A stretch of 64,000 nucleotides of DNA. Source: Malacoraja senta. Taxonomy: Eukaryota. The notes beneath the pieces are model-generated. The model was given only the letters and a program-made list of their open reading frames with translations. It had not been told where the DNA came from and searched no databases. Position numbers and translations under genes: made by a program. Location: positions 5,520,001 through 5,584,000 of the forward strand of contig CM075996.1 of NCBI GenBank assembly GCA_038087875.1. The letters are read 5' to 3'. Positions 1 through 64,000 of the stretch are shown here, in pieces (position 1 is the first letter of the stretch; each line of letters starts with the position of its first letter).

Positions 1-295
1 CTGTTAAATAAAGGGAAATGAGATAATCCTCGTGCAGATCAGCAATCGATTAGTGCAGCTTGAAAGAGAAAAACATATTTAATTCAGTAATTGGTTAAAC
101 CAATTCAGACAAAATGGCCTGATTAATCACAGCTTTGGCCTCCATCCGGCTTGCTGTTGAACTGGCTTACAAGTGCCAATTTATTTCCCAACCCTGACTG
201 CATTGGTCCTTGGAACAAAAAACCCTCAGGAATTGTTTACTTATTAAATAGGATTAGGGAACAATGTAGAGTTCCAGATGCAGCAGATTGCCCAA

Positions 296-305
296 CCATA
301 TTAGG
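296..305. promoter_or_regulatory. Consensus CArG box (SRF site) CCATATTAGG
   Basis: Perfect CC(A/T)6GG in a repeat-free block; function unproven. Confidence 0.3.
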
Positions 306-1273
306 AGCCCTGAATGCACGTTGAAAGCACTTTATTTATTAAAGGTTTTGTCTCGTAAAAGCTCAAATTCTGTATTAACAAAGCCTCAAAATAAGAAAAC
401 GAGTGTATTGTAGAACAGGTAACCTCACCCATACCTATTCAGCCAGGTGAGGGACTGGTGGAAACAGGACACCCTGCCCTGTTCTGCATAGACTAGTAAT
501 CAAGGAAAGAGCGACACAAAATGCTGGAGTAACAGGCAGCATCTCTGGATAGAAGGTGTGGGTGACGTTTCTGGTCGAGACCCTTCTTCAGACTGAGAAT
601 CAGGGGAGGGGGAGATACAGAGATAAGAAGAAGGGTTTCGGCCCGAAACGTTGCCTATTTCCTTCGCTCCATAGATGCTGCTGCACCCGCTGAGTTTCTC
701 CAGCACTTTTGTCTACCTTCGATTTTCCAGCATCTGCAGTTCCTTCTTAAACAATATGTTGCTGTTATTTCAATTTGCGTGGGTGGGTGGGTGGGTGGGG
801 GGGGGAGAAGGTGCGGCAAGTCTGCAATCACGCCAATCCAGTTAGCTCCCCTCCCCATCAGGTTGAATAGGTTCACATGATAGCCACTGCGGGTTCCGTG
901 AGGCATGTCAATGTGTACAATAGTCACCCAAAGGAACAGCACTCTCTTATCCAGGCTTTCCCCTGCGTCACTAGAGGGCCAAGGAACTGAGGTATTTGGA
1001 GACAAGGAACTGCAGATGCTGGAGTCTTGAGCAAAGCACAAAGTGCCGGAGTAACTCAGCGGGTCAGGCAGCATCTCTGGAGAAAATGGATAGGGGACGT
1101 TTTAGGTCGGGACCCTTCTTCAGATTGAGACTCAGGGGAGAGGGAGATACAGAGATAAGGAAGTGTAAGATGTGGGGGGGGGGGAGGTGGCGGGGAGGGG
1201 GGGAGGCGAAAAAAAAAGTGGAGCAAGATGCTTTTCCTTCTTCCAGTTCACCCTCCACCCACCCCCACCCCCA

Positions 1274-1495
1274 TCAATCTCCCATCTTGTTTAGCAGCCT
1301 CATGTGCTGCACCTTATCAATGGCCATCTGAAAATCCAAGTAAACAACATCCACTGTCTCTCCTTTGTCTAACCTGCTTATTATCTCCTCAAAGAATTCC
1401 AACAGATTTCTCAGGTAAGATCTCCCCTTAACAAAACCATGACAGTTTTGGCCTATTTTATTAGGTGCCTCCAAGTACTCCAAATCCTCATCCTT
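1274..1495 (-). mobile_element. CR1 reverse transcriptase internal fragment
   Basis: HGFVKGRSYLRNLLEFFEE...DKGETVDVVYLDFQMAIDKV. Confidence 0.85.
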
Positions 1496-2684
1496 CAGTC
1501 TGAAGGATGGCCTCTACCCCGAATCGTCACCCATTCCTTCTCTCCAGAGATGCTGCCTAGTCCCGCTGAGTTACTCCAGCATTTTGTGTCTATCTTCAAC
1601 CCTAACAACCCCATTGAGTCATAGAGAGAAAGGCAACACGGAAACAGGCCGCTCGGCCCACCGAGTCCCTGCCGACCACCAGACTTCCATTTTTACACTA
1701 AGCGCCAGAGTAACTCAGTGGGTCGGGCAGCGTCTCTGGAGAACATGGAGAGAGGACGGCATTTAGTGTCTATCCACCCTCACCCTCTGCATCTGCAGTT
1801 CTTTCCTCCTCCTTACTCTTAGTAACAAACTCAAATCTCATCAACCACGGAAGTCAGGCTAACCGGCCTACAAATTCCTTTTCTTTTGCCTCTCTCCCTT
1901 CTTAAACAGTGGAGTTACATTTGTGATTTTCTAGTCCTGTGGAACCATTCCTTGTGCTTCGATGTCTTCTTTTCCTAAATTCCAGTCGGGATAGGCCGCT
2001 CTTGCACCCTTGTCTCCATCACCAGATGATTTATCAATAAAGAGCATCCTCGCCATTTTGTTTGTTTTCAGATTATCAAAAACAATTGGAAAGTAAAACC
2101 CAAATCACAGCAAACGCAGTATGGAATTAGTTAATATCTGCGACATAAGAATCTATTGTCAGATGAAAACAAGAAACTATGAAAACAAGAATTTGTTTTA
2201 AAAAACACAGTGATAGGTGCTTGAAATGCATTGCCATGGGTAGTGCAAGAAGATATGATAGTTCTGTTTCAGAGTCGCTTAGATAGGCACGAATATGCAG
2301 GGATTGGAGAGCTATGGATCACATGCAGGCAGGCAAGGTAAACTTGGTATCATATTGCGGACCAAAAGGCCTGTCCGCGTGCTGTACAGTTCTATGTTCT
2401 GTGCTTTGTTCTCTGTCTAAATGATGCATCTCAAACAAGCAAGGCTAGTAAGGCTTGTTAGTAAGGCTAGGTATATATTCAATCAAGTGCAGGTACTGGC
2501 TGTGCGAAAATAATGTTTTTGTTTTCATACTAAAGCCTTAACGAGAGCTTGATCGTTGCATCAAACTTGTCCTCTTTTCAACTCCCTGGCCCACCTTCAG
2601 CAACCAATGCTCCCCCCCCCCCCATCCCCATCCCCCCCCCCCACCGTCACCACAACCAGAAGCAAATCATTTGGTGCGTCTCAC

Positions 2685-2804
2685 CTTGCAGCAACCTCTC
2701 CTCCTGTTGGCTGAACGTGGAGTGGCACAGGCGTCTAAGGCGTGGGGAAGTCCGCCCCTCGGTCTCCTGCCCTTCCATCTGAGGGCCCGTTTCACATAAG
2801 TGCT
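2685..2804 (-). CDS. Candidate 120-nt in-frame cassette exon of MRTF-A
   Basis: Acceptor tttatttatttttttcttcccaaag|, donor CAAG|gtgaga. Phase 1-1 with no stop: (E)HLCETGPQMEGQETEGRTSPRLRRLCHSTFSQQEERLLQ. Same strand as, and downstream of, the 17524 exon. No homology recognised. Confidence 0.5.
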
Positions 2805-4040
2805 CTTTGGGAAGAAAAAAATAAATAAAGTCAATCCAGTTCACAACCCGATCAGCCCTACCAGCCCTAGCTATAGTGTCAGCCAGCACAGAACCGGGCC
2901 CGTCGGCCCACCTTGTCCATGCTGACCGAGTTGGCATTCTGGCCCAGTCCCTTTTGCTCGCATTTGGCCAACACCCCCTCTAAACCTTTCCCATCTGTAT
3001 ATCTGTCCAAATGCCTTTTGAAAGCCAACCACAAAAAAACTCCTACCTTGAGAGCATGAGGAGGGAGGGGCAGACATTGAAGTATATCGCTTCTGAGGGA
3101 CAGAATCAAACAAACATTGAAGCACTCAGCAAAGGAGTGCTGGTGTAACTCAGCGGGTCAGGCAGCATCTCTGCAGAACATGGATAGATGATGTTTCGGG
3201 TCGGGACCCTTCTTCAGCAATGAAGCGCTCAGTACTGCTCCACAATCAATGCAATAGACCTTCACTGGTAGCCGATGCACAAGATTCAACAGAAAAGCTA
3301 AGCTGCCTCATGCCTTGCCAAGAGCAGTCACCAAAAAAAACACAAACTTCAGTCGAAAATAATGCGTCCAAGTCTTAATGAAACAGCTGGAAGTTTCTTC
3401 GTCAAAAGAACCAAGGACATTACATAAGCAGCAGTCAAATGACACAATGCGACCACACAAAACACTCGCATTACCAGCATTTACTTCAACGCAAACATTT
3501 GGTTGTCCCTGCTTGAGGCTGGCTGCGTTCCATCACATACTCCCTTGCAAGGCTGATAAAACTTCGGAGATGGAGTGGGTCAGGGAGGGATCACCCCTTC
3601 CGTGGGGCAGTAGCCTCAGAGCTCGTACTGGGAGCTACTCGCCGGATAGAGGTCCAGTCTGCATCATTGAAACACTCACTCCCTGAAGGCAACCTACATC
3701 TCCTTGCTTATCCAACACAACACAAAGGCAAGATTTAACTCGAGTCATGTGGAGAACATTTTTTTAACCTTCAAACACACAATGTATTCATAAAAATTTC
3801 AAAGTTTATACATTACCGAATATGCCAGTCAACAATTTCATCACATGCAATGTTATTTAATTACATACCATTAGCATGACTGCAGTTATTATTTACATAC
3901 AAACTTTCAGCGGGCTTTTATTGGGGTTTTGACAGATCCCAGTCACTGAATATGAAAGGACACGCGGTCCTTAATGTTGTGGTCCTCCCCCCACAGAACC
4001 CGCGCAGTGGCAGCACCCGTCTTAAGCAAGTTCCTCAGCA

Positions 4041-4330
4041 AGGTGGCGCAGCGGCAGAGTTGCTGCCGCACAGCGCCAGAGACCCGGGTTCAATCCTGAC
4101 TACGGGTGCTGTCTGTATGGAGTTTGTACGTTCTGTGACCATGTGGGCTTCCACCACTCTCCAAAGACCCACACTCCGAGGACATGGAGGTTTGCAGGTT
4201 AATTGGCTCCTGTAAATTGTTCCTAGTGTGTACCATGCAAAACTGGGGTAACTAGTGTACAGTTGATCATTGGTCGGTGTGAACTCGATGGGCCGAAGGG
4301 CCTGTTTACACGCTGTATCTCTAATCTATA
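4041..4330 (+). mobile_element. tRNA-derived SINE (HE1-like)
   Basis: A box ggtggcgcagcgg, B box ggttcaatcc, tail gggccgaagggcctgttt...ctgtatctctaa shared with CR1-type 3' ends. Confidence 0.85.
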
Positions 4331-4792
4331 CCTTGCTCCAGAACGCCAGCAAGTTTCAGGTGGATCAGAGTGGATGTCAGCAGCAGCAGCGGAGAGTGCA
4401 TGTCCGTGGGAACAGCCTCGACACCAACCAGTGCTTCTTAAACTATTTCAGTCATTCACCCTTGAGTCTTTATCACAAAATTTAATTCGCCCTCGACTAA
4501 ATGTTCTTATGTTTTTTTTTTGGCAATTTTCGTCTTATTCTCCCCTTGTGTACAATTTTATATATAATTTATTTTGTCACATGAGCAAAAAACATAAATG
4601 AACTCATTCACCCCAAAATAATTTCATTCACCCTTGGGTGAGCCATTCCCCAGTCTACACCACAGCCCTGTCATGCAATTGATCAGGATGGATCTCAAGA
4701 TATAGCCCAGCACATCTACACACACCTTGCATTACGTCAAACGCTCACTGAATTTACAAATGCTTATTTCTGGAGCCATCAGTGAAATTGGT

Positions 4793-5220
4793 CATAAGTG
4801 ATAGTAGAATTAGGCCATTCAGCCCATCGTCTACACCGCCATTCAATCAGGGCTGATCTATCTCTCCATCTTAACCCCATTCTCCTGCCTTCTCCCCATA
4901 ACTTCTGACACCTGTACTAATCAAGAATCTATCTATCTCTGCCTTAAAAATATCCATTGATGGCCTCCACAGCCTTCTGTGGTAAAGAATTCCACAGATT
5001 CACCACCATCCGACTAAAGAGACTCCTTCTCGCCTTCCGAAAGGAACGTCCTTTAACTCTGAGGCTATGACCTCTGATCCTAGACACTCCCACTAGTGGA
5101 AATATCCTCTCCACATCCACTCTATCCAGGCCTTTGACTAGTCGGTAAGTATCAATGAGGTCCTCCCCCTCATCCTTCTAAACTCCAGCGAGTACAGGCC
5201 CAGTGCTGTCAAACATTCAC
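4793..5220 (-). mobile_element. CR1 3' fragment
   Basis: Homologous to other CR1 tails (gaattccacagattcaccac; ttctaaactccagcgagtacag). Confidence 0.85.
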
Positions 5221-6289
5221 AGCAAAGAATACCATAAACTCAGGAGAAACTACAATGCATTTGGGCGAGTTATTAAACAGAGAACGCGTCCAATTGGGGA
5301 AATCCCGATGGATAGGAGGGCCACGCTGTTGTCATCTCACCATGCTCAGTCATCAGACACAGGGAGCACGGGGTGGAAAGGTCTTGCTGAGTTACTCCAG
5401 CATTTTGTGTCTGTCTATGGGGTCTCCCCAATCAGGATCAAACTTTGGGCAACTTCTTGGCATTTTCTCCACAAATTTGAAATTAAGCCAGGACAGTGGT
5501 AGAAGCATGGCACTTACGGCACATTTTAGATTGCAAACTTTTTAACTTAATTTGATATATTAAACTGAAATTTTGTGTGTAATTTTTAAAATTGGACCAA
5601 GTAAAAAAAATAATGACCGTTTTTATTGTTTTTAAAATATATATTTTTTCCCCAATGCTTATAGAATGAGAGCAGCAGTCAAAATATTTGAATGTTTGAT
5701 ACCCAATAAGTTGGGAGTCTGGCTCAGTCAGTTGGAAAGGAAGGCCCTGCCTTCAGTGACTAAGTTGCCACTGCAAGCACGTGCAGGTAGGGGGAGCTGA
5801 TGAGCACAGCCAACTCATTTACACTGAAGAAGGGTTTCGGCTCCATAGATGCTGCTGCAATGACATTCTTACTTTTACAACTTTATAGACATATTAGTCA
5901 CAACACCAACAATAAAAAGTTATTCCAAGGAAATCAGACCTACAATAGTGAAAACAAGGTAGGAATATAAATCAAAGGTTTCAACGGTCTGTTTATTGTC
6001 ACGTGTACCAATTAGGGTCAGGTCGGGGGGGGGGGGGGGGGGGGGAGGAGTTCTCCCCGCCACGGGTACGGAGGGGGCTGTGGACCCCCAGCAGGACCAA
6101 AAACAAGACCTGTCAAAGGGCGGATGAGCTCCTAGCGGGCCAACGACCATCCACACACTTCAGTAGAAGTTGCGATCACTGACGTACATAGCATTGTAAA
6201 ACACCATGCTCGTTGATGTTTTCAACGATGATGATGATGACCAATTAAGGCACAGTGAGACTCGATTACCAGTGGAATCAGTGGTGTGA

Positions 6290-7090
6290 TGTTGGTAGTG
6301 GTTGGGTCCTGAGGTAGGGTTGCGGTTAGGGTTATGCAGGGTGGTTCAAGAACCCAATAGTTGATGGAAGGAAACTGTTCTTGAACCTGGAAGCAAGTTC
6401 TCAAGTTCCCGTAACTTCTTCCCAATGTCCGCGATGAGATGTGGGCATGGCCAGGGTGGTATGGGTCTTCAATGGTCTGAGCCACCTTCTTGAGGCAGTG
6501 CTTCATGGAGATCTCTCTGTTGGTGGAGGGGGCCAGTACCTGTAAAGTACCGGGGCAATGTCCACCACTTTTTGTCAACACCTTCGTCCTTGGATGTTCG
6601 AATTACCAAGCCAAACCATGATGTGGGAAGCACACCGAGTCAGTACTCAGTCAACAGATTTGGCTCCATTTTCAAATCCCAGTTGTGATCGGTATAAAGT
6701 TCTTGACCTGACCATGAAGCCCCATTGTCCTGGTGGCTTGCATCAGAGCGTGGTTTGGGAACATCCAGCATAGGGTATGAGCGTGTGAAAGCGTGCATCA
6801 ACAGACTCAGGAACAGCTTCTTCTCCTCCATTATCATGCTTCTGAAGGGACCTTCCATAAGCTAGGGTATTGTCCATCTCATCTCTCCCCTCCTTGTGGA
6901 CATTGGACTTTGTCTATGGGCCTGATGTGCTACAATGCCGAAAATTATATTGTGCACTCCGTATCTTCCCCTTTGTTCTATCTGTTGTACTTGAGTTTGC
7001 CATGATTGTAATTATGTATGGTATGGTACATGGTTGTATTTATGTTATGTATGGTATTATCTGTTCTGTGAGGATAGCAAAACAATGGAG
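6290..7090. mobile_element. Decayed Rex1/Babar-like fragments (6290-6620 minus; 6770-7090 plus)
   Basis: HCLKKVAQTIEDPYHPGHA peptide on minus; agactcaggaacagcttc on plus. Confidence 0.6.
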
Positions 7091-8342
7091 ACTTTCCCGC
7101 TGCTGTGGTTATGTCTGTGTGTCACAGAATTACGCCCCATCTTATGAAGCTTCAAAAAGTACATTCATAATCAATGGTGCCTTGTTTCACAGTTTATTAG
7201 ACATATCACAACATATTTATATACCCAGTCTATCATGGAGTGAAGAGTAACAGAAGCCTGCAGAAATCTTTCAAGAGTGAGTAATAGATAATTGCTGCTC
7301 CATACTGGATCTAAAAAACAATTCAATTAGATGATGATGCAAACAAGCTGCAGACTATGAAATATCGACACATGGTACTGGTTTATTTTAGTCACGCGTA
7401 CCAAGAGGGTGAAAAACGTTACTGGACTTTATCTTGCACTAAACATTATTCCCTTTATCCTGTTTCTGCACACTACGGACGGCTCGATTGTAATCAAGTG
7501 TAGTCTTTCCACTGACCGGATGGCACGCAACAAAAAGCTTTTCACTGTACCTCGTGACAAAGTTTAGTTTAGAGATACAGCACGGAAACAGGCCCTCCGG
7601 GTCGGTGCCGACCAGCGAGCCACTCACATGAACACTATCCTACACCCACTAGTAACAATTTTGTACATTTACTAAGCCAATTAACCTGCACACCTCTACG
7701 TCTATGTGCTATACTATGATTACAAACAAGCAAAATGGGTGATGCTAAGAGAACAATACCAGAGTGCTACCGTTACAGAGAAAGTGCAAATAAAAAAGTG
7801 CAAGGGCTACAATGAGGTTGATTGGGAGCTCAAGACTATGCCCGTAGCTGATAACAACAGGGAAGCAGCAGCTCCTGAATTTGGTGGTCCATGCTTTCAA
7901 GGTTCTGTATTTTCTGCCTGATGAGGGGATGAGTGAGGTGCAAACGCTGCTTGTTCATGTTGGGAGTCTGGGAATCTGTGGATTGCCACTCCAACTCTTT
8001 TATTATTGTGCACCAGTGGTGGTATCTCCATGTCCAGAAGCCCCTCCTCTCTTGCAGGAGGATGGGTTCAGTGCAGCTTGCAATAATGGAGTTATTCTGA
8101 ATTCTGAGGGAGGGTCTCGACCCGAAACGTTACCCATCCCTTCTCTCCAGAGATGCTGCCTGGCCCGTGGAGTTACTCCAGCATTTTGTGTCCATCTTCG
8201 GTTTAAACCAGCAGCTGCTGTTCCTTCCTACACACAATAATATCCCACTCTCCTTCACAAGTGCGCACATCAGACAAAAATATTCATGCCCCTAAAGAGA
8301 TACTTTAAAAAATAATGAATACCTGGCTTAGGGTGTAACTTT

Positions 8343-8869
8343 CTCCCCGTTTGATTGCAACCTTGTCGTGCTCGGGGAGCTTGTGTGTCTCAGTGACCCC
8401 TAAAGCTATGCCAGCGGGAGATTTGTCTCCTGTTAGGGTCTCCCATGCTGGACAGGTCGAAGGGTAGAGGCGAGACGAAGAGCGATCCACTGGTCCTCCA
8501 GGTTGGAGGTTGAGCACAGGGCTAACAACCCTGTCTCGTAAAACAAATATGTTACGGAAACAGCAACTGAAGGAATCAACACTACTGGGCGTGATGGACT
8601 TCCAGGGCTATCGATCGATGCCCAGATGAATGTCAATGGTGAAAGCCAAAAGGAAGAGAACAAGACAGCATCCCAAGAATAGTTCCCTGCACTGGACACC
8701 GGAAGGGAAAAGGAAAAGAGGGAGACCCAAAACCACCTGGCGTCGAACTGTAGAGGAGGAAATGAAAACAATGGACCTGACCTGGGGTAGTGTCCAGAAC
8801 AGACAGGAGTGGAGGACCTTCACTGCTGCCCTACATGCCAGGAGGCATAATATGCAGGAGGTAAGTAAG
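8343..8869 (+). mobile_element. Internally deleted non-autonomous RTE-clade element
   Basis: 15-bp TSD ttagggtgt(a/g)acttt at 8328-8342 and 8870-8884. 3' peptide WTPEGKRKRGRPKTTWRRTVEEEMK...EWRTFTAAL is typical of RTE ORF C-termini. (GTAA)n tail. Confidence 0.8.
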
Positions 8870-10400
8870 TTAGGGTGTGACTTTAACCGGGGAGTGAGAT
8901 ACACAGCGTGTGCCGCAGTTAAAATCATACACATGGCAAGAGGCCAAGGTCGTGTGTGTTGATGGCCATGTTCAATGTTGGAAATTAGTAAGCTGCAACT
9001 GGGGATGAATTCAGGAGCTCCACAGCAAAGCAACTGAGTGAAGTTAGATGCCCTGCATCTGGAGCATCACACTTCCAGGGAAGTGGCAAAGACCAAAGCT
9101 CCACAAGCCACCTGCAGCATCGGACCTTAAAAAATATCCTTCGTTTGCCTGAAAGCCTATTCTGGAAGCCCAGATCATTTGCCTCCCAGCTCATTTAGGG
9201 TTAGGAAGCACAGCCTGAAGCAATAACCAGTTTCATTATGCGTAGGAAGCCCTTCAGCCCACCGGGTCCGCGCCGACCAGCGATCCCCGCACAATAACAC
9301 TATCCTACACCCACTAGGGATAATTTTTACATTTAATAGTTTAATAGTTAATTATTTGGTCTTTTTTAAGTATATATTGCTTTCAGGTATTATTGTCCAT
9401 ATTGTATTTTGTGTATTTTTTGCCTGCTTGCGTTCTGAGTGTGTGGGTTTGTTGGTTGTTGGCTTTTGGACATCTGAATTTCCCTGAGGGGATCAATAAA
9501 GTATTTATTATTATTTATTACTATTTACCAAGCCAATTAACCTACGAACCTGTACGCCTTTAGAGAGTGGGAGGAAACCGAAGCTCCCAGAGAAAACCCA
9601 CGCAGGTCACGGGGAGAACGTACAAACTCCGTACAGACAGCACCCATAGTCGGGATCGAACCCGGGTCTCCGGCGCTGCATTCGCGGTGAGGCAGCAACT
9701 CTACCGCTGCGCCACCGTGAATGCGCCAAATAGAGTATTTTAGCTCAGTTTGACCCTTTGCTCACTGAGTTTTTAATGTAGCGGCATCAGGTGTGTTCTT
9801 CCAACACAAGTGGGTAGAGAATAAACACATTGAGGCTGAGTCTCGGGAGTCTTGACATTTTATCACAACTCCCAAAAAGTGAGGGGTAGAAGGGCGGGAG
9901 TGGGTTGCTGAGGGGCAGTAGCGTTGAGTGTATCAACACAATAAAGTTCAGGCACAGCAAACTGCTTGGCTCACACACTTCATTCAATCATATCCAAGCC
10001 ACTGAGAGACCAGCGAGAAAAATAAGCTGTTCAAATCGCCAGCAACATGGACATTCATGCAGAATTGGAAAACAGCAATTAAAACAAGGTGGATAAGACA
10101 TAAAATGCTGGAGTAACTCAGCGGGACAGGCAGCATCGCTGGGGGGAAGGAACGGGTGATGTTTCAGGTCGAGACCTTTCTTCAGACTAACTCAGACCCT
10201 AGTCTGAAGCAGAGTCACCTGTTCCTTCCCTCCAGAAATGCTGCCTGTCCCGCTGAGTTACTCCAGCATTGTGTGTCCATCTTCGGTTTAAGGCAGTATC
10301 TGCAGTTCCTTCCTGCACAATTAAAACAGTACTCTATCCCCACTGCTCCGTGTGCTCTCGAGAAAGCTGTCTCCCTCAGCTAAACCGGGAAAAGGACAGA

Positions 10401-10877
10401 CAGCTAGCCCAGTTCCCAGCCCAGCCCAGCTAGCCCAGTTCCCAGCCCAGCTAGCCCAGTTCCCAGCCCAGCTAGCCCAGTTCCCAGCCCAGCTAGCCCA
10501 GTTCCCAGCCCAGCCAGCCCAGTTCCCAGCCCAGCCAGCCCAGTTCCCAGTCCAGCCAGCCCAGATCCCAGCCCAGCTAGCCCAGTTCCCAGCCCAGATC
10601 CCAGCCCAGCTAGCCCAGTTCCCAGCCCAGCCAGCCCAGTTCCCAGCCCAGCCAGCCCAGTTCCCAGCCCAGCCAGCCCAGTTCCCAGCCCAGCTAGCCC
10701 AGTTCCCAGCCCAGCTAGCCCAGTTCCCAGCCCAGCTAGCCCAGTTCCCAGCCCAGCTAGCCCAGTTCCCAGCCCAGCTAGCCCAGTTCCCAGCCCAGCC
10801 AGCCCAGTTCCCAGCCCAGCTAGCCCAGTTCCCAGCCCAGCCAGCCCAGTTCCCAGCCCAGCTAGCCCAGTTCCCAG
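10401..10877. repeat. 21-bp minisatellite (CAGCCCAGC(T/C)AGCCCAGTTCC), ~22 units
   Basis: Directly visible tandem array. Confidence 0.97.
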
Positions 10878-11475
10878 CAGTGAACAGGCACTTGACCCGG
10901 ATTCCACACAATCCTACCCAGTCATGTGCCGCTTTACCTGCCACTTTACTCGGCCACTTGATTCCTCGTCCCGAACAAGGCCATCACTATCCAGTGGCGC
11001 GGGGTACTTTCTATCGATGTTCACAGCTGCTTCGCCCCACAGTCTTTTTGCACAAGCTTATCGCCAGACACATTTCCAGCACACAGACATGTTCTGATGT
11101 GGATGGATCCCTCCCACTAGCATTTAGGTGCAGCCAACATGCATGAGCTCACCCTTACAAGCAGAACAGCCTTGAATACACAAAGCTTTTACTGCTCTTG
11201 TGAACTTTATCCTGTGAGGACAATGGCTTGCTTTCTTCCACAATCAATGTTAACCCCTTCATCCAGTTTTCTTTTTTGCAAAAAAAAGTGAATAGATCAC
11301 ATGCAATGACTTCCTTGCTGAAATGAAGCATCTTTCCATTTCCTGTGCTCAGCCATTCCGTTGCACTTATTCACAACTGTGGTGCTTTCCCACCAGTCTC
11401 TCCTTCCAGACAGTCAAGCCCAGGTCTGGAACTATTCCCAAACGCACAAAGCGCCCAGGTTACTTACTTTCACCA

Positions 11476-12381
11476 GGGCAACTTACAGCCCAGCGGTGTG
11501 AATATTGAGTTCTCCAACTTCAAGTAGCCCTTGCATCCCCCTCTCTCTCCGTCCCTCCCCCACCCTCATCATCGCACTGGTTTCAATAGACAATAGGTGC
11601 AGGAGTAGGCCATTCGGCCCTTCGAGCCAGCACCGCCATTCAATGTGATCATGGCTGATCATCCCCAATCAGTACCCCGTTCCTGCCTTCTCCCCATATC
11701 CCCTGACTCCGCTATTTTCAAGAGCCCTATCTAGCTCTCTCTTGAAAGTATCCAGAGAACCGGCCTCCACCGCCCTCTGAGGCAGAGAATTCCACAGACT
11801 CACAACTCTCTGCGTGAAAAAGTGTTTCCTCGTCTCCGTTCTAAATGGCTTACTCCTTATTCTTAAACTGTGGCCCCTGGTTCTGGACTCCCCCAACATC
11901 GGGAACATGTTTCACTGTCGTCCTGTTGAGTTGCACCGTCTGTAGAACTCGTTATCACCGAGCCCGTAGCCAACAATGGGGTGGTTGGGCCACACTTCCT
12001 CGACGGCCGTTGCTTTTTGCATATCTTTCAATTGTTGGCCCCATAGCAGGAGCATCCACGTCGCGGGGCTGGAAACTGGAAGTATCCTGAGCACATTCTG
12101 CTACCACCATCATCTATTGCGACAAGTGATGGCTTCCACCGATTGTCGCCGGAAGCCTGCGTCCTTTTCAGGACGGACGATGACAGCGAGGTCAACATTT
12201 GTAACAAGATGGACACGAAAAGAAGACTCATTTGTTCTATGCACCGTCTGTACCTATTGCTTCCCTTTCCCCTGACTCTCAGTCTGAAGAGGGGTCTTGA
12301 CCCAGAACATTACCCATCCCTTTTCTCCAGAGATGTTGCCTGACCCGCTGGGTTACTCCAGCCTTTTGTGTCTATCTTCGG
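11476..12381 (+). mobile_element. Penelope-like 3' end, interrupted by a CR1 fragment
   Basis: GNLQPSGVNIEFSNFK* ORF end at ~11476-11527; 3'UTR continues after the CR1; terminal unit at ~12255-12381. Confidence 0.65.
11584..11912 (-). mobile_element. CR1 3' fragment
   Basis: MFPMLGESRTRGHSLRIRSKPFRTE...GEKAGTGY. Confidence 0.9.
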
Positions 12382-13678
12382 TAATTGTAATATGGGGCCG
12401 TATCTTCCATTTTAAATAAATCAAATATTTACAGGGAATCATTCGAGGTTCTTAAAACAGAGACACTCGAACAAAACTATTATGAAAAGTGATGCCACCT
12501 TTAAGTCCATTCAATTCAAAAATGAAAAACAATGACTCATTCGTTATTAGAGGCATTGAACCAGATCAAGAAGGCGAAATGTCCATAAAATGCTTCCAGC
12601 TAAAGCACCTCCTTGCTAAGGTTCAGCAGTGACATAGCTCACACAGTAAACATACGTGCGATTTGCACAGTGATGATGTGATGGGTTATGGGGAGAAGGC
12701 AGGAGAATGGGGTTGAGAGGGAACAGCCATGATTGAATGGCAGAGTAGGGTCTCGATCCGAAACGTCGCCCATTCCTTCTCTCCAGAGATGCTGCCTGTC
12801 CCGCTGAGTTACTCCAGCCTTTTGTGCCCATCTCCGGCAGAATAGACTTGATGGGCTGAATGGCCTAATTCTGCTCCCATCGCTTATGACTCGCAAATAG
12901 AAAAGAGCTGTGTAGGAAAGAACTGCAGATGCCGGTTTGAATCGAAGATAGACACAAAATGCTGGAGTAACTCAGCCGGGACAGGCAGCACCTCTGGAGA
13001 GAAGGAATGGGTGACGTTTCGGGTCGAGCCTCGACCCGAAACGTCACCCATTCCTTCTCTCCAGATATGCTGCCTGTCCCGCTGAGTTACTCCAGCTTTT
13101 TGTGTCAAACTTCAATAGAAAAGAGCTCTCAGGCTTCATTCTGGGACAAGCAGATTTTCCATTACGTTCACCGCAATAAATGGCACCTCGCAAGCGCATT
13201 ATTATGCTGAGCGCCCCAAAAAGACGGTCATTTTATGCAGAGTAAAGGAACTCTCTCTCTTGTACTCTCGCTGCTCCCCCTCTGTGACTCCTCCTGCTCT
13301 CCAGCTCTCTCCCTCTGCCCTGACTCTCAGTCCGGAAGAAGGATCTCGACCCGAGACGTCACCCATTCCTTCTACCCAGAGATGCCGCCTGTCCCGCTGA
13401 GTTACTCCAGCATTTTGTGTCCATCTTATGCGTAGACCAACATCTGCAGTTCCTTCCGACACATCTCTCTCTTGTACAGTTTAGTTTTCAAACAACCACA
13501 ATCAACGATAACCCCTTCATTTAATTTTTTTTTTTTAAGAAGTGGATCACACACAACCTCCTGTTAAAAATGTAACAGATTCTGCATTTTACTTAATTAC
13601 ACAACTGAAATCAGGCAACATGGGAAATAATTAAATAGCCTACATGTGACAGATTACAATTAGAAATACGCATACTTA

Positions 13679-13907
13679 AGGGCCTGTCCCACTTTCACGA
13701 CCTAATTCACAACCTTTTTTACTCGTGGACATTTTTCATCAAGCTAGAAAAAAAGCCCCGGCCTACTTGATGCCACGAGTACCTACGACTAGCATCACGG
13801 CCTGCTACGACCTACCTACGACCTCGTGACGACCATGCTGCGAGTATGAGTCAAGGGCAAACTTGGCAAAGGTCGTGAATTAGGTCGTGAAAGTGGGGCA
13901 GTCCCCT
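13679..13907. mobile_element. PIF/Harbinger-like MITE
   Basis: TIR agggcctgtcccactttcacgacctaattcac and its complement; TTA/TAA flanks. Confidence 0.75.
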
Positions 13908-14821
13908 TAAACATTTGAAACAACGGTACAAAATAAGCAACAGTCTATAAAATGCTTCGAGCTAAAGTACCTCCTTGCTAAAGTTCAGCAGTGACATAGC
14001 TCACGCAGTGAACGCACGTGTGATTTGCACAGTGACGGTGCTAGGGGTTAAGGGAAGGCAGGAGAATGGGGTCGAGGCACAATCAAGAGGCTGATGCTCA
14101 TGATCTGCTCAGTCTCAATAAACTACATCCTATAACCTAGAGCAGAGAAAAATGTGCATTATTCATTACGATGACTTTTATTTTTGTGTTAGCCTGTAAT
14201 TTCCCCAAAGAAAATGGCAGGATTCGCGCCTCCCTATCCATCAAGTCCAAAGAGACCTCTCCATAGATGCCAGATTGTATCACCACTTTACCCCAGGTCA
14301 TTTTGACTTGTTGTGCATCGTTGCACAGGTAGGTTAGAGGAACAAAGGGATTGCACAGCACAAATATGCCACTCACTCAAAGTCGCGACACAGGTTGGCA
14401 AGGCCATTAAACAAACTGGACAAGAGCAAGGGTTTATTTGTCGAGCAATAGAAATGAAATGTTGGGAAGTTGTGTTAACTGTGCATTGAGTAGGAGGGAA
14501 GTGCAGATTCAGCGTCTGAAGAAGGGTCTTGACCCGAAAAGTCATCCATTAGTTCTCTCCAGAGATGCTGCCTGACCCGCTGAGTTTCTCCAGCATTTTT
14601 TTGTCTACCTTCGATTTTTTTTTCCAGCATTCACTCTCGAGGGAGGTTTGAAGCAAACAGCACATATTCACAGGGGAAGACTGGACTCGCGTTTGGGAGA
14701 AGGGAATAGAAGGGGTAAACAATGATAGTTTAAGATGAGCAAAGGCAAGAGATTCAAGTCAACTGTACTGTGTGTACTATATCAGAATCAATTATTCTTA
14801 CAATGATGATTGGGTCAGACT

Positions 14822-15028
14822 GGACTGCCTCAGAGGGCGGTGGAGGCAGGTTCTCTGGATGCTTTCAAGAGAGAGCTAGATAGGGCTCTTAAAGATAGTC
14901 AGTGGATATGGGGAGAAGGCAGGAACGGGGTACTGATTGGGGATGATCAGCCATGATCACATTGAATGGCGGTGCTGGCTCGAAGGGCCAAATGGCCTAT
15001 TCCTGCACCTATTGTCTATTGTCTATTG
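14822..15028 (+). mobile_element. CR1 3' fragment
   Basis: ctgcctcagagggcggtggaggc...ctattgtctattg tail. Confidence 0.85.
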
Positions 15029-15778
15029 ACGTCGTCAGGTCAGAGCTGGTCTGGATTTTGATTTTATGCCCAGCAGATCTCTAGCCGGGATGACCAGTTT
15101 AGTTTAGACATACAGCGCGGTAACAGGCCCTTTGGCCCACCGAGTCCATGCCGACCAGCGACCCCTGAACACTAGCAATATCCTGCACACTCGGGACAAT
15201 TTAGAACTTATACCGAAGCCAATTAGCCTACAAATCTGGACGTCTTTGGATGTGGGGAAAACCAGAGCACCCGGGGAAAACCCACTCGACCACGGGGAGG
15301 ACATGCAAACTCCGATCAGACAGCACCCAGAGTCAGGATCAAACCCGGGTGTCTGGAGTTGTGAGGCAGCAACTCTACCCCTGCGCCACCGTGCCCCTCC
15401 AAGTTATCGAACCCTCTTTGAGGCAGATTGCTTTGATTTAGGAAACATCAGCTATTTTGTGCAATGAAAACTCTGACAAACAACAATGGTACAAATGACT
15501 AGCTAGCCTGCTCTGGTGATGTTGGCTAGCGGATAAACAATGATCACAGTACCAGATAAACTCCCTTGCTGTTCTTCAAAACGGTGTCATGGGATATCTT
15601 AGATCCAGCCGAATGGTTCTTGGTTTAATGTCTCACCTGAAGGACAACACATTTGACAGTGCAGCATTCTGCCCGAGTGGAGAGACAACCGTATTACAAC
15701 AGGAATGGAACAGAAATGGAAGGAGCAAGCATTAGACTCCTTACTGCACCATCACCATTCAATGCAATTGATAGTGTT

Positions 15779-15977
15779 AAAGAAGGAACTGCAGATGCTG
15801 GAAAATCGAAGGTACACAAAAATGCTGGAGAAACTCAGCGGGTGCAGCAGCATCTATGGAGCGAAGGAAATAGGCAACGTTTCGGGCCGAAACCCTTCTT
15901 CAGACAGTCTGAAGAAGGGTTTCGGCCCGAAACGTTGCCTATTTCCTTCGCTCCATAGATGCTGCTGCACCCGCTGT
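15779..15977. mobile_element. Palindromic Penelope-terminal-repeat-derived element with two opposite hammerhead-like cores
   Basis: Inverted halves; CTGAAGA-A-GGGT-TTCG-GCCC-GAAA-CGTT at 15909-15936 and its mirror on the minus strand. 18-bp flanking direct repeat aatgcaattgatagtgtt at 15761-15778 and 15978-15995. Confidence 0.75.
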
Positions 15978-17143
15978 AATGCAATTGATAGTGTTGCCTT
16001 GAGGACATTTGCGTGCACTAACCCCATAATCTGCCCTTAATATCCAAAAATCAATCTAATGTGGATATATTCTGACTCTGCTCTAGTGGACGGCTGTTAA
16101 TACGATGCTTAAGAAGGAACTGCAGATGCTGGAAAATCGAAGGTAGACAGAAATGCTGGAGAAACTCAGCGGGAAATTCACCCGTTGAGTTTCTCCCGCA
16201 TTTGTGTCTACTGCTAATATGTTGTGTCTACCTTCGATTTAAACCAGCATCTGCAGTTCCTTCCTCCAGAGATGCTGCCTGTCCCGCTGAGTTACTCCAG
16301 CATTTTGTATCCACCTTCGATTTAAACCATGATGTACCTTCTCCGGTACATGGTCACAATGTAATATTAGCATTCTTTGTTTAGTTTGGAGGTACAGCAT
16401 GGAACCACGGCCACCCAGTCCACGGCGATCATCAATCACCCGTTCACACTACTTTTATGTTATCTCACTTTCTCACGCACTCCCTACACACTAGGGGCAA
16501 TTATACAGAGGTCAATCGACCTACAGTCACACTCGTCTGTGGGAGCTGGGAGGAAAGCAGAGCACCCAGAGAGAACCCACGCAGTCACAGGGAGAACGTG
16601 CAAACTCCACACTGACAGCAAACCCGAGGTCAGGATCAACGCGGATCCATGGCACTGCGAGGCAGCAGCTCTACGGGTTGCGCCACTGTGCCACCCTTAA
16701 TATCCAAAAATCGATTAATCTCCAACTCAAATGTTCTTTTGGATGATCACACACAAGCACGTAGTCTTCATCCTACGCAGCAAACGATGGCAAGATATTC
16801 AACTGTGCATCACTTCACAGTCGAGTTGATCTTTGCCATTGGGAGTGGCCTGGTGGTGCAGCGGTAGAGTTGCTGCCTTACAGCGCCAGAGACCCATGTT
16901 CCATCCTGACTGCGGGTGCTGTCTGTACGGAGCATATACGTTCTCCCACTGATCTGCGTGGATTTTCTCCGGGTGCTCCGGTTTCCACAGGTTTGTAAGT
17001 TAATCGGTTTGATTGTTTGGATGCGGGCATCATTGGTCAGCGAGGTATCAGTGGGCCGAAGGGCCTGTTTCCACCCTGTATCTCTAAACTAAACTGGCTT
17101 TAAGTTAGCTCCTCTGGGAGCCACATATGTTTAGCTACTGGAT

Positions 17144-17197
17144 GGGATGGGAGATTGCAACCTTCACGTGGTCCGCCCTGTTTCGACTAAGGCAATC
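17144..17197 (+). ncRNA. Minimal HDV/CPEB3-like ribozyme motif
   Basis: P1 GGGAUGG/CCGCCCU (G1.U wobble, one mismatch), P2 GAUUGC/GCAAUC, P3 ACC/GGU, L3 UUCACGU, P4 reduced to UUUCGA, J4/2 CUAA, all in the HDV strand order. Confidence 0.75.
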
Positions 17198-17285
17198 AAC
17201 CCGGCGTGCACGATCAAATAAGATCAAATAGAACAAGTTGTCCTGCAACTTTAGGCTGTGCACGCCATACGCAAGAAGAAGAAGA
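17144..17285 (+). mobile_element. Short non-autonomous retroelement with 5' HDV-like ribozyme and (GAA)n tail, copy 1
   Basis: TSD agctactggat(g) at 17133 and 17286. 3' stem ggcgtgcac/gtgcacgcc, then ccatacgcaa(gaa)n. Confidence 0.85.
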
Positions 17286-17523
17286 AGCTACTGGATGCGG
17301 ACATGAGCACAAGCAGCCTGCCACCACGCCAGCTACTGTTCTGTTATACAAGGACATATTAGTATGGATGTCAGGAGCAATGGGGAGAAGGCAGGAGAAT
17401 GGGGTTAAGAGGGGAAAAATGGATCGGCCATGATTGAATGGAGGGGAATAGACTTGGATGGGCCGAATGGCCTAATTCTGCTCCTATCACTTCTGAACTT
17501 GCATGCACCAGGAAGCTGCTCAC

Positions 17524-17701
17524 CATTTTTCCTCTTGTTCAAAGGGGAAAGGCCGTTGCTCGACTGCAGCGTGAGCTCTTGCAGTTCATTTGTGACCGCT
17601 TCGCTCTGCGGACTCGGGGCAGAGCCATCCTCGTCACCGTCGCCAACCCCACCACCGCCCGGCCCCTTCCCAGAGACGGGCGAGGGGAAGGCCGACTGCA
17701 T
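17524..17701 (-). CDS. MRTFA: MRTF-A N-terminal coding exon (exon 17732-17524; coding from ATG at 17701)
   Basis: Translates to MQSAFPSPVSGKGPGGGGVGDGDEDGSAPSPQSEAVTNELQELTLQSSNGLSPLNKRKN+G. PSPQSEAV.NELQEL.LQ...L.PL..RKN is the conserved MRTF-A/B segment just before RPEL1, and NELQEL favours MRTF-A. Acceptor ttttgatcgtttcag| before 17732; donor AATG|gtgagc at 17524 (phase 1). Confidence 0.88.
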
Positions 17702-18429
17702 TCGGCAAATCCACTTTGGCTTGGTTATTAACCTGAAACGATCAAAACAAAAAAGATATGTTATAAATATGAGCGCATTCTGACCGATCTACCATTTCCT
17801 AATTGGGGGACTCAAAAGAATAAAAAGAGGCTGTAATTACAAATTTCAATACTCTGGAAAGTTGCATTCTCTTTGCAGCGTCGCCGTTAAGCCGCAGAAA
17901 CAAAGAACTGCAGGTGCTGGCTAAGACACAAAAGGACACAAAGTGCAGGAGTAACTCAGCAGGTTGGGCAGCATCTCTGGAGAAACACAAAGTGCGGGAG
18001 TAACTCAGCAGGAAGAAGGGTCTCGACCCCAAACGTCCCATCCATGTTCTCCAGAGATGCTGCCTGACCTGCTGAGCTACTGCAGCAGTTTGTGTCCATC
18101 ACCCTTAAGCCGTTGGTCCATGTGAATTCTGCTGAGATAACTATCGATGATGAGACATTGAAAAACATGGATCACATTCTTTGTGTCAGGATCCATCTTA
18201 CGGAACAGGTAGGTCGGCAACAATAACCAAATTCACCACGACCATCGCGCACCCCAGGAACTCGTGAAGGTCAAGACCTCAAAGCCAGCATTCATCTCAT
18301 GGTCTTCAGGAATACAGTGACCTCCCATTCTCCTCGACAATTCAGAGGTGTGAAACCACTGCAGCAGCCACCCCCGACCACTGATAAACACCATGTGCGT
18401 CACCTGAATCACCTCCACATCCACTGACA

Positions 18430-19258
18430 GGGCGCAGGGGAGGTTTACGAGAATGATCCCGGGGACGATTGGGTTACGTATGATGAGCGTTTGACGGCTC
18501 TGGGCCTGTACTCGCTGCAGTTTAGAAGGATGAGGGAGGATCTCATTGAAACTTGCCAAATAATGAAAGGCCTGGATAGAGTGGATGTGGAGAGGATGTC
18601 TCCGCTAGAACCAGAGGGCACAGCCTAAAGGGCCTGTCCCACTGTACGAGGTAATTAAAGAGTTCTCCCGAGTTTTCCCCCGATTCGAACTCGGAGAATG
18701 TCCGTAGCGGGTCCGTAGGAGTTCGTGGATGTCTCGGAGCGGCTCGTACGAGTAAAAAGCAAAACAAAATTTCATCACGAGTATTTTTTTACTCGTGGAC
18801 ATTTTTCACAGTGTTGAAAAAATTTCACGAGTTTACCGGATTTCCCGAGTACCTACCTTTAGCATTACGAGCCGCTACGAGACATTCACGAACTCCTATG
18901 GACCCGCTACGGACATTCTCCGCGTTCGAATCAGGGGAAAACTCAGGAGAACTCTTAAATTACCTCGTACAGTGGGACAGGCCCTTCAGAATAAAAGAAT
19001 GTACCTTTACAAAAGAAATGAGGAATTTCTTTAAGCAGAGGGTGGTGAATCTGTGGAATTCATTGCCTCAGGCAGCTGTGGAGGCCAAGTAATAGAGGGT
19101 TTTTTTAAAGCGGAAATTTACAGGTTCCTAATTAGTAAAGGTGTCATAGGTTACAGGGAGAAGGCAGGAGAATAGGGTTGATAGGGAAAGATACTTCAAC
19201 CATGATCGAATGGCGGAGTAGACTCGATGGGCAGAATGGCCTAATTCTGCTCCGTTGA
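18430..19258 (+). mobile_element. CR1 3' fragment split by a MITE
   Basis: aggtttacgagaatgatcccggg...EMRNFFKQRVVNLWNSLPQ; 3'UTR. Confidence 0.85.
18629..18985. mobile_element. PIF/Harbinger-like MITE with ~120-bp TIRs, inserted in a CR1
   Basis: agggcctgtcccactgtacgaggtaatt...aattacctcgtacagtgggacaggccct; 3-bp flanks TAA/TCA; interrupts the CR1 sequence cacagcc-tca-gaataaa. Confidence 0.85.
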
Positions 19259-20118
19259 CCGATGAGAGTCTGAAGAAGGGTCTCGACACGAAACATCACC
19301 CAGTCCTTCTCTCCAGAGATGCTGCCTGTCCCACTGAGTTACTCCAACTTTTTGTGTCTATCTTCGATCTAAACCAGCACCTGCAGTTCCTTCTTACACT
19401 ATGACCAATGAACAACAAGGGGGTCAGTCAATACTTATTCATTGGCCAATGTGCCCAGCATTGTCTCTGTTTACACTGAAACAATTATGATTGTTGGGGC
19501 ATATTATCTGGTGTCAGGTCTCCATAACAGCAAGGTATTACCAGGACGACAGGGTGCTTCAAGGATGTTATCAAAGCCTCTTTAAAGCACCGGAGACATT
19601 ACAGCAATCTCTGGCCATGACCGTTCGAAATGGAGGAGCAGCATCCAAAATCTCCCACGGGCAGAACATGGTGGAGTGAAAACAGGAGGGCAGAACCTCG
19701 CAAGCTATTTGTTGGGAAACTCCTGCCCACCTGCACTAAACGCTGGGTTAGAACATAGTGGCCACAAATCGTCCGTACCACGAGGAATTGCCTTGGGCAA
19801 CAATGAATGCAAGTCCGAATAAAATGCGTAACCGCACAGCCCTCGCCAAAAAATGGGTTGCAGTTTCAAACAATGACCTTCAAGATGAGAGATTAACATT
19901 GCATGGCTAATAGCCCTTGACAATTTATTTTCTTTTGGCTTCAGGCAGCACTCAAACCATAGGCCCACAATGAAGCCCATCAAACCACATCCTTTTCAGA
20001 AATCTTCAAAGTCTATGGTTCGATGTTTCTATCACTTTCACCAGGCCTTTTGATCACCCATTTCCTAGTTCACTTTCCCCCCATTCACTTTTTGTCAGTC
20101 TCCCGTGGTCATTCTTTA

Positions 20119-20428
20119 GGGGCCTGTCCCACTGTACGAGCTAATTCAAGAGCTCTCCCGAGTTTTAAAAAAAACCGAGCTCGTGGTAAGCACGTAGAAT
20201 GTACGTAGCGGCTACGTCGGAGCTCGGGGACGTCTCTTAGCGGCTCGTAACGCTAACGGCAGGTACTCGGGGAAACGCGGTAAGCTCGTGAAGATTTTTC
20301 AACGTGTTGAAAAATGTCCACGAGAGCCCCGAGTACCTACGAGCGGCTATTACTGTAATTCTCCGAGTTCGAATCAGGGGGAAACTCGGGAGAACTCTTG
20401 AATTACCTCGTACAGTGGGACAGCCCCA
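20119..20428. mobile_element. PIF/Harbinger-like MITE
   Basis: TIR ggggcctgtcccactgtacgag ... ctcgtacagtgggacagcccc. Confidence 0.8.
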
Positions 20429-21165
20429 TTTCTCATCAAACACATTGGACATACACGCAGAGTTTGATCACAAGATGCTTCAATGTGCTGGACTGAAGGT
20501 CCTTTTAAACCTGCAGCCATGTTATTGTAAGCTATTACTGTCGTGCGTACCAAGATACTGTGCAGAGCTTTTGTTTGCGTGCTATATAATGAAACCCAAC
20601 CATACTGTGCTCAAGTACAAGCAGGTCATGCACAAGTACACTGCTAATGCAAAGGGAAAAAATACCAGAGTACAAAACAAAGATGAAACTTACCCCGCAG
20701 GTCTAGCCAGCAGTACAGACAATCACAAAAGTTAGATTACTGCGGAAAGACACTTCCGCTTTAAACGGCTGCGCAAACTGTAAAGTCATCAGCTCACAGA
20801 CCCACACACACCACCTAGCCCGGCTCAAGAACAGCACTTACTAAGACCTGGGACAAAGTGCTGCATTCAGTAAGAGAATGACTCATTCTGCTCCTCCCTG
20901 AGGCAAGGGGCAGAGAGATCCCAATGACAAAATGGAAAGCTCCAAACCACTCCTCCTCAGAACAATATATCCCCCCGCACTTTCAAGACCTGTTTTCAAC
21001 CTCACTGTAATGAGGTTGCCAAGTCAAAACAGATACTTTTATTGCCCAGCCCCAGTGTCTTTCCCGTGTGTTGTTCCAAGATTTCCACAAGAAATGACAA
21101 CAGAAACTCATGTAAGCCGATATTCTATACAAATGTATACTCTTCAGGAAGAACACTGACCATTA

Positions 21166-21449
21166 AGGGGCTGTCCCACTGTATGAGGTAATTCAAGAGT
21201 TCTCCCGAGTTTCCCCTGATTCGAACTCGGAGAATTACGGTAATAGCCGTTCGTAGGTACTCGGGGCTCTCGTGGACATTTTTCACAGTGCTGAAAAAAC
21301 TTCACGAATTACCGAGCATTACGAGCCTCTACGAGGCATCCACGAGCTCCGATGTAGCCGCCACGTACATTCTACGTACTTACCACGAGTCAGATTTTTT
21401 TTAAACTCAGGAGACCTCTTGAATTACCTCGTACAGTGGGACAGGCCCT
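21166..21449. mobile_element. PIF/Harbinger-like MITE (inverted relative to the 20119 copy)
   Basis: TIR aggggctgtcccact ... agtgggacaggccct; perfect TTA TSD at 21163-21165 and 21450-21452. Confidence 0.85.
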
Positions 21450-21461
21450 TTAGCACTTAGA

Positions 21462-21775
21462 GCGGCACGGTGGCACAGTGGTAGACTTGCTGCCTTACAG
21501 CGCTTACAACGGGTTCGATCCCGAATACTGGTGCTGTCTGTACGGATTTTGTACGTTCCTCCCGTAACCTGCGTGGGTTTTCTCCGAGGTTTTCAGTTTC
21601 CTCCCACACTCCAAAGACATACAGGTTTGTAGGTTAATTGGCTTGGTACGAATGTAAAATTGTTCCTAGTGTTTGTAGGATAGTGTTAATGTGCGGGATT
21701 CGCTGGTCGGTGCGGACTCGGTGGGCCGAAGGCCCTGTTTCCACGCTGTATCTTTAAAGTGAACCAAACTAAATA
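21462..21775 (+). mobile_element. tRNA-derived SINE (HE1-like)
   Basis: gcggcacggtggcacagtggtaga...gggttcgatccc; same tail. Confidence 0.85.
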
Positions 21776-23977
21776 AAATAAAATTTGGGGCATAAGATCA
21801 TTCAGGTCTAATGACCTATACCAGTGTTTACGTGAGAGGCTCCTTTCATTTGAATCCATCCTTTGTTACTATGTCTGAAGAAGGGTCCCGACCCGAAATG
21901 TCACCTTTTCCTTCGCTCCATAGATGCTGCCTCACCCGCTGAGTTTCGCCAGCATTTTTATCTACCTTCGATTTTTCCAGCATCTGCAGTTCTTTCTTAA
22001 ACATTTGTTCCTATCTGTTCTTTTCAAGCTTATTGCTGTGGAAGCGGGTACAATTATAATGTTTAAGAGACATGTAGATATGCGCATGGATAGTAAAGGT
22101 TTAGAGAGCTATGGGCTACAGGACAGCATGGACGAGTTGGGCCAAAGGGCCTGTTCCATGACTTCATGACTCTCCCTTCATAGAGACAGAAACTTAGAAA
22201 ATAGGTGCAGGAGTAGGCCAGTCGGCCCTTCGAGCCAGCACCGCCATTCAATATGATCATGGCTGATCATCCAAAATCAGTACCCAGTTCCGGCTTTTTC
22301 CCCCATGTCCCTTGATTCTCTTAGCCCTAAGAGCTAAATCTAACTCTCTCTTGAAAAATCTAACTCATTCAACTACACTATTGGGAGCAAATACCACATT
22401 CCAAGTACAAATAAACAAATAAAGGCAAAATTTGAATTTGGCACAACAGCGAGCAGAGGGGGACGTGATTTACATTGTTTAAGTAAAAAGCAAACCAAGA
22501 TATTACACAGAAGCATTTGTGAAAGTAATTTGATATCAAGACCCACAGGCGAGTATTCGGAAGGAACTGCAGATGCTGGTTTAAACTGAAGATAAGACAC
22601 AAAATGCTGGAGTAACTCAGCAGTAACAGGCAGCATCTCTGGAGAGAAAGAATGGGTGACATTTCGGCACAAGACCCTCTTCAGACTGATCAAGTCCATC
22701 AGTCTGAAGAACGGTCTCGACCCGAAACATCACCCATTCTTCCTCTCCAGAGATGCTGCCTGTCCCGCTGAGCTACTCCAGCATTTTGTGTCTATCTCAG
22801 GCAAGTATTTGGACAGGTGAGTAAAAACATACGTAAAGAGAGGCAGAAAGCTTGAGAGGGAACTCCAGAATCTAAGGCCTATGTTGTGGTTTTCCCCTCA
22901 ATGGGAAGGAATAACAATTTGGGGAAGTACAGAAGGCCAGATCGCAGGAGCACACAGAACTTACCAGAGGTGTAGATCTCGAGAAAGGCTACTCAAATAG
23001 GGAGGCAGGTTTTGAAATCTAGGATGAGAATGTAAAAACAATGTCTCTAGACCAGGAGTTGAAGTACATCAACATGCACAGAGAGGCAAGTGTGATTACT
23101 AAGGGGCAGGGTGTGAGACACATCCTATGTCAGACCTGATGTATTGTTTTTACACCTCCCCACATCCTACCTCTCCGTCAAGCTAGTCTTTATGTAAAAG
23201 TGATGAGCGCAAGTGCAAACTTAAGCTGCTCATTGAGAGATGAAACAAAATTCTCAACATTTAGAAATTCTCCTGGCAGAAAGCACAAATTAAATTGCAT
23301 TTCTACTCAATTAAGGACAAAGGGGGACCTGTCGAGAAGGAGGGGGAAGAGGGAAGGTGGAAGGTGGAGGGGAGAGCAAAGGAGGACCTGGCACGGGATC
23401 ATTTGTAACTTTGTTGTGTCCTTTATGTGGCGACTCTTTGCATACCTTGGGAATGCGAAACAAAGAATTTTAGTGTGACTTGTCACATGTGTCAATAAAG
23501 TATTAATTCATTCAGGTTCAAACAATCCAGCCACCTCCACAGCAAACCAAAAATGTTCTATCAGAGACCTATACACAATCACGCCTTCAGCTTCAGATTC
23601 ATTGCCATCTGCCAACCAACAAGTCCAAGTCTTAGCATGAGAGAGCCAACAATCAGATAGTCACTCTGCAATAGTCCATATTATAGCAATGATAAAGCAT
23701 CTCATTCAACACAAGAAAAAGCTAAAGCATTTGAAAATGAGAGCACTTTTCAGCCTGGATTGAAGCAGGCCGAGAGGAAAGAGAAGATGATTGGGTTAAT
23801 GGGCACCGTATTCTCAGACAGGATTTGATAATCTGATATACCCAAAGGTTTATTTTGACCTCGGCTCACAAAGATTTACAGATGATTACGGCTCACATTC
23901 CAGTGCTAACAAATCACTATTCCACATCGAAAGAAAATCCTAATCTAAACTGCGCAAAAAGTTGATTACAGTAAAAA

Positions 23978-24071
23978 ACAGTAAGTTCAACAGTATAACA
24001 TATACTGATTACAGTAAGTTCAACAGTATAACATATACTGATTACAGTAAGTTCAACAGTATAACATATAC
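23978..24071. repeat. 33-bp tandem repeat, ~2.8 copies
   Basis: acagtaagttcaacagtataacatatactgatt starting at 23978, 24011 and 24044. Confidence 0.92.
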
Positions 24072-24406
24072 CGACTGGTAGATGTTATACTGTCCTGACT
24101 ACGCCCCTGGGGTGATAGCCCTTCCTTGTTAGAGGGGTGGCCCCACCGGACTCTGCCCCTCAATGTTCAACAGCAGAGTTAACTTCTCAGTATATCCCAA
24201 GCATAGACCCCGGGCAGATCCGGAGCTTTGCAGCCACCGTTCACTGACCTTGAAATTTTGAATTCCCCTTTATTCTATGAAAATCGATTAAACTGCAAAT
24301 GCTAGAAATGTATTGGTTTTTTCTAGCTTTAGTTTTAGAGATACAGCACGGAAAGGGGCCCTTCGGCCCACCCAATCCGTGCCGACCAACGCTCACCCTC
24401 ACACTA

Positions 24407-24943
24407 CATAGATACATAGAAAATAGGTGCAGGAGTAGGCCATTCGGCCCTTCGAGCCTGCACCGCCATTCAATATGATCATGGCTGATCATACAACTCA
24501 GTATCCCGTACCTGCCTTCTCTCCATACCTCCTGATCCCTTTAGCCACAAGGGCCACATCTAACTCCCTCTTAAATATAGCCAATGAACTGGCCTCAACT
24601 ACCCTCTGTGGCAGAGACTTCCAGAGATTCACCACTCTCTGTGTGAAAAAGTTTTTCCTCATCTCGGTCTTAAAGGATTTCCCCCTTATCCTTAAGCTGT
24701 GACCCCTTGTCCTGGACTTCCCCAACATCGGGAACAATCTTCCTGCATCTAGCCTGTCCAACCCCATAAGAATTGTGTACGTTTCTCTAAGATCCCCTCT
24801 CAATCTCCTAAATTCTAGCGAGTATAAGCCAAGTCTATCCAGTCTTTCTTCATATGAAAGTCCTGACATCCCAGGAATCAGTCTGGTGAACCTTCTCTGC
24901 ACTCCCTCTATGGCTATAATGTCCTTCCTCAGATTTGGAGACC
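24407..24943 (-). mobile_element. CR1 3' fragment nested in a SINE
   Basis: WSPNLRKDIIAIEGVQRRFTRLIPG...YGEKAGTGY; flanked by cacacta. Confidence 0.9.
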
Positions 24944-26473
24944 ACACTAGTTCTATCCTACACACACTGGGGACAATTTACAGAAGCCAATCAACCTGCA
25001 AACCTGCACGTCTTTGGAGCGTGGGAGGAAACCAGGACACCCGGAGAAAACCCACGCAGTCACAGGGAGAATGTACAAACTCCGCACAGACTGCACCAGT
25101 AGTCGGGAAAGAACCCGGATCTCTGGTGCTGCGAGGCAGTAACTCTACCGCTGCGCCACCGTGCCACCCCAAATCTAAAACAAGAACAGAAACCGTTGGA
25201 AATACTCAGCAGGTCGGGATGAGAAAAAAAGTGAACATTTCAGGTCAGGGCCCCTTTGACAGAACTAAAAATGAGACAGAGCAGCTGGTAAAGCTGCAGT
25301 GAGATTGGGGTGGGAATGTTTCTTTATTCCACTGCACTTAGTTCTATATTTATTCCACTGCTCTTAGTTCTATATTATCTTCAAACATCAATGATGTTTT
25401 GTGTAAATGAGAATCTCCCTATATGTTACTCTATATTTGATTAGTACGGGCGTCAGGAGTTATTGGGTGAAGGCAGGAGAATGGGGTTAGGAGGGAGAGA
25501 TTGATCAGCCATGATTGAATGGCGGAGTAGACTTGATGGGCCGAATGGCCTAATTCTGCTCCTATTACTCATGACCATATATTAACCTTCACTCATGGTA
25601 CAAGTTGCTGCAGGGGATGTCCAGAGTTACTGAAAGCACTGGATAAACACAAGTGTTACCTTCCATTGAGAGTAGACAAAAATGCTGGAGAAATTCAGCA
25701 AGTGCGGCAGCATCTATGGAGCGAAGGGAATAGGCGATGTTTCGGGTCGAGACCCTTCTTTCAGACCAGTCTCATCCCGGCCACTCCAGACAAAAATGCT
25801 GGAGAAACTCAGCTGGTGAGGCAGCATCTATGGAGCGAAGGAATAGGTGACGTTTCGGGTCGAGACCCTTCTTCAGACCCTTCCATTGAGAGATCAGACT
25901 AATCAATCTCCCGTCGGTGAACTTGCAGAAATTCGCCCATTAGAAACAACTACAGACTGGGCATAAGTCAAGCTCATAAAGTTCCCACAATAAGAGCAAA
26001 GAAATGCCAGAAAACACTCATCATTAAACTTAAGTTGACTGCATTGCAACACAGATTTTTTTTTCCGCGATCCTCTGCTTTCTCCTACCACCCAGCAATT
26101 GTACTGAATGTCCTTGGCTGTTTTCACCCACACTTCCTGTACAAGCTTGCCTGTAGTCAAACAACAGTAAGAAAGAAACAATGCTGAGATTTTACTGCCT
26201 GGAACCTGTCACGTATGCCCAATGTCTGCTACCCAGGCCGCTGGCGAACTTCCACGGAAAAATCGGTCCGCCAATCCTCCCGACGGTGCTTTTTATTCGT
26301 TTGTAGTCACAATACACCTTGTATTTGTATTACTAAATACCAGTGTGAACCCCGCTCCGATGTCAGGTAAAACACAGTGACACAGACCAAGGCAGCTCGA
26401 ACCAGCTCATCCACTTGCACTCACACATTCAACTGGCTAGACAGTCATCGCTTCATACTGCGGCCCTCTCTTT

Positions 26474-26912
26474 CATAGAAACATAGAAAATAGGTGCAGG
26501 AGTAAGCCATTCGGCCCTTCGAGCCTGCACCGCCATTCAATATGATCATGGCTGATCATCCAACTCAGTATCCTGTACCTGCCTTCTCTCCATACTCCCT
26601 GATCCCTTTAGCCACAAGGGCCACATCTAACTCCCTCTTAAATATAGCCAATGAACTGGCCTCAACTACCTTCTGTGGCAGAGAATTCCACAGATTCACC
26701 ACTCTCTGTGTGAAAATGTTTTTTTCTCATCTCGGTCCTAAAAGACCTCCCCCTTATCCTCAAACTGTGACCCCTTGTTCTGGACTTCCCCAACATCGGG
26801 AACAATCTTCCTGCATCTAGCCTGTCCAACCCCTTAAAATTTTTGTACGTTTCTCTAAGATCCCCCCTCAATCTTCTAAATTCTAGCAAGTACAAGCCGA
26901 GTCTATCCAGTC
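26474..26912 (-). mobile_element. CR1 3' fragment
   Basis: Nearly identical to 24407-24943. Confidence 0.9.
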
Positions 26913-27739
26913 CATAATGAAACGGTGGTGACAAACGGTGCTCACTCAATGACTCTCTAAAAGAAACTGCAGATGCTGGAATCTTGAGCAAAACACAAAG
27001 TGCTGGAGGAACTGAACAAGTCACACAGTACTTCAGGAGTGAATGGACAAGTGATGTTTCGGGTTGGGACCCTTCTTCAACCGAAATGGTGACCTACTCT
27101 TTGTAACATTTGGAACACCATTACCTCCATTCAATGGATGTAAGGTTTAAGAAGGAACAGCAGATGCTGGAAAATCGAAGGTAGACAAAAATGCTGGAGA
27201 AACTCAGCGGGTGAGGCAGCATCTATGGAGCGAAGGAAATAGGCAACGTTTCGGGCTGAAACCCTAAGCGAAGGAAATAGGCAAAGTTTCGGCCCGAAAC
27301 TTTGCCTATTTCCTTCACTCCATAGATGCTGCCTCACCCGCTGAGTTTCTCCAGCATTTTTGTCTACATTGGATATAAGGTCTTGGTTTGATTTAAACAA
27401 GTGAGAGGCAATATTAAGACCTATTTAGTCATTCAACAGAAGCCAGGGAGGAATCTTTAAAAGGCAGAGGAGAACGTAAGTCACAATCCCTCTGGGCATG
27501 AAAACTCAATGAAAGCTCGATAAAGAACTGCTCTTATAGACTTTAAAAGGGTCTCCAGGCAGTCTCCAAGGCTCCGTTCCTGAGAACCATTTGTTACCTG
27601 AACCATTTAAAAAATATAATTTAACAAAAAATAATTGTAATCAATTATTTTACAAGAATAATATGGACAATACAAAACAACGCCAACAAACATGGCACTA
27701 AGTAAAACAAATATTCTTAAAATATGTAATATACTGAAA

Positions 27740-28025
27740 ATGAAACAACTGTGTTACAATCCTTGTCCATGATACATTCCACCCCCCGCGCGGTGCCCAG
27801 CGGTCCCGGAAATCCCACAGGGTGGCCGTGGACAGCGCGTGGTCCCCCTCTAGTGCCACGGACGTAACCCCGGAAAAAAAAAACAGGCAGCCGGCTCGGG
27901 CAGTGCTCCCTTCCGCCAGGCGCCGTGACCCGTGGATGGTCAGCTTGGCCAGGCCTCGGAGCAACCCAGCCAGGACATCTTCATCTCCACCCTCTCCCCT
28001 ACGCACCGGGGTGTCCGAACATGAC
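27740..28025 (-). mobile_element. Tx1/L1-clade LINE ORF2 C-terminal fragment
   Basis: GLLRGLAKLTIHGSRR...CLFFF...LEGDHALSTATLWDFRDRWAPRG. Confidence 0.55.
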
Positions 28026-28777
28026 TGACCTGTTGGCAGGTGGCGAAAGAATTAGAACAGTGTGAGGGAGGATCACAGAAACAGCTCGACGGGAGGGTGA
28101 GGAAGAGCAGACGCCAGATTCCTCCTGGGATAGACACACAAAGCTGGAGCCCCCACTCTCAGTCTGAAGAAGGGTCTTGACCTGAAACGTCACCTATTCC
28201 TTTCTCCATAGATGCTGTCTGACCCGCTGAGTTGCTCCGGCTTTGTGTGTCTATCTTCGGTTTAAACCAGCATCTGCAGTTCCTTCCCACACATTTTGTC
28301 TGTACCCAGAAATTGCCAGCTTTTGTCATGAAGATTTAGCCCTTCCAGGTTTAGTCCCATCAGGGCCTCACTCACCCCAATCCAGCCACGTCAAAACTTC
28401 CAATGGACGTGCTTCCTACACTCGCCCAACCTTTACACAGGGCAAGACATTGCACAAGGTTGGGAAACACAGTCTGATCCGCAGCGAGTGCTTGCAGCAA
28501 ACTACAAACTCTGGTTTCCCCCGGAACGTCCCAGATTTGGTTTCCAAGCGACTGATCATTTCGTAAAACTCGTTTAGCCTGCTGAATGAGTGTCAAGACA
28601 ACAGCTCAACACAACAACAGCCGAAGGCTCGACTTTTTTAATGAAAACATACAATTTAACTCCCACACACACAACGTATTCATTCCTTATAGGACGACGG
28701 GGATGTGGGATTAAAATCTGCCAGCCACAGTGGACTGGAGAGCTTGCAACAACAACTTCTCAATCACCAATGCTCAC

Positions 28778-28847
28778 TGTACTCCCCAGAAGAACCAAGA
28801 GATTACGTTGGTAATCATTTCCCACAGTTCCTGAAGACAGATAACAC
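28778..28847 (-). other. Candidate 70-nt non-coding 5'UTR exon of MRTF-A
   Basis: Acceptor tagtgcttttttttcag|, donor ACA|gtgagc. Lies in unique sequence upstream of the 17732 exon on the same strand. Splice signals are the only evidence. Confidence 0.28.
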
Positions 28848-29234
28848 CTGAAAAAAAAGCACTAAAAATGTGGAGCACAAAAAAACAGGTCATTTGAACC
28901 AACAGGTCAAGTTCCCTCCCCAGAAGCTGCCCGATTCTCCCAGTTCATCCAACACTGTTTTACTGCAGAAAGAAAAATCGCCCAGAAATAAAGGGGTGCA
29001 CCCAGAAATACCACACAAGAGATTCTCAATGAGGTACGCATGATGTCAGGTTTCCATCAGATGCAGACACAAGGAACTGCAGATGCTGGTTTACAAAAAA
29101 CATGCCAAGTGCTGGATTAACTCAGCCGACCAGCAGCATCTCTGGAGAATATGGATAGGTGGCGTGCCGGGCTGGGACCCCTTCAGTGAAGAAGAATCCT
29201 GACCCAAAACATCACCTATCTGTGTTCTCCGTCC

Positions 29235-29730
29235 AAGAAATTGCAGAGAATTGCGGATGCAGCCCAGACCATCACACAAACCAACCTCCCTTCCATTGAC
29301 TCCATTTACTTCTCGCGCTACCTCGGCAAGGCCAGCAGCAAAGATCGTAGAAAGTATCTTTGGCCAGCAGCATAATCAAGGACGAGACGCACCCCGGCCA
29401 CTCCCTCTTCTCCCCACTCACATCAGGCAAAAGGTATCGAAGTGTGAAAATGCACATCTCCAGATTCAGGGACAGTTTCTCCCCCAGCAACTGAACGATT
29501 CTACCAACAACCAGAGAGCGGTCCTGAACTACTATCTACCTCATTGGAGACCCTCGGACTATCTTTAATCGGATTTTATCTTGCAGTAAACATTATTCTG
29601 TTTATCATGTATCTGTACACTGTGGACGGCTTGATTGAAATCATGTATTGTCTTTCTGCTGACTGGTTAGCACGCAACAAAAGCTTTTCACTGTACCTCG
29701 GTACACGTGACATTAAACTAAACTCATCAC
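29235..29730 (+). mobile_element. Rex1/Babar-like 3' fragment
   Basis: Decayed LQRI.DAAQTIT.TNLPSI...HPGHSL.SP..SG.RYRS in shifting frames; 3'UTR ctgtacctcggtacacgtgac. Confidence 0.7.
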
Positions 29731-30338
29731 TAAACTCAGATATGCTACCTGACCCACTGATTTACTCCAGCATTGCACTTCTCTTCTCTCCCCCCCGCCC
29801 CCCCCCCTCAGCCCCCCAGATACAGTTTTGAAAGGTGGAGAGTTAGGCAGCTTGAAAGAAGAGAATATGACTTTGATAAATAACACCCAAGAAAGTTACA
29901 AACACAACTCTTCACAACGCCCATTCACCCAAAGTATAAATTGTAACAGATACACAAAAGGAAGCAAGACTAGCCATGTTACACCTACACCCGGGGGCAG
30001 ATATTTAGAACTTCTGGCCTGCCACGTTTGGACAGGTATGTATAATCCTGACTTGCATTCTTTCGCCCCGAGCTGCAGAGGCATTGATCAGTGCAGCTGT
30101 CGGCCCAGGCTGAGGCAAAACAAAGGAGCAGACTGAAGCAACGCCATTCTTTATAATAACCGCAACCACCTCCAACTTGAAAACCCGTAATACGAGACGA
30201 TTTTAATGGGTATCGGTATTCTTCAGTCGGTGAATATGTAGTTCATTCAGGATAGATTTTCTTCTCGATTGTCCCCAGTCCCGTCAAGTAACAGGGGTGC
30301 AACAAACACACGATGAAAGTCCAACCATGTACAATGAG

Positions 30339-30570
30339 CTGAAGATAGACACAAAAAGCTGCAGAAACTCAGCAGGTCAGGCAGCATCTCTGGAGAATAG
30401 GAATAGGTGACATTTTGGGTTGGGACCCTTCTTCAGACTGAAGAAGGCTCTCGACCCGAAACGTCACATATTCCTTTTTACCAGAGATGCTGTCTGACCC
30501 GCTGAGTTACTCCAGCTTTTTGTGTCGATCTTCAGTTTAAACCAGCATCTACAGTTCCTTCCTACACATT
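30339..30570. mobile_element. Palindromic Penelope terminal-repeat unit (representative of dozens, e.g. ~500-750, 12910-13106, 22560-22797, 27149-27368, 40816-40970, 42868-43070, 44550-44750, 53428-53608, 63100-63298)
   Basis: Shared core actcagcgggtcaggcagcatctctggag...gggtcgagacccttcttcag and its reverse complement, ending ccagcatctgcagttccttc. Confidence 0.75.
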
Positions 30571-31032
30571 CAATGAGCTGACTGGTACAGTACACTGGCT
30601 TTCTAACATGCCTGCACATTGCACACAGATTAAATCCGTGTCACTCTGCCATTCTTGTTCTAAGAGTGTCCACGTTATTTCTGGCATTTTAATCTAAAGA
30701 GCCATTGGCAGAACAGCTGATCACTGCCGCAAGGACCCTGCAAAGTTTCAAGGAGGGAGTAGCATACGCATTCTTGGGATTAGTCTCCCCGAGATACTTC
30801 TACGCCCATGTGTGACAATACACAGATATATCGTCTCCTCTCATTTCATGCACAACCATCATGACATAACCACGACGGCCCTATCGATTAACAAAAGCAT
30901 TTTGTACAGCAGCGAGACTTCATGAACTTGCGCCATAAACCCGTCGAAGGACTGACTGAACTCACTCCTTACAGGCATTAAAAAACTAATTACAACAAAA
31001 TTACACAACGCTGAAAGTACTTTCAGTACTCC

Positions 31033-32560
<1,528 letters not shown>

Positions 32561-33189
32561 CAAGATTTTGTACTTTAACAATGTCAACTTTACAATTCAT
32601 TTAAAACACAAAGTGCTGGAGTAAGTCGGCGGGTCACTGTGGGGGCGGAATGGATAAGCGACGTTTCAGGTTGGGACCCTTCTTCCATGTATCAGGATAC
32701 ATGTTAATAGCCTAGTTTCCTTGCACTGCTTGTCCTTGAAGAACATTCCCCTTCATTTAATGCAAGTGAATCATCAACTGGTTAATCAAAAATAGATTTT
32801 ATTTTTTTAATTGATGACAATATCATGAGTTTTACCTTGCACTTTATCTAATCTGGGGCCAGCACAAAGTTTGAGGAGGTTTTAAATAATTCAGCTGAAG
32901 GGAGACTTCAGGAATACCAGCAGCAACCTATTCAATTAGTAACCTGACTCACTGTTTGCTGTCTGTCTACCATGGCTGTTGCTACTTCCATAAATCTGGC
33001 ACAAAGTGGGGTGAATGGCCTTGTGCCCCATGACTCACTCTCTGCAGGTAAAGGAGAAATGACCCTGCAGATGAAGCAAGCTGAGCAAGCAAAAGAAAAA
33101 ACACAGAAGGCATTAAATCTAGTTCGTAAGTGATAGGACCACATTAAGGCCACTTGGCCCATCAAGTTTAATCTGCCATTCAATCATTC

Positions 33190-33752
33190 AATGATGAAGT
33201 GGGGGGGGGGGGGTATGATGAAGTTGGGGTGGGGGTCTGAGGAAGTGATGGGGGTGGGGGGAGGAGTCTGATGAAGGGGGGGTCTGATGAAGTAACGGGG
33301 TGGGGGAAGGAGCCTGATGAAGTGTCAGGGAGACACGATGAAGTGTCAGGGGACCTGATGAAGTGCCGGGGGGACCTGATGACATGTCGGGGGGACCCGA
33401 TGAAGTGTCGGGGCAGGGGAGGGAGTCTGATGAAGTGACGGGGAGGGGGGGGGGGAGAGTCTGATGAAGTGACAGGGCAGGGGGGTCTGATGAAGTGATG
33501 GGGCAGGAGGAGACCTGATGAAGTGTCGGGGGGGGGGGATGAAGTGTCGGGGGGGCCTGGTGAAGTGTCGGGGGGGCCTGATGAAGTGTTTAGGGCAGGG
33601 GAGGGAGTCTGATGAAGTGACGGGCGGGGGGTGGGGAATTTGATGAAATGACGGGGGCAGGGGGGTCTGATGAATTGTCGGGGGGGGGGCCTGATGAAGT
33701 GTCGAGGGGGGGGGCCTGATGAAGTGTTGAGGGGGGGGCCTGATGAAGTGAA
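33190..33752 (+). repeat. G-rich minisatellite, ~23 units of CTGATGAAGTG plus variable G-tract spacer
   Basis: Directly visible. Confidence 0.93.
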
Positions 33753-33859
33753 TGATCATGTTAATAAAGTGTCTGAGTGGCATTAGAAAACCAAAATGCA
33801 TAAAGGCAACAAAATAAAATACCATTAAAGACTGAACAGCTAATCTGGCCACATTTGCT

Positions 33860-34180
33860 TTTAGTCTTTAGTTTTAGTTTTAGAGACAGTGCGGAATCAG
33901 GCTCTTCAGCCCACCGAGTCCGCGCCGACCAGTGATCCCCGCGCATTAACCATCCTGCACACACTAGGGACAATTTTTACATTTAACCAAGCCAATTAAC
34001 CGACCGACCTGCACGCCTTTGGAGTGTGGGAGGAAACAGAAAATCTCGGAGAAAACCCACGCAGTCACGGAGAGAACGTACAAACTCCGTACAGACAGCA
34101 CCCGTAGTCAGGATCGAACGCGGGCCTCCGGTGCTGTAAGCGCTGCAAGGCAGCAACTCTACCGCTGCGCCACCGTGCCG
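33860..34180 (-). mobile_element. tRNA-derived SINE (HE1-like); other copies at ~9250-9720, 15097-15397, 16380-16697, 16845-17095, 24330-25170, 34495-34780, 42516-42810, 45790-46302, 51630-51915, 54890-55190, 61006-61245
   Basis: Reverse complement of the tRNA-like head (ggcagcaactctaccgctgcgccaccgtgc) and a (taaac)n tail. Confidence 0.85.
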
Positions 34181-35394
34181 CAGATCATATTCTGCAAACC
34201 ACCCGCTGGCTCAGTTTCTCTGTTAGTAAAGCAGGGCCTGCCGGGCACCAAGGACAGAGCTGCATTTCACAACATTTTATAAGCCTTTAACTGGGTTATC
34301 ACTGTCCAACAGCCTCCATTATCAACCACGAGTCTCCATAGCAACCTGAGCCTCAACCCATCACAAATATCCTACTTGTCCTATTTATCTCTACCCCCAC
34401 CTTCTCCGCAAGTTTAAACTAACTTGTCCACTAACTTGTTCCTCAGTCCACTGATGCCACGTGGCCTGTGGAGAATTCCTGTAGTGGCCATATTTAGTGC
34501 AGCGGTAGAGTTGCTGGCTGAGACACGGTTCGATCCTGGCTACGGGTGCTTGTATGTATGGAGTTTGTACGTTCTCCCCATGACCTGCGTGGTTATTCCC
34601 CAAGAACTTTGGTATCCTCCCGCACTCCAAAGACGTCCTGGTTTGTAGGTTTATTGTCTTGGCATAAATGTAAAAATTGTCCCTGGTGTAGAATAGCGTT
34701 AATGTGCGGGGATCACTGGTCGGTGCGGACTCGGTGGTCCGAAAGGGCCCGTTTCTGCGCTGTATCTCCAAACTAAACTAAAAATATTTGTTTCAAATGT
34801 CCAACATATTCCAACAAACCCTCGTTAGTAGGTATAAGGCGATTGCAGGTAGCAGTCCTGAGGAAATTAATGGTATTTTTCTTTAAAAAGAACTGGAGCA
34901 GAACCTCAAGGTATCTGTGGTCTGATGGGGTAAGGCGTTTGATCTTTAATTGCACCCTCAGTGTAACCCAATTGTACAGTTAATATTTCCCAATACTTCT
35001 ATTAACCCATCTCTAAAATCCATAGATCAATAAGCTGATAGAACCAAGGCTATCAAATGAACAACGTACAGAATTTCACCGGAACAGAAATTCTGTAATT
35101 CAAAACTTAGTGCAGCTCAACTTATAAAAAATATGCTGAGAGAGACAAGAAGCCAATAAAATAATTGAAGATTTGTAATTTACTAATGTAAAAGTCCAAT
35201 TACATTTGTAAAGCAGCGAGTGGTCATAAGGTCATAAGTGATAGGAGCAGAATTAGGCCATTCGGCCCATCAAGTCCACACCATTCAATCATGGCTGATC
35301 TATCTTTCCCTCCTAACCCCATTCTCCTGCCTTCTCCCAATAACCCCTGACACCCACACTAATCAAGAATCTATCTATCTCTGCCTTACAAACA

Positions 35395-36441
35395 TACTAG
35401 TGGGGTACCGCAAGGCTCAGTGCTGGGACCCCAGCTATTTACAATATATATTAATGATTTGGACGAGGGAATTGAATGCAACATCTCCAAGTTTGTGGAT
35501 GACACGAAGCTGGGGGGCAGTATTAGCTGTGAGGAGGGTGCTAGGAGGCTACAAGATGACTTGGATAGGCTGGGTGAGTGGGCAAATGCATGGCAGATGC
35601 AGTATAATGTGGATAAATGTGAGGTTATCCACTTTGGTGGCAAAAACAGGAAAGTAGACTATTACCTGAATGGAGGCAGATTAGGAAAAGGGGAGATGCA
35701 ACGAGACCTGGGTGTAATGGTGCACCAGTCATTGAAAGGTCAGTCATTGAAAGTAGGCATGCAGGTGCAGCAGGCAGTGAAGAAAGCGAATGGTATGTTA
35801 GCATTCATAGCAAAAGGATTTGAGTATCGGAGCAGGGAGGTTCTACTGCAGTTGTACAGGGTCTTGGTGAGACCATACCTGGAGTATTGCGTACAGTTTT
35901 GGTCTCCTAATCTGAGGAAAGACATTCTTGCCATAGAGGGAGTACAGAGAAGGTTCACCAGACTGATTCCTGGGATGTTAGGACTTTCATATGAAGAAAG
36001 ATTGGATAGACTCGGCTTGTGCTCGCTAGAATTTAGAAGATTGAGGGGGGATCTTATAGAAACTTACAAATTCTTAAGGGGTTGGACAGGCTAGATGCAG
36101 GAAGATTGTTCCCGATGTTGGGGAAGTCCAGAACAAGGGGTCACAGTTTAAGGATAAAGGGGAAATCTTTTAGGACTGAGATGAGAAAAACATTTTTTAC
36201 ACAGAGAATGGTGAATCTCTGTAATTCTCTGCCACAGAATGTAGTTGAGGTCAGTTCATTGGCTATATTTAATAGGGAGTTAGATGTGGCCCTTGTGGCT
36301 AAAGGGATCAGGGGGTATGGAGAGAAGGCAGGTACAGGATACTGAGTTGGATGATCAGCCATGATCATATTGAATGGCGGTGCAGGCTCGAAGGGCCGAA
36401 TGGCCTACTCCTGCACCTATTTTCTATGTCTATGTTTCTAT
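35395..36441 (+). mobile_element. CR1 (HER1-type) LINE, 5'-truncated: RT C-terminus + 3'UTR
   Basis: SGVPQGSVLGPQLFTIYINDLD...SKFVDDTKL...YCVQFWSP...RRLRGDLIETYK; frameshift near 36070; ctatgt tail. Confidence 0.93.
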
Positions 36442-39251
36442 CCGTGATAGATGTAAAATTGATTATAAATTCTACTATATCTTGAGGGATATTAATGGTC
36501 ATGATCACAGTGAATGGCGGTGCTGGCTCGAAGGGCCGAAAGGCCTACCCCTGCACCTATTGTCTATTGTTAAACATCAATTCAAGCAAATTGGCCTGTC
36601 AAAAACATTTACACTGTCAAATGTTTGCACATTTTAAGTTGTCGTTGGTTTTGAAATATTCGGAACATGGGCTTTTCAATAAATTTTGGCAAAAGTCTTT
36701 ACTAAATCAAACCTCAAAAACAACATATCCAGTTACATATGGCCGACATAAACTATGGCCCCGAGTGCACTACTCGTAATTCTGTGGAGAACTGCCAAAC
36801 AGCTTCAGCCTGTTCATCAGCTTCTGGCCGACATGCACACCTGCACATTACGTTAAGGAATAAGCCAGAGGTCAGATACTGATGCAACTAATCTTCCACA
36901 CTACCGCTGGGCTCTGCTCTGGTGCACTGCGCAGCGGCACTTAATATCCTGAATAACCAGCCCCACACCATTATGCCACGGTTTAAATAACATAGCACAC
37001 CTCAACTCACCCACATGATTTGCAGACCTCAATTAAAAAAAAAAAAAGTGGGGATGTTCCCATTTTACTTCAATCATGAAGATTCAATTATTGTGTAGAA
37101 AAGAACTGCAGATGTTGGTATATATCGAAGATAGACAGCATCTCTGGGGAACATAGATATGTGACGTTTCAGGTCGGGATCCATCTTCAGACTGAAGAAG
37201 GGTCCCGACCCAAAACGTCACCCATCCTTTCTCATATCTCTAGTTTCCCTCTCCCCTGACTCTCAGTCCGGTGATCCGAAACATCACCTATTCCTTTTCT
37301 CAAGAGATGCTGCCTGACTCACTGAGTTACTCCAGCACTTTGTGTCTATCTTTGATTAAGTTATTGATTGAACGTGCGTTTAAATAATGACCGTAACTTT
37401 TTTTTAAAATAAATAATTTTGCCCCTATTTTGATGTCTCTGACCTGCATATTTATAAATCAGTCCAAAGAACTTTAACAGCAGTGAGCTACCGAGAAGCT
37501 ATTTGGGTAGTTATGGGGCAGAGCCTCAGTATTCACCACCCAAGACCAGTCTGCTTCATGGCTTAGCTGTGGCAAAAAGGCCTGGAGAATATCTGGGCCT
37601 GTGGAGGTGTGAAGTGAAGCACAGGCAGCAAGTGTGAGCAGATCAAGCAGTGTACAGCCCTGGCACTCGAGTGGCCCTCGAGTGACTGAGGCTGACAATC
37701 TGGTCTTCAACCCATAACAAGGCAGAACACTGGAACACTTTGAACATTTCCAGAGTAGACTTGTAACGGTGGCACTAGGATACACTGGTAGAGCTACTGC
37801 CTGAGTGGCCAATGACCCACGTTCAATCCTGACCTGCAAATCTGTGGAGCTTGCCCGGCTTTCTTTCGACTGCCTGCGTTTCCATCGGGTGCGCGGTTTT
37901 ACCTACCACATCCCAAGAACAGTTTGGTCGGTGAATTGGCCACTATAAACTGCCCGATTTCCCCCTGGTGTAGGTGGGCAATGGAAATGCGGGGAGAATA
38001 AATTGCAAGGAATACCAGTGGAGCTCTGCGAGACAACCTGGACTTGATGGGCCGAATGGCTTGCTTCTACGTCACAAGAAAATGTGAAGGCAAGTCACTC
38101 ATGACAAAAGTTATCTCTGCAAAAGAATTCTAGGAAGCCAGCAGGGGCACACCTACAAATGCAGAGTTGTGCAATTAAGTTCTAGATAGGGACCATTTGA
38201 AAATGCAAAGTCATTAACCTGAAGGCAAATTATTAGCTGGATAAGGAAGCGAGTTGAGTTGCAGGAGATAGAGTAGGAGCGATTAGCGATGCCCCACAAG
38301 CAACTGTATTGACTACAATTATTCACAGTGCATAAAAGCTACTTAGATTATAGGATAGAAAGCTGCAGATCAAACACTGGCGATTCCACAAAGATAGCCG
38401 ACATTTTATGCTGGGCACTTGGAAACATTACATTTCAAAGATTACATTAACAGTTATAAACAAATATGCAAAACCATAGCAAATGGATTTTAATGCAAGC
38501 AAATAGGAGGTCATCAACTTTTGATCCAAAAAGAAAATGACTAATTCACTAGTAAAAAGAGAAACAACGGTGATCCAAAGACTGAGGTCCATGTAAAAAA
38601 ATTAAAATGCCAGGGACTGGTGTCAGAAAGTAATAAAAAGAACAATTTGCCATTATATTCAAGGGCAATAGAAACAAAACTTATTTTGCAGCTGAAAGAA
38701 GGGAAGAGATTGACCCTTTTTTCACCTTCCATCACAGTGAGGAATGTGGAGGAGTCACTGTGGTGGATGTTTATGTTCAAATGTAATTTGTGTATTCTGT
38801 TGCTTTTTATTGGTGTGACTGTTTAAAATAGCAAATGAAATTCCTCGTATGTTGCAAAACATACTTGGCTAATAAAGTGTTAATGAAATTGTGATTACAA
38901 AGTTCTCTCTTGTGGGCTGGAGATGGAGAACCGTGGGCTGATATAGAAACTCCGAACATGATATATTAACCTCAGAGGAAGCTCAAGGAAGTTTGTTCAA
39001 GTGACAACTGGAGAGATAACACAGGCCAAGGCTGCATTTCCTAAAACTCACAGAGTTACGAGGTGACATGATTGAATGAGGGGTAAATTCCTTTGGGTGG
39101 ATGGAGAGAAACCATTTAAGGTGGTGTATTAATGATAATTGGGGCATGGACATTGTCTGATTTAGATGTCGCAGAACATGGAAACCAGCTCTTCGGCTCC
39201 ATTTGTCCATGCCAACCAAAATGCCCTCTCCACACTTGTCCACATTTGACC

Positions 39252-39382
39252 TTCTTCTTCTTTCGTGTGGCGTGCACAGCCTAAAGTTGTAGGACAACTT
39301 GTTCTATTTGATCTTCCGTTTGTGCACGTCAAGTTGATTGCATTAGTCGAAACAGGGCGGACCACGTGCAATCTTCCACCCC
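39252..39382 (-). mobile_element. HDV-ribozyme short retroelement, copy 2 (7-nt deletion in P3/L3)
   Basis: TSD cacatttgacc at 39241-39251 and 39383-39393. Homologous to copy 1; inserted in a CR1-type tail. Confidence 0.85.
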
Positions 39383-39959
39383 CACATTTGACCCATATCC
39401 CTCTAAAGCTTTCTTATACTTTGTTGAGCAATGACAGAAAATCTAGGAGACAGGCATGTCAGGCAGCATCCATGGAGAAAGAAAATAAGAGTTCACGTAC
39501 CTCTCCAAATGTCGTTTAAATGTTGTTAATTATCACCTCTGGTAGCTCATTCAATATACCCACCATCCTGTGTGTGAAACAGTTGCCCCTCAGGTTCCTA
39601 TTAAATCTTTCCCCTCTCACCTCCCACCTTCAGTATGAGCAAGTGTAACCACCAAAAATCATCAACTTTGTTTACATTTTGTACCTCTCAGAAGTGGCCG
39701 TAGCAATTTATAAAATAATTTTACCACTTGCAATTATTTTCATTGAAGAAAGTGTATTTAAGTGCACTCGACACTTTAATTTCACGTCTCATGTATTTTG
39801 TGTTTTTATGACTGTTGGCAGATCAATTTCCCACCTGGGATAAATAAAGTTCTATCATATTGTATCGAAAGGAACAACATAACATCAATGAAGTCAATTC
39901 TGTCACAGCCTGGCAAAGCAAACTGGGGATTCTGCTAAAATAGTGATCACTGCTTATGG

Positions 39960-40564
39960 ATTCAAGTTCAAGTGAGTTTATTGTCATGTGTCCCTGATAG
40001 GACAATGAAATTCTTGCTTTGCTTCAGCACAACAGAACATAGTAGGCATTGACTACAAAACAGATCAGTGCGTCCATATACCATTCTATAAATATATACA
40101 CACATGAATAAATAAACTGATAAAGTGCAAAGAACAGATAATGGGCTATTAATGTTCATAGTTTTGTCCGAGCCAAGTTTAATAGCCTGATGGCTGTGGG
40201 GAAGTAGCTATTCCTGAACCTGGTCGTTGCAGTCTTCAGGCTCCTGTACCTTCTACCTGAAGGTAGCAGGGAGATGAGTGTGTGGCCAGGATGGTGTGGG
40301 TCCTTGATGATACTGCCAGCTTTTTTAAGGCAGCGACTGCGATAGATCCCCTCGATGGAAGGGAGGTCAGAGCTGATGATGGACTGGGCAGTGTTTACTA
40401 CTCTTTGTAGTCTTTTCCTCTCCAGGGTGCTCAAGTTGCCGAACCAAGCCACGATGCAACCGGTCAGCATGCTCTCTACTGTGCACCTGTAGAAGTTAGA
40501 GAAAGAGTCCTCCTTGACAAACCGACTCTCCGTAATCTTCTCAGGAAGTAGAGGCGCTGATGTG
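39960..40564 (-). mobile_element. Rex1/Babar-like LINE 3' part, truncated by the gap
   Basis: NFYRCTVESMLTGCIVAWFG...LQRVVNTAQSII...KDPHHPGH...LLPSGRRYRS...RFRNSYFPTAIRLLN; 3'UTR with aataaa and (cttgaa)n. Confidence 0.85.
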
Positions 40565-40764
40565 NNNNNNNNNNNNNNNNNNNNNNNNNNNNNNNNNNNN
40601 NNNNNNNNNNNNNNNNNNNNNNNNNNNNNNNNNNNNNNNNNNNNNNNNNNNNNNNNNNNNNNNNNNNNNNNNNNNNNNNNNNNNNNNNNNNNNNNNNNNN
40701 NNNNNNNNNNNNNNNNNNNNNNNNNNNNNNNNNNNNNNNNNNNNNNNNNNNNNNNNNNNNNNNN
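40565..40764. other. Assembly gap (200 N)
   Basis: Run of exactly 200 N. Confidence 0.99.
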
Positions 40765-41874
40765 CACCCGCCAGCATTTGGCCCGCATCCCACCAAACCC
40801 TGTCCTATGCATGTGTCACAAGGAACTGAAGATAGACACAAACTGCTGGAGTAACCCGGCGGGCCAGGCAGCATCTCTGGACAGAAGGAATGGGTGACGT
40901 TTCGGGTCGAGACCCTTCTTCAGAGTCTGAAGAAGGGTCTCGACCTGAAAGATCATCCAGAGATGCTGATTGTCCCTCTGTCCTATTCATGTACCTGTCG
41001 AACGACCTCAATTACCTCCTCTGGCAGCTTGTTCCATCCACCCACCACCCCTTGTGCGCAAACAAATTATTGAACAATTTTAATAATAGATGTAAATGTA
41101 GAGAGAAATGTAGAGTCGTCCATAAAGGAGAGATATTAAAATAGTGAAGTTAATTTTATTCACCCATCAGCCTCCTGATGTTTGAGTCATTGCACTCTTT
41201 TTTAAAGGCACTCTGATGGCGATCAGCGATCAACAGAGTTAGATAGAGCTCTAGGGGCTAGTGGAGTCAAGGGATATGGGGAGAAGGCAGGCACGGGTTA
41301 TTGATTGGGGACGATCAGCCATGATCACAATGAATGGTGGTGCTGGTGCGAAGGGCAGGAATGGCCTCCTCCTGCACCTATTTTCTATGTTTCTATGTTA
41401 ACAGCTATTAAAGAATTATTGCTTAGCATTTGGCCTATGGACATCTTTCCACATGCCTCATCAATCCATTTAGTTCCTGCTGTGCCTACGTGTAAGACAT
41501 GTTTGTTGTTTTGGATGATTTCCCGTTTCCAGCTCCCTGCCCACTCACGTAACGTTAATTGTGGTTAATTAAAATCTACATCTTTGACTAATGTTTTAAT
41601 GATTTATCCTGATCTTTTTTGAAGTGATTCCGTTTTCAAGGTGTGGGTGAAACCATTTATCGACCATCTCGAACCACTCTCGAGGGTGGTGGTGATGGTG
41701 GTTGGTTGCCTCCTTGAACAGCTTCCCATCTTAGAGAGGGAGCTCCCTGAAGGAATCCCCACATGTTCCCACACCAGGATGATGTGCGTCATGCGGGGGG
41801 ATTTGCATCTGGTGGTGTCCACATCCATCTGGTGCCATTGCTGTCGTCCTCTGTGGTAGAATCATAGAGTCTTA

Positions 41875-42060
41875 AGGGCCTGTCTCACGTAGGTGACTCT
41901 TTAGGCGACCACCAGGGACTAGTTTTAATGGAATTCACCTACGACACCTGGCAACAACCTACGACAGCAAGAATTGTCGCCAAAAAATTGTCAACATGTT
42001 GAAAATTTTGCGGCAGCCGCCTGTAGTCGCCCAAAAAATCGCCTAAGTGGGACAGGCCCC
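41875..42060. mobile_element. PIF/Harbinger-like MITE, different internal subfamily
   Basis: agggcctgtctcac ... gtgggacaggcccc; TTA/TCA flanks; central palindrome tcaacatgttga. Confidence 0.7.
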
Positions 42061-43107
42061 TCACAGCGCGGAACGAAGCCCTTCGGCTCAACCTGCCCAC
42101 GCCAGTCAACGTATCCCATCTACGTTAGTCCCGCATACCTGCATTTGACCCATATCCCTCTGAACCTGCCCAATCCATGCACCTGTCAAAAATGTTTCGA
42201 TACTACCTGCCTCAACCACCTCCTTTGGCTGCTCGTTCCATACACCCACCACACTTTACGTGAAAATCAGGCTCTAGGTGACGTACGGAATATCAGATTT
42301 ATAGTGATGGATCGGGTTCCAGTTAAGTGGGTGGATTTATCATGGAAGTTGTTGAGATTGTTGCCTGCATGATCGCAACTCAGTCAACTGGAGGTTTCCA
42401 TTGTGCTCTTCATTTGTGCCTTTATAGATGAGGCATAGGTTTAGAAGTGTCAGTGGTGAGTCAGTTGCTGCCTGATACTCAGCTCTGGCCTTCGCTTGCT
42501 ATTGCAGTATTTATGTTTAGTTTAGAAATACAGCGCAGAAACAGGCCCTTCGACCCACTGTGTCCGCAACCACCAGCGACCCCCGCACATTAAACCTACC
42601 CAACGCACACTAGAGACAATTTTTTACATTTACACGAAGCCAACAGCGTCTTTGGAGTGTGCGAGGAAACTGAAGATCTTGGAGAAAACCCACGCAGGTC
42701 ACGGGGAGAACGTGCAAATTCTATACAGACAGCGCCCATAGTCAGGATCGCACCCGGGACACTGGCGTTGTGAGGGAGCAACTCTACCGCTGCACCACCG
42801 TGCTGCCCTGTGGCTGCTCCATTTGACTTTCTGGTTCATTGTGCGGCACACCAGTTACTCGATGTGTCAGAAGGAACTGCAGATGCTGTTTGAAACCGAA
42901 GATAGACGCCAAAGGCTGGAGTGACTCAGCGGGACAGGCAGCATCTCTGGAGAGAAAGAAGGGGTGATGTTTCGGGTGTGAAGAAGGGTCTCGACCCGAA
43001 ACGTCACCAATTCCTTCCCTCCAGCGATGCTGCCTGTCCAGCTGAGTTACTCCAGCTTTTTGTGTCTATCAGCAGTTACTTGATGTTTAAGAAGGAACTG
43101 CAAATGC

Positions 43108-43584
43108 ACCCCCTCCACATACACCTGGATCTCCTGCCATCAGGCAAGAGATATCGCAGCATCAAAGCCCGGACTACAAGACTGCTAAACAGCTTCCTGC
43201 CATATGCTGTGAGGCTGCTAAACAGCCACTCTGTGCTCACAGTCACCTGATTCTGTGGCTTGGCACGGACACTATAATAACTGGCACTGGCCACTTCAAT
43301 AACTGGCACTGGCCACTTCAATAACTGGCACTGGCCACTCAAATCAGCCACCCCGGACATGTTTATGATTGGTCTTACTGTATTTTAACGTTGTTTGTAT
43401 CTATTTTAACTTATACTGTTCCATCAGGGACTGGATTGTTTTAGTGTTGTTATTATTATTATTATGTGTGAAATGTTTTAAATTTCATGTGCGATGCTCC
43501 GGTATTCCCTGGGAAATGTCTTTTCGTTTTGCACTGCACAACTGTTGCTTGCAAGATGACAATAAAGGAATTGAATTGAATTGA
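43108..43584 (+). mobile_element. Rex1/Babar-like 3' fragment nested in a Penelope unit
   Basis: LLPSGKRYRSIKARTTRLLNSFLPYAVRLLN; three copies of a 22-bp internal repeat; aataaa and (attga)n tail. Confidence 0.8.
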
Positions 43585-45895
43585 ATGCTGGGAAAATCGA
43601 AGGGAGACAAAAATGCTGGAGAAACTCAGCGGGTGAGGCAGCATCTATGGAGCGAAGGAAAAGGTTACGTTTTGGGTCGAGACCCGAAACGTCACCTATT
43701 CCTTCGCTCCATAGATGCTGCCTCACCCGCTGAGTTTCTCCAGCATTTTTGTGTACCAGCAGTTACTTGATGTTCTATTTTGATTCGGTTCCTGCAGAGC
43801 AACTTGGAAAGTGAAGCAGCAGCATTTTCTTCCTTCCAAACTGCAGATGCATCAACCTCCACGTTCTTCCCCTTACCCACAGCTTCATTGTGTTGAAATT
43901 GAAACTGCAGCTCGATCTTTCTTGTAGTTTCAGGTTTGCAAACTCCTTGCTCTTTTGGTTTCTCCCACAATCTGTTTTAACTCTTCAACGCATCCTTATT
44001 CAGTGTGTTTTGTCATGAGTTCCTGAAGTGAATAAAATCTCTGCTGTTGGCCCTATTTAATGTGGGTGATATTATTCTTAATACCATCCTTTGTCAGGAG
44101 TGACGTGGTCAGACTAACAAACCCCCTGAAGAATCACAGACATTTGCTTTATGGTGGGACCAAATCATATTTGATGTCTCTTACAGTCATACAAGGCTAA
44201 TTTCAGATTGTGAGACTACAGTTCCTTTCTTGTACTCCCACCTTTAATCCTTATTCCGTACGGCATCTTGCTTCAGAAGTGTTTCTTATTATGGCCATGT
44301 TGTGTTGTCCATGGAATTTCCGTTCAATACAAGTCTGCATTAACAGAACAGTTTTAATGTAGCCAAGGTTAGACTCGGGAGTATTCTCAGGCAAAATCCG
44401 ACACAGAATTAGTCATTGCCAGTTGCTGAATCACCCTATTCCTAACCTTTTCATCCAGTACGCATTCTGTTCCGATACCGCCTCCATCGTGCAGCTTGCT
44501 TCCATCCAAACAAACGTCATCCACCTCTCTCCCAATCCATTCATCTGTCTTAAGGTAGACAAAAATGTTGGAGAAACTCAGCGGGTGAGGCGGCATCTAT
44601 GGAGCGAAGGAAATAGGCAACGTTTCGGGTCTAAACCCTTCTTCAGAAGGTATTGAGTCTGAAGAAGAGTTTCGACCCAAAACGTTGCCTATTTCCTTCG
44701 CTCCATAGATGCTGCCTCACCCGCTGAGTTTCTCCAGCATTTTTGTGTGCCACATGGAATGGCCTGTGTTTGTGTACATTTCTGCCTCTCCTGCTGTCTC
44801 TTTGCGGAATTCCCTGCCACAGAGGGCAGTGGAGGCCAAATCATTGGATGGATTTAAGAGAGAGTTAGATAGAGCTCTAGGGGCTAGTGGAATCAAGGGA
44901 TATGGGGAGAAGGCAGGCACGGGTTGCTGATTGGGGACGTGATCACAATGAATGGCGGTGCTGGCTCGAAGGGCCGAATGGCCTCCTCCTGCACCTATTT
45001 TCTATGTTTCTGAGGAGACATGCAATGGCCAGTTTGCCTTCAAACTAGACTAATAGTGTTACTTCTTGTGGCTAGATTCTCAATTCTTGGGGTATCAGTG
45101 GAGTGTTAAACTTTGTGGTGGAAACTATGGTGGAGTAGCTTGTTAATCTATGCTAGCTGCATCCAGTTCTGGTCAGTGAACTGCACGTAATATGAGTGTG
45201 AGAAATGAGCTGAGAAGATCACAAACCTGGTCACGGGTACGAAGACGGCTCAGGACAATTTTCAATGTGTTGCCCCTGGAAGTAGGGAACCTCGAGTATA
45301 CAGAGAGACGTGAACATTATAGACCAGTGTCAATTGCAATTTCAAACTGAAGCTTGGCCAGTAATAAAATTGGAGCTGAACGTCAAAGTGCTCGAGTATC
45401 TCAGCGAGTCAGGCAGCATCTGTGGAGGGAATAGGATTCAGATCGGGATGCTTCTTCAGACCCTCCACAGATGATGTGTTAAAGAAGGAACTGCAGATGC
45501 TGGAAAATCGAAGGTACACAAAAATGCTGGAGAAACTCAGCGGGTGCAGCAGCATCTATGGAGCGAAGGAAATAGGTAACGTTTCGGGCCGAAACGTTAC
45601 CTATTTCCTTCGCTACACAGCATTTTTGTGTACCCTCCACAGATGATACTTGACCTGCTCAGTTACTCCAGCACGTTGATGTTAAACTCAAGGTTCCAGT
45701 ATCTAGTTCCTCGCGTGTCACATAAAATAGAGCCGTAGTCCAAAGGATTGGGGGGAAAACTGGGGCAGAAATGCAAGTCCTGCCGTGTGGTTTAGTTTAG
45801 AGATACAATGTGGAAACATGCCCTTCGGCCCACTGAGTCTGCCCCGACCAGCGATTCACCGTACACTAGCACTATCCTACAGACTAGGGACAAAC

Positions 45896-46095
45896 GACAA
45901 TAGGTGCAGGAGTAGGCCATTTGGCCCTTCGAGCCAGCACCGCCATTCAATGTGATCATGGCTGATCGTCCCCAACCAGTACCCCGTTCCTGCCTTCTCC
46001 CCATATCCCCTGACTCCGCTATCTTTAAGAGCCCTATCTAGCTCTCTCTTGAAAGCATCCAGAGAACCCGCCTCCACCGCCCTCTGAGGCAGAGA
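45896..46095 (-). mobile_element. CR1 3' fragment nested in a SINE
   Basis: SLPQRAVEAGSLDAFKRELD...; SINE halves lie on both sides. Confidence 0.85.
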
Positions 46096-46813
46096 CAATT
46101 TACAATTTTTACCAAAGCCAATTAACCTACAAACCCGTACATTTTTGGAGTGTGGAAGGTAAACGGAGCACCTAGGGAAAACCCACGCAGGTCACGGGGA
46201 GAAGGTACAAACTCCGTACAGACAGCACCCATAGTCGGGATCGATCACCGGTCTCTGGCGCAGTGAGGCAGCAACTCTACCGCTGCGCCACCGTGCTGCC
46301 CTAGCAGACAGTGTGGGCTTTCTAGGTCACTCACTGAAAGAACATGAAACCACTAGGATCCTAGACCTTGTCCTTGCCTGTCTAGGCCGTGTTTCCTCTC
46401 TGCCAACCATCCTGTGGATCCTGTCACAGTTTGATAGTAATCTCTTGACTTGCAACGTCAGGTCCTGCTCTGCTGCCGTGAGATGCAGTACTCGACTTAC
46501 TTTCACAACTGCCTTGTGGTCTGCGTAGAAGCAGCATTTTAAAAATGTAAGTTGCAAAGCGTCGTACAGAGGACTTAAACCTTCAAAGGTTTATTTATGA
46601 CAGGAGAAAAAAAGTGGTCCTATCTGCTTGTGGAGCTTGTCAGCATGACACGCTGCCCTGTTATTTCCTACGTCGAGGCAGCTGGGCGGAAACACTCGGT
46701 CGGCTGCCACTTCTGCATTGAGAGTGGAGTTAGAAATGGAGAACTTTCTCAAAGCGGGGCGTGGAAGCACCCGCTCAGTGGCACTAACCATGTCTGTCCC
46801 TTCTCTCCGGCAG

Positions 46814-46879
46814 TGCTGCAACTGAAGCTTCAGCAGCGGCGGACACGCGAGGAGTTGGCCAGCCAGGGAATCATGCCAC
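46814..46879 (+). CDS. MRTFA: MRTF-A RPEL1 exon (66 nt, phase 1-1)
   Basis: Acceptor cccttctctccggcag|, donor |gtaagt. Encodes (V)LQLKLQQRRTREELASQGIMP(P). LKLQQRRTREEL matches MRTF-A rather than MRTF-B (LRLQQRRTREQL) or myocardin. Confidence 0.93.
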
Positions 46880-47269
46880 GTAAGTACTTGGTGCTCAGCG
46901 CACACTCATAGCAGGAGCTGGGCGGCTGCACGTCCCATTTTAATCACAGTTTATGGTACCATTTTGACACAACCATGGTTGCAAAATGGTTGCATCCTCC
47001 TTCTCTGCCTTCGTTTTCTTCCGTGTGATGCATGTTACGCGTGCACACACACAGAGTCGAGCTGTTCAGAATGAACTTGTCTTTCACTTTCCTCCGGCAT
47101 GTGCAGTTTGCCTTTTTAAGATGTCTGCAGCCGTGTAGATTCAGCATTACACAAGCCTAGGCGTTGGATGAAACAGGACGGTGGTGGGGTTCAAGGGTGC
47201 TGTCCAGAGTAAGGGTTTTTAACTATTGAATCTAGCAACCCACACAGAACCCCCTTTGCTTACCGCTCA

Positions 47270-47403
47270 ACTTCCCCGCAGCCGCAAACACCCCACCTCC
47301 TTCCCCCTTCCCCCCCGCCCCCTCTCAAGCCCTGCCTTTCAGAGACGGGCTTGTGACGGGTGGCTGTTTGACTCTGTCTTCTTCCTCCTTTGGCCTGCCA
47401 GGT

Positions 47404-47439
<36 letters not shown>

Positions 47440-47640
47440 GTTTCCGCAAGTTGCTGGGCTTGTAAACCCGAATAGTCTCTTCTCTTATCCGGAATATATT
47501 GATACGTAAAAACTCATCATCTGCCGCGGTGGCCGGTGATCGGTTCGGCAGCACTTTAGAATGAGTCTGTGGTGTTGGGGATGCAGTGGCATGGCCGTTT
47601 CCTGCCACCTCCTGCCAGAGTGCTGCTGACAGAGTCACTG
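47270..47640 (+). promoter_or_regulatory. Candidate internal promoter / 5'UTR
   Basis: Repeat-free and relatively CpG-rich. GC box ccccgcccc at ~47313-47321, (GA)15 at ~47407-47436, directly upstream of the candidate first exon. Confidence 0.35.
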
Positions 47641-47642
47641 GC

Positions 47643-47694
47643 ATGGTGGCATCGGTTGGACCAGCGGCAAAATGTCTACCGGTGCACAGTACAG
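47643..47694 (+). CDS. Candidate alternative first coding exon of MRTF-A (downstream of RPEL1 exon)
   Basis: ATG in strong Kozak context (GGCATGG), encodes MVASVGPAAKCLPVHST+G, ends at ACAG|gtaagc in phase 1, the same phase as the RPEL1 exon donor. Confidence 0.4.
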
Positions 47695-48620
47695 GTAAGC
47701 CTGGCAGTCAATTCCGAATGGGGGGGGGGGGGAAGAGTTTAGTGGCGTGCAGGATTTCGCTGTTTCCTGGTGTTATTTGCTGCCAAAGATTGATATTTGT
47801 TGCGTTTTCCCGGCCGCACATTGTCAAATGCAAGGTCGGAGACCCTCGGTTTTGCCCCTTGGACGTTTCTGCCCCACGTTCTGGGCTCTAGTAAATGGGG
47901 AAGAAGCTGTGCGCTCGGCAGTAGCTGAAAACCAGCTCCGCCTGCACAGTTTGGAGAAGACCAAATGTGTAGGAAGGAACTGCAGATGCTGGTGTAAACC
48001 GAAGATAGACTCAAAGAGCAGGAGTAGCTCAGCGGGACAGGCAGCATCTCTGGGGAGAAGGAAGGCCACTTCTCTCCAGAGATGCTGCCTGTCCCACGGA
48101 CGTACTCCAGCTCTTTGGGTCTATGTTCAGTTTTGAGAGGTGTGGCCTGGACGCTACTGAGCTTGGGGCTGGGTCCCCATGACCGCCGCACGCTTCACAT
48201 TAATCAACTGTGTGAAAAATCATAATTCCCTTCAATAGAGAATTGCAATAGAGTAACATGTACTAACTCCGCAGGAGTAGGTTGCGTTTGGTAGAGTGAT
48301 ACAGTGTGGAAACAGGCCCTTCGGCCCAACTCGCCCACACCGGCCAACAATGTCCCAGCTACCCTAGTCCCACTTACCTGCTCTTGGTCCATAACCCTCC
48401 AAACCTGTCCTATCCAAGTACCAGTCCAGCTGTTTCTTAAACGATGGGATAGTCCCGGCCTCAACTACCTCCTCTGGTAGCTTGTTCCGTACACCCACTA
48501 CCCTCGGTGTGAAAAAGTAACCGCTTGGATTCCCCTGAATCTTTTCCCCTTCATCTTGAACCTATGTCCTCTGGTCCTCGATTCCCCTACTCTGGATAAA
48601 AGTCATTTGATTATAAATTG

Positions 48621-48744
48621 GGAGTGGAAGATTGCAACCTTCACCTGGTCCGCCCTGTTTCGACTGCCACCATCAAGTAAGATCAAATAGAACAAGTTGT
48701 CCTACAACTTTAGGCTGTGCACGCCATACCCAAGAAGAAGAGAA
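48621..48744 (+). mobile_element. HDV-ribozyme short retroelement, copy 3 (J4/2 and P2' deleted)
   Basis: TSD gattataaattg at 48609-48620 and 48745-48756. Homologous to copy 1. Confidence 0.85.
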
Positions 48745-50199
48745 GATTATAAATTGCATTCTTAATCACATCATGTTATAGGTGTACAAACACTGATAGA
48801 CAGTGGTTGATAAACTGAAGACTGGGAGTTTGATCTGATAGATTTGAGATGGGGGGGTTTCGTTCAGTTCAGTTTGAAACTGGAACTGAAGTGAACTAGT
48901 CTTGTGATGAGAGTCCGCATTTAAGTTTCCGATGATTGCTCCAATAACTAATTCAGGATGAATCTTTATATCCGGTGTGAATGTGGAATGTGAATCATGC
49001 TACCATCGTGAGGTAATTGAGACAGATGTCATTGGTAAATAAGCACCATTCATACGCAGAGGAGAAGGGAATGTGAGAGTGTACTGGCATTGGATGGGTG
49101 CTGGTGAAGCATAAACACTGACGTCGCATTGGGGCAATGCATTTTTCAACTACCATGTAAATTTGGTTGCTGCTTCTCACCCCACTCCTCCCAGACAACA
49201 CTTTTAAAGGGAAAAGGAAGGAAGTTAACTTGATAGTTTAATTCAAAGTTGGCTAATAATAGACAATGAGGTTTCAAGGCAGTGTCCACCACTTCTGCTG
49301 GTGTGATGGAAACTAGAATTGATTAAATGCTAGGCCCCAGGTACAAAATTGAATTAGTTTTAAATAATCTTGCACTTTACACTGGGAGAGTTTACATTGA
49401 ATTACATTTATGACCCAGGCTCCCATCAGCCCTTCCTTCAGATACTTGTGGAATCATCAGAAGATTCAGCTGTTGAATCCAACATGAGGCGCGAATTGGT
49501 CGCCGCTGCTCTCTCCTCAAATTGTGTTTCTTATTTTCTTTTTGTGCTTTTGAAATTGAATTATGTCCTTGATTTGTGTACTGTGGTGTTTTTATAATTA
49601 ATTTATTCCGATTATGTGTTTTGTATTTTTGTGATTCTATGCCTTGTGTCCTTGGGTTTTAGAAAGGCGCCAGTAAATAAAATGAATTATTATTATTATT
49701 ATTAGAGCCCGTACTGGCCAGCGATGCCCCAGGGGCACATTAACACAAGCCCACACACACTAGGGACAATTTACACTTACACCAAGTACTTCTGACATCC
49801 ATCACAATAAAGTGTTTTGGGAGACCGGTCATGGTGCACGTCAACTCCAGCCTCCCAGATTATCCGGTCACGGGGATTTATGGCGACAACTCCCCCTTCA
49901 ATGTCAGCAAGATGAAGTATATGACCATCGACTTCAGGAAGCTGGGTGGACAAACACGTTCCAGTCTGCATCTATGGTGCTGGAGCGAACTTAGCGCAAT
50001 GCATCAAGTTCCAAGGTGTAAATGTCATCGACAATTTGTCCTGGTCTAACCACATTGACACCAAGGCCGAGAAAGCGTTCCAGCACCTCCATTTTCTCAG
50101 AAAGCGAAGGGAGTTTGGCATGTCTCCAATGACTGACCAATTTCTACAAATGCACTTTAGAGATGACCCTATCTGGATGCACTTGGGCAAGATATGGAT

Positions 50200-51291
50200 A
50201 CTTAAGGGGTCACAGCTTAAGGATAAGGGGGAAATCCTTTAAGACCGAGATGAGGAAAAACTTTTTCACACAGAGAGTGGTGAATCTGTTGAACTCTCTG
50301 CCACAGAGGGTAGTTGAGGCCAGTTCATTGGCTATATTTAAGAGGGAGTTAGATGTGGCCCTTGTGGCTAAAGGGATCAGGGGGTATGGAGAGAAGGCAG
50401 GTACGGGATACTGAGTTGGATGATCAGCCATGATCATATTGAATGGCGGTGTAGGCTCGAAGGGCCGAATGGCCTACTCCTGCACCTATTTTCTATGTAT
50501 TCCATGTATCTATGTTCTGCCCACGACCGCAAGTGATGTAGAGCTTGAACTGATTTGGATTGTTTTCGGGAAGGTTGAGGGGAGACCTGGTAGAAATATA
50601 TAACGTTATAAGAGACATAGATGGAGTAAACAGTCAGAAACTCTTCCCCAGGAGGCAAATAACAAATACTGGGTGAAATAGCTTTAAGGTGAGGGGGGTA
50701 AAGTTTAGAGGAGTGTGCAGGGCAAGTTGTTATTTTACACAGATGGTGGTAAGTGCCTGGACGTTTAAGAGTCATTAAGATGTCATTAAGTTGTTATTTT
50801 ACACAGAGGGTAAATGGGTATGATGCTGGTGTTTAAGGGACTTTTGGATAGGCACGTGGATATGCAGAGAATGGAGGGATATCAATTGTGTGCAGACGAA
50901 CAAGGGTTGCTCTTGGCATCATGTTCGGCACAGGCATTGTGGGCCGAAGGGCCTGTTGCTCTGCTGTTCTGTTCCAGTTGCCGAGTTGTGAATGATGCTC
51001 AATCTTAGAATAAAGGGGAGGCCATTTAAGACTGAGGTGGGAAAAAACGTTGTCACCCAGAGAGTTGTGAGTTTGTGGAATTCCCTGCCACAGAGGGCAG
51101 TGGAGGCCAAGTCACTGGATGGATTTAAGAGAGAGTTAGATAGAGCTCTAGGGGCTAGTGGAGTCAAGGGATATGGGGAGAAGGCAGGCACGGGTTATTG
51201 ATTGGGGACGATCAGCCATGATTACAATGAATGGCGGTGCTGGCTCGAAGGGCCGAAAGGCCTCCTCCTGCACCTATTTTCTATGTTTCTC
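50200..51291 (+). mobile_element. Cluster of CR1 3' fragments
   Basis: RGHSLRIRGKSFKTEMRKNFFTQRVV (50200-50517), an older copy at ~50530-50975, and RIKGRPFKTEVGKN (51003-51291). Confidence 0.85.
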
Positions 51292-51917
51292 TGTAATCCA
51301 TTGAAGAAACTAGTCATGCTTTCCTGCCCCCTTCCCCATACGACTCCATCTACACTTCACGCTGCCTCGGGAAAGCAGCCAACATAAGAAAGGACCAGTA
51401 AGACCCCGGTTATTTATTTTTCTGCCCTCCCAGTGGGTAGGAAATACAAAAGCTTGAGAGCATGCGCCATTAGATTGAAGGACAGCTTCTTCCCGGCTCT
51501 GGACAGTCTCTTGAACAAGCCTCCCCTATGCTGTAATGTAATCCTGTGATCCAGGGTGATCTGCCTGGATAACCTGCAGAACAAAGTTTCTCCCCGTAGC
51601 TTGGTACACGTGACAATAATAAACCAATACCATGGCAGTGCAGCGGGTAGAGCTGCTGCCTCAAGGCGTCAAACACCGGGGTTCGTGTGGACTGTCAGTG
51701 TGGAGTTTGCACGTTCTCCTTGTGACTGCGTGGGTTTGCTCCCACATCCCAATGACGTGCGGGTTTGTAAGTTAATTGGCCCTCTATAAATTGGCATTTG
51801 GCAACTGATGAGAATAGCCTCTGAACATTGGCAATTGATGAGAAAGTGGGATAACATAGAAAAAAGGTGAACTGGTAATCAATAGTCAGCATGGACTCGG
51901 TGGACCAAAGGGCCTTA

Positions 51918-52680
51918 ATCAGAATCAGAATCAGAATCAAAACCACACTTATTCGCCAAGTATGTTTTGCAACGTACGATGAATTTCACTGGCCAGGTCA
52001 GTCATACAATTAAAAGCATCACTCATAAACACATTTTAACATGAACATCCACCACAGTGACTCCTACACATTCCTCACTGTGATGGAAGACGAAATAAAG
52101 TTCAAGTCCTTTCCCTTAGTTCTTCCTCAGTCGTGAGCCTCGAGCCCCCGTTGACGGGACGATCTTGACTCCCGTAGCTGGCGGCATTTCGGGCCCTCCG
52201 CGTCGAGGCGATCCGCTCCCGCATCGGGGGGGTGTTAGCTCCCCCGAGCTGGGCGATCGAACCTCACGTCAGGGCTGGTCGAACCTTCTGCGGCGTTGGA
52301 GCTCCCGACTCGGCTTCTCCCGAGACTGCGATCCCTTGATGGTAAAGTCCCCGGTGGGAGCGATCCCATGCAAGGGATCAGCTCCGATGTTAAGTCCGCG
52401 CCCCCCGCGGTGGAGCTCACGACAGTCCGAGGAGGCCTCCAGCTCCATCGATGGAAGGCCGCAGAGCGCGCCGGAGAATGTGATCCGAAAAAAAATCACA
52501 TCTCCGGCAAGGTAGGAACTTGAAAAAAAAGTTTCCCCCGATCCCCTCCCCCCTCCCCCACATAAAACAAACCGAAGAACATTCAAGCAATCTTTTAACA
52601 CACTAAAAAATAACAAAAATAATGGAAAAACGAACAGACTGCCGGCAGGGCGGCCATCTCCCCAGCGCCCCTGGTGGTCA
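51918..52680 (-). mobile_element. GC/CpG-rich non-coding retroelement-like insert with (ATTCTG)n tail
   Basis: Minus strand ends catcgtacgttgcaaaacatacttggcgaataagtg...(gattct)n; the same 3' motif occurs at ~38840-38880. Body is CpG-rich with no recognisable ORF. Confidence 0.5.
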
Positions 52681-55474
52681 ATCTGTGCTGTATCTGTAAA
52701 CAAAACTATACCAATACCATCAACCTTCAGCAAACATGGTTAAATTCCAGTGGGCCCGGATACCAGACATCTAATGGATAAGGCAGAAGAATTGAACACT
52801 TCTAATACTCCACTCCTGCTGATAATGGGCAGGGGCGCAGAAAATAAGTTCAAGCGACGACCAAAAGTAAGCGCTCCTTCCTCTAACGGAAGGTCAGCAA
52901 AGGACAATCCATGCACCATTAAAAACTACTGTGCTGTTTTGTGGCTTTGGAGTCCTGCAAGCTTTGCTGTTTTGTTGGAATTCTTTGCATTGCAGTCCCT
53001 TTGGCAGGTGTAAAGGTTTGTTGGTTCTGGCTTTTAGCTCTGAGTTTGCATGGTCATGGCGCAAGTACAAAGCGGAATGCCTCAATAGCAGGAGACTCAT
53101 GGCAAGAGGAGGACACGAGTCTCCCTCCACCGCACTCCCCATCCCGCCGCTCCAGAGCCACTAGCTGCCCTCAACTGCCTTTCATGTGTTTTTTTTAAAT
53201 CAACCTAAAATATTTTTACGGATATGGCTAATAACGGCAGAGTTTAGCAAGGCAGAAGAGGGATGTGCAATGTAGAGCAGTACCACTTTTAACATGGGCG
53301 TTGCTATTAGTGATGCGGAATGGAAGAGACAATGCTGGAGAATGGTTTGACTCAAAGTTCTGCTTCTGCAGCTCGAGTAGATTATGGGGAACAGTTTTTT
53401 GAGAAAAAAGAGAGATGCATTGGCTAACATGTGTAGGAAGCAACTGCAGATGCCGGCTTACACCGAAGATAGACACACCATGCTGGAGTAGCTCAGCCGG
53501 ACAGGCAGCATCTCTGGAGAGAAGGAATGGGTGACACGAAAAGCCACCCCATTCCTTCTATCCAGTGATGCTGCCAGTCCCGCTGAGTTACTCCAGCATT
53601 TTGTGTCTGTCTGCATTGACTAACAGGTTGAGAACTGCCCCGTTGCATGGAGATTGTGCTTATATATACACTTGTAAACCTCCAGCTCCAAGATTTACCC
53701 TGAAGGTACTTGTCTTTTTAAGACATGGTTCTGCTGTTCCAACTTGTTGTTGTGAGTCACCAGTTTCAGCCATCCTCTGTTTTTATGTGTATTAGTTGTT
53801 AATCTAGCAGCTCAGCCGGGTTCTTGCTTTTACAAGTTCCTGATCACATTTCCGTGCATGACTTTGCACTGTGCTTCTGGCTCTGTGCAATGTCTTGTAG
53901 GAGTGTTGCTGAATTTGTTGTACCACCCACATTGTGTCTGCTTTCCGGGTGGATCTGAGGGTATGGCGTGGAAGATGGCACCAGAGTGCGGCAACTCATT
54001 GCAGGCTGGTCCTCCATCATCCGATACTACCTCTCCACTCTTCCAGCGGTAAATAAACCTATCTGCACAATCTGTTCTTTGCTTCCATGATCAGCCATGA
54101 TCATATTGAATGGCGGTGCAGGCTCGAAGGGCCGAATGGCCTACTCCTGCACTTATTTTCTATGTTTCTATGTTTCTATACCTTGTTTCTATGGTTTCTA
54201 TACCTGTTGTACTTGGCGTTTGGGCTTGGTTGTCTTCATTAACAGTATGATAGACAAAAATGCTGGGGAAACTCAGCGGGTGAGGCAGCATCTATGGAGA
54301 GAAGGAATATGTGACGTTTCGGGTCGAGACCCTTCTTCATTTAAAGTATGATCTGATTTGAATGGATAGCCAGCAGCAAATGAAAGTTTTCCATAAAGCC
54401 CAGTAAACGTGATGATAATTTAATCTAAGCTTAAAACCTAAACAATTCCATTACTTCATTCCCAGCAGAGCAAGGGAGTTTGAAATCAACTAGACCAGGG
54501 GAGTAGAAACGAGGAGTTGCAGATGCTGGTTTACCAAGGAAAGACAGTATTGGAGTAACTCAGCGAGTCAGGCAGCATCCCTGAAGTACGTGGATAGGTG
54601 ACGTTTCAGGTCAGACCCCTTCTTCAGACTGAGTTCCGGTTTTCCCGACCAACGTTTCTTTCTTCAGTGGACACGACAAATGAGTTATCTTGACTGTTAC
54701 TACCAGTTTTGCTGTCCATGTATTGATTTTCAACAGCAACTGCATTCCAGTAAAAAATGAAGATAAAATTGCTGAGACCACTCAGTCACTTGTAGGTCCA
54801 GAACATCCGTGGAAAGAGGAAATGGAGTTAATAGTTGTGATCCAAGACATCATGTCAAAGGGTCTCAGTCTGGAACGGTTTCCATAGAAGTTTAGTTTAG
54901 AGATACAGGACGGAGACAGGCCCTTGAGCCCACCAAGTCCGCACCGACCTGCGATCCCGTACATTAACACTATCGTGCACGCACGGGACAATTTACATTT
55001 AAACCAAGCCAATTAACCTGCAAACGTGCACGTCTTTGGGGAGCGTGGGAGGAAACCGAAAATCTCGGAGAAAACCCACGCGGTCACGGGGAGAAGGTAC
55101 AAGCTCCGTAAAGACAGCACCCGTAGTCGGGATGGAAGCCGGGTCTCTGGTGCTGTAAGGCAGCATCTTTGCTGCTGCACCACCGTGCAGTGTCTGGACG
55201 TTCCTTGCATTTCACCATTGTTTTTTGTCTCAGATTTTCAGCGTCTGCAGCACTTTCTGATTGGTTCTTTTAAAAAAGAAAAAAGGATAAAGCGGATTAG
55301 GACATGCGAGGTTGTGAAATGGCCCGTAAATGTAAAGTCCATTCATTCTTCCTCTTTCTCGGTTCCAAGTTTTCTAATTTTGGGTGAAGCATTAATCAAC
55401 CTAATTACCTCCAAGCAGGAAAGGAAGATCCCGTGTGTGTTCTCTTAGTCTCAAACCAGCAACTTGTATGATAG

Positions 55475-55971
55475 TAACCATATAACCATATAACCATACA
55501 GCACGGAAACAGGCCACCTCGGCCCTTCAAGTCCGTGCCCAACACTTTTTTTTATTTTTTATTATATTTTTATTTACTTCCCCCTATCCCATCTACCTGC
55601 ACTCAGACATAACCCTCCATTCCTTTCCCGTCCATATACCCATCCAATCTATTTTTAAAGGATAAAATCGAACCTGCCTCCACCACTTCCACTGGAAGCT
55701 CATTTAACACAGCTACCACTCTCTGAGTAAAGAAGTTCCCCCTAATGTTACCCTAAACTTCTGTCCCTTAATTCTCAAGTCATGTCCCCTTGTTTGAATC
55801 TTCCCTACTCTCAATGGGAAAAGCTTATCCACATCAACTCTGTCTAACCCGCTCATCATTTTAAAGACCTCTATCAAGTCCCCTCTTAACCTTCTGCGCT
55901 CCAAAGAATAAAGACCTAACTTGTTCAACCTTTCTCTGTAACTTAGTTGCTGAAACCCAGGCAACATTCTA
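55475..55971 (-). mobile_element. CR1 3' fragment (different subfamily)
   Basis: MLPGFQQLSYRERLNKLGLYSLERRRLRGDLIEVFK. Confidence 0.88.
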
Positions 55972-57614
55972 GTGGGTGGAATGGTGGAATAGTGGGTGGA
56001 ATTCTACCATGGTGGAATTGCTAAACACATGCGTTCGTTCTGGGTTTGTGTGTACATTGGAGAACAGCTAGCTCTGTAAAAGGATCCTGTTATTCAAGGT
56101 CAAGCAATATAACAATTCTGAGGAAGGGTCCCACCCAAACATCACCTATCCATGACCCCCAGAGATGCTGCCTGCCCCGTTGAGTTACTCCAGCAGGGAA
56201 ACTAGGAACTGCAGATGCTGGTTTGCAAAAAGAGACACAACGCGCTGGAGTAACTCGGTGGGTCAGGCTGCATCTCTGGAGAACATGAATAGGTGATGTT
56301 TCTTCAGACTGAAGAAAAGCCCTGACCTGAAATGTCACTTATCCATGTTCTCCAGAGATGTTGCCTGACTCTCTGGAGATCACCCATATAGCACCTGACA
56401 AACAGAGATGTTACTCCAACATTTGTGTCTTTTTATTGTAAACCAGCATCTGCAAATCCTTGCAGCTACAAACTATGTTATGTGTTTGTCAGGTGTTATA
56501 TGGGTGCTTGAGGACTTAGCGTTGGATCTGTTGTTACAATAAATCATTTTCTGAAAACTTAATGACATCTGTGGTTGTTCTCCCATAAAAAGTCCTTTTG
56601 AAATAAAAGATCCCATGTTAAAATCCCCTCTAATGGTGATATTTAAAAAAATTCAAAATTGGAGACAAAATTCACAGCCAACTTTGATGAAAGTACCACA
56701 TACTTAAGTAGATATTGCAAACAGCACACACCAGGGAAACAAAACAAACAGGGACACTGTAGGTTCTTTCTTGTCCCCATCCAACCCAATGCAAACTGAA
56801 ATTTCCATTTGGGGAAGTGCAAGCTGTAAGTCAGCACAGTACGATGGCCCTATTTTTCTCCGATCTACGTCCCAGTTGAATAGTTTTCTACCCATGCTAG
56901 CAGATATGTACCAACAGCCTCTATCGCCTCTAACTCCTCTATCTGGCACTTTTTCACAGCTCTCTGATAGTCTTCTGCTAGGGGTGTACGGTAGGCCTAA
57001 ACCAATGAAGCTATTAATTTCAAACTGCTGCCGTTGCAATCTAAATGACAAAGGACAGCAGTGTTTTGTTAGAAACAAGGAGCTGCAGATGCTGGGTTTA
57101 CAATAGAAAAACAACACATTCTCATTGGGTCAGACAGCATCTCTGGCGAGCATGGGTAGGTGATGTTTCGGGTCGGGACTTTTTCTACTGATGTCTGGAG
57201 AAGGGTCCAGACCTGAAACGTCACCTATCCGTGTTCTCCAGAGAGGTTGCCTGACCCGCTGTTTTTTTTCTCTTAAGCAGTGTTTTGGACTGTTCTGGCT
57301 GAGCACTTCAGACTGAAACATCCTTGAGCATTCCCAAAGGTCTACGCATCTTGATTCCAGAGTTCCTGCAACAGTCGGACAAAAAGGAGCTCCTGATCCC
57401 ACAGTTGGGATTGTGTCACAATGCAAATTTTAGGGCAACATGGTACTCCCTTAGCACTTGCCCTCCCTCCACTCTTTACATTCAAGTGGTCTGTCAATTC
57501 TGGTGCACTTGGTGGGGGGGGGGGTTATAACTGATGATTGGGGTACGAGAGAGAGATGTGGCTTGGCCCGGAATTGTTCCAGACTGGCTGTGGTGCTTGG
57601 GTAAACAAAGTGTT

Positions 57615-58008
57615 CAATAGACAATACATGCAGGAGTAGGCCATTCGGCCCTTCGAGCCAGCACCGCCATTCAATGCGATCATGGCTGATCATCCCCAAT
57701 CAGTACCCCGTTCCTGCCTTCTCCCGATATCCCCTGACTCCGCTATCTTTAAGAGCCCTATCTAGCTCTCTCTTGAAAGCATCCAGAGAACCGGCCTCCA
57801 CTGCCCTCTGAGGCAGAGAATTCCACAGACTCACCACTCTCTGTGAGAAAAAGTGTTTCCTCATATCCGTTCTAAATGGCTTACCCCTTATTCTTAAATT
57901 GTGGCCCCTGGTTCTGGACTCCCCCAACATCGGGAACATGTTTCCTGCCTGTAGCGTGTCCAAGCCCTTAACAATCTTATATGTTTCGATGAGATCCCCT
58001 CTCATCCT
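57615..58008 (-). mobile_element. CR1 3' fragment
   Basis: RMRGDLIETYKIVKGLD...REKAGTGY. Confidence 0.9.
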
Positions 58009-59846
58009 TTGTAGGACAAAATTGTAGTGGGTGGGGGGGGCATGATGTGTCGTCAAATACCACTTACATCCTAAATGCAGAAGTTCATCTAATCAGAATA
58101 TATTGTGACAGACATATCATGCAAGAAATGCTACTTGGGCAAACGTGTTGCAATGAACCACTTGTCCTTTGTCCAGCTTGCAACCACAGAGCAGAAGATA
58201 AGGTGAAATCTCCCCAGCTTGGCGATGCAAATAAATGATGTGCACGCAGGCCCTTGTGCACCATGGGTTAAAGCAAGCGCCTGGGCAGGGAATTATTTCA
58301 TGCTAGTTGAGTAGAGCACCCATTTATATCCTTCCTTCGAATCAGCAAGTCTGGAAAAGTTTCACAAACTGTGTCGTACGTGTGGATGATAAGGGAGATA
58401 AATGTTATAAAATATAAACATTAAATATAATATAACATAATAACTTGCATTCGGGTTGCATGTTGATCTAATTGTGCTCAAGGTGGTAATGAGTTAATAA
58501 CAGAACAAATGTGTCCATATTCTTCAATATTCGATATTCTTCAATTTACCAAAAGCTTAGGATAGGTTTGGAGGGCTAAGGGCCAAACGCAGGCAGGTGG
58601 GATTAGATGGAGATGGAGCATATTGGTCGGCGTGGGCAAGTTGGCCGAAGGGCCTGTTTCCACGCTCGATGACTCTGTGTTCCCTTGGAAAATGTTCTGC
58701 GAAATGATATTTTAGAAATCAGAAAACTAATTTCATTATAAAAGGATTTTGATGCAGTGTGCTTCTGTGGGCAGAGAGCGATGCGCCATTTGTGAGAGCA
58801 GGAATACATTTGTGTAATTAGTCTTGTCGTGACGCCTGTATGGTCGTGAGTAGTCGCCCAAAGAGCCGTACCTTTTCTGGTCGCCGCTGGATTTTCAACA
58901 TTTTGAAAATGTTCAGCGACCTGCTGTGACTATGACGGGTGCCGGCAAGACGCCGAAAAACTCGACTTAAAGGATTGCCTCTTTGCCTCCTGAAACGAAG
59001 TATCGATGTCTGGACACCATTGCAAGCAACACAACAAATGTTGAAGATCGGTGTATGTTGACTTAATTGAAGCCCTGACGAGTCTTTGAGGCATAATAGT
59101 CCACCTTTGGAGTAACAATTTTGGACTTGGAGGAAGATATAGACACGAAAAGCTCAGCGGGTCAGGCAGCATCTCTGGAGAAAAGAAATAGGTGACGTTT
59201 CAAGTTGAGACCCTTCATCAGACTTCAAGTAGGAGGATAGACACAAAAACTGGAGTAACTCAGCGGGACAGGCAGCATCACTGGAGACATATTTTTATTC
59301 TTTTGACTTCTCATGTCTTGGTCCTTTATATGGACGTCGAAAATGCTGCCCAATCTTGGGTTTGCAGCTTTTGCTGGAAACTTATGTCTCTTTTTTCAAT
59401 CTAATATCAATAGTTTGTTAGCTATAGTTGGGTCACTTTACCTTTTGTGTTCTTGTGCCAGAAAGGAATGTTTCATGAGCCAGTTCTGGCATTCGTTCAT
59501 AAAGTGTTAACCTGTTTCAAGTCATTTAATAAAACACCCTGATCTATCACGGCCAACTCACCCCTTATAGTTTTAAATGTCCCCTTTTTATACATTGGAC
59601 CCTAACTTTGGATTGAATTACTTTACCTTCCATCCAAAAGTATTTTTCAATGTTATGGTCACTCTTCCCTCAAGAATCCCGTACAACAAGATTATAATTA
59701 ACTCTTTCTCATTGAACAGAACTGAATTTAGGCTGCTCCCTTGTTTTATTTGCAATGCTAAACCTCTACTGGGAATGTCCCAGTGGCTCAGTCTTCCTCG
59801 AAGCTACGTCAGGGGGGAACTGTCCTGCTGAGAGGCGCCCCACTCT

Positions 59847-60623
59847 CAATAGACAATAGGTGCAGGAGTAGGCCGTTCGGCCCTTCGAGCCAGCACCGCC
59901 ATTCAATGTGATCATGGCTGATCATCCCCAATCAGTACCACAATCAGTTCCTGCCTTCTCCCCATATCCCCTGACTCCACTATCTTTAAGAGCCCTATCT
60001 AGCTCTCTCCCTTCCCCTCTCTATCTCAGTCCAACGGCACTGTAGAATCTCAATGCCACCCACGACATAGCAGCCACTTGGTTTGATCTCATCTGCCATC
60101 CTAACTGTTAATTATCTCCATCATCCATGACATTCTTGCTATTGAGGGAGTGCAGCGTAGGTTTACAAGGGACTGTCATACGCTGAGAGAATGGAGCAAC
60201 TGGGCTTGTACACTCTGGAGTTTAGAAGGATGAGAGGGCATCTCATTGAAACATATAAGATTGTTAAGGGCTTGGACACACTAGAGGCAGGAAACATGTT
60301 CCCGATGTTGGGAGAGTCCAGAACCAGGGGCCACAGTTTAAGAATAAGGAGTAAGCCATTTAGAACAGAGACAGGAAACACTTGTTCTCACAGAGAGTGG
60401 TGAGTCTGTGGAATTCCCTGCCTCAGAGGGCAGTGGAGACAGGTTCTCTGGATGCTTTCAGGAGAGGGCTAGATGGGGCTCTTAAAAATAACGGAGTCAG
60501 GGGATATGGGAGAAGGCAGGAACGGGGCACTGATTGGGAATGATCAGCCATGATCACATTGAATGGCGGTGCTGGCTCGAACAGCCAAATGGCCTACTCC
60601 TGTACCTATTGTCTGTGTCTATT
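59847..60623. mobile_element. Two oppositely oriented CR1 3' fragments (59847-60008 minus; 60129-60623 plus)
   Basis: MEQLGLYTLEFRRMRGHLIETYK on plus; CR1 tail on minus. Confidence 0.85.
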
Positions 60624-62074
60624 GTAATATGGTTACAGTGTGTAACACCGACAAAATTCATCGCAACTAATTGTCCATGTACCTCTCACCTCACCTTGCA
60701 CCTCTCAACAGGACCTGTGTGCATGCTAAACGATCAAATGCAGCAAGCGCAGGAGAGTACCGTGTGTCCTGTGACAGAACCTCCCTCCGTTTACTCTCCA
60801 TACCCCTTGCAATAAGGCCAATGTTGCATCAGCCTTCCTTGGAGTTACTGCATATTATCTCTTGCGTTTTGAGTATCAGAACCCGAGCACCGATCCATTT
60901 TTACCACAATATTTGGCGCTTTCGTTCCATTTAAATAATGTTGTGCTTTTTCTCTCATAAGTGGGAAGGCCATTTTTTTCCCCGTCGCTAATCCAGTGCA
61001 GACTTGCGTTTAGTTTTGAGATATTGCGTGGTTGGTAACGGGCCTCATCGGGTCCACGCTGACCAGAGATCACCCATGCATTATTTCTATACTACACACT
61101 AGGGACAAATTACAAAAGCCAATTAACCTCCAAAACCTGCATGTTTTTAGAATGTGGGAGGAGACTGGAGCACCCGGAGAAACCCACGTGGTCTGGATCG
61201 AACCTGGGTCTCTGGCACTCTACTGCTGCACCACTATGCTGCCCGATTGTGATTGCCATATGAAATCTGGCTGTAAAGTTGGGGGTGGTTTAAAGGAAAG
61301 ACTTATAGGAGGGGGGGGCGTGGGAGGACACGGGGGTGGGGGTGGGAGAGGGGCTATTGCTGCATAGCGTGGAAATCAGGGGATTGAATTGGGAGCATAT
61401 ACTGCAGACTCTGAATTCCATTGACATAAATACACAGGAGGAAGAATATTACGGTAGCATATCGTGTACAAGCCAAATGGTGATGAAATTCCAGAACAAC
61501 TTTGACCTTATTTTATACCAGTTAAAACTAAAGTATGCACTTGAAGGGAGTTAAATGCACAGAAGGGGAGGGCAATACTTTGAAATCTCTTCCAGGCTTG
61601 CGCTTTTGCAGAAGTTGAGATGATGTTGAAAGTTCAAGTTTAGGATTTCACGTTTGAACCTGTAAATTGTATAAAAACAGCAGCAAGTTCGTAAACCACC
61701 TTGCAGTAGAAAATGTGAAAGATGCTCACGAAGAATCAGCAGTTTGTAATTGAAGATTTAATGGCGAAGGCTTCTAATGTAGGCAGAGGGTAGTGCAGCT
61801 GACAGAGTTTGCCGTCTCATAGCTTGGTTTAATTCTGATCTCTGGTGGTGTCTTTGAGGACTTTGCACATCCTTCCTGTGACCACATAACTTTCCACTGA
61901 ACGCTCTGGTTTCCTCCCACATCCCAAGAAAGCATTAGCTGTTAGGTTAATAATCCCTCATTCAAAGTTGGGAAGTCGTTGATCATGAATCCCAAGATGC
62001 TGGGGGTCTCTGACCGCTTGAGGCGAAGTGTGCTTTTGCATACCGTGTTAAGATGCCGCAAGGCTTTACATAGT

Positions 62075-62458
62075 AGAAACATAGAAAACAGGTGCAGGAG
62101 GAGGCCATTCGGTCCTTCGAGCCAGCACCGCCATTTCATTGTGATCATGGCTGATCGTCCCCAATAATAACCCGTGCCTGCCTTCACCCCATATCCCTTG
62201 ACTCCACTAGCCCCTAGAGCGCTAACTAAACTCTCTCTTAAATCCATCCAGTGATTTGGCCTCCACTGCCCTCTGTGGCAGGGAATTCCACAAATTCACA
62301 ACTCTCTGGGTGAAAACGTTTTTTCTCACCTTAGTCTTAAATGGCCTCCCCTTTATTCTAAGACTGTGGCCCCTGGTTCTGGGTTCTGTCAACATTGGGA
62401 ACATTTTTCCTGCATCTAGGCTTGTCCAGTCCATTTATACTTTTATATGTTTCTACAA
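62075..62458 (-). mobile_element. CR1 3' fragment
   Basis: LDAGKMFPM...RGHSLRIKGRPFKT...NLWNSLPQRAVEAKSLDGFKRE. Confidence 0.88.
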
Positions 62459-64000
62459 GACCTTTGCATTAAATGCTATACCACTCATCATGCATCTGTA
62501 CACTGTAAATGGCTCGATTGTAATCATGTATTGTCTTTCCGCCGACTGGTCAGCACGCAACAAAAGCTTTTCACTGTACCTCTGTACACGTGACAGTAAA
62601 CTGAACTGCATAAGATCACTATAAAAAGTGTGGGTAAAATTAACAATGTATTGCCAGCAAAAGATGAACTATACATGGACCATTGTGGTCTCCTTGGCCA
62701 TCGGTGCCGGCTATGATTTGCTCTGCACCTTTTCATACCTCTAGTTCCCCACTGCCTTGACTCTCGGACTGAAGACCCGAAACGCCACCTTTTTCTTTTC
62801 TCCAGAGATGCTGCCTGACTCGCTGAGTTAACCCAGCATTTTGTATCTATTTTGAGAGTGGTGATTCTGGCTAGAAGAATTCAAATTTATTACAATCAAA
62901 TTGAGACAGAAGATGAAAGAAGTGACCAACAGGACTAGAGCAAAGGTACACAAAAATGCTGGAGAAACTCAGCGGGTGCAGCAGCATCTATGGAGCGAAG
63001 GAAATGGGTAACGTTTCGGGCCGAAACCCTTCTTCAGGACTAGAGCAAAACTAGGTGACTCAAAGGAACTAGGGTAAACAGCAGAGAAATATTTAAAGGT
63101 AGACAAGATTGGCTGGAGAAACTCAGCGGGTGCGGCAGCATCTATGGAGCGAAGGAATTAGGCAACATTTTGGGCCGAAACCCTTCTTCAGAAGTCTGAA
63201 CTTGCCTATTCCTTCGCTCCATAGATGCTGCCGCACCCGCTGAGTTTCTCCAGCATTTTTGTCTACCTTCGATTCTCCAGCATCTGCAGTTCCTTCTTGA
63301 ACAGAGAGATATTTACGCAAGATGTTAGCTTGAGTAAAATGTTGTTTCTTGTTTCAGCAGAAGATGAAGCCAAGTATAGGGGCAAAATTAAAAGGTGAAA
63401 AACTCAAATTATTGAAGCCAGAATATTTGAAACCAAAAGTAGAGGATTGGATGTGGGGGAGTACTGATCGCTCTACCAGTGTTTAAGAGTAGTTTACATC
63501 CATGGTTCTGTAAAATGCTGCAGAAGTCTGAGTTAAAGTGAGAAGCAGAAGTCTGGTCATGCCGAGTAGCATGTTCTCACTTCGATGTCATGGAAGAATT
63601 CTTTAAGTGGGGACCAATGGCCGTCATTGCTGGACCAGGTTACCGCCTGATTCTGTGCTGCGCAGTTATTACCCAGGTGCTGCCCAAGGACGCGTCAGCA
63701 CGTACGTGGATCGGAAGGGTTTGGAGGGATTAGGGGCCGAATTCGAGTTTAAATGGGACTCACTCAGATGGGACATCTTGGTCGGCATGGATGAGTTGGG
63801 TCGAACGGCCTGTTTCCGAGCTGTATGCCTCTTTGACTCCATGTCGCAGTCCCACAAGAAAGCCAGTTGTGCTATGAAATAGGACAGTGATCAGGTTTCT
63901 GGACCCAGTGTTGGGCGAGTCCAGAACCAGGGGCCACAGTCTGAGAATAAAGGGGAGGCCATTTAAGACTGAGGTGAGAAAAAACGTTTTCACCCACAGA

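What the first reader, a model, noticed from the sequence alone, without database searches (positions are those of the whole stretch)
15875..15936. The most abundant short repeat carries a minimal hammerhead ribozyme core and is the terminal repeat of a Penelope-like element
Seen: CTGAAGA-A-[stem II]-GAAA-CG-T(C/T) recurs throughout. Plus-strand starts include 14516, 15909, 19270, 21875, 22704, 28164, 30438, 32435, 40927 and 44659; perfect minus-strand copies are at 25849-25876 and 40896-40923. Two subfamilies keep stem II by structure-consistent change: GGGU-CUCG-ACCC versus GGGU-UUCG-GCCC. Stem III is reduced to the palindrome ACGU. At 11476-12381 and 31033-32560 the unit lies downstream of a Penelope-type ORF end (LGSLQPSG.NIEFSNFK*). 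Established: CUGANGA...GAAA...UH is the hammerhead core, and Penelope-like elements carry minimal hammerheads with palindromic stem III that cleave as dimers. Caveat: stem I is only ~2 bp here and there is an extra A after the core, so activity is an inference.
Basis: partly seen in the sequence, partly recalled or inferred. Interest (0 to 1): 0.7.

Follow-up and report, generated by a model that had tools for sequence, protein, structure and literature searches.

The report
Penelope retrotransposon end with minimal hammerhead
The commonest repeat in this window (about 12% of its bases) is the ~130-base end-piece of a Penelope-type jumping gene, likely from a cartilaginous fish, and it starts with a known minimal self-cutting RNA motif whose cutting is untested and predicted to be blocked by a competing fold, so this is a new example of a known arrangement.

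Summary
The motif is real: 11 exact matches against 0.01 expected, and 42 fuzzy copies against 0 in 10 controls. It forms the 5' edge of a ~130-nt repeat, the window's commonest (81 segments, 11.6% of bases). The repeat is the pseudo-LTR of a Penelope-like element (PLE), likely Neptune-type. It lies downstream of GIY-YIG ends that match shark and skate PLE proteins, and shows an optional ~35-nt tail, head-to-head pairs and 11-18-bp target-site duplications. The finding's own locus is one head-to-head insertion with an 18-bp duplication. The extra A and 2-bp helix I are published features of PLE minimal hammerheads, not defects. Against activity: no covariation among window copies; stem II is predicted to lose to an alternative hairpin (P at most 0.04 at 8 of 8 intact copies, median 0.95 in relatives from metagenomes); the subfamily change favours the wrong fold; no copy starts or ends at the cleavage site. 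Copies instead start at the core's 5' edge, likely the RNA's start. A separate HDV-like ribozyme element is nested at 12037-12226. Verdict: new member of a known kind; cleavage untested.

The parts
15761..15778 (+). Left target-site duplication (18 bp) of the finding's insertion
   Evidence: identical to 15978-15995
15779..15905 (-). Long arm: pseudo-LTR copy (subfamily A) from 2 nt before the core to the end of the ~35-nt tail
15876..15903 (-). Minimal hammerhead word: CUGAAGA, extra A, stem II GGGU/GCCC with UUCG loop, GAAA, CG, UU; predicted cleavage 3' of 15876
   Evidence: architecture as in PMC4209133 Fig. S3
15906..15977 (+). Short arm: inverted pseudo-LTR copy from 3 nt before the core to about +69; 70 nt perfectly complementary to the long arm
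15909..15936 (+). Second minimal hammerhead word; predicted cleavage 3' of 15936
15978..15995 (+). Right target-site duplication
11477..11527 (+). Last codons and stop of a broken PLE GIY-YIG endonuclease ORF
   Evidence: 12 of 19 identical to P0020, pairwise E 2e-07
11528..12283 (+). PLE 3' UTR, about 240 nt once two nested insertions are left out; collinear with 32192-32440
   Evidence: contigs of 3 of 4 runs join 11566 to 11909
11586..11912 (-). Nested insertion, 28 related hits in the window; CR1-like LINE 3' end (label and orientation recalled, not tested)
12037..12226 (+). Nested ~190-nt repeat with an HDV/CPEB3-like ribozyme fold at 12037-12103, flanked by an imperfect ~9-bp duplication
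12284..12383 (+). Pseudo-LTR (decayed core, no tail) closing the first ORF-linked copy
31036..31183 (+). GIY-YIG C-terminal fragment, frameshifted, then interrupted by an insertion with a long (TG)n run
   Evidence: 19 of 33 identical to whale shark P0014, pairwise E 8e-11
32190..32560 (+). Remaining ORF end, ~210-nt 3' UTR and pseudo-LTR (core at 32435, decayed) of the second ORF-linked copy
25673..25878 (-). Direct (head-to-tail) dimer of two tail-less copies inside one 14-bp duplication; first core perfect (25849-25876), second broken by an extra A and a CpG change
40896..40923 (-). Perfect subfamily B hammerhead word, in a head-to-head pair with 40927

Best explanation
The repeat is the ~130-nt pseudo-LTR of a Penelope-like retrotransposon (likely Neptune clade, likely from a cartilaginous fish), and its first 28 nt match the minimal type I hammerhead of such elements, which would cut only weakly, as a dimer or with the element's protein, because in free RNA it is predicted to be masked by a competing hairpin. 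Shown: the motif, its position downstream of GIY-YIG ends, two preferred 3' ends (about +95 and +130), 5' ends at the core's edge, head-to-head pairs and target-site duplications. Inferred: the element's endonuclease nicks both strands 11-18 bp apart; reverse transcription starts inside the RNA at +130 or +95, as shown in vitro for the anole Poseidon element; it runs through the uncut ribozyme and stops at the RNA's 5' end, about 3 nt before the core (an initiator-like TCAGTCT). This gives ORF-less 100-130-nt copies. Priming at both nicks, or snap-back at stem II, gives the head-to-head pairs with the tail on one arm. Cleavage is therefore not what defines the ends of these copies.
For: Window GIY-YIG fragment finds 8 proteins at E up to 0.001 in 1.84 billion. 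Their longer relatives named by a source are whale shark, zebra shark and little skate proteins; two carry RT, a CX4CxxC linker and GIY-YIG. The zebra shark protein P0016 reads through its 3' UTR into LMKGLRPKR, the frame in which the window motif reads LKKG-x-x-PKR (1 of 36 proteins). The same core word in 122 metagenome loci has a helix I, not part of the search pattern, of 3 bp or more in 24 of 40 flank types (shuffled mean 7.3, 0 of 2000 reach it); 37 of 122 loci have a hit to the profile of the shark PLE protein, mostly the GIY-YIG end, on the same strand and mostly 70-125 nt upstream. 3' ends: 28 of 74 at +86..103 and 30 of 74 at +120..135; 5' ends: 35 of 74 within about 6 nt of the core start. 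Duplications of 11 bp or more flank 14 of 45 units against 3 of 175 controls; 10 of the 14 are inverted pairs; 3 of the other 4 end within 3 nt of the core start. 15 of 21 head-to-head pairs have the tail on one arm only (10.4 expected, p 0.036). Subfamily majorities differ at 0 of 11 core positions and 20 of 116 scorable positions overall. Literature: PMC4209133, PMC11167929, PMC8557442, PMC3846280.
Against: No PLE reverse transcriptase fragment and no full-length element is in the window, so the clade rests on homologues; no RT tree was built. The core-versus-rest difference between subfamilies is not significant (Fisher p 0.11). No covariation among 32 window copies. The hammerhead fold costs 3-6 kcal/mol against the best fold in 3 of 3 copies tested, which fits a dead motif as well as a gated one. 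The RNA 5' end is inferred from DNA copies only; CAG|T after a pyrimidine tract could equally be a splice acceptor. 5' ends were mapped against 7 window copies, so a different upstream sequence in subfamily A would be missed. The pair count is automatic and holds doubtful rows (one arm counted twice; the 2 long/long pairs rest on weak or complex alignments).
Confidence: 0.78

Rival explanations
1. Same element, but the hammerhead is vestigial: it no longer cleaves and the word is kept as a promoter or protein-binding signal at the RNA's 5' end.
For: P(stem II) at most 0.04 with 60 nt of context in 8 of 8 intact copies, against a median of 0.95 in 65 relative types folded with 10 nt before and 33 nt after the word; helix I only 2 bp; subfamily A, which includes the finding's 100%-complementary arms, perfects GUUUCG/CGAAAC; no covariation; no ends at the cleavage site. 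Eight of nine Xenopus retrozyme dimers did not cleave in vitro (bioRxiv 10.64898/2026.07.22.740005).
Against: All 11 core positions, the CG palindrome, G10.1 and an allowed H17 (C or U) are kept in three subfamilies. The zebra shark read-through implies a change at the free position 7 only. The anole element's hammerhead also needs protein yet is core-dependent. Short prefixes (to +30) of subfamily B copies do fold stem II (P 0.5-0.84), leaving a co-transcriptional window.
Confidence: 0.3
2. The 5' edge of the copies is a spliceosomal 3' splice site (CAG|U) rather than a transcription start, as with the Drosophila virilis intron that ends at helix I; splicing would remodel helix I.
For: A pyrimidine tract and CTCAG|T precede the core in copies that keep upstream sequence. 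In D. virilis the intron end maps to the 5' end of helix I (PMC4209133; intron passages in PMC2377424).
Against: No shared first exon upstream of the truncated copies; duplications abut the core's edge in 3 of 4 non-inverted units; many copies keep AGT or GT upstream, which reaches into the would-be intron.
Confidence: 0.2
3. The palindromes are a MITE family (non-autonomous DNA transposon with terminal inverted repeats) and the hammerhead likeness is incidental.
For: Many copies are short inverted pairs flanked by duplications.
Against: Arms are usually unequal; duplications vary from 11 to 18 bp; single arms have their own duplications; the unit follows GIY-YIG ORF ends on the same strand here and in other loci.
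Confidence: 0.03
4. The locus is a microRNA precursor, or a chance hairpin.
For: Rfam miRNA models score on the palindromes, for example mir-722 at 15870-15944, 48 bits.
Against: All are far below the gathering scores, most hit both strands about equally, and the hairpins follow from inverted insertion; no hammerhead family was among the 29 Rfam matches, as expected for a motif without helix III.
Confidence: 0.02

Closest known systems
Minimal hammerheads of metazoan Penelope-like elements (Cervera and de la Pena 2014, PMC4209133)
   Same: CUGANGA plus one extra base, G10.1-C11.1, GAAA, palindromic CG at 15.2/16.2, UH; no helix III; located in the pseudo-LTR; mostly dispersed single copies, some in opposite-strand pairs. 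The Acropora digitifera Neptune row also has a 4-bp stem II with a tetraloop.
   Different: No cartilaginous fish among the 56 rows of Fig. S3. Helix I is at the 2-bp minimum, and the core is predicted to be masked by downstream pairing. Density is about one segment per 0.8 kb here, against 2,000-9,000 motifs per genome reported there (different counting methods).
Poseidon element of Anolis carolinensis, PAc (Frangieh et al. 2024, PMC11167929)
   Same: Two internal RT start sites that define an optional tail; both strands nicked and extended; hammerhead silent without protein, not needed for insertion; no RNA-seq ends at the cut site.
   Different: Poseidon clade, with the ORF starting in stem II. 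The relatives here have the Zn-finger linker of Neptune/Nematis; where this family's ORF starts is not seen in the window.
Neptune-clade PLEs (Craig et al. 2021, PMC8557442) and Adineta vaga Penelope structures (PMC3846280)
   Same: C-terminal GIY-YIG, CX2-5CxxC linker in homologues, inverted head-to-head pseudo-LTRs with the tail at one end, duplications, solo pseudo-LTRs.
   Different: Here the ORF-less solo and inverted copies dominate and carry their own duplications, so they are primary insertions rather than recombination remnants.
Animal non-LTR retrozymes (bioRxiv 10.64898/2026.07.22.740005)
   Same: Non-autonomous derivatives of PLE pseudo-LTRs with type I hammerheads; found in the one chondrichthyan sampled.
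   Different: Retrozymes are head-to-tail tandem arrays with a full motif in each unit; these copies are mostly single or head-to-head, and the one duplication-flanked direct dimer has a broken core.

Membership tests
PLE minimal hammerhead | Core CUGANGA ... GAAA ... NUH | tested here: met
   11 of 11 core positions identical in three subfamily majorities; 20 of 43 segments keep an intact core
PLE minimal hammerhead | One extra base between positions 9 and 10.1 | tested here: met
   A in all three subfamilies; about 96% A at 12291 in laid contigs; consensus CUGANGAH
PLE minimal hammerhead | Helix II closed by G10.1-C11.1 | tested here: inconclusive
   93% of cells can pair, but predicted occupancy is at most 0.04 in native context; no covariation above shuffles
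PLE minimal hammerhead | Palindromic 15.2-16.2 in place of helix III | tested here: met
   CG in all subfamily majorities
PLE minimal hammerhead | Short helix I | tested here: inconclusive
   2 bp (GU/AC or GU/GC), 70% of cells paired; 2-bp cases are published; 3 bp or more in 104 of 125 metagenome matches
PLE minimal hammerhead | Sits in the terminal repeat downstream of a PLE ORF | tested here: met
   Two window loci, zebra shark read-through, 37 of 122 metagenome loci
PLE minimal hammerhead | Self-cleavage as a dimer or with protein | not testable with these tools
   No raw RNA reads were offered; needs a bench assay
Neptune-clade EN+ PLE | Single ORF with RT and C-terminal GIY-YIG | tested here: inconclusive
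   Window has only GIY-YIG C-terminal pieces; homologue P0014 hits RVT_1 and GIY-YIG
Neptune-clade EN+ PLE | CX2-5CxxC linker between RT and EN | tested here: inconclusive
   Present in homologues such as P0014 (CNRRKCYTC); that part is not in the window; shared with Nematis
Neptune-clade EN+ PLE | Placement by RT phylogeny | not tested
   No reference set of clades was at hand; no tree built
EN+ PLE | Optional 30-40-nt tail, often at one end only | tested here: met
   Two 3' end classes about 35 nt apart; 15 of 21 pairs long/short
EN+ PLE | Inverted 5'-adjacent copy and target-site duplication | tested here: met
   21 head-to-head against 1 tail-to-tail pair; 14 of 45 against 3 of 175 duplications
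Non-LTR retrozyme | Head-to-tail tandem units, each with a complete hammerhead | tested here: not met
   8 direct neighbours listed, none an array of complete motifs; the duplication-flanked dimer has one broken core
MITE | Equal terminal inverted repeats and a fixed short duplication | tested here: not met
   Unequal arms, 11-18-bp duplications, single-arm insertions
HDV-like ribozyme (nested element 12037-12103) | Nested double pseudoknot P1, P1.1, P2, P3, P4 with G1-U wobble and catalytic C in J4/2 | tested here: inconclusive
   P2 8 of 8, P1.1 2 of 2, P3 2 of 3, P1 6 bp (7 is usual, recalled), G1-U present; majority letters at 12093/12094 give GCUAA; Rfam CPEB3 25.6 bits, below the gathering score of 35

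The most novel reading that the evidence does not exclude
The pseudo-LTR has become a self-standing 100-130-nt mini-retroelement, among the commonest repeats of cartilaginous-fish genomes. Its RNA starts at the hammerhead's first bases, is held uncut by a conserved masking hairpin that the element's protein opens, and is copied from two fixed internal start sites at both nicks of one target, the two cDNA ends annealing through a five-base imperfect palindrome. The many duplication-flanked head-to-head copies would then be a genome-scale record that settles how PLEs make inverted ends with a one-sided tail.
Probability: 0.25. Interest if true: 0.62.

Novelty: new member of a known kind. Interest (0 to 1): 0.33.

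Why it matters
Hammerheads in PLE terminal repeats have been known since 2014, so the link is not new. What this family adds is a lineage missing from the published alignment that I could read, very high density, and short, well-bounded insertions. The role of PLE hammerheads and the origin of head-to-head pseudo-LTRs are open questions. This family makes both testable: copy ends avoid the cut site, 5' ends coincide with the core's edge, and a masking hairpin gives a concrete gating hypothesis. The nested HDV-like element, whose 5' end falls exactly on the predicted cut site, is a contrast case in the same kilobase.

Tried and rejected
No whole genome is held for this window, so counts are for 64 kb only. 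A direct homologue search with the 41-aa window fragment found nothing among 3 candidates; the profile-free search of all representatives did. Pfam gave no family for 3 of 3 short window GIY-YIG fragments. The search for related loci with the shark alignment in metagenome contigs: 186 pattern hits, none confirmed. The motif pattern in viral contigs: 0. Sequencing runs: no RNA holder listed and no raw reads; two runs are guessed RNA, contigs only, so expression, RNA ends and cleavage could not be seen, and summed contig depth was not used to rank parts. Covariation within the window: not above shuffles. Single-strand folding z-scores of two motif copies: +0.5 and +0.7. Rfam miRNA hits rejected as palindrome effects. 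The ESM Atlas gave no usable hit for the putative exon at 17525-17701. Earlier scan notes: nothing by two sequences or by words. Lunse et al. 2016 (RNA Biol), the paper on dimeric cleavage of PLE hammerheads, is not held; it and the preprint's closed supplements could already list this family. Repbase and Dfam were not available.

Full report
1. Observation. The motif is present far above chance: 11 exact matches against 0.01 expected, and 42 places within 7 mismatches of the 28-mer against none in 10 Markov controls. The motif is the 5' edge of a ~130-nt repeat. Seven window copies used as queries give 81 segments covering 7,405 bases, 11.6% of the window. It is the commonest repeat here (self-match depth 75 against 21). 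The finding's coordinates span the junction of a head-to-head pair with 70-nt arms that are 100% complementary, inserted at 15779-15977 between two identical 18-bp duplications.

2. It is a PLE pseudo-LTR. The 35-residue fragment at 31033-31137 finds 8 proteins at E up to 0.001. A search with one of them returns 29 longer relatives; the three named by a source are from whale shark, zebra shark and little skate, so the host is likely a cartilaginous fish. P0014 hits RVT_1 and GIY-YIG and has the linker CNRRKCYTC, which PMC8557442 (passages) gives as the mark of the Neptune and Nematis clades; no tree was built. Both window ORF ends align to these proteins. No PLE RT fragment is in the window. 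The 3' UTRs of the two ORF-linked copies align in order once two nested insertions are left out, and contigs of 3 of 4 runs join 11566 to 11909 across the first. One of 36 stored proteins, from zebra shark, reads through its 3' UTR into LMKGLRPKR, the frame in which the window motif gives LKKG-x-x-PKR; this implies the same word with a change at the free position 7.

3. It has the published minimal-hammerhead architecture. PMC4209133 (main text parts 1-2 of 4; supplement parts 1-2 of 3) defines the consensus as CUGANGAH, a G-C-closed helix II, GAAAN, a palindrome and NUH. The extra A and a 2-bp helix I (D. virilis, Culex) are therefore family features. None of the 56 rows of its Fig. S3 is a cartilaginous fish. 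Helix I was not in the pattern, yet it reaches 3 bp or more in 24 of 40 flank types (shuffled mean 7.3; 0 of 2000 as high), and 37 of 122 loci carry a hit to the shark PLE profile, mostly the GIY-YIG end on the same strand 70-125 nt upstream. These relatives share the word, not the rest of the repeat; they support the motif class, not activity of the window family.

4. Evidence against easy cleavage. Only 8 of 43 keep core, stem II and CG together. With native 3' context the purine-rich 5' half of the core pairs with the downstream pyrimidine tract: P(stem II) is at most 0.04 in 8 of 8 such copies, against a median of 0.95 in 65 relative types (context 10 nt before, 33 after, where window copies score 0-0.16). 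Subfamily A, the finding's own, forms a rival GUUUCG/CGAAAC hairpin even in the shortest context (P 0.02-0.14). Subfamily B prefixes ending at +30 do fold stem II (0.5-0.84). A transcript across the finding's two arms would be one -150 kcal/mol hairpin. These are predictions, not measurements.

5. What the copy ends say. Of 74 segments of 40 nt or more, 28 end at +86..103 and 30 at +120..135: the optional 30-40-nt PLE tail. Contigs of run X21 leave the reference at 12378/12379 (+95/96) into unrelated flanks. 35 of 74 start within about 6 nt of the core's first base; 4 start at +25..27 and none at +28/+29, and none ends there. Duplications of 11 bp or more flank 14 of 45 units against 3 of 175 controls; 10 are inverted pairs, and 3 of the 4 others end within 3 nt of the core start. 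There are 21 head-to-head pairs and 1 tail-to-tail pair; 15 of 21 have the tail on one arm (p 0.036, with doubtful rows kept in). In the metagenome loci 18 of 128 matches have an inverted core within 300 nt upstream.

6. Mechanism. PMC11167929 (parts 1-2 of 4) showed for an anole PLE that both strands are nicked and extended, that RT starts at two internal sites that define the tail, that the hammerhead cuts only with protein, and that uncut RNA is the main template. The window fits this. I infer that cDNA starts at +130 or +95, passes the uncut ribozyme and stops at the RNA's 5' end about three bases before the core, where TCAGTCT fits the initiator consensus (recalled). A splice acceptor at CAG|T is the rival, by analogy to D. 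virilis. Three junctions read CAG-A-CTG (30437, 37191, 56308), too tight for a snap-back loop but what two cDNA ends would give by annealing through an imperfect five-base palindrome; others fall on the stem II region (43674-43685, 45574-45602) and fit snap-back. PMC3846280 (passages) proposed self-priming on an antisense template for such palindromes; the window does not exclude it.

7. A second ribozyme-like element. Inside the first 3' UTR, 12037-12226 does not align to the other UTR and is flanked by an imperfect ~9-bp duplication. Its first 67 nt match Rfam's CPEB3 ribozyme (25.6 bits, below the gathering score of 35) and can form P1 (6 bp, G-U first), P1.1, P2 (8 of 8) and P3 (2 of 3). 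Of the 6 listed contig pieces that start in 12037-12060, 4 start at 12037 or 12038, the predicted cut site, and over 99% of the laid depth in the two large runs reads T and A at 12093/12094, giving GCUAA around C12092. HDV-like ribozymes at the 5' ends of LINEs and SINEs are known (PMC6765202 passages); the partner LINE was not identified.

8. Novelty. The PLE-hammerhead link is known, and a 2026 preprint (parts 1-3 of 5; supplements closed) reports retrozymes in one chondrichthyan. Searches for a description of this family found none (listings, with passages read in PMC6155905, and PMC4350176), nor for the HDV-like element (listings only). Lunse et al. 2016 was seen only as a citation, and repeat databases were not available, so the family may already be catalogued. 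Verdict: new member of a known kind, interest 0.33.

Noticed in passing
window 12037-12226 (+): Multi-copy ~190-nt element with an HDV/CPEB3-like ribozyme fold at its 5' end; contig matches and a likely duplication start exactly at the predicted cut site; P2 and L3 are close to the mammalian CPEB3 consensus. One copy in the window.
   Followed up: partly
window 46813-46881 (+): Exon coding an RPEL repeat (Pfam above cut-off; matches MKL1/MRTF-A chains): the repeats sit in or near an MRTF-family gene.
   Followed up: partly
window 17525-17701 (-): Exon-like stretch ending at a GT donor that I recall as the MRTF N-terminal exon (not confirmed). It is on the opposite strand to the RPEL exon, with the 200-N gap at 40565-40764 between them: possible mis-oriented contig or inversion.
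   Followed up: partly
window 25673-25878 (-): Head-to-tail dimer of two tail-less pseudo-LTRs with a 21-nt unrelated spacer inside one 14-bp duplication: a retrozyme-like unit or a template jump.
   Followed up: partly
window 18625-18989, 20120-20427, 21165-21450: A different inverted-repeat family (arms 46-124 nt, 92-94% complementary), MITE-like.
   Followed up: no
window 10325-10983: Tandem array with a 21-nt period seen as repetitive open frames.
   Followed up: no
L034, L040, L059, L115, L122: Metagenome loci whose flanks put GU before the core and, in some, AC after the cut site, as in the window family; L059 has an inverted core 2 nt upstream.
   Followed up: no
window 35363-36094 (+), 24498-24977 (-): LINE ORF2 fragments (RVT_1 hit for the first); the second commonest repeat, 28 related hits to 11586-11912.
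   Followed up: no

What the first reader, a model, noticed from the sequence alone, without database searches (positions are those of the whole stretch)
17524..46879. Consecutive MRTF-A coding exons lie on opposite strands across a 200-N gap
Seen: the minus-strand exon ends ...AGG AAA AAT G| and the plus-strand exon starts |TG CTG CAA CTG AAG. Joined, they read RKN-V-LQLKLQQRR, the known contiguous MRTF-A sequence. They point away from each other, and I found no N-terminal exon between the gap and 46814. The Rex1-like element running into the gap does not resume on the other side. Inference: the contig left of the gap is mis-oriented, so automated annotation would truncate MRTFA. Less likely are a real inversion or two divergent paralogues.
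Basis: partly seen in the sequence, partly recalled or inferred. Interest (0 to 1): 0.7.

Follow-up and report, generated by a model that had tools for sequence, protein, structure and literature searches.

The report
Flipped contig splits skate MRTF-A gene
The first exons of an ordinary skate gene (MRTF-A) sit on the opposite strand from the next exons, with the switch at a scaffolding gap, so this is most likely an assembly orientation error rather than new biology.

Summary
MRTF-A exon A (17732→17524, minus) and the RPEL1 exon C (46814–46879, plus) face away from each other across the only gap (200 N, 40565–40764). Cassette exon B (2804→2685, minus) follows A in the right order; alternative first exon X (47643–47694, plus) follows C. 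B joins C in gene models of 17 of 18 shark, ray and skate species, including two skates. T/A skew changes sign at the gap (−0.071 left, +0.050 right; 0 of 5000 permutations as strong), and both gap edges lie in unrelated repeats. Flipping the left block restores A–B–C–X. A scaffolding orientation error is most likely (0.85); a real recent inversion (0.09) is not excluded, because no read spanning the gap and no junction from this species was seen. Side finding: exon A carries one extra C, absent from contigs of two relatives. It puts the conserved GTG start out of frame and a weak ATG in frame. Useful for curation, low in biological novelty.

The parts
2685..2804 (-). MRTF-A cassette exon B (120 nt, phase 1-1, AG/GT intact; in-frame ATG at 2778 where skate RefSeq models start).
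   Evidence: tblastn 87.5% over 40 aa to Mobula; 22/23 to Amblyraja radiata; all 7 proteins at E<=1, of 8 candidates, are chondrichthyan MRTF-A; splice sites
17524..17732 (-). MRTF-A exon A (homologue of human exon 3, inferred), 209 nt
   Evidence: contigs of runs X13 and X22 align at 17524-17734 only and go on unlike
17712..17714 (-). GTG in strong Kozak context (A at -3, G at +4), the valine of the conserved KVD motif; probable non-AUG start of the long isoform (inferred)
   Evidence: context; KVD stands upstream of the exon core in 77 of 98 exon-A-bearing proteins; two UniRef models begin at this valine, 100 residues before the exon-C Met; human exon 3 has a GTG start per PMC8079280 (passages)
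17699..17701 (-). ATG in weak context; in frame with the conserved core only because of the extra C
   Evidence: no difference is listed at these bases in the X13 or X22 contigs
17678..17680 (-). CCC run, one base longer than in relatives: a +1 shift that ends the GTG frame at TGA 17636-17634
   Evidence: frame switch in tblastn; one base left out at 17678 in the X13 and X22 contigs; frames
39960..40564 (-). 3' end of a LINE-like element (ORF part 40156-40564), cut by the contig end
   Evidence: PF09004, 21.3 bits against cut-off 21, on one frame; Atlas hits to chordate clusters, one with PF09004 on 22% of members (recognition 2259, under the 2300 mark, so weak); 6 other places (8 hits) in the window match the ORF
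40565..40764 (.). 200-N scaffolding gap; the strand switch point
   Evidence: skew change point
40765..40960 (.). Right gap edge: starts inside short interspersed repeats unrelated to the left-edge element
   Evidence: self-BLAST
46814..46879 (+). MRTF-A exon C, encoding RPEL1 (human exon 4 equivalent); ATG at 46873 is the start of RPEL1-less models
47643..47694 (+). Coding part of alternative first exon X (ATG to GT donor, phase 1), like the N-termini of Pristis and Rhinoraja MRTF-A isoforms.
   Evidence: two-sequence profile, iE 2.2e-8, next hit 1.3; coordinates

Best explanation
One ordinary MRTF-A gene of a skate (closest listed protein: Amblyraja radiata) was broken into contigs at repeats inside its long introns. 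The scaffolder joined two of them with a fixed 200-N spacer in the wrong relative orientation. In the animal, the left block (at least 40.5 kb, with exons A and B) most likely reads on the same strand as exons C and X, and its far left end, outside the window, is what adjoins position 40765. Shown: the exons, their strands, order and splice phases, the gap, the repeat edges and the skew switch. Inferred: that the flip is an assembly error; that the left block is the piece to flip (a misplaced second-haplotype copy would look the same); and that the gene works as in other vertebrates, as an actin-regulated SRF co-activator with RPEL motifs.
For: The strand switch must lie between 17733 and 46813, and the window's only gap lies there. 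A and B are in transcript order on the left block, C and X on the right. Of 71 listed chondrichthyan isoforms, 11 join A-B-C, 6 join A-C and 26 join B-C. B-C joins occur in 17 of 18 species, including the skates Amblyraja and Rhinoraja (my count). After masking 40.5% as repeats, T-A skew is negative in 10 of 10 4-kb bins left of 40001, and positive in 5 and zero in 1 of the 6 bins after it. The best single change point is 39,500 (T-A) or 41,000 (T-A plus G-C); 0 of 5000 block permutations reached it. TA skew is reported positive along genes in mammals and bony fish (PMC2927911, passages). Both gap edges lie in unrelated repeats. A YaHS v1.1 assembly has gaps of exactly 200 N (PMC12134992, passages). 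Exon B and all splice sites are intact, and the exon A core is unchanged.
Against: No direct test succeeded: no genome is held, no read or contig was laid across the gap, and no RNA junction from this species was seen. A heterozygous or recent real inversion also breaks assemblies at its breakpoints and would keep the old skew. The bootstrap interval of the change point is wide (95%: 29,000-45,500 for T-A; 35,000-46,000 combined). The skew rule was not tested in cartilaginous fish. The +1 base in exon A could be read as early decay of a silenced exon. Which program made the gap is not known.
Confidence: 0.85

Rival explanations
1. A real, recent or polymorphic inversion of a block of more than 40 kb inside the MRTF-A gene, with one breakpoint in the gap. 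Transcripts from the upstream promoter would skip the now antisense exons A and B and splice to exon C. That would leave mainly isoforms starting at the exon-C ATG or at exon X, which lack a whole RPEL1; exon A would be decaying.
For: The assembly as given shows it. Repeats at both edges could seed a rearrangement. Exon A has a frameshift absent in two relatives. An RPEL1-less isoform starting at an exon-4 ATG exists in human (PMC8079280, passages), so the outcome could be viable.
Against: The breakpoint coincides with a fixed-size scaffolding gap. Exon B, all splice sites and the exon A core are intact. Exon A shows no excess of substitutions: 4 are shared by both relatives against the window, and 4 are private to X22 (my reading of table 3). 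The +1 falls just where it brings an ATG into frame, which fits a still-used exon as well. Gene models of two other skates join B to C.
Confidence: 0.09
2. Two divergently transcribed MRTF-A paralogues: a minus-strand copy continuing left of the window, and a plus-strand copy whose first exons are hidden in a large gap.
For: The true gap size is unknown, and the region left of position 1 could not be seen. The skew would also switch at a shared promoter.
Against: The two sides carry complementary, non-overlapping exons, with no exon seen twice. The isoform lists give no sign of a second full-length MRTF-A locus in 18 species (only one partial 246-aa Hemiscyllium model lies on another, 107-kb contig). 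Both sides match MRTF-A, not MRTF-B or myocardin. No clear CpG island lies beside the gap.
Confidence: 0.03
3. The orientation is real, and full-length mRNA is made by trans-splicing between a minus-strand A/B transcript and a plus-strand C transcript.
For: The splice phases match and the exons are intact.
Against: It needs a real inversion plus a mechanism for which I found no support here. The listing (10 of 13 papers, titles and abstract starts only) showed no such vertebrate case. Intact exons are explained more simply by an assembly flip.
Confidence: 0.01

Closest known systems
Chondrichthyan MRTF-A (e.g. Amblyraja radiata XP_032869275.1, Mobula hypostoma XP_062918793.1)
   Same: Exon C 22/22 identical; exon A core 33/33 (Mobula); exon B 22/23 (Amblyraja); exon X like the Pristis and Rhinoraja isoform starts; matching splice phases.
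   Different: Exons A and B lie on the opposite strand from C and X in this assembly. Exon A has one extra base that breaks the frame kept in relatives.
Human MRTFA transcript variants (PMC8079280, passages)
   Same: A GTG-start exon 3 is followed by an RPEL1 exon 4 ending in an ATG; alternative first exons exist.
   Different: Exons B and X were matched only to chondrichthyan proteins. In the window the GTG frame is shifted.
Contig orientation error at a Hi-C scaffolding gap
   Same: Fixed 200-N spacer, repeat-filled edges that do not continue, and a strand and skew switch at the join.
   Different: Not confirmed with reads or Hi-C; the scaffolder is unknown. That short contigs are often misoriented is my own knowledge, not taken from a paper read here.

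Membership tests
MRTF-A (myocardin family) | RPEL1 motif (RRxxxEL) encoded by its own exon | tested here: met
   PF02755, 25.3 bits against cut-off 23; 20/21 identical to solved MKL1 chains
MRTF-A (myocardin family) | A-type rather than B- or myocardin-type RPEL1 exon | tested here: met
   1 difference from a named MRTF-A (P0205); 4 differences from each of 6 named MRTF-B/MKL2 representatives and from a named myocardin. No chondrichthyan MRTF-B was retrieved, so the comparison is with bony vertebrates.
MRTF-A (myocardin family) | N-terminal exon of the long isoform closer to A than to B | tested here: met
   30-33 of 33 residues against four shark and ray MRTF-A; 20-24 of 33 against four named MRTF-B. 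A mammal-type A representative also scores only 23, so the test rests on the shark match.
MRTF-A (myocardin family) | Open frame from the GTG start through exon A | tested here: not met
   The +1 base gives TGA at 17636-17634; an ATG at 17701 is in frame instead. This lowers 'intact GTG-started long isoform', not the gene's identity.
MRTF-A (myocardin family) | RPEL2/3, basic, Q-rich, SAP, leucine zipper and activation domains downstream | not testable with these tools
   No such exon lies in 46880-64000; they are expected right of the window, and no genome is held.
Scaffolding mis-orientation | Strand switch coincides with a fixed-size gap | tested here: met
Scaffolding mis-orientation | No long read supports the present join; reads or Hi-C support the flipped join | not testable with these tools
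Scaffolding mis-orientation | The species' own mRNA joins exons across the gap | not tested
Rex1/Babar LINE | Reverse-transcriptase domain that groups with the Rex1 clade | not testable with these tools
   The RT part is cut off by the gap; only the C-terminal PF09004 piece is present; its link to Rex1 is recalled.

The most novel reading that the evidence does not exclude
The inversion is real in this skate: a block of over 40 kb carrying the GTG-start exon and the cartilaginous-fish cassette exon is flipped inside MRTF-A. The animal would then have lost its long three-RPEL isoforms (with exon A starting to decay), or would build them by splicing between transcripts of opposite strands. A smaller, likelier novelty independent of the orientation: a one-base insertion has swapped the conserved GTG start for an ATG start in this lineage or individual.
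Probability: 0.1. Interest if true: 0.65.

Novelty: not a real feature. Interest (0 to 1): 0.17.

Why it matters
If it is an assembly error, it matters for curation only. A block of at least 40 kb should be flipped, gene models would lose exons A and B, and synteny scans would score a false inversion. Exon order plus intron skew is a cheap way to flag such joins. If the inversion were real, it would be a natural loss of the long MRTF-A isoforms in a wild vertebrate, useful for asking what RPEL1 and the N-terminal extension do; PMC8079280 (passages) calls the significance of the variants unclear. The +1 base would matter modestly if fixed, as a switch from a non-AUG to an AUG start. The listed teleost proteins lack the KVD motif, and nearly all begin at a Met ahead of the same core, so such a switch has a parallel.

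Tried and rejected
Own genome: none held, so the region left of position 1 could not be read. Laying X1 and X2 (organism A) on 17440-17900 gave zero depth over exon A, although the index lists X1 at 1.00 and X2 at 0.89 of 37 sampled words. The tool filters some records and read about 88% of X1, so the hole proves nothing, and the extra C could not be read directly in organism A. The loose-end letters at the exon were not shown, being crowded out by hits to a repeat at 17457-17505; the exon that follows A in X13 and X22 was therefore not seen. A candidate short-isoform first exon at 10984 (minus; 8 of 10 residues like Pristiophorus) was rejected: profile iE 0.18, at least 10 of 200 Markov-resampled windows score higher, and a stop follows at codon 13. 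A candidate upstream exon at 37262 (iE 0.019) lies inside a repeat and was rejected. Profiles for four other alternative or downstream exons found nothing convincing. No Rfam match was found. No earlier findings were returned. Literature: 'skate, genome, MRTFA' gave one unrelated paper; 'MKL1_L, MKL1_S, GTG' gave only the review; some searches were seen as listings only. The DUF1891-Rex1 link was not found in PMC13343379 (passages) or in the listing. No supplements were read. No fold or complex was predicted, as neither bears on orientation.

Full report
Observation. The window has one gap, 200 N at 40565-40764. Exon A lies at 17732→17524 on the minus strand and exon C at 46814-46879 on the plus strand. 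Both have AG/GT ends and the phases match. Exon C encodes RPEL1 (Pfam 25.3 bits, cut-off 23) and is 22/22 identical to shark and ray MRTF-A. The exon A core is 33/33 identical to Mobula and Hemiscyllium MRTF-A. The gene is MRTF-A rather than MRTF-B or myocardin: exon C differs at 1 position from a named MRTF-A and at 4 from six named MRTF-B and one myocardin. No shark MRTF-B was retrieved for this comparison.

What else is there. Exon B (2804→2685, minus, 120 nt, phase 1-1) is a cassette between A and C. It is 22/23 identical to the start of the Amblyraja radiata model, which points to a skate. All 7 hits of 8 candidates for it are chondrichthyan MRTF-A. Exon X (47643-47694, plus) matches the N-termini of Pristis and Rhinoraja isoforms (iE 2.2e-8). 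Among 71 listed chondrichthyan isoforms, 11 join A-B-C, 6 join A-C, 26 join B-C without A, 13 join another first exon to C, and 15 lack a whole exon C. Isoforms of one species are not independent; by species, 17 of 18 have a B-C model (my count). No exon downstream of X lies in the window.

Geometry. The left block reads A then B leftward; the right block reads C then X rightward. Flipping the left block gives A-B-C-X. Flipping the right block in place gives C-A-B, which is wrong.

Where the strand switches. After masking 40.5% of the window as repeats (within-window self-BLAST and TRF only), T-A skew is negative in all 10 bins of 4 kb left of 40001. It is positive in 5 and zero in 1 of the 6 bins after it. 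Overall it is -0.071 on the left and +0.050 on the right. The best change point is 39,500 (T-A) or 41,000 (with G-C); 0 of 5000 block permutations were as strong. The 95% bootstrap ranges are wide: 29,000-45,500 and 35,000-46,000. TA skew is reported positive along genes in mammals and bony fish (PMC2927911; 12 of 27 passages seen); it was not tested in skates. Read that way, the whole left block has long been transcribed leftward and the right block rightward, starting at or near the gap. This places the switch but cannot tell an assembly flip from a recent real one.

Gap edges. The left edge cuts a LINE-like ORF bearing PF09004 (21.3 bits, cut-off 21); the name Rex1 is recalled. The right edge begins in other short repeats. 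A YaHS v1.1 assembly has gaps of exactly 200 N (PMC12134992; 7 passages); what built this assembly is unknown.

Reads. Four of 24 listed runs were laid on 17440-17900. X13 and X22, from two other organisms, each gave one contig that aligns at 17524-17734 only (record positions 108-317 of 463, and 225-434 of 2259) and goes on unlike the window on both sides, as spliced cDNA would. Neither run is on record as RNA. The letters beyond the exon were not shown. X1 and X2, from organism A, gave no cover over the exon, which proves nothing. So there is no direct test of the join.

Side finding. Exon A has CCC at 17680-17678 where both relatives' contigs have one base fewer; tblastn switches frame there. 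The conserved KVD motif stands upstream of the core in 77 of 98 exon-A-bearing proteins. Its valine is a GTG in strong Kozak context at 17714-17712. Two UniRef models begin at this valine, 100 residues before the exon-C Met, and human long isoforms start at a GTG in exon 3 (PMC8079280; 7 passages). That this valine is the human start is inferred; it agrees with my recall of the primary paper, which I did not see. The extra base ends that frame at TGA 17636-17634 and brings a weak-context ATG at 17701 into frame. The index lists X1 as holding all 37 sampled words. The chance that none of them overlaps the extra base is about 0.02 if sampling is random, so the base is probably in X1's data. X1 may be the assembly's own source, so this is not independent support. 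X2 lacks about 4 words, the number expected from one difference anywhere or from patchy cover. Whether the base is an error, a polymorphism or a fixed change stays open.

Weighing. A scaffolding orientation error explains all of it with no new biology (0.85). A real recent inversion (0.09) could also break an assembly at this point, could be viable through RPEL1-less isoforms, and could explain the frameshift as decay. Against it, exon B, the splice sites and the exon A core are intact, and the +1 sits where an ATG rescues the frame. Divergent paralogues (0.03) would need duplicated exons that were not seen. Trans-splicing (0.01) has no support here. I found nothing in print on this locus and no earlier finding.

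Verdict. The sequence pattern is real in the assembly, but most likely not in the animal. Interest 0.17.

Noticed in passing
window 17678-17714: One extra C shifts the conserved GTG start out of frame and a weak ATG (17701) into frame; it is absent from two relatives' contigs. Error, polymorphism or fixed change is undecided.
   Followed up: partly
window 2685-2804: Cassette exon B was matched only to chondrichthyan MRTF-A. It holds the first in-frame ATG used by many ray and skate gene models, perhaps because annotation misses the upstream GTG.
   Followed up: partly
window 47643-47694: Alternative first exon seen among the listed proteins only in Pristis and Rhinoraja; it would give an isoform without RPEL1.
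   Followed up: partly
window 10984-10937 (minus): 8 of 10 residues resemble a shark short-isoform first exon, in the expected place, but the score is not above chance and a stop follows.
   Followed up: yes
window 10420-10878: Minisatellite of 21 bases, 21 copies, 91% matches, in the A-B intron.
   Followed up: no
window 31246-32084 and 33191-33750: An 840-base TG microsatellite and a G-rich degenerate tandem array, 7-9 kb from the gap.
   Followed up: no
window 35363-36094: Fragment of a LINE reverse transcriptase (PF00078, E 4e-12), with similar fragments elsewhere in the window.
   Followed up: no
window 52001-52750: CpG-rich stretch (GC 0.53-0.58, CpG o/e 0.9-1.0) downstream of exon X; it looks like a repeat by its open frames but was not tested.
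   Followed up: no
window 40476-40564: The LINE ORF changes frame about 70 bases from the contig end: an old mutation or a contig-end error.
   Followed up: no
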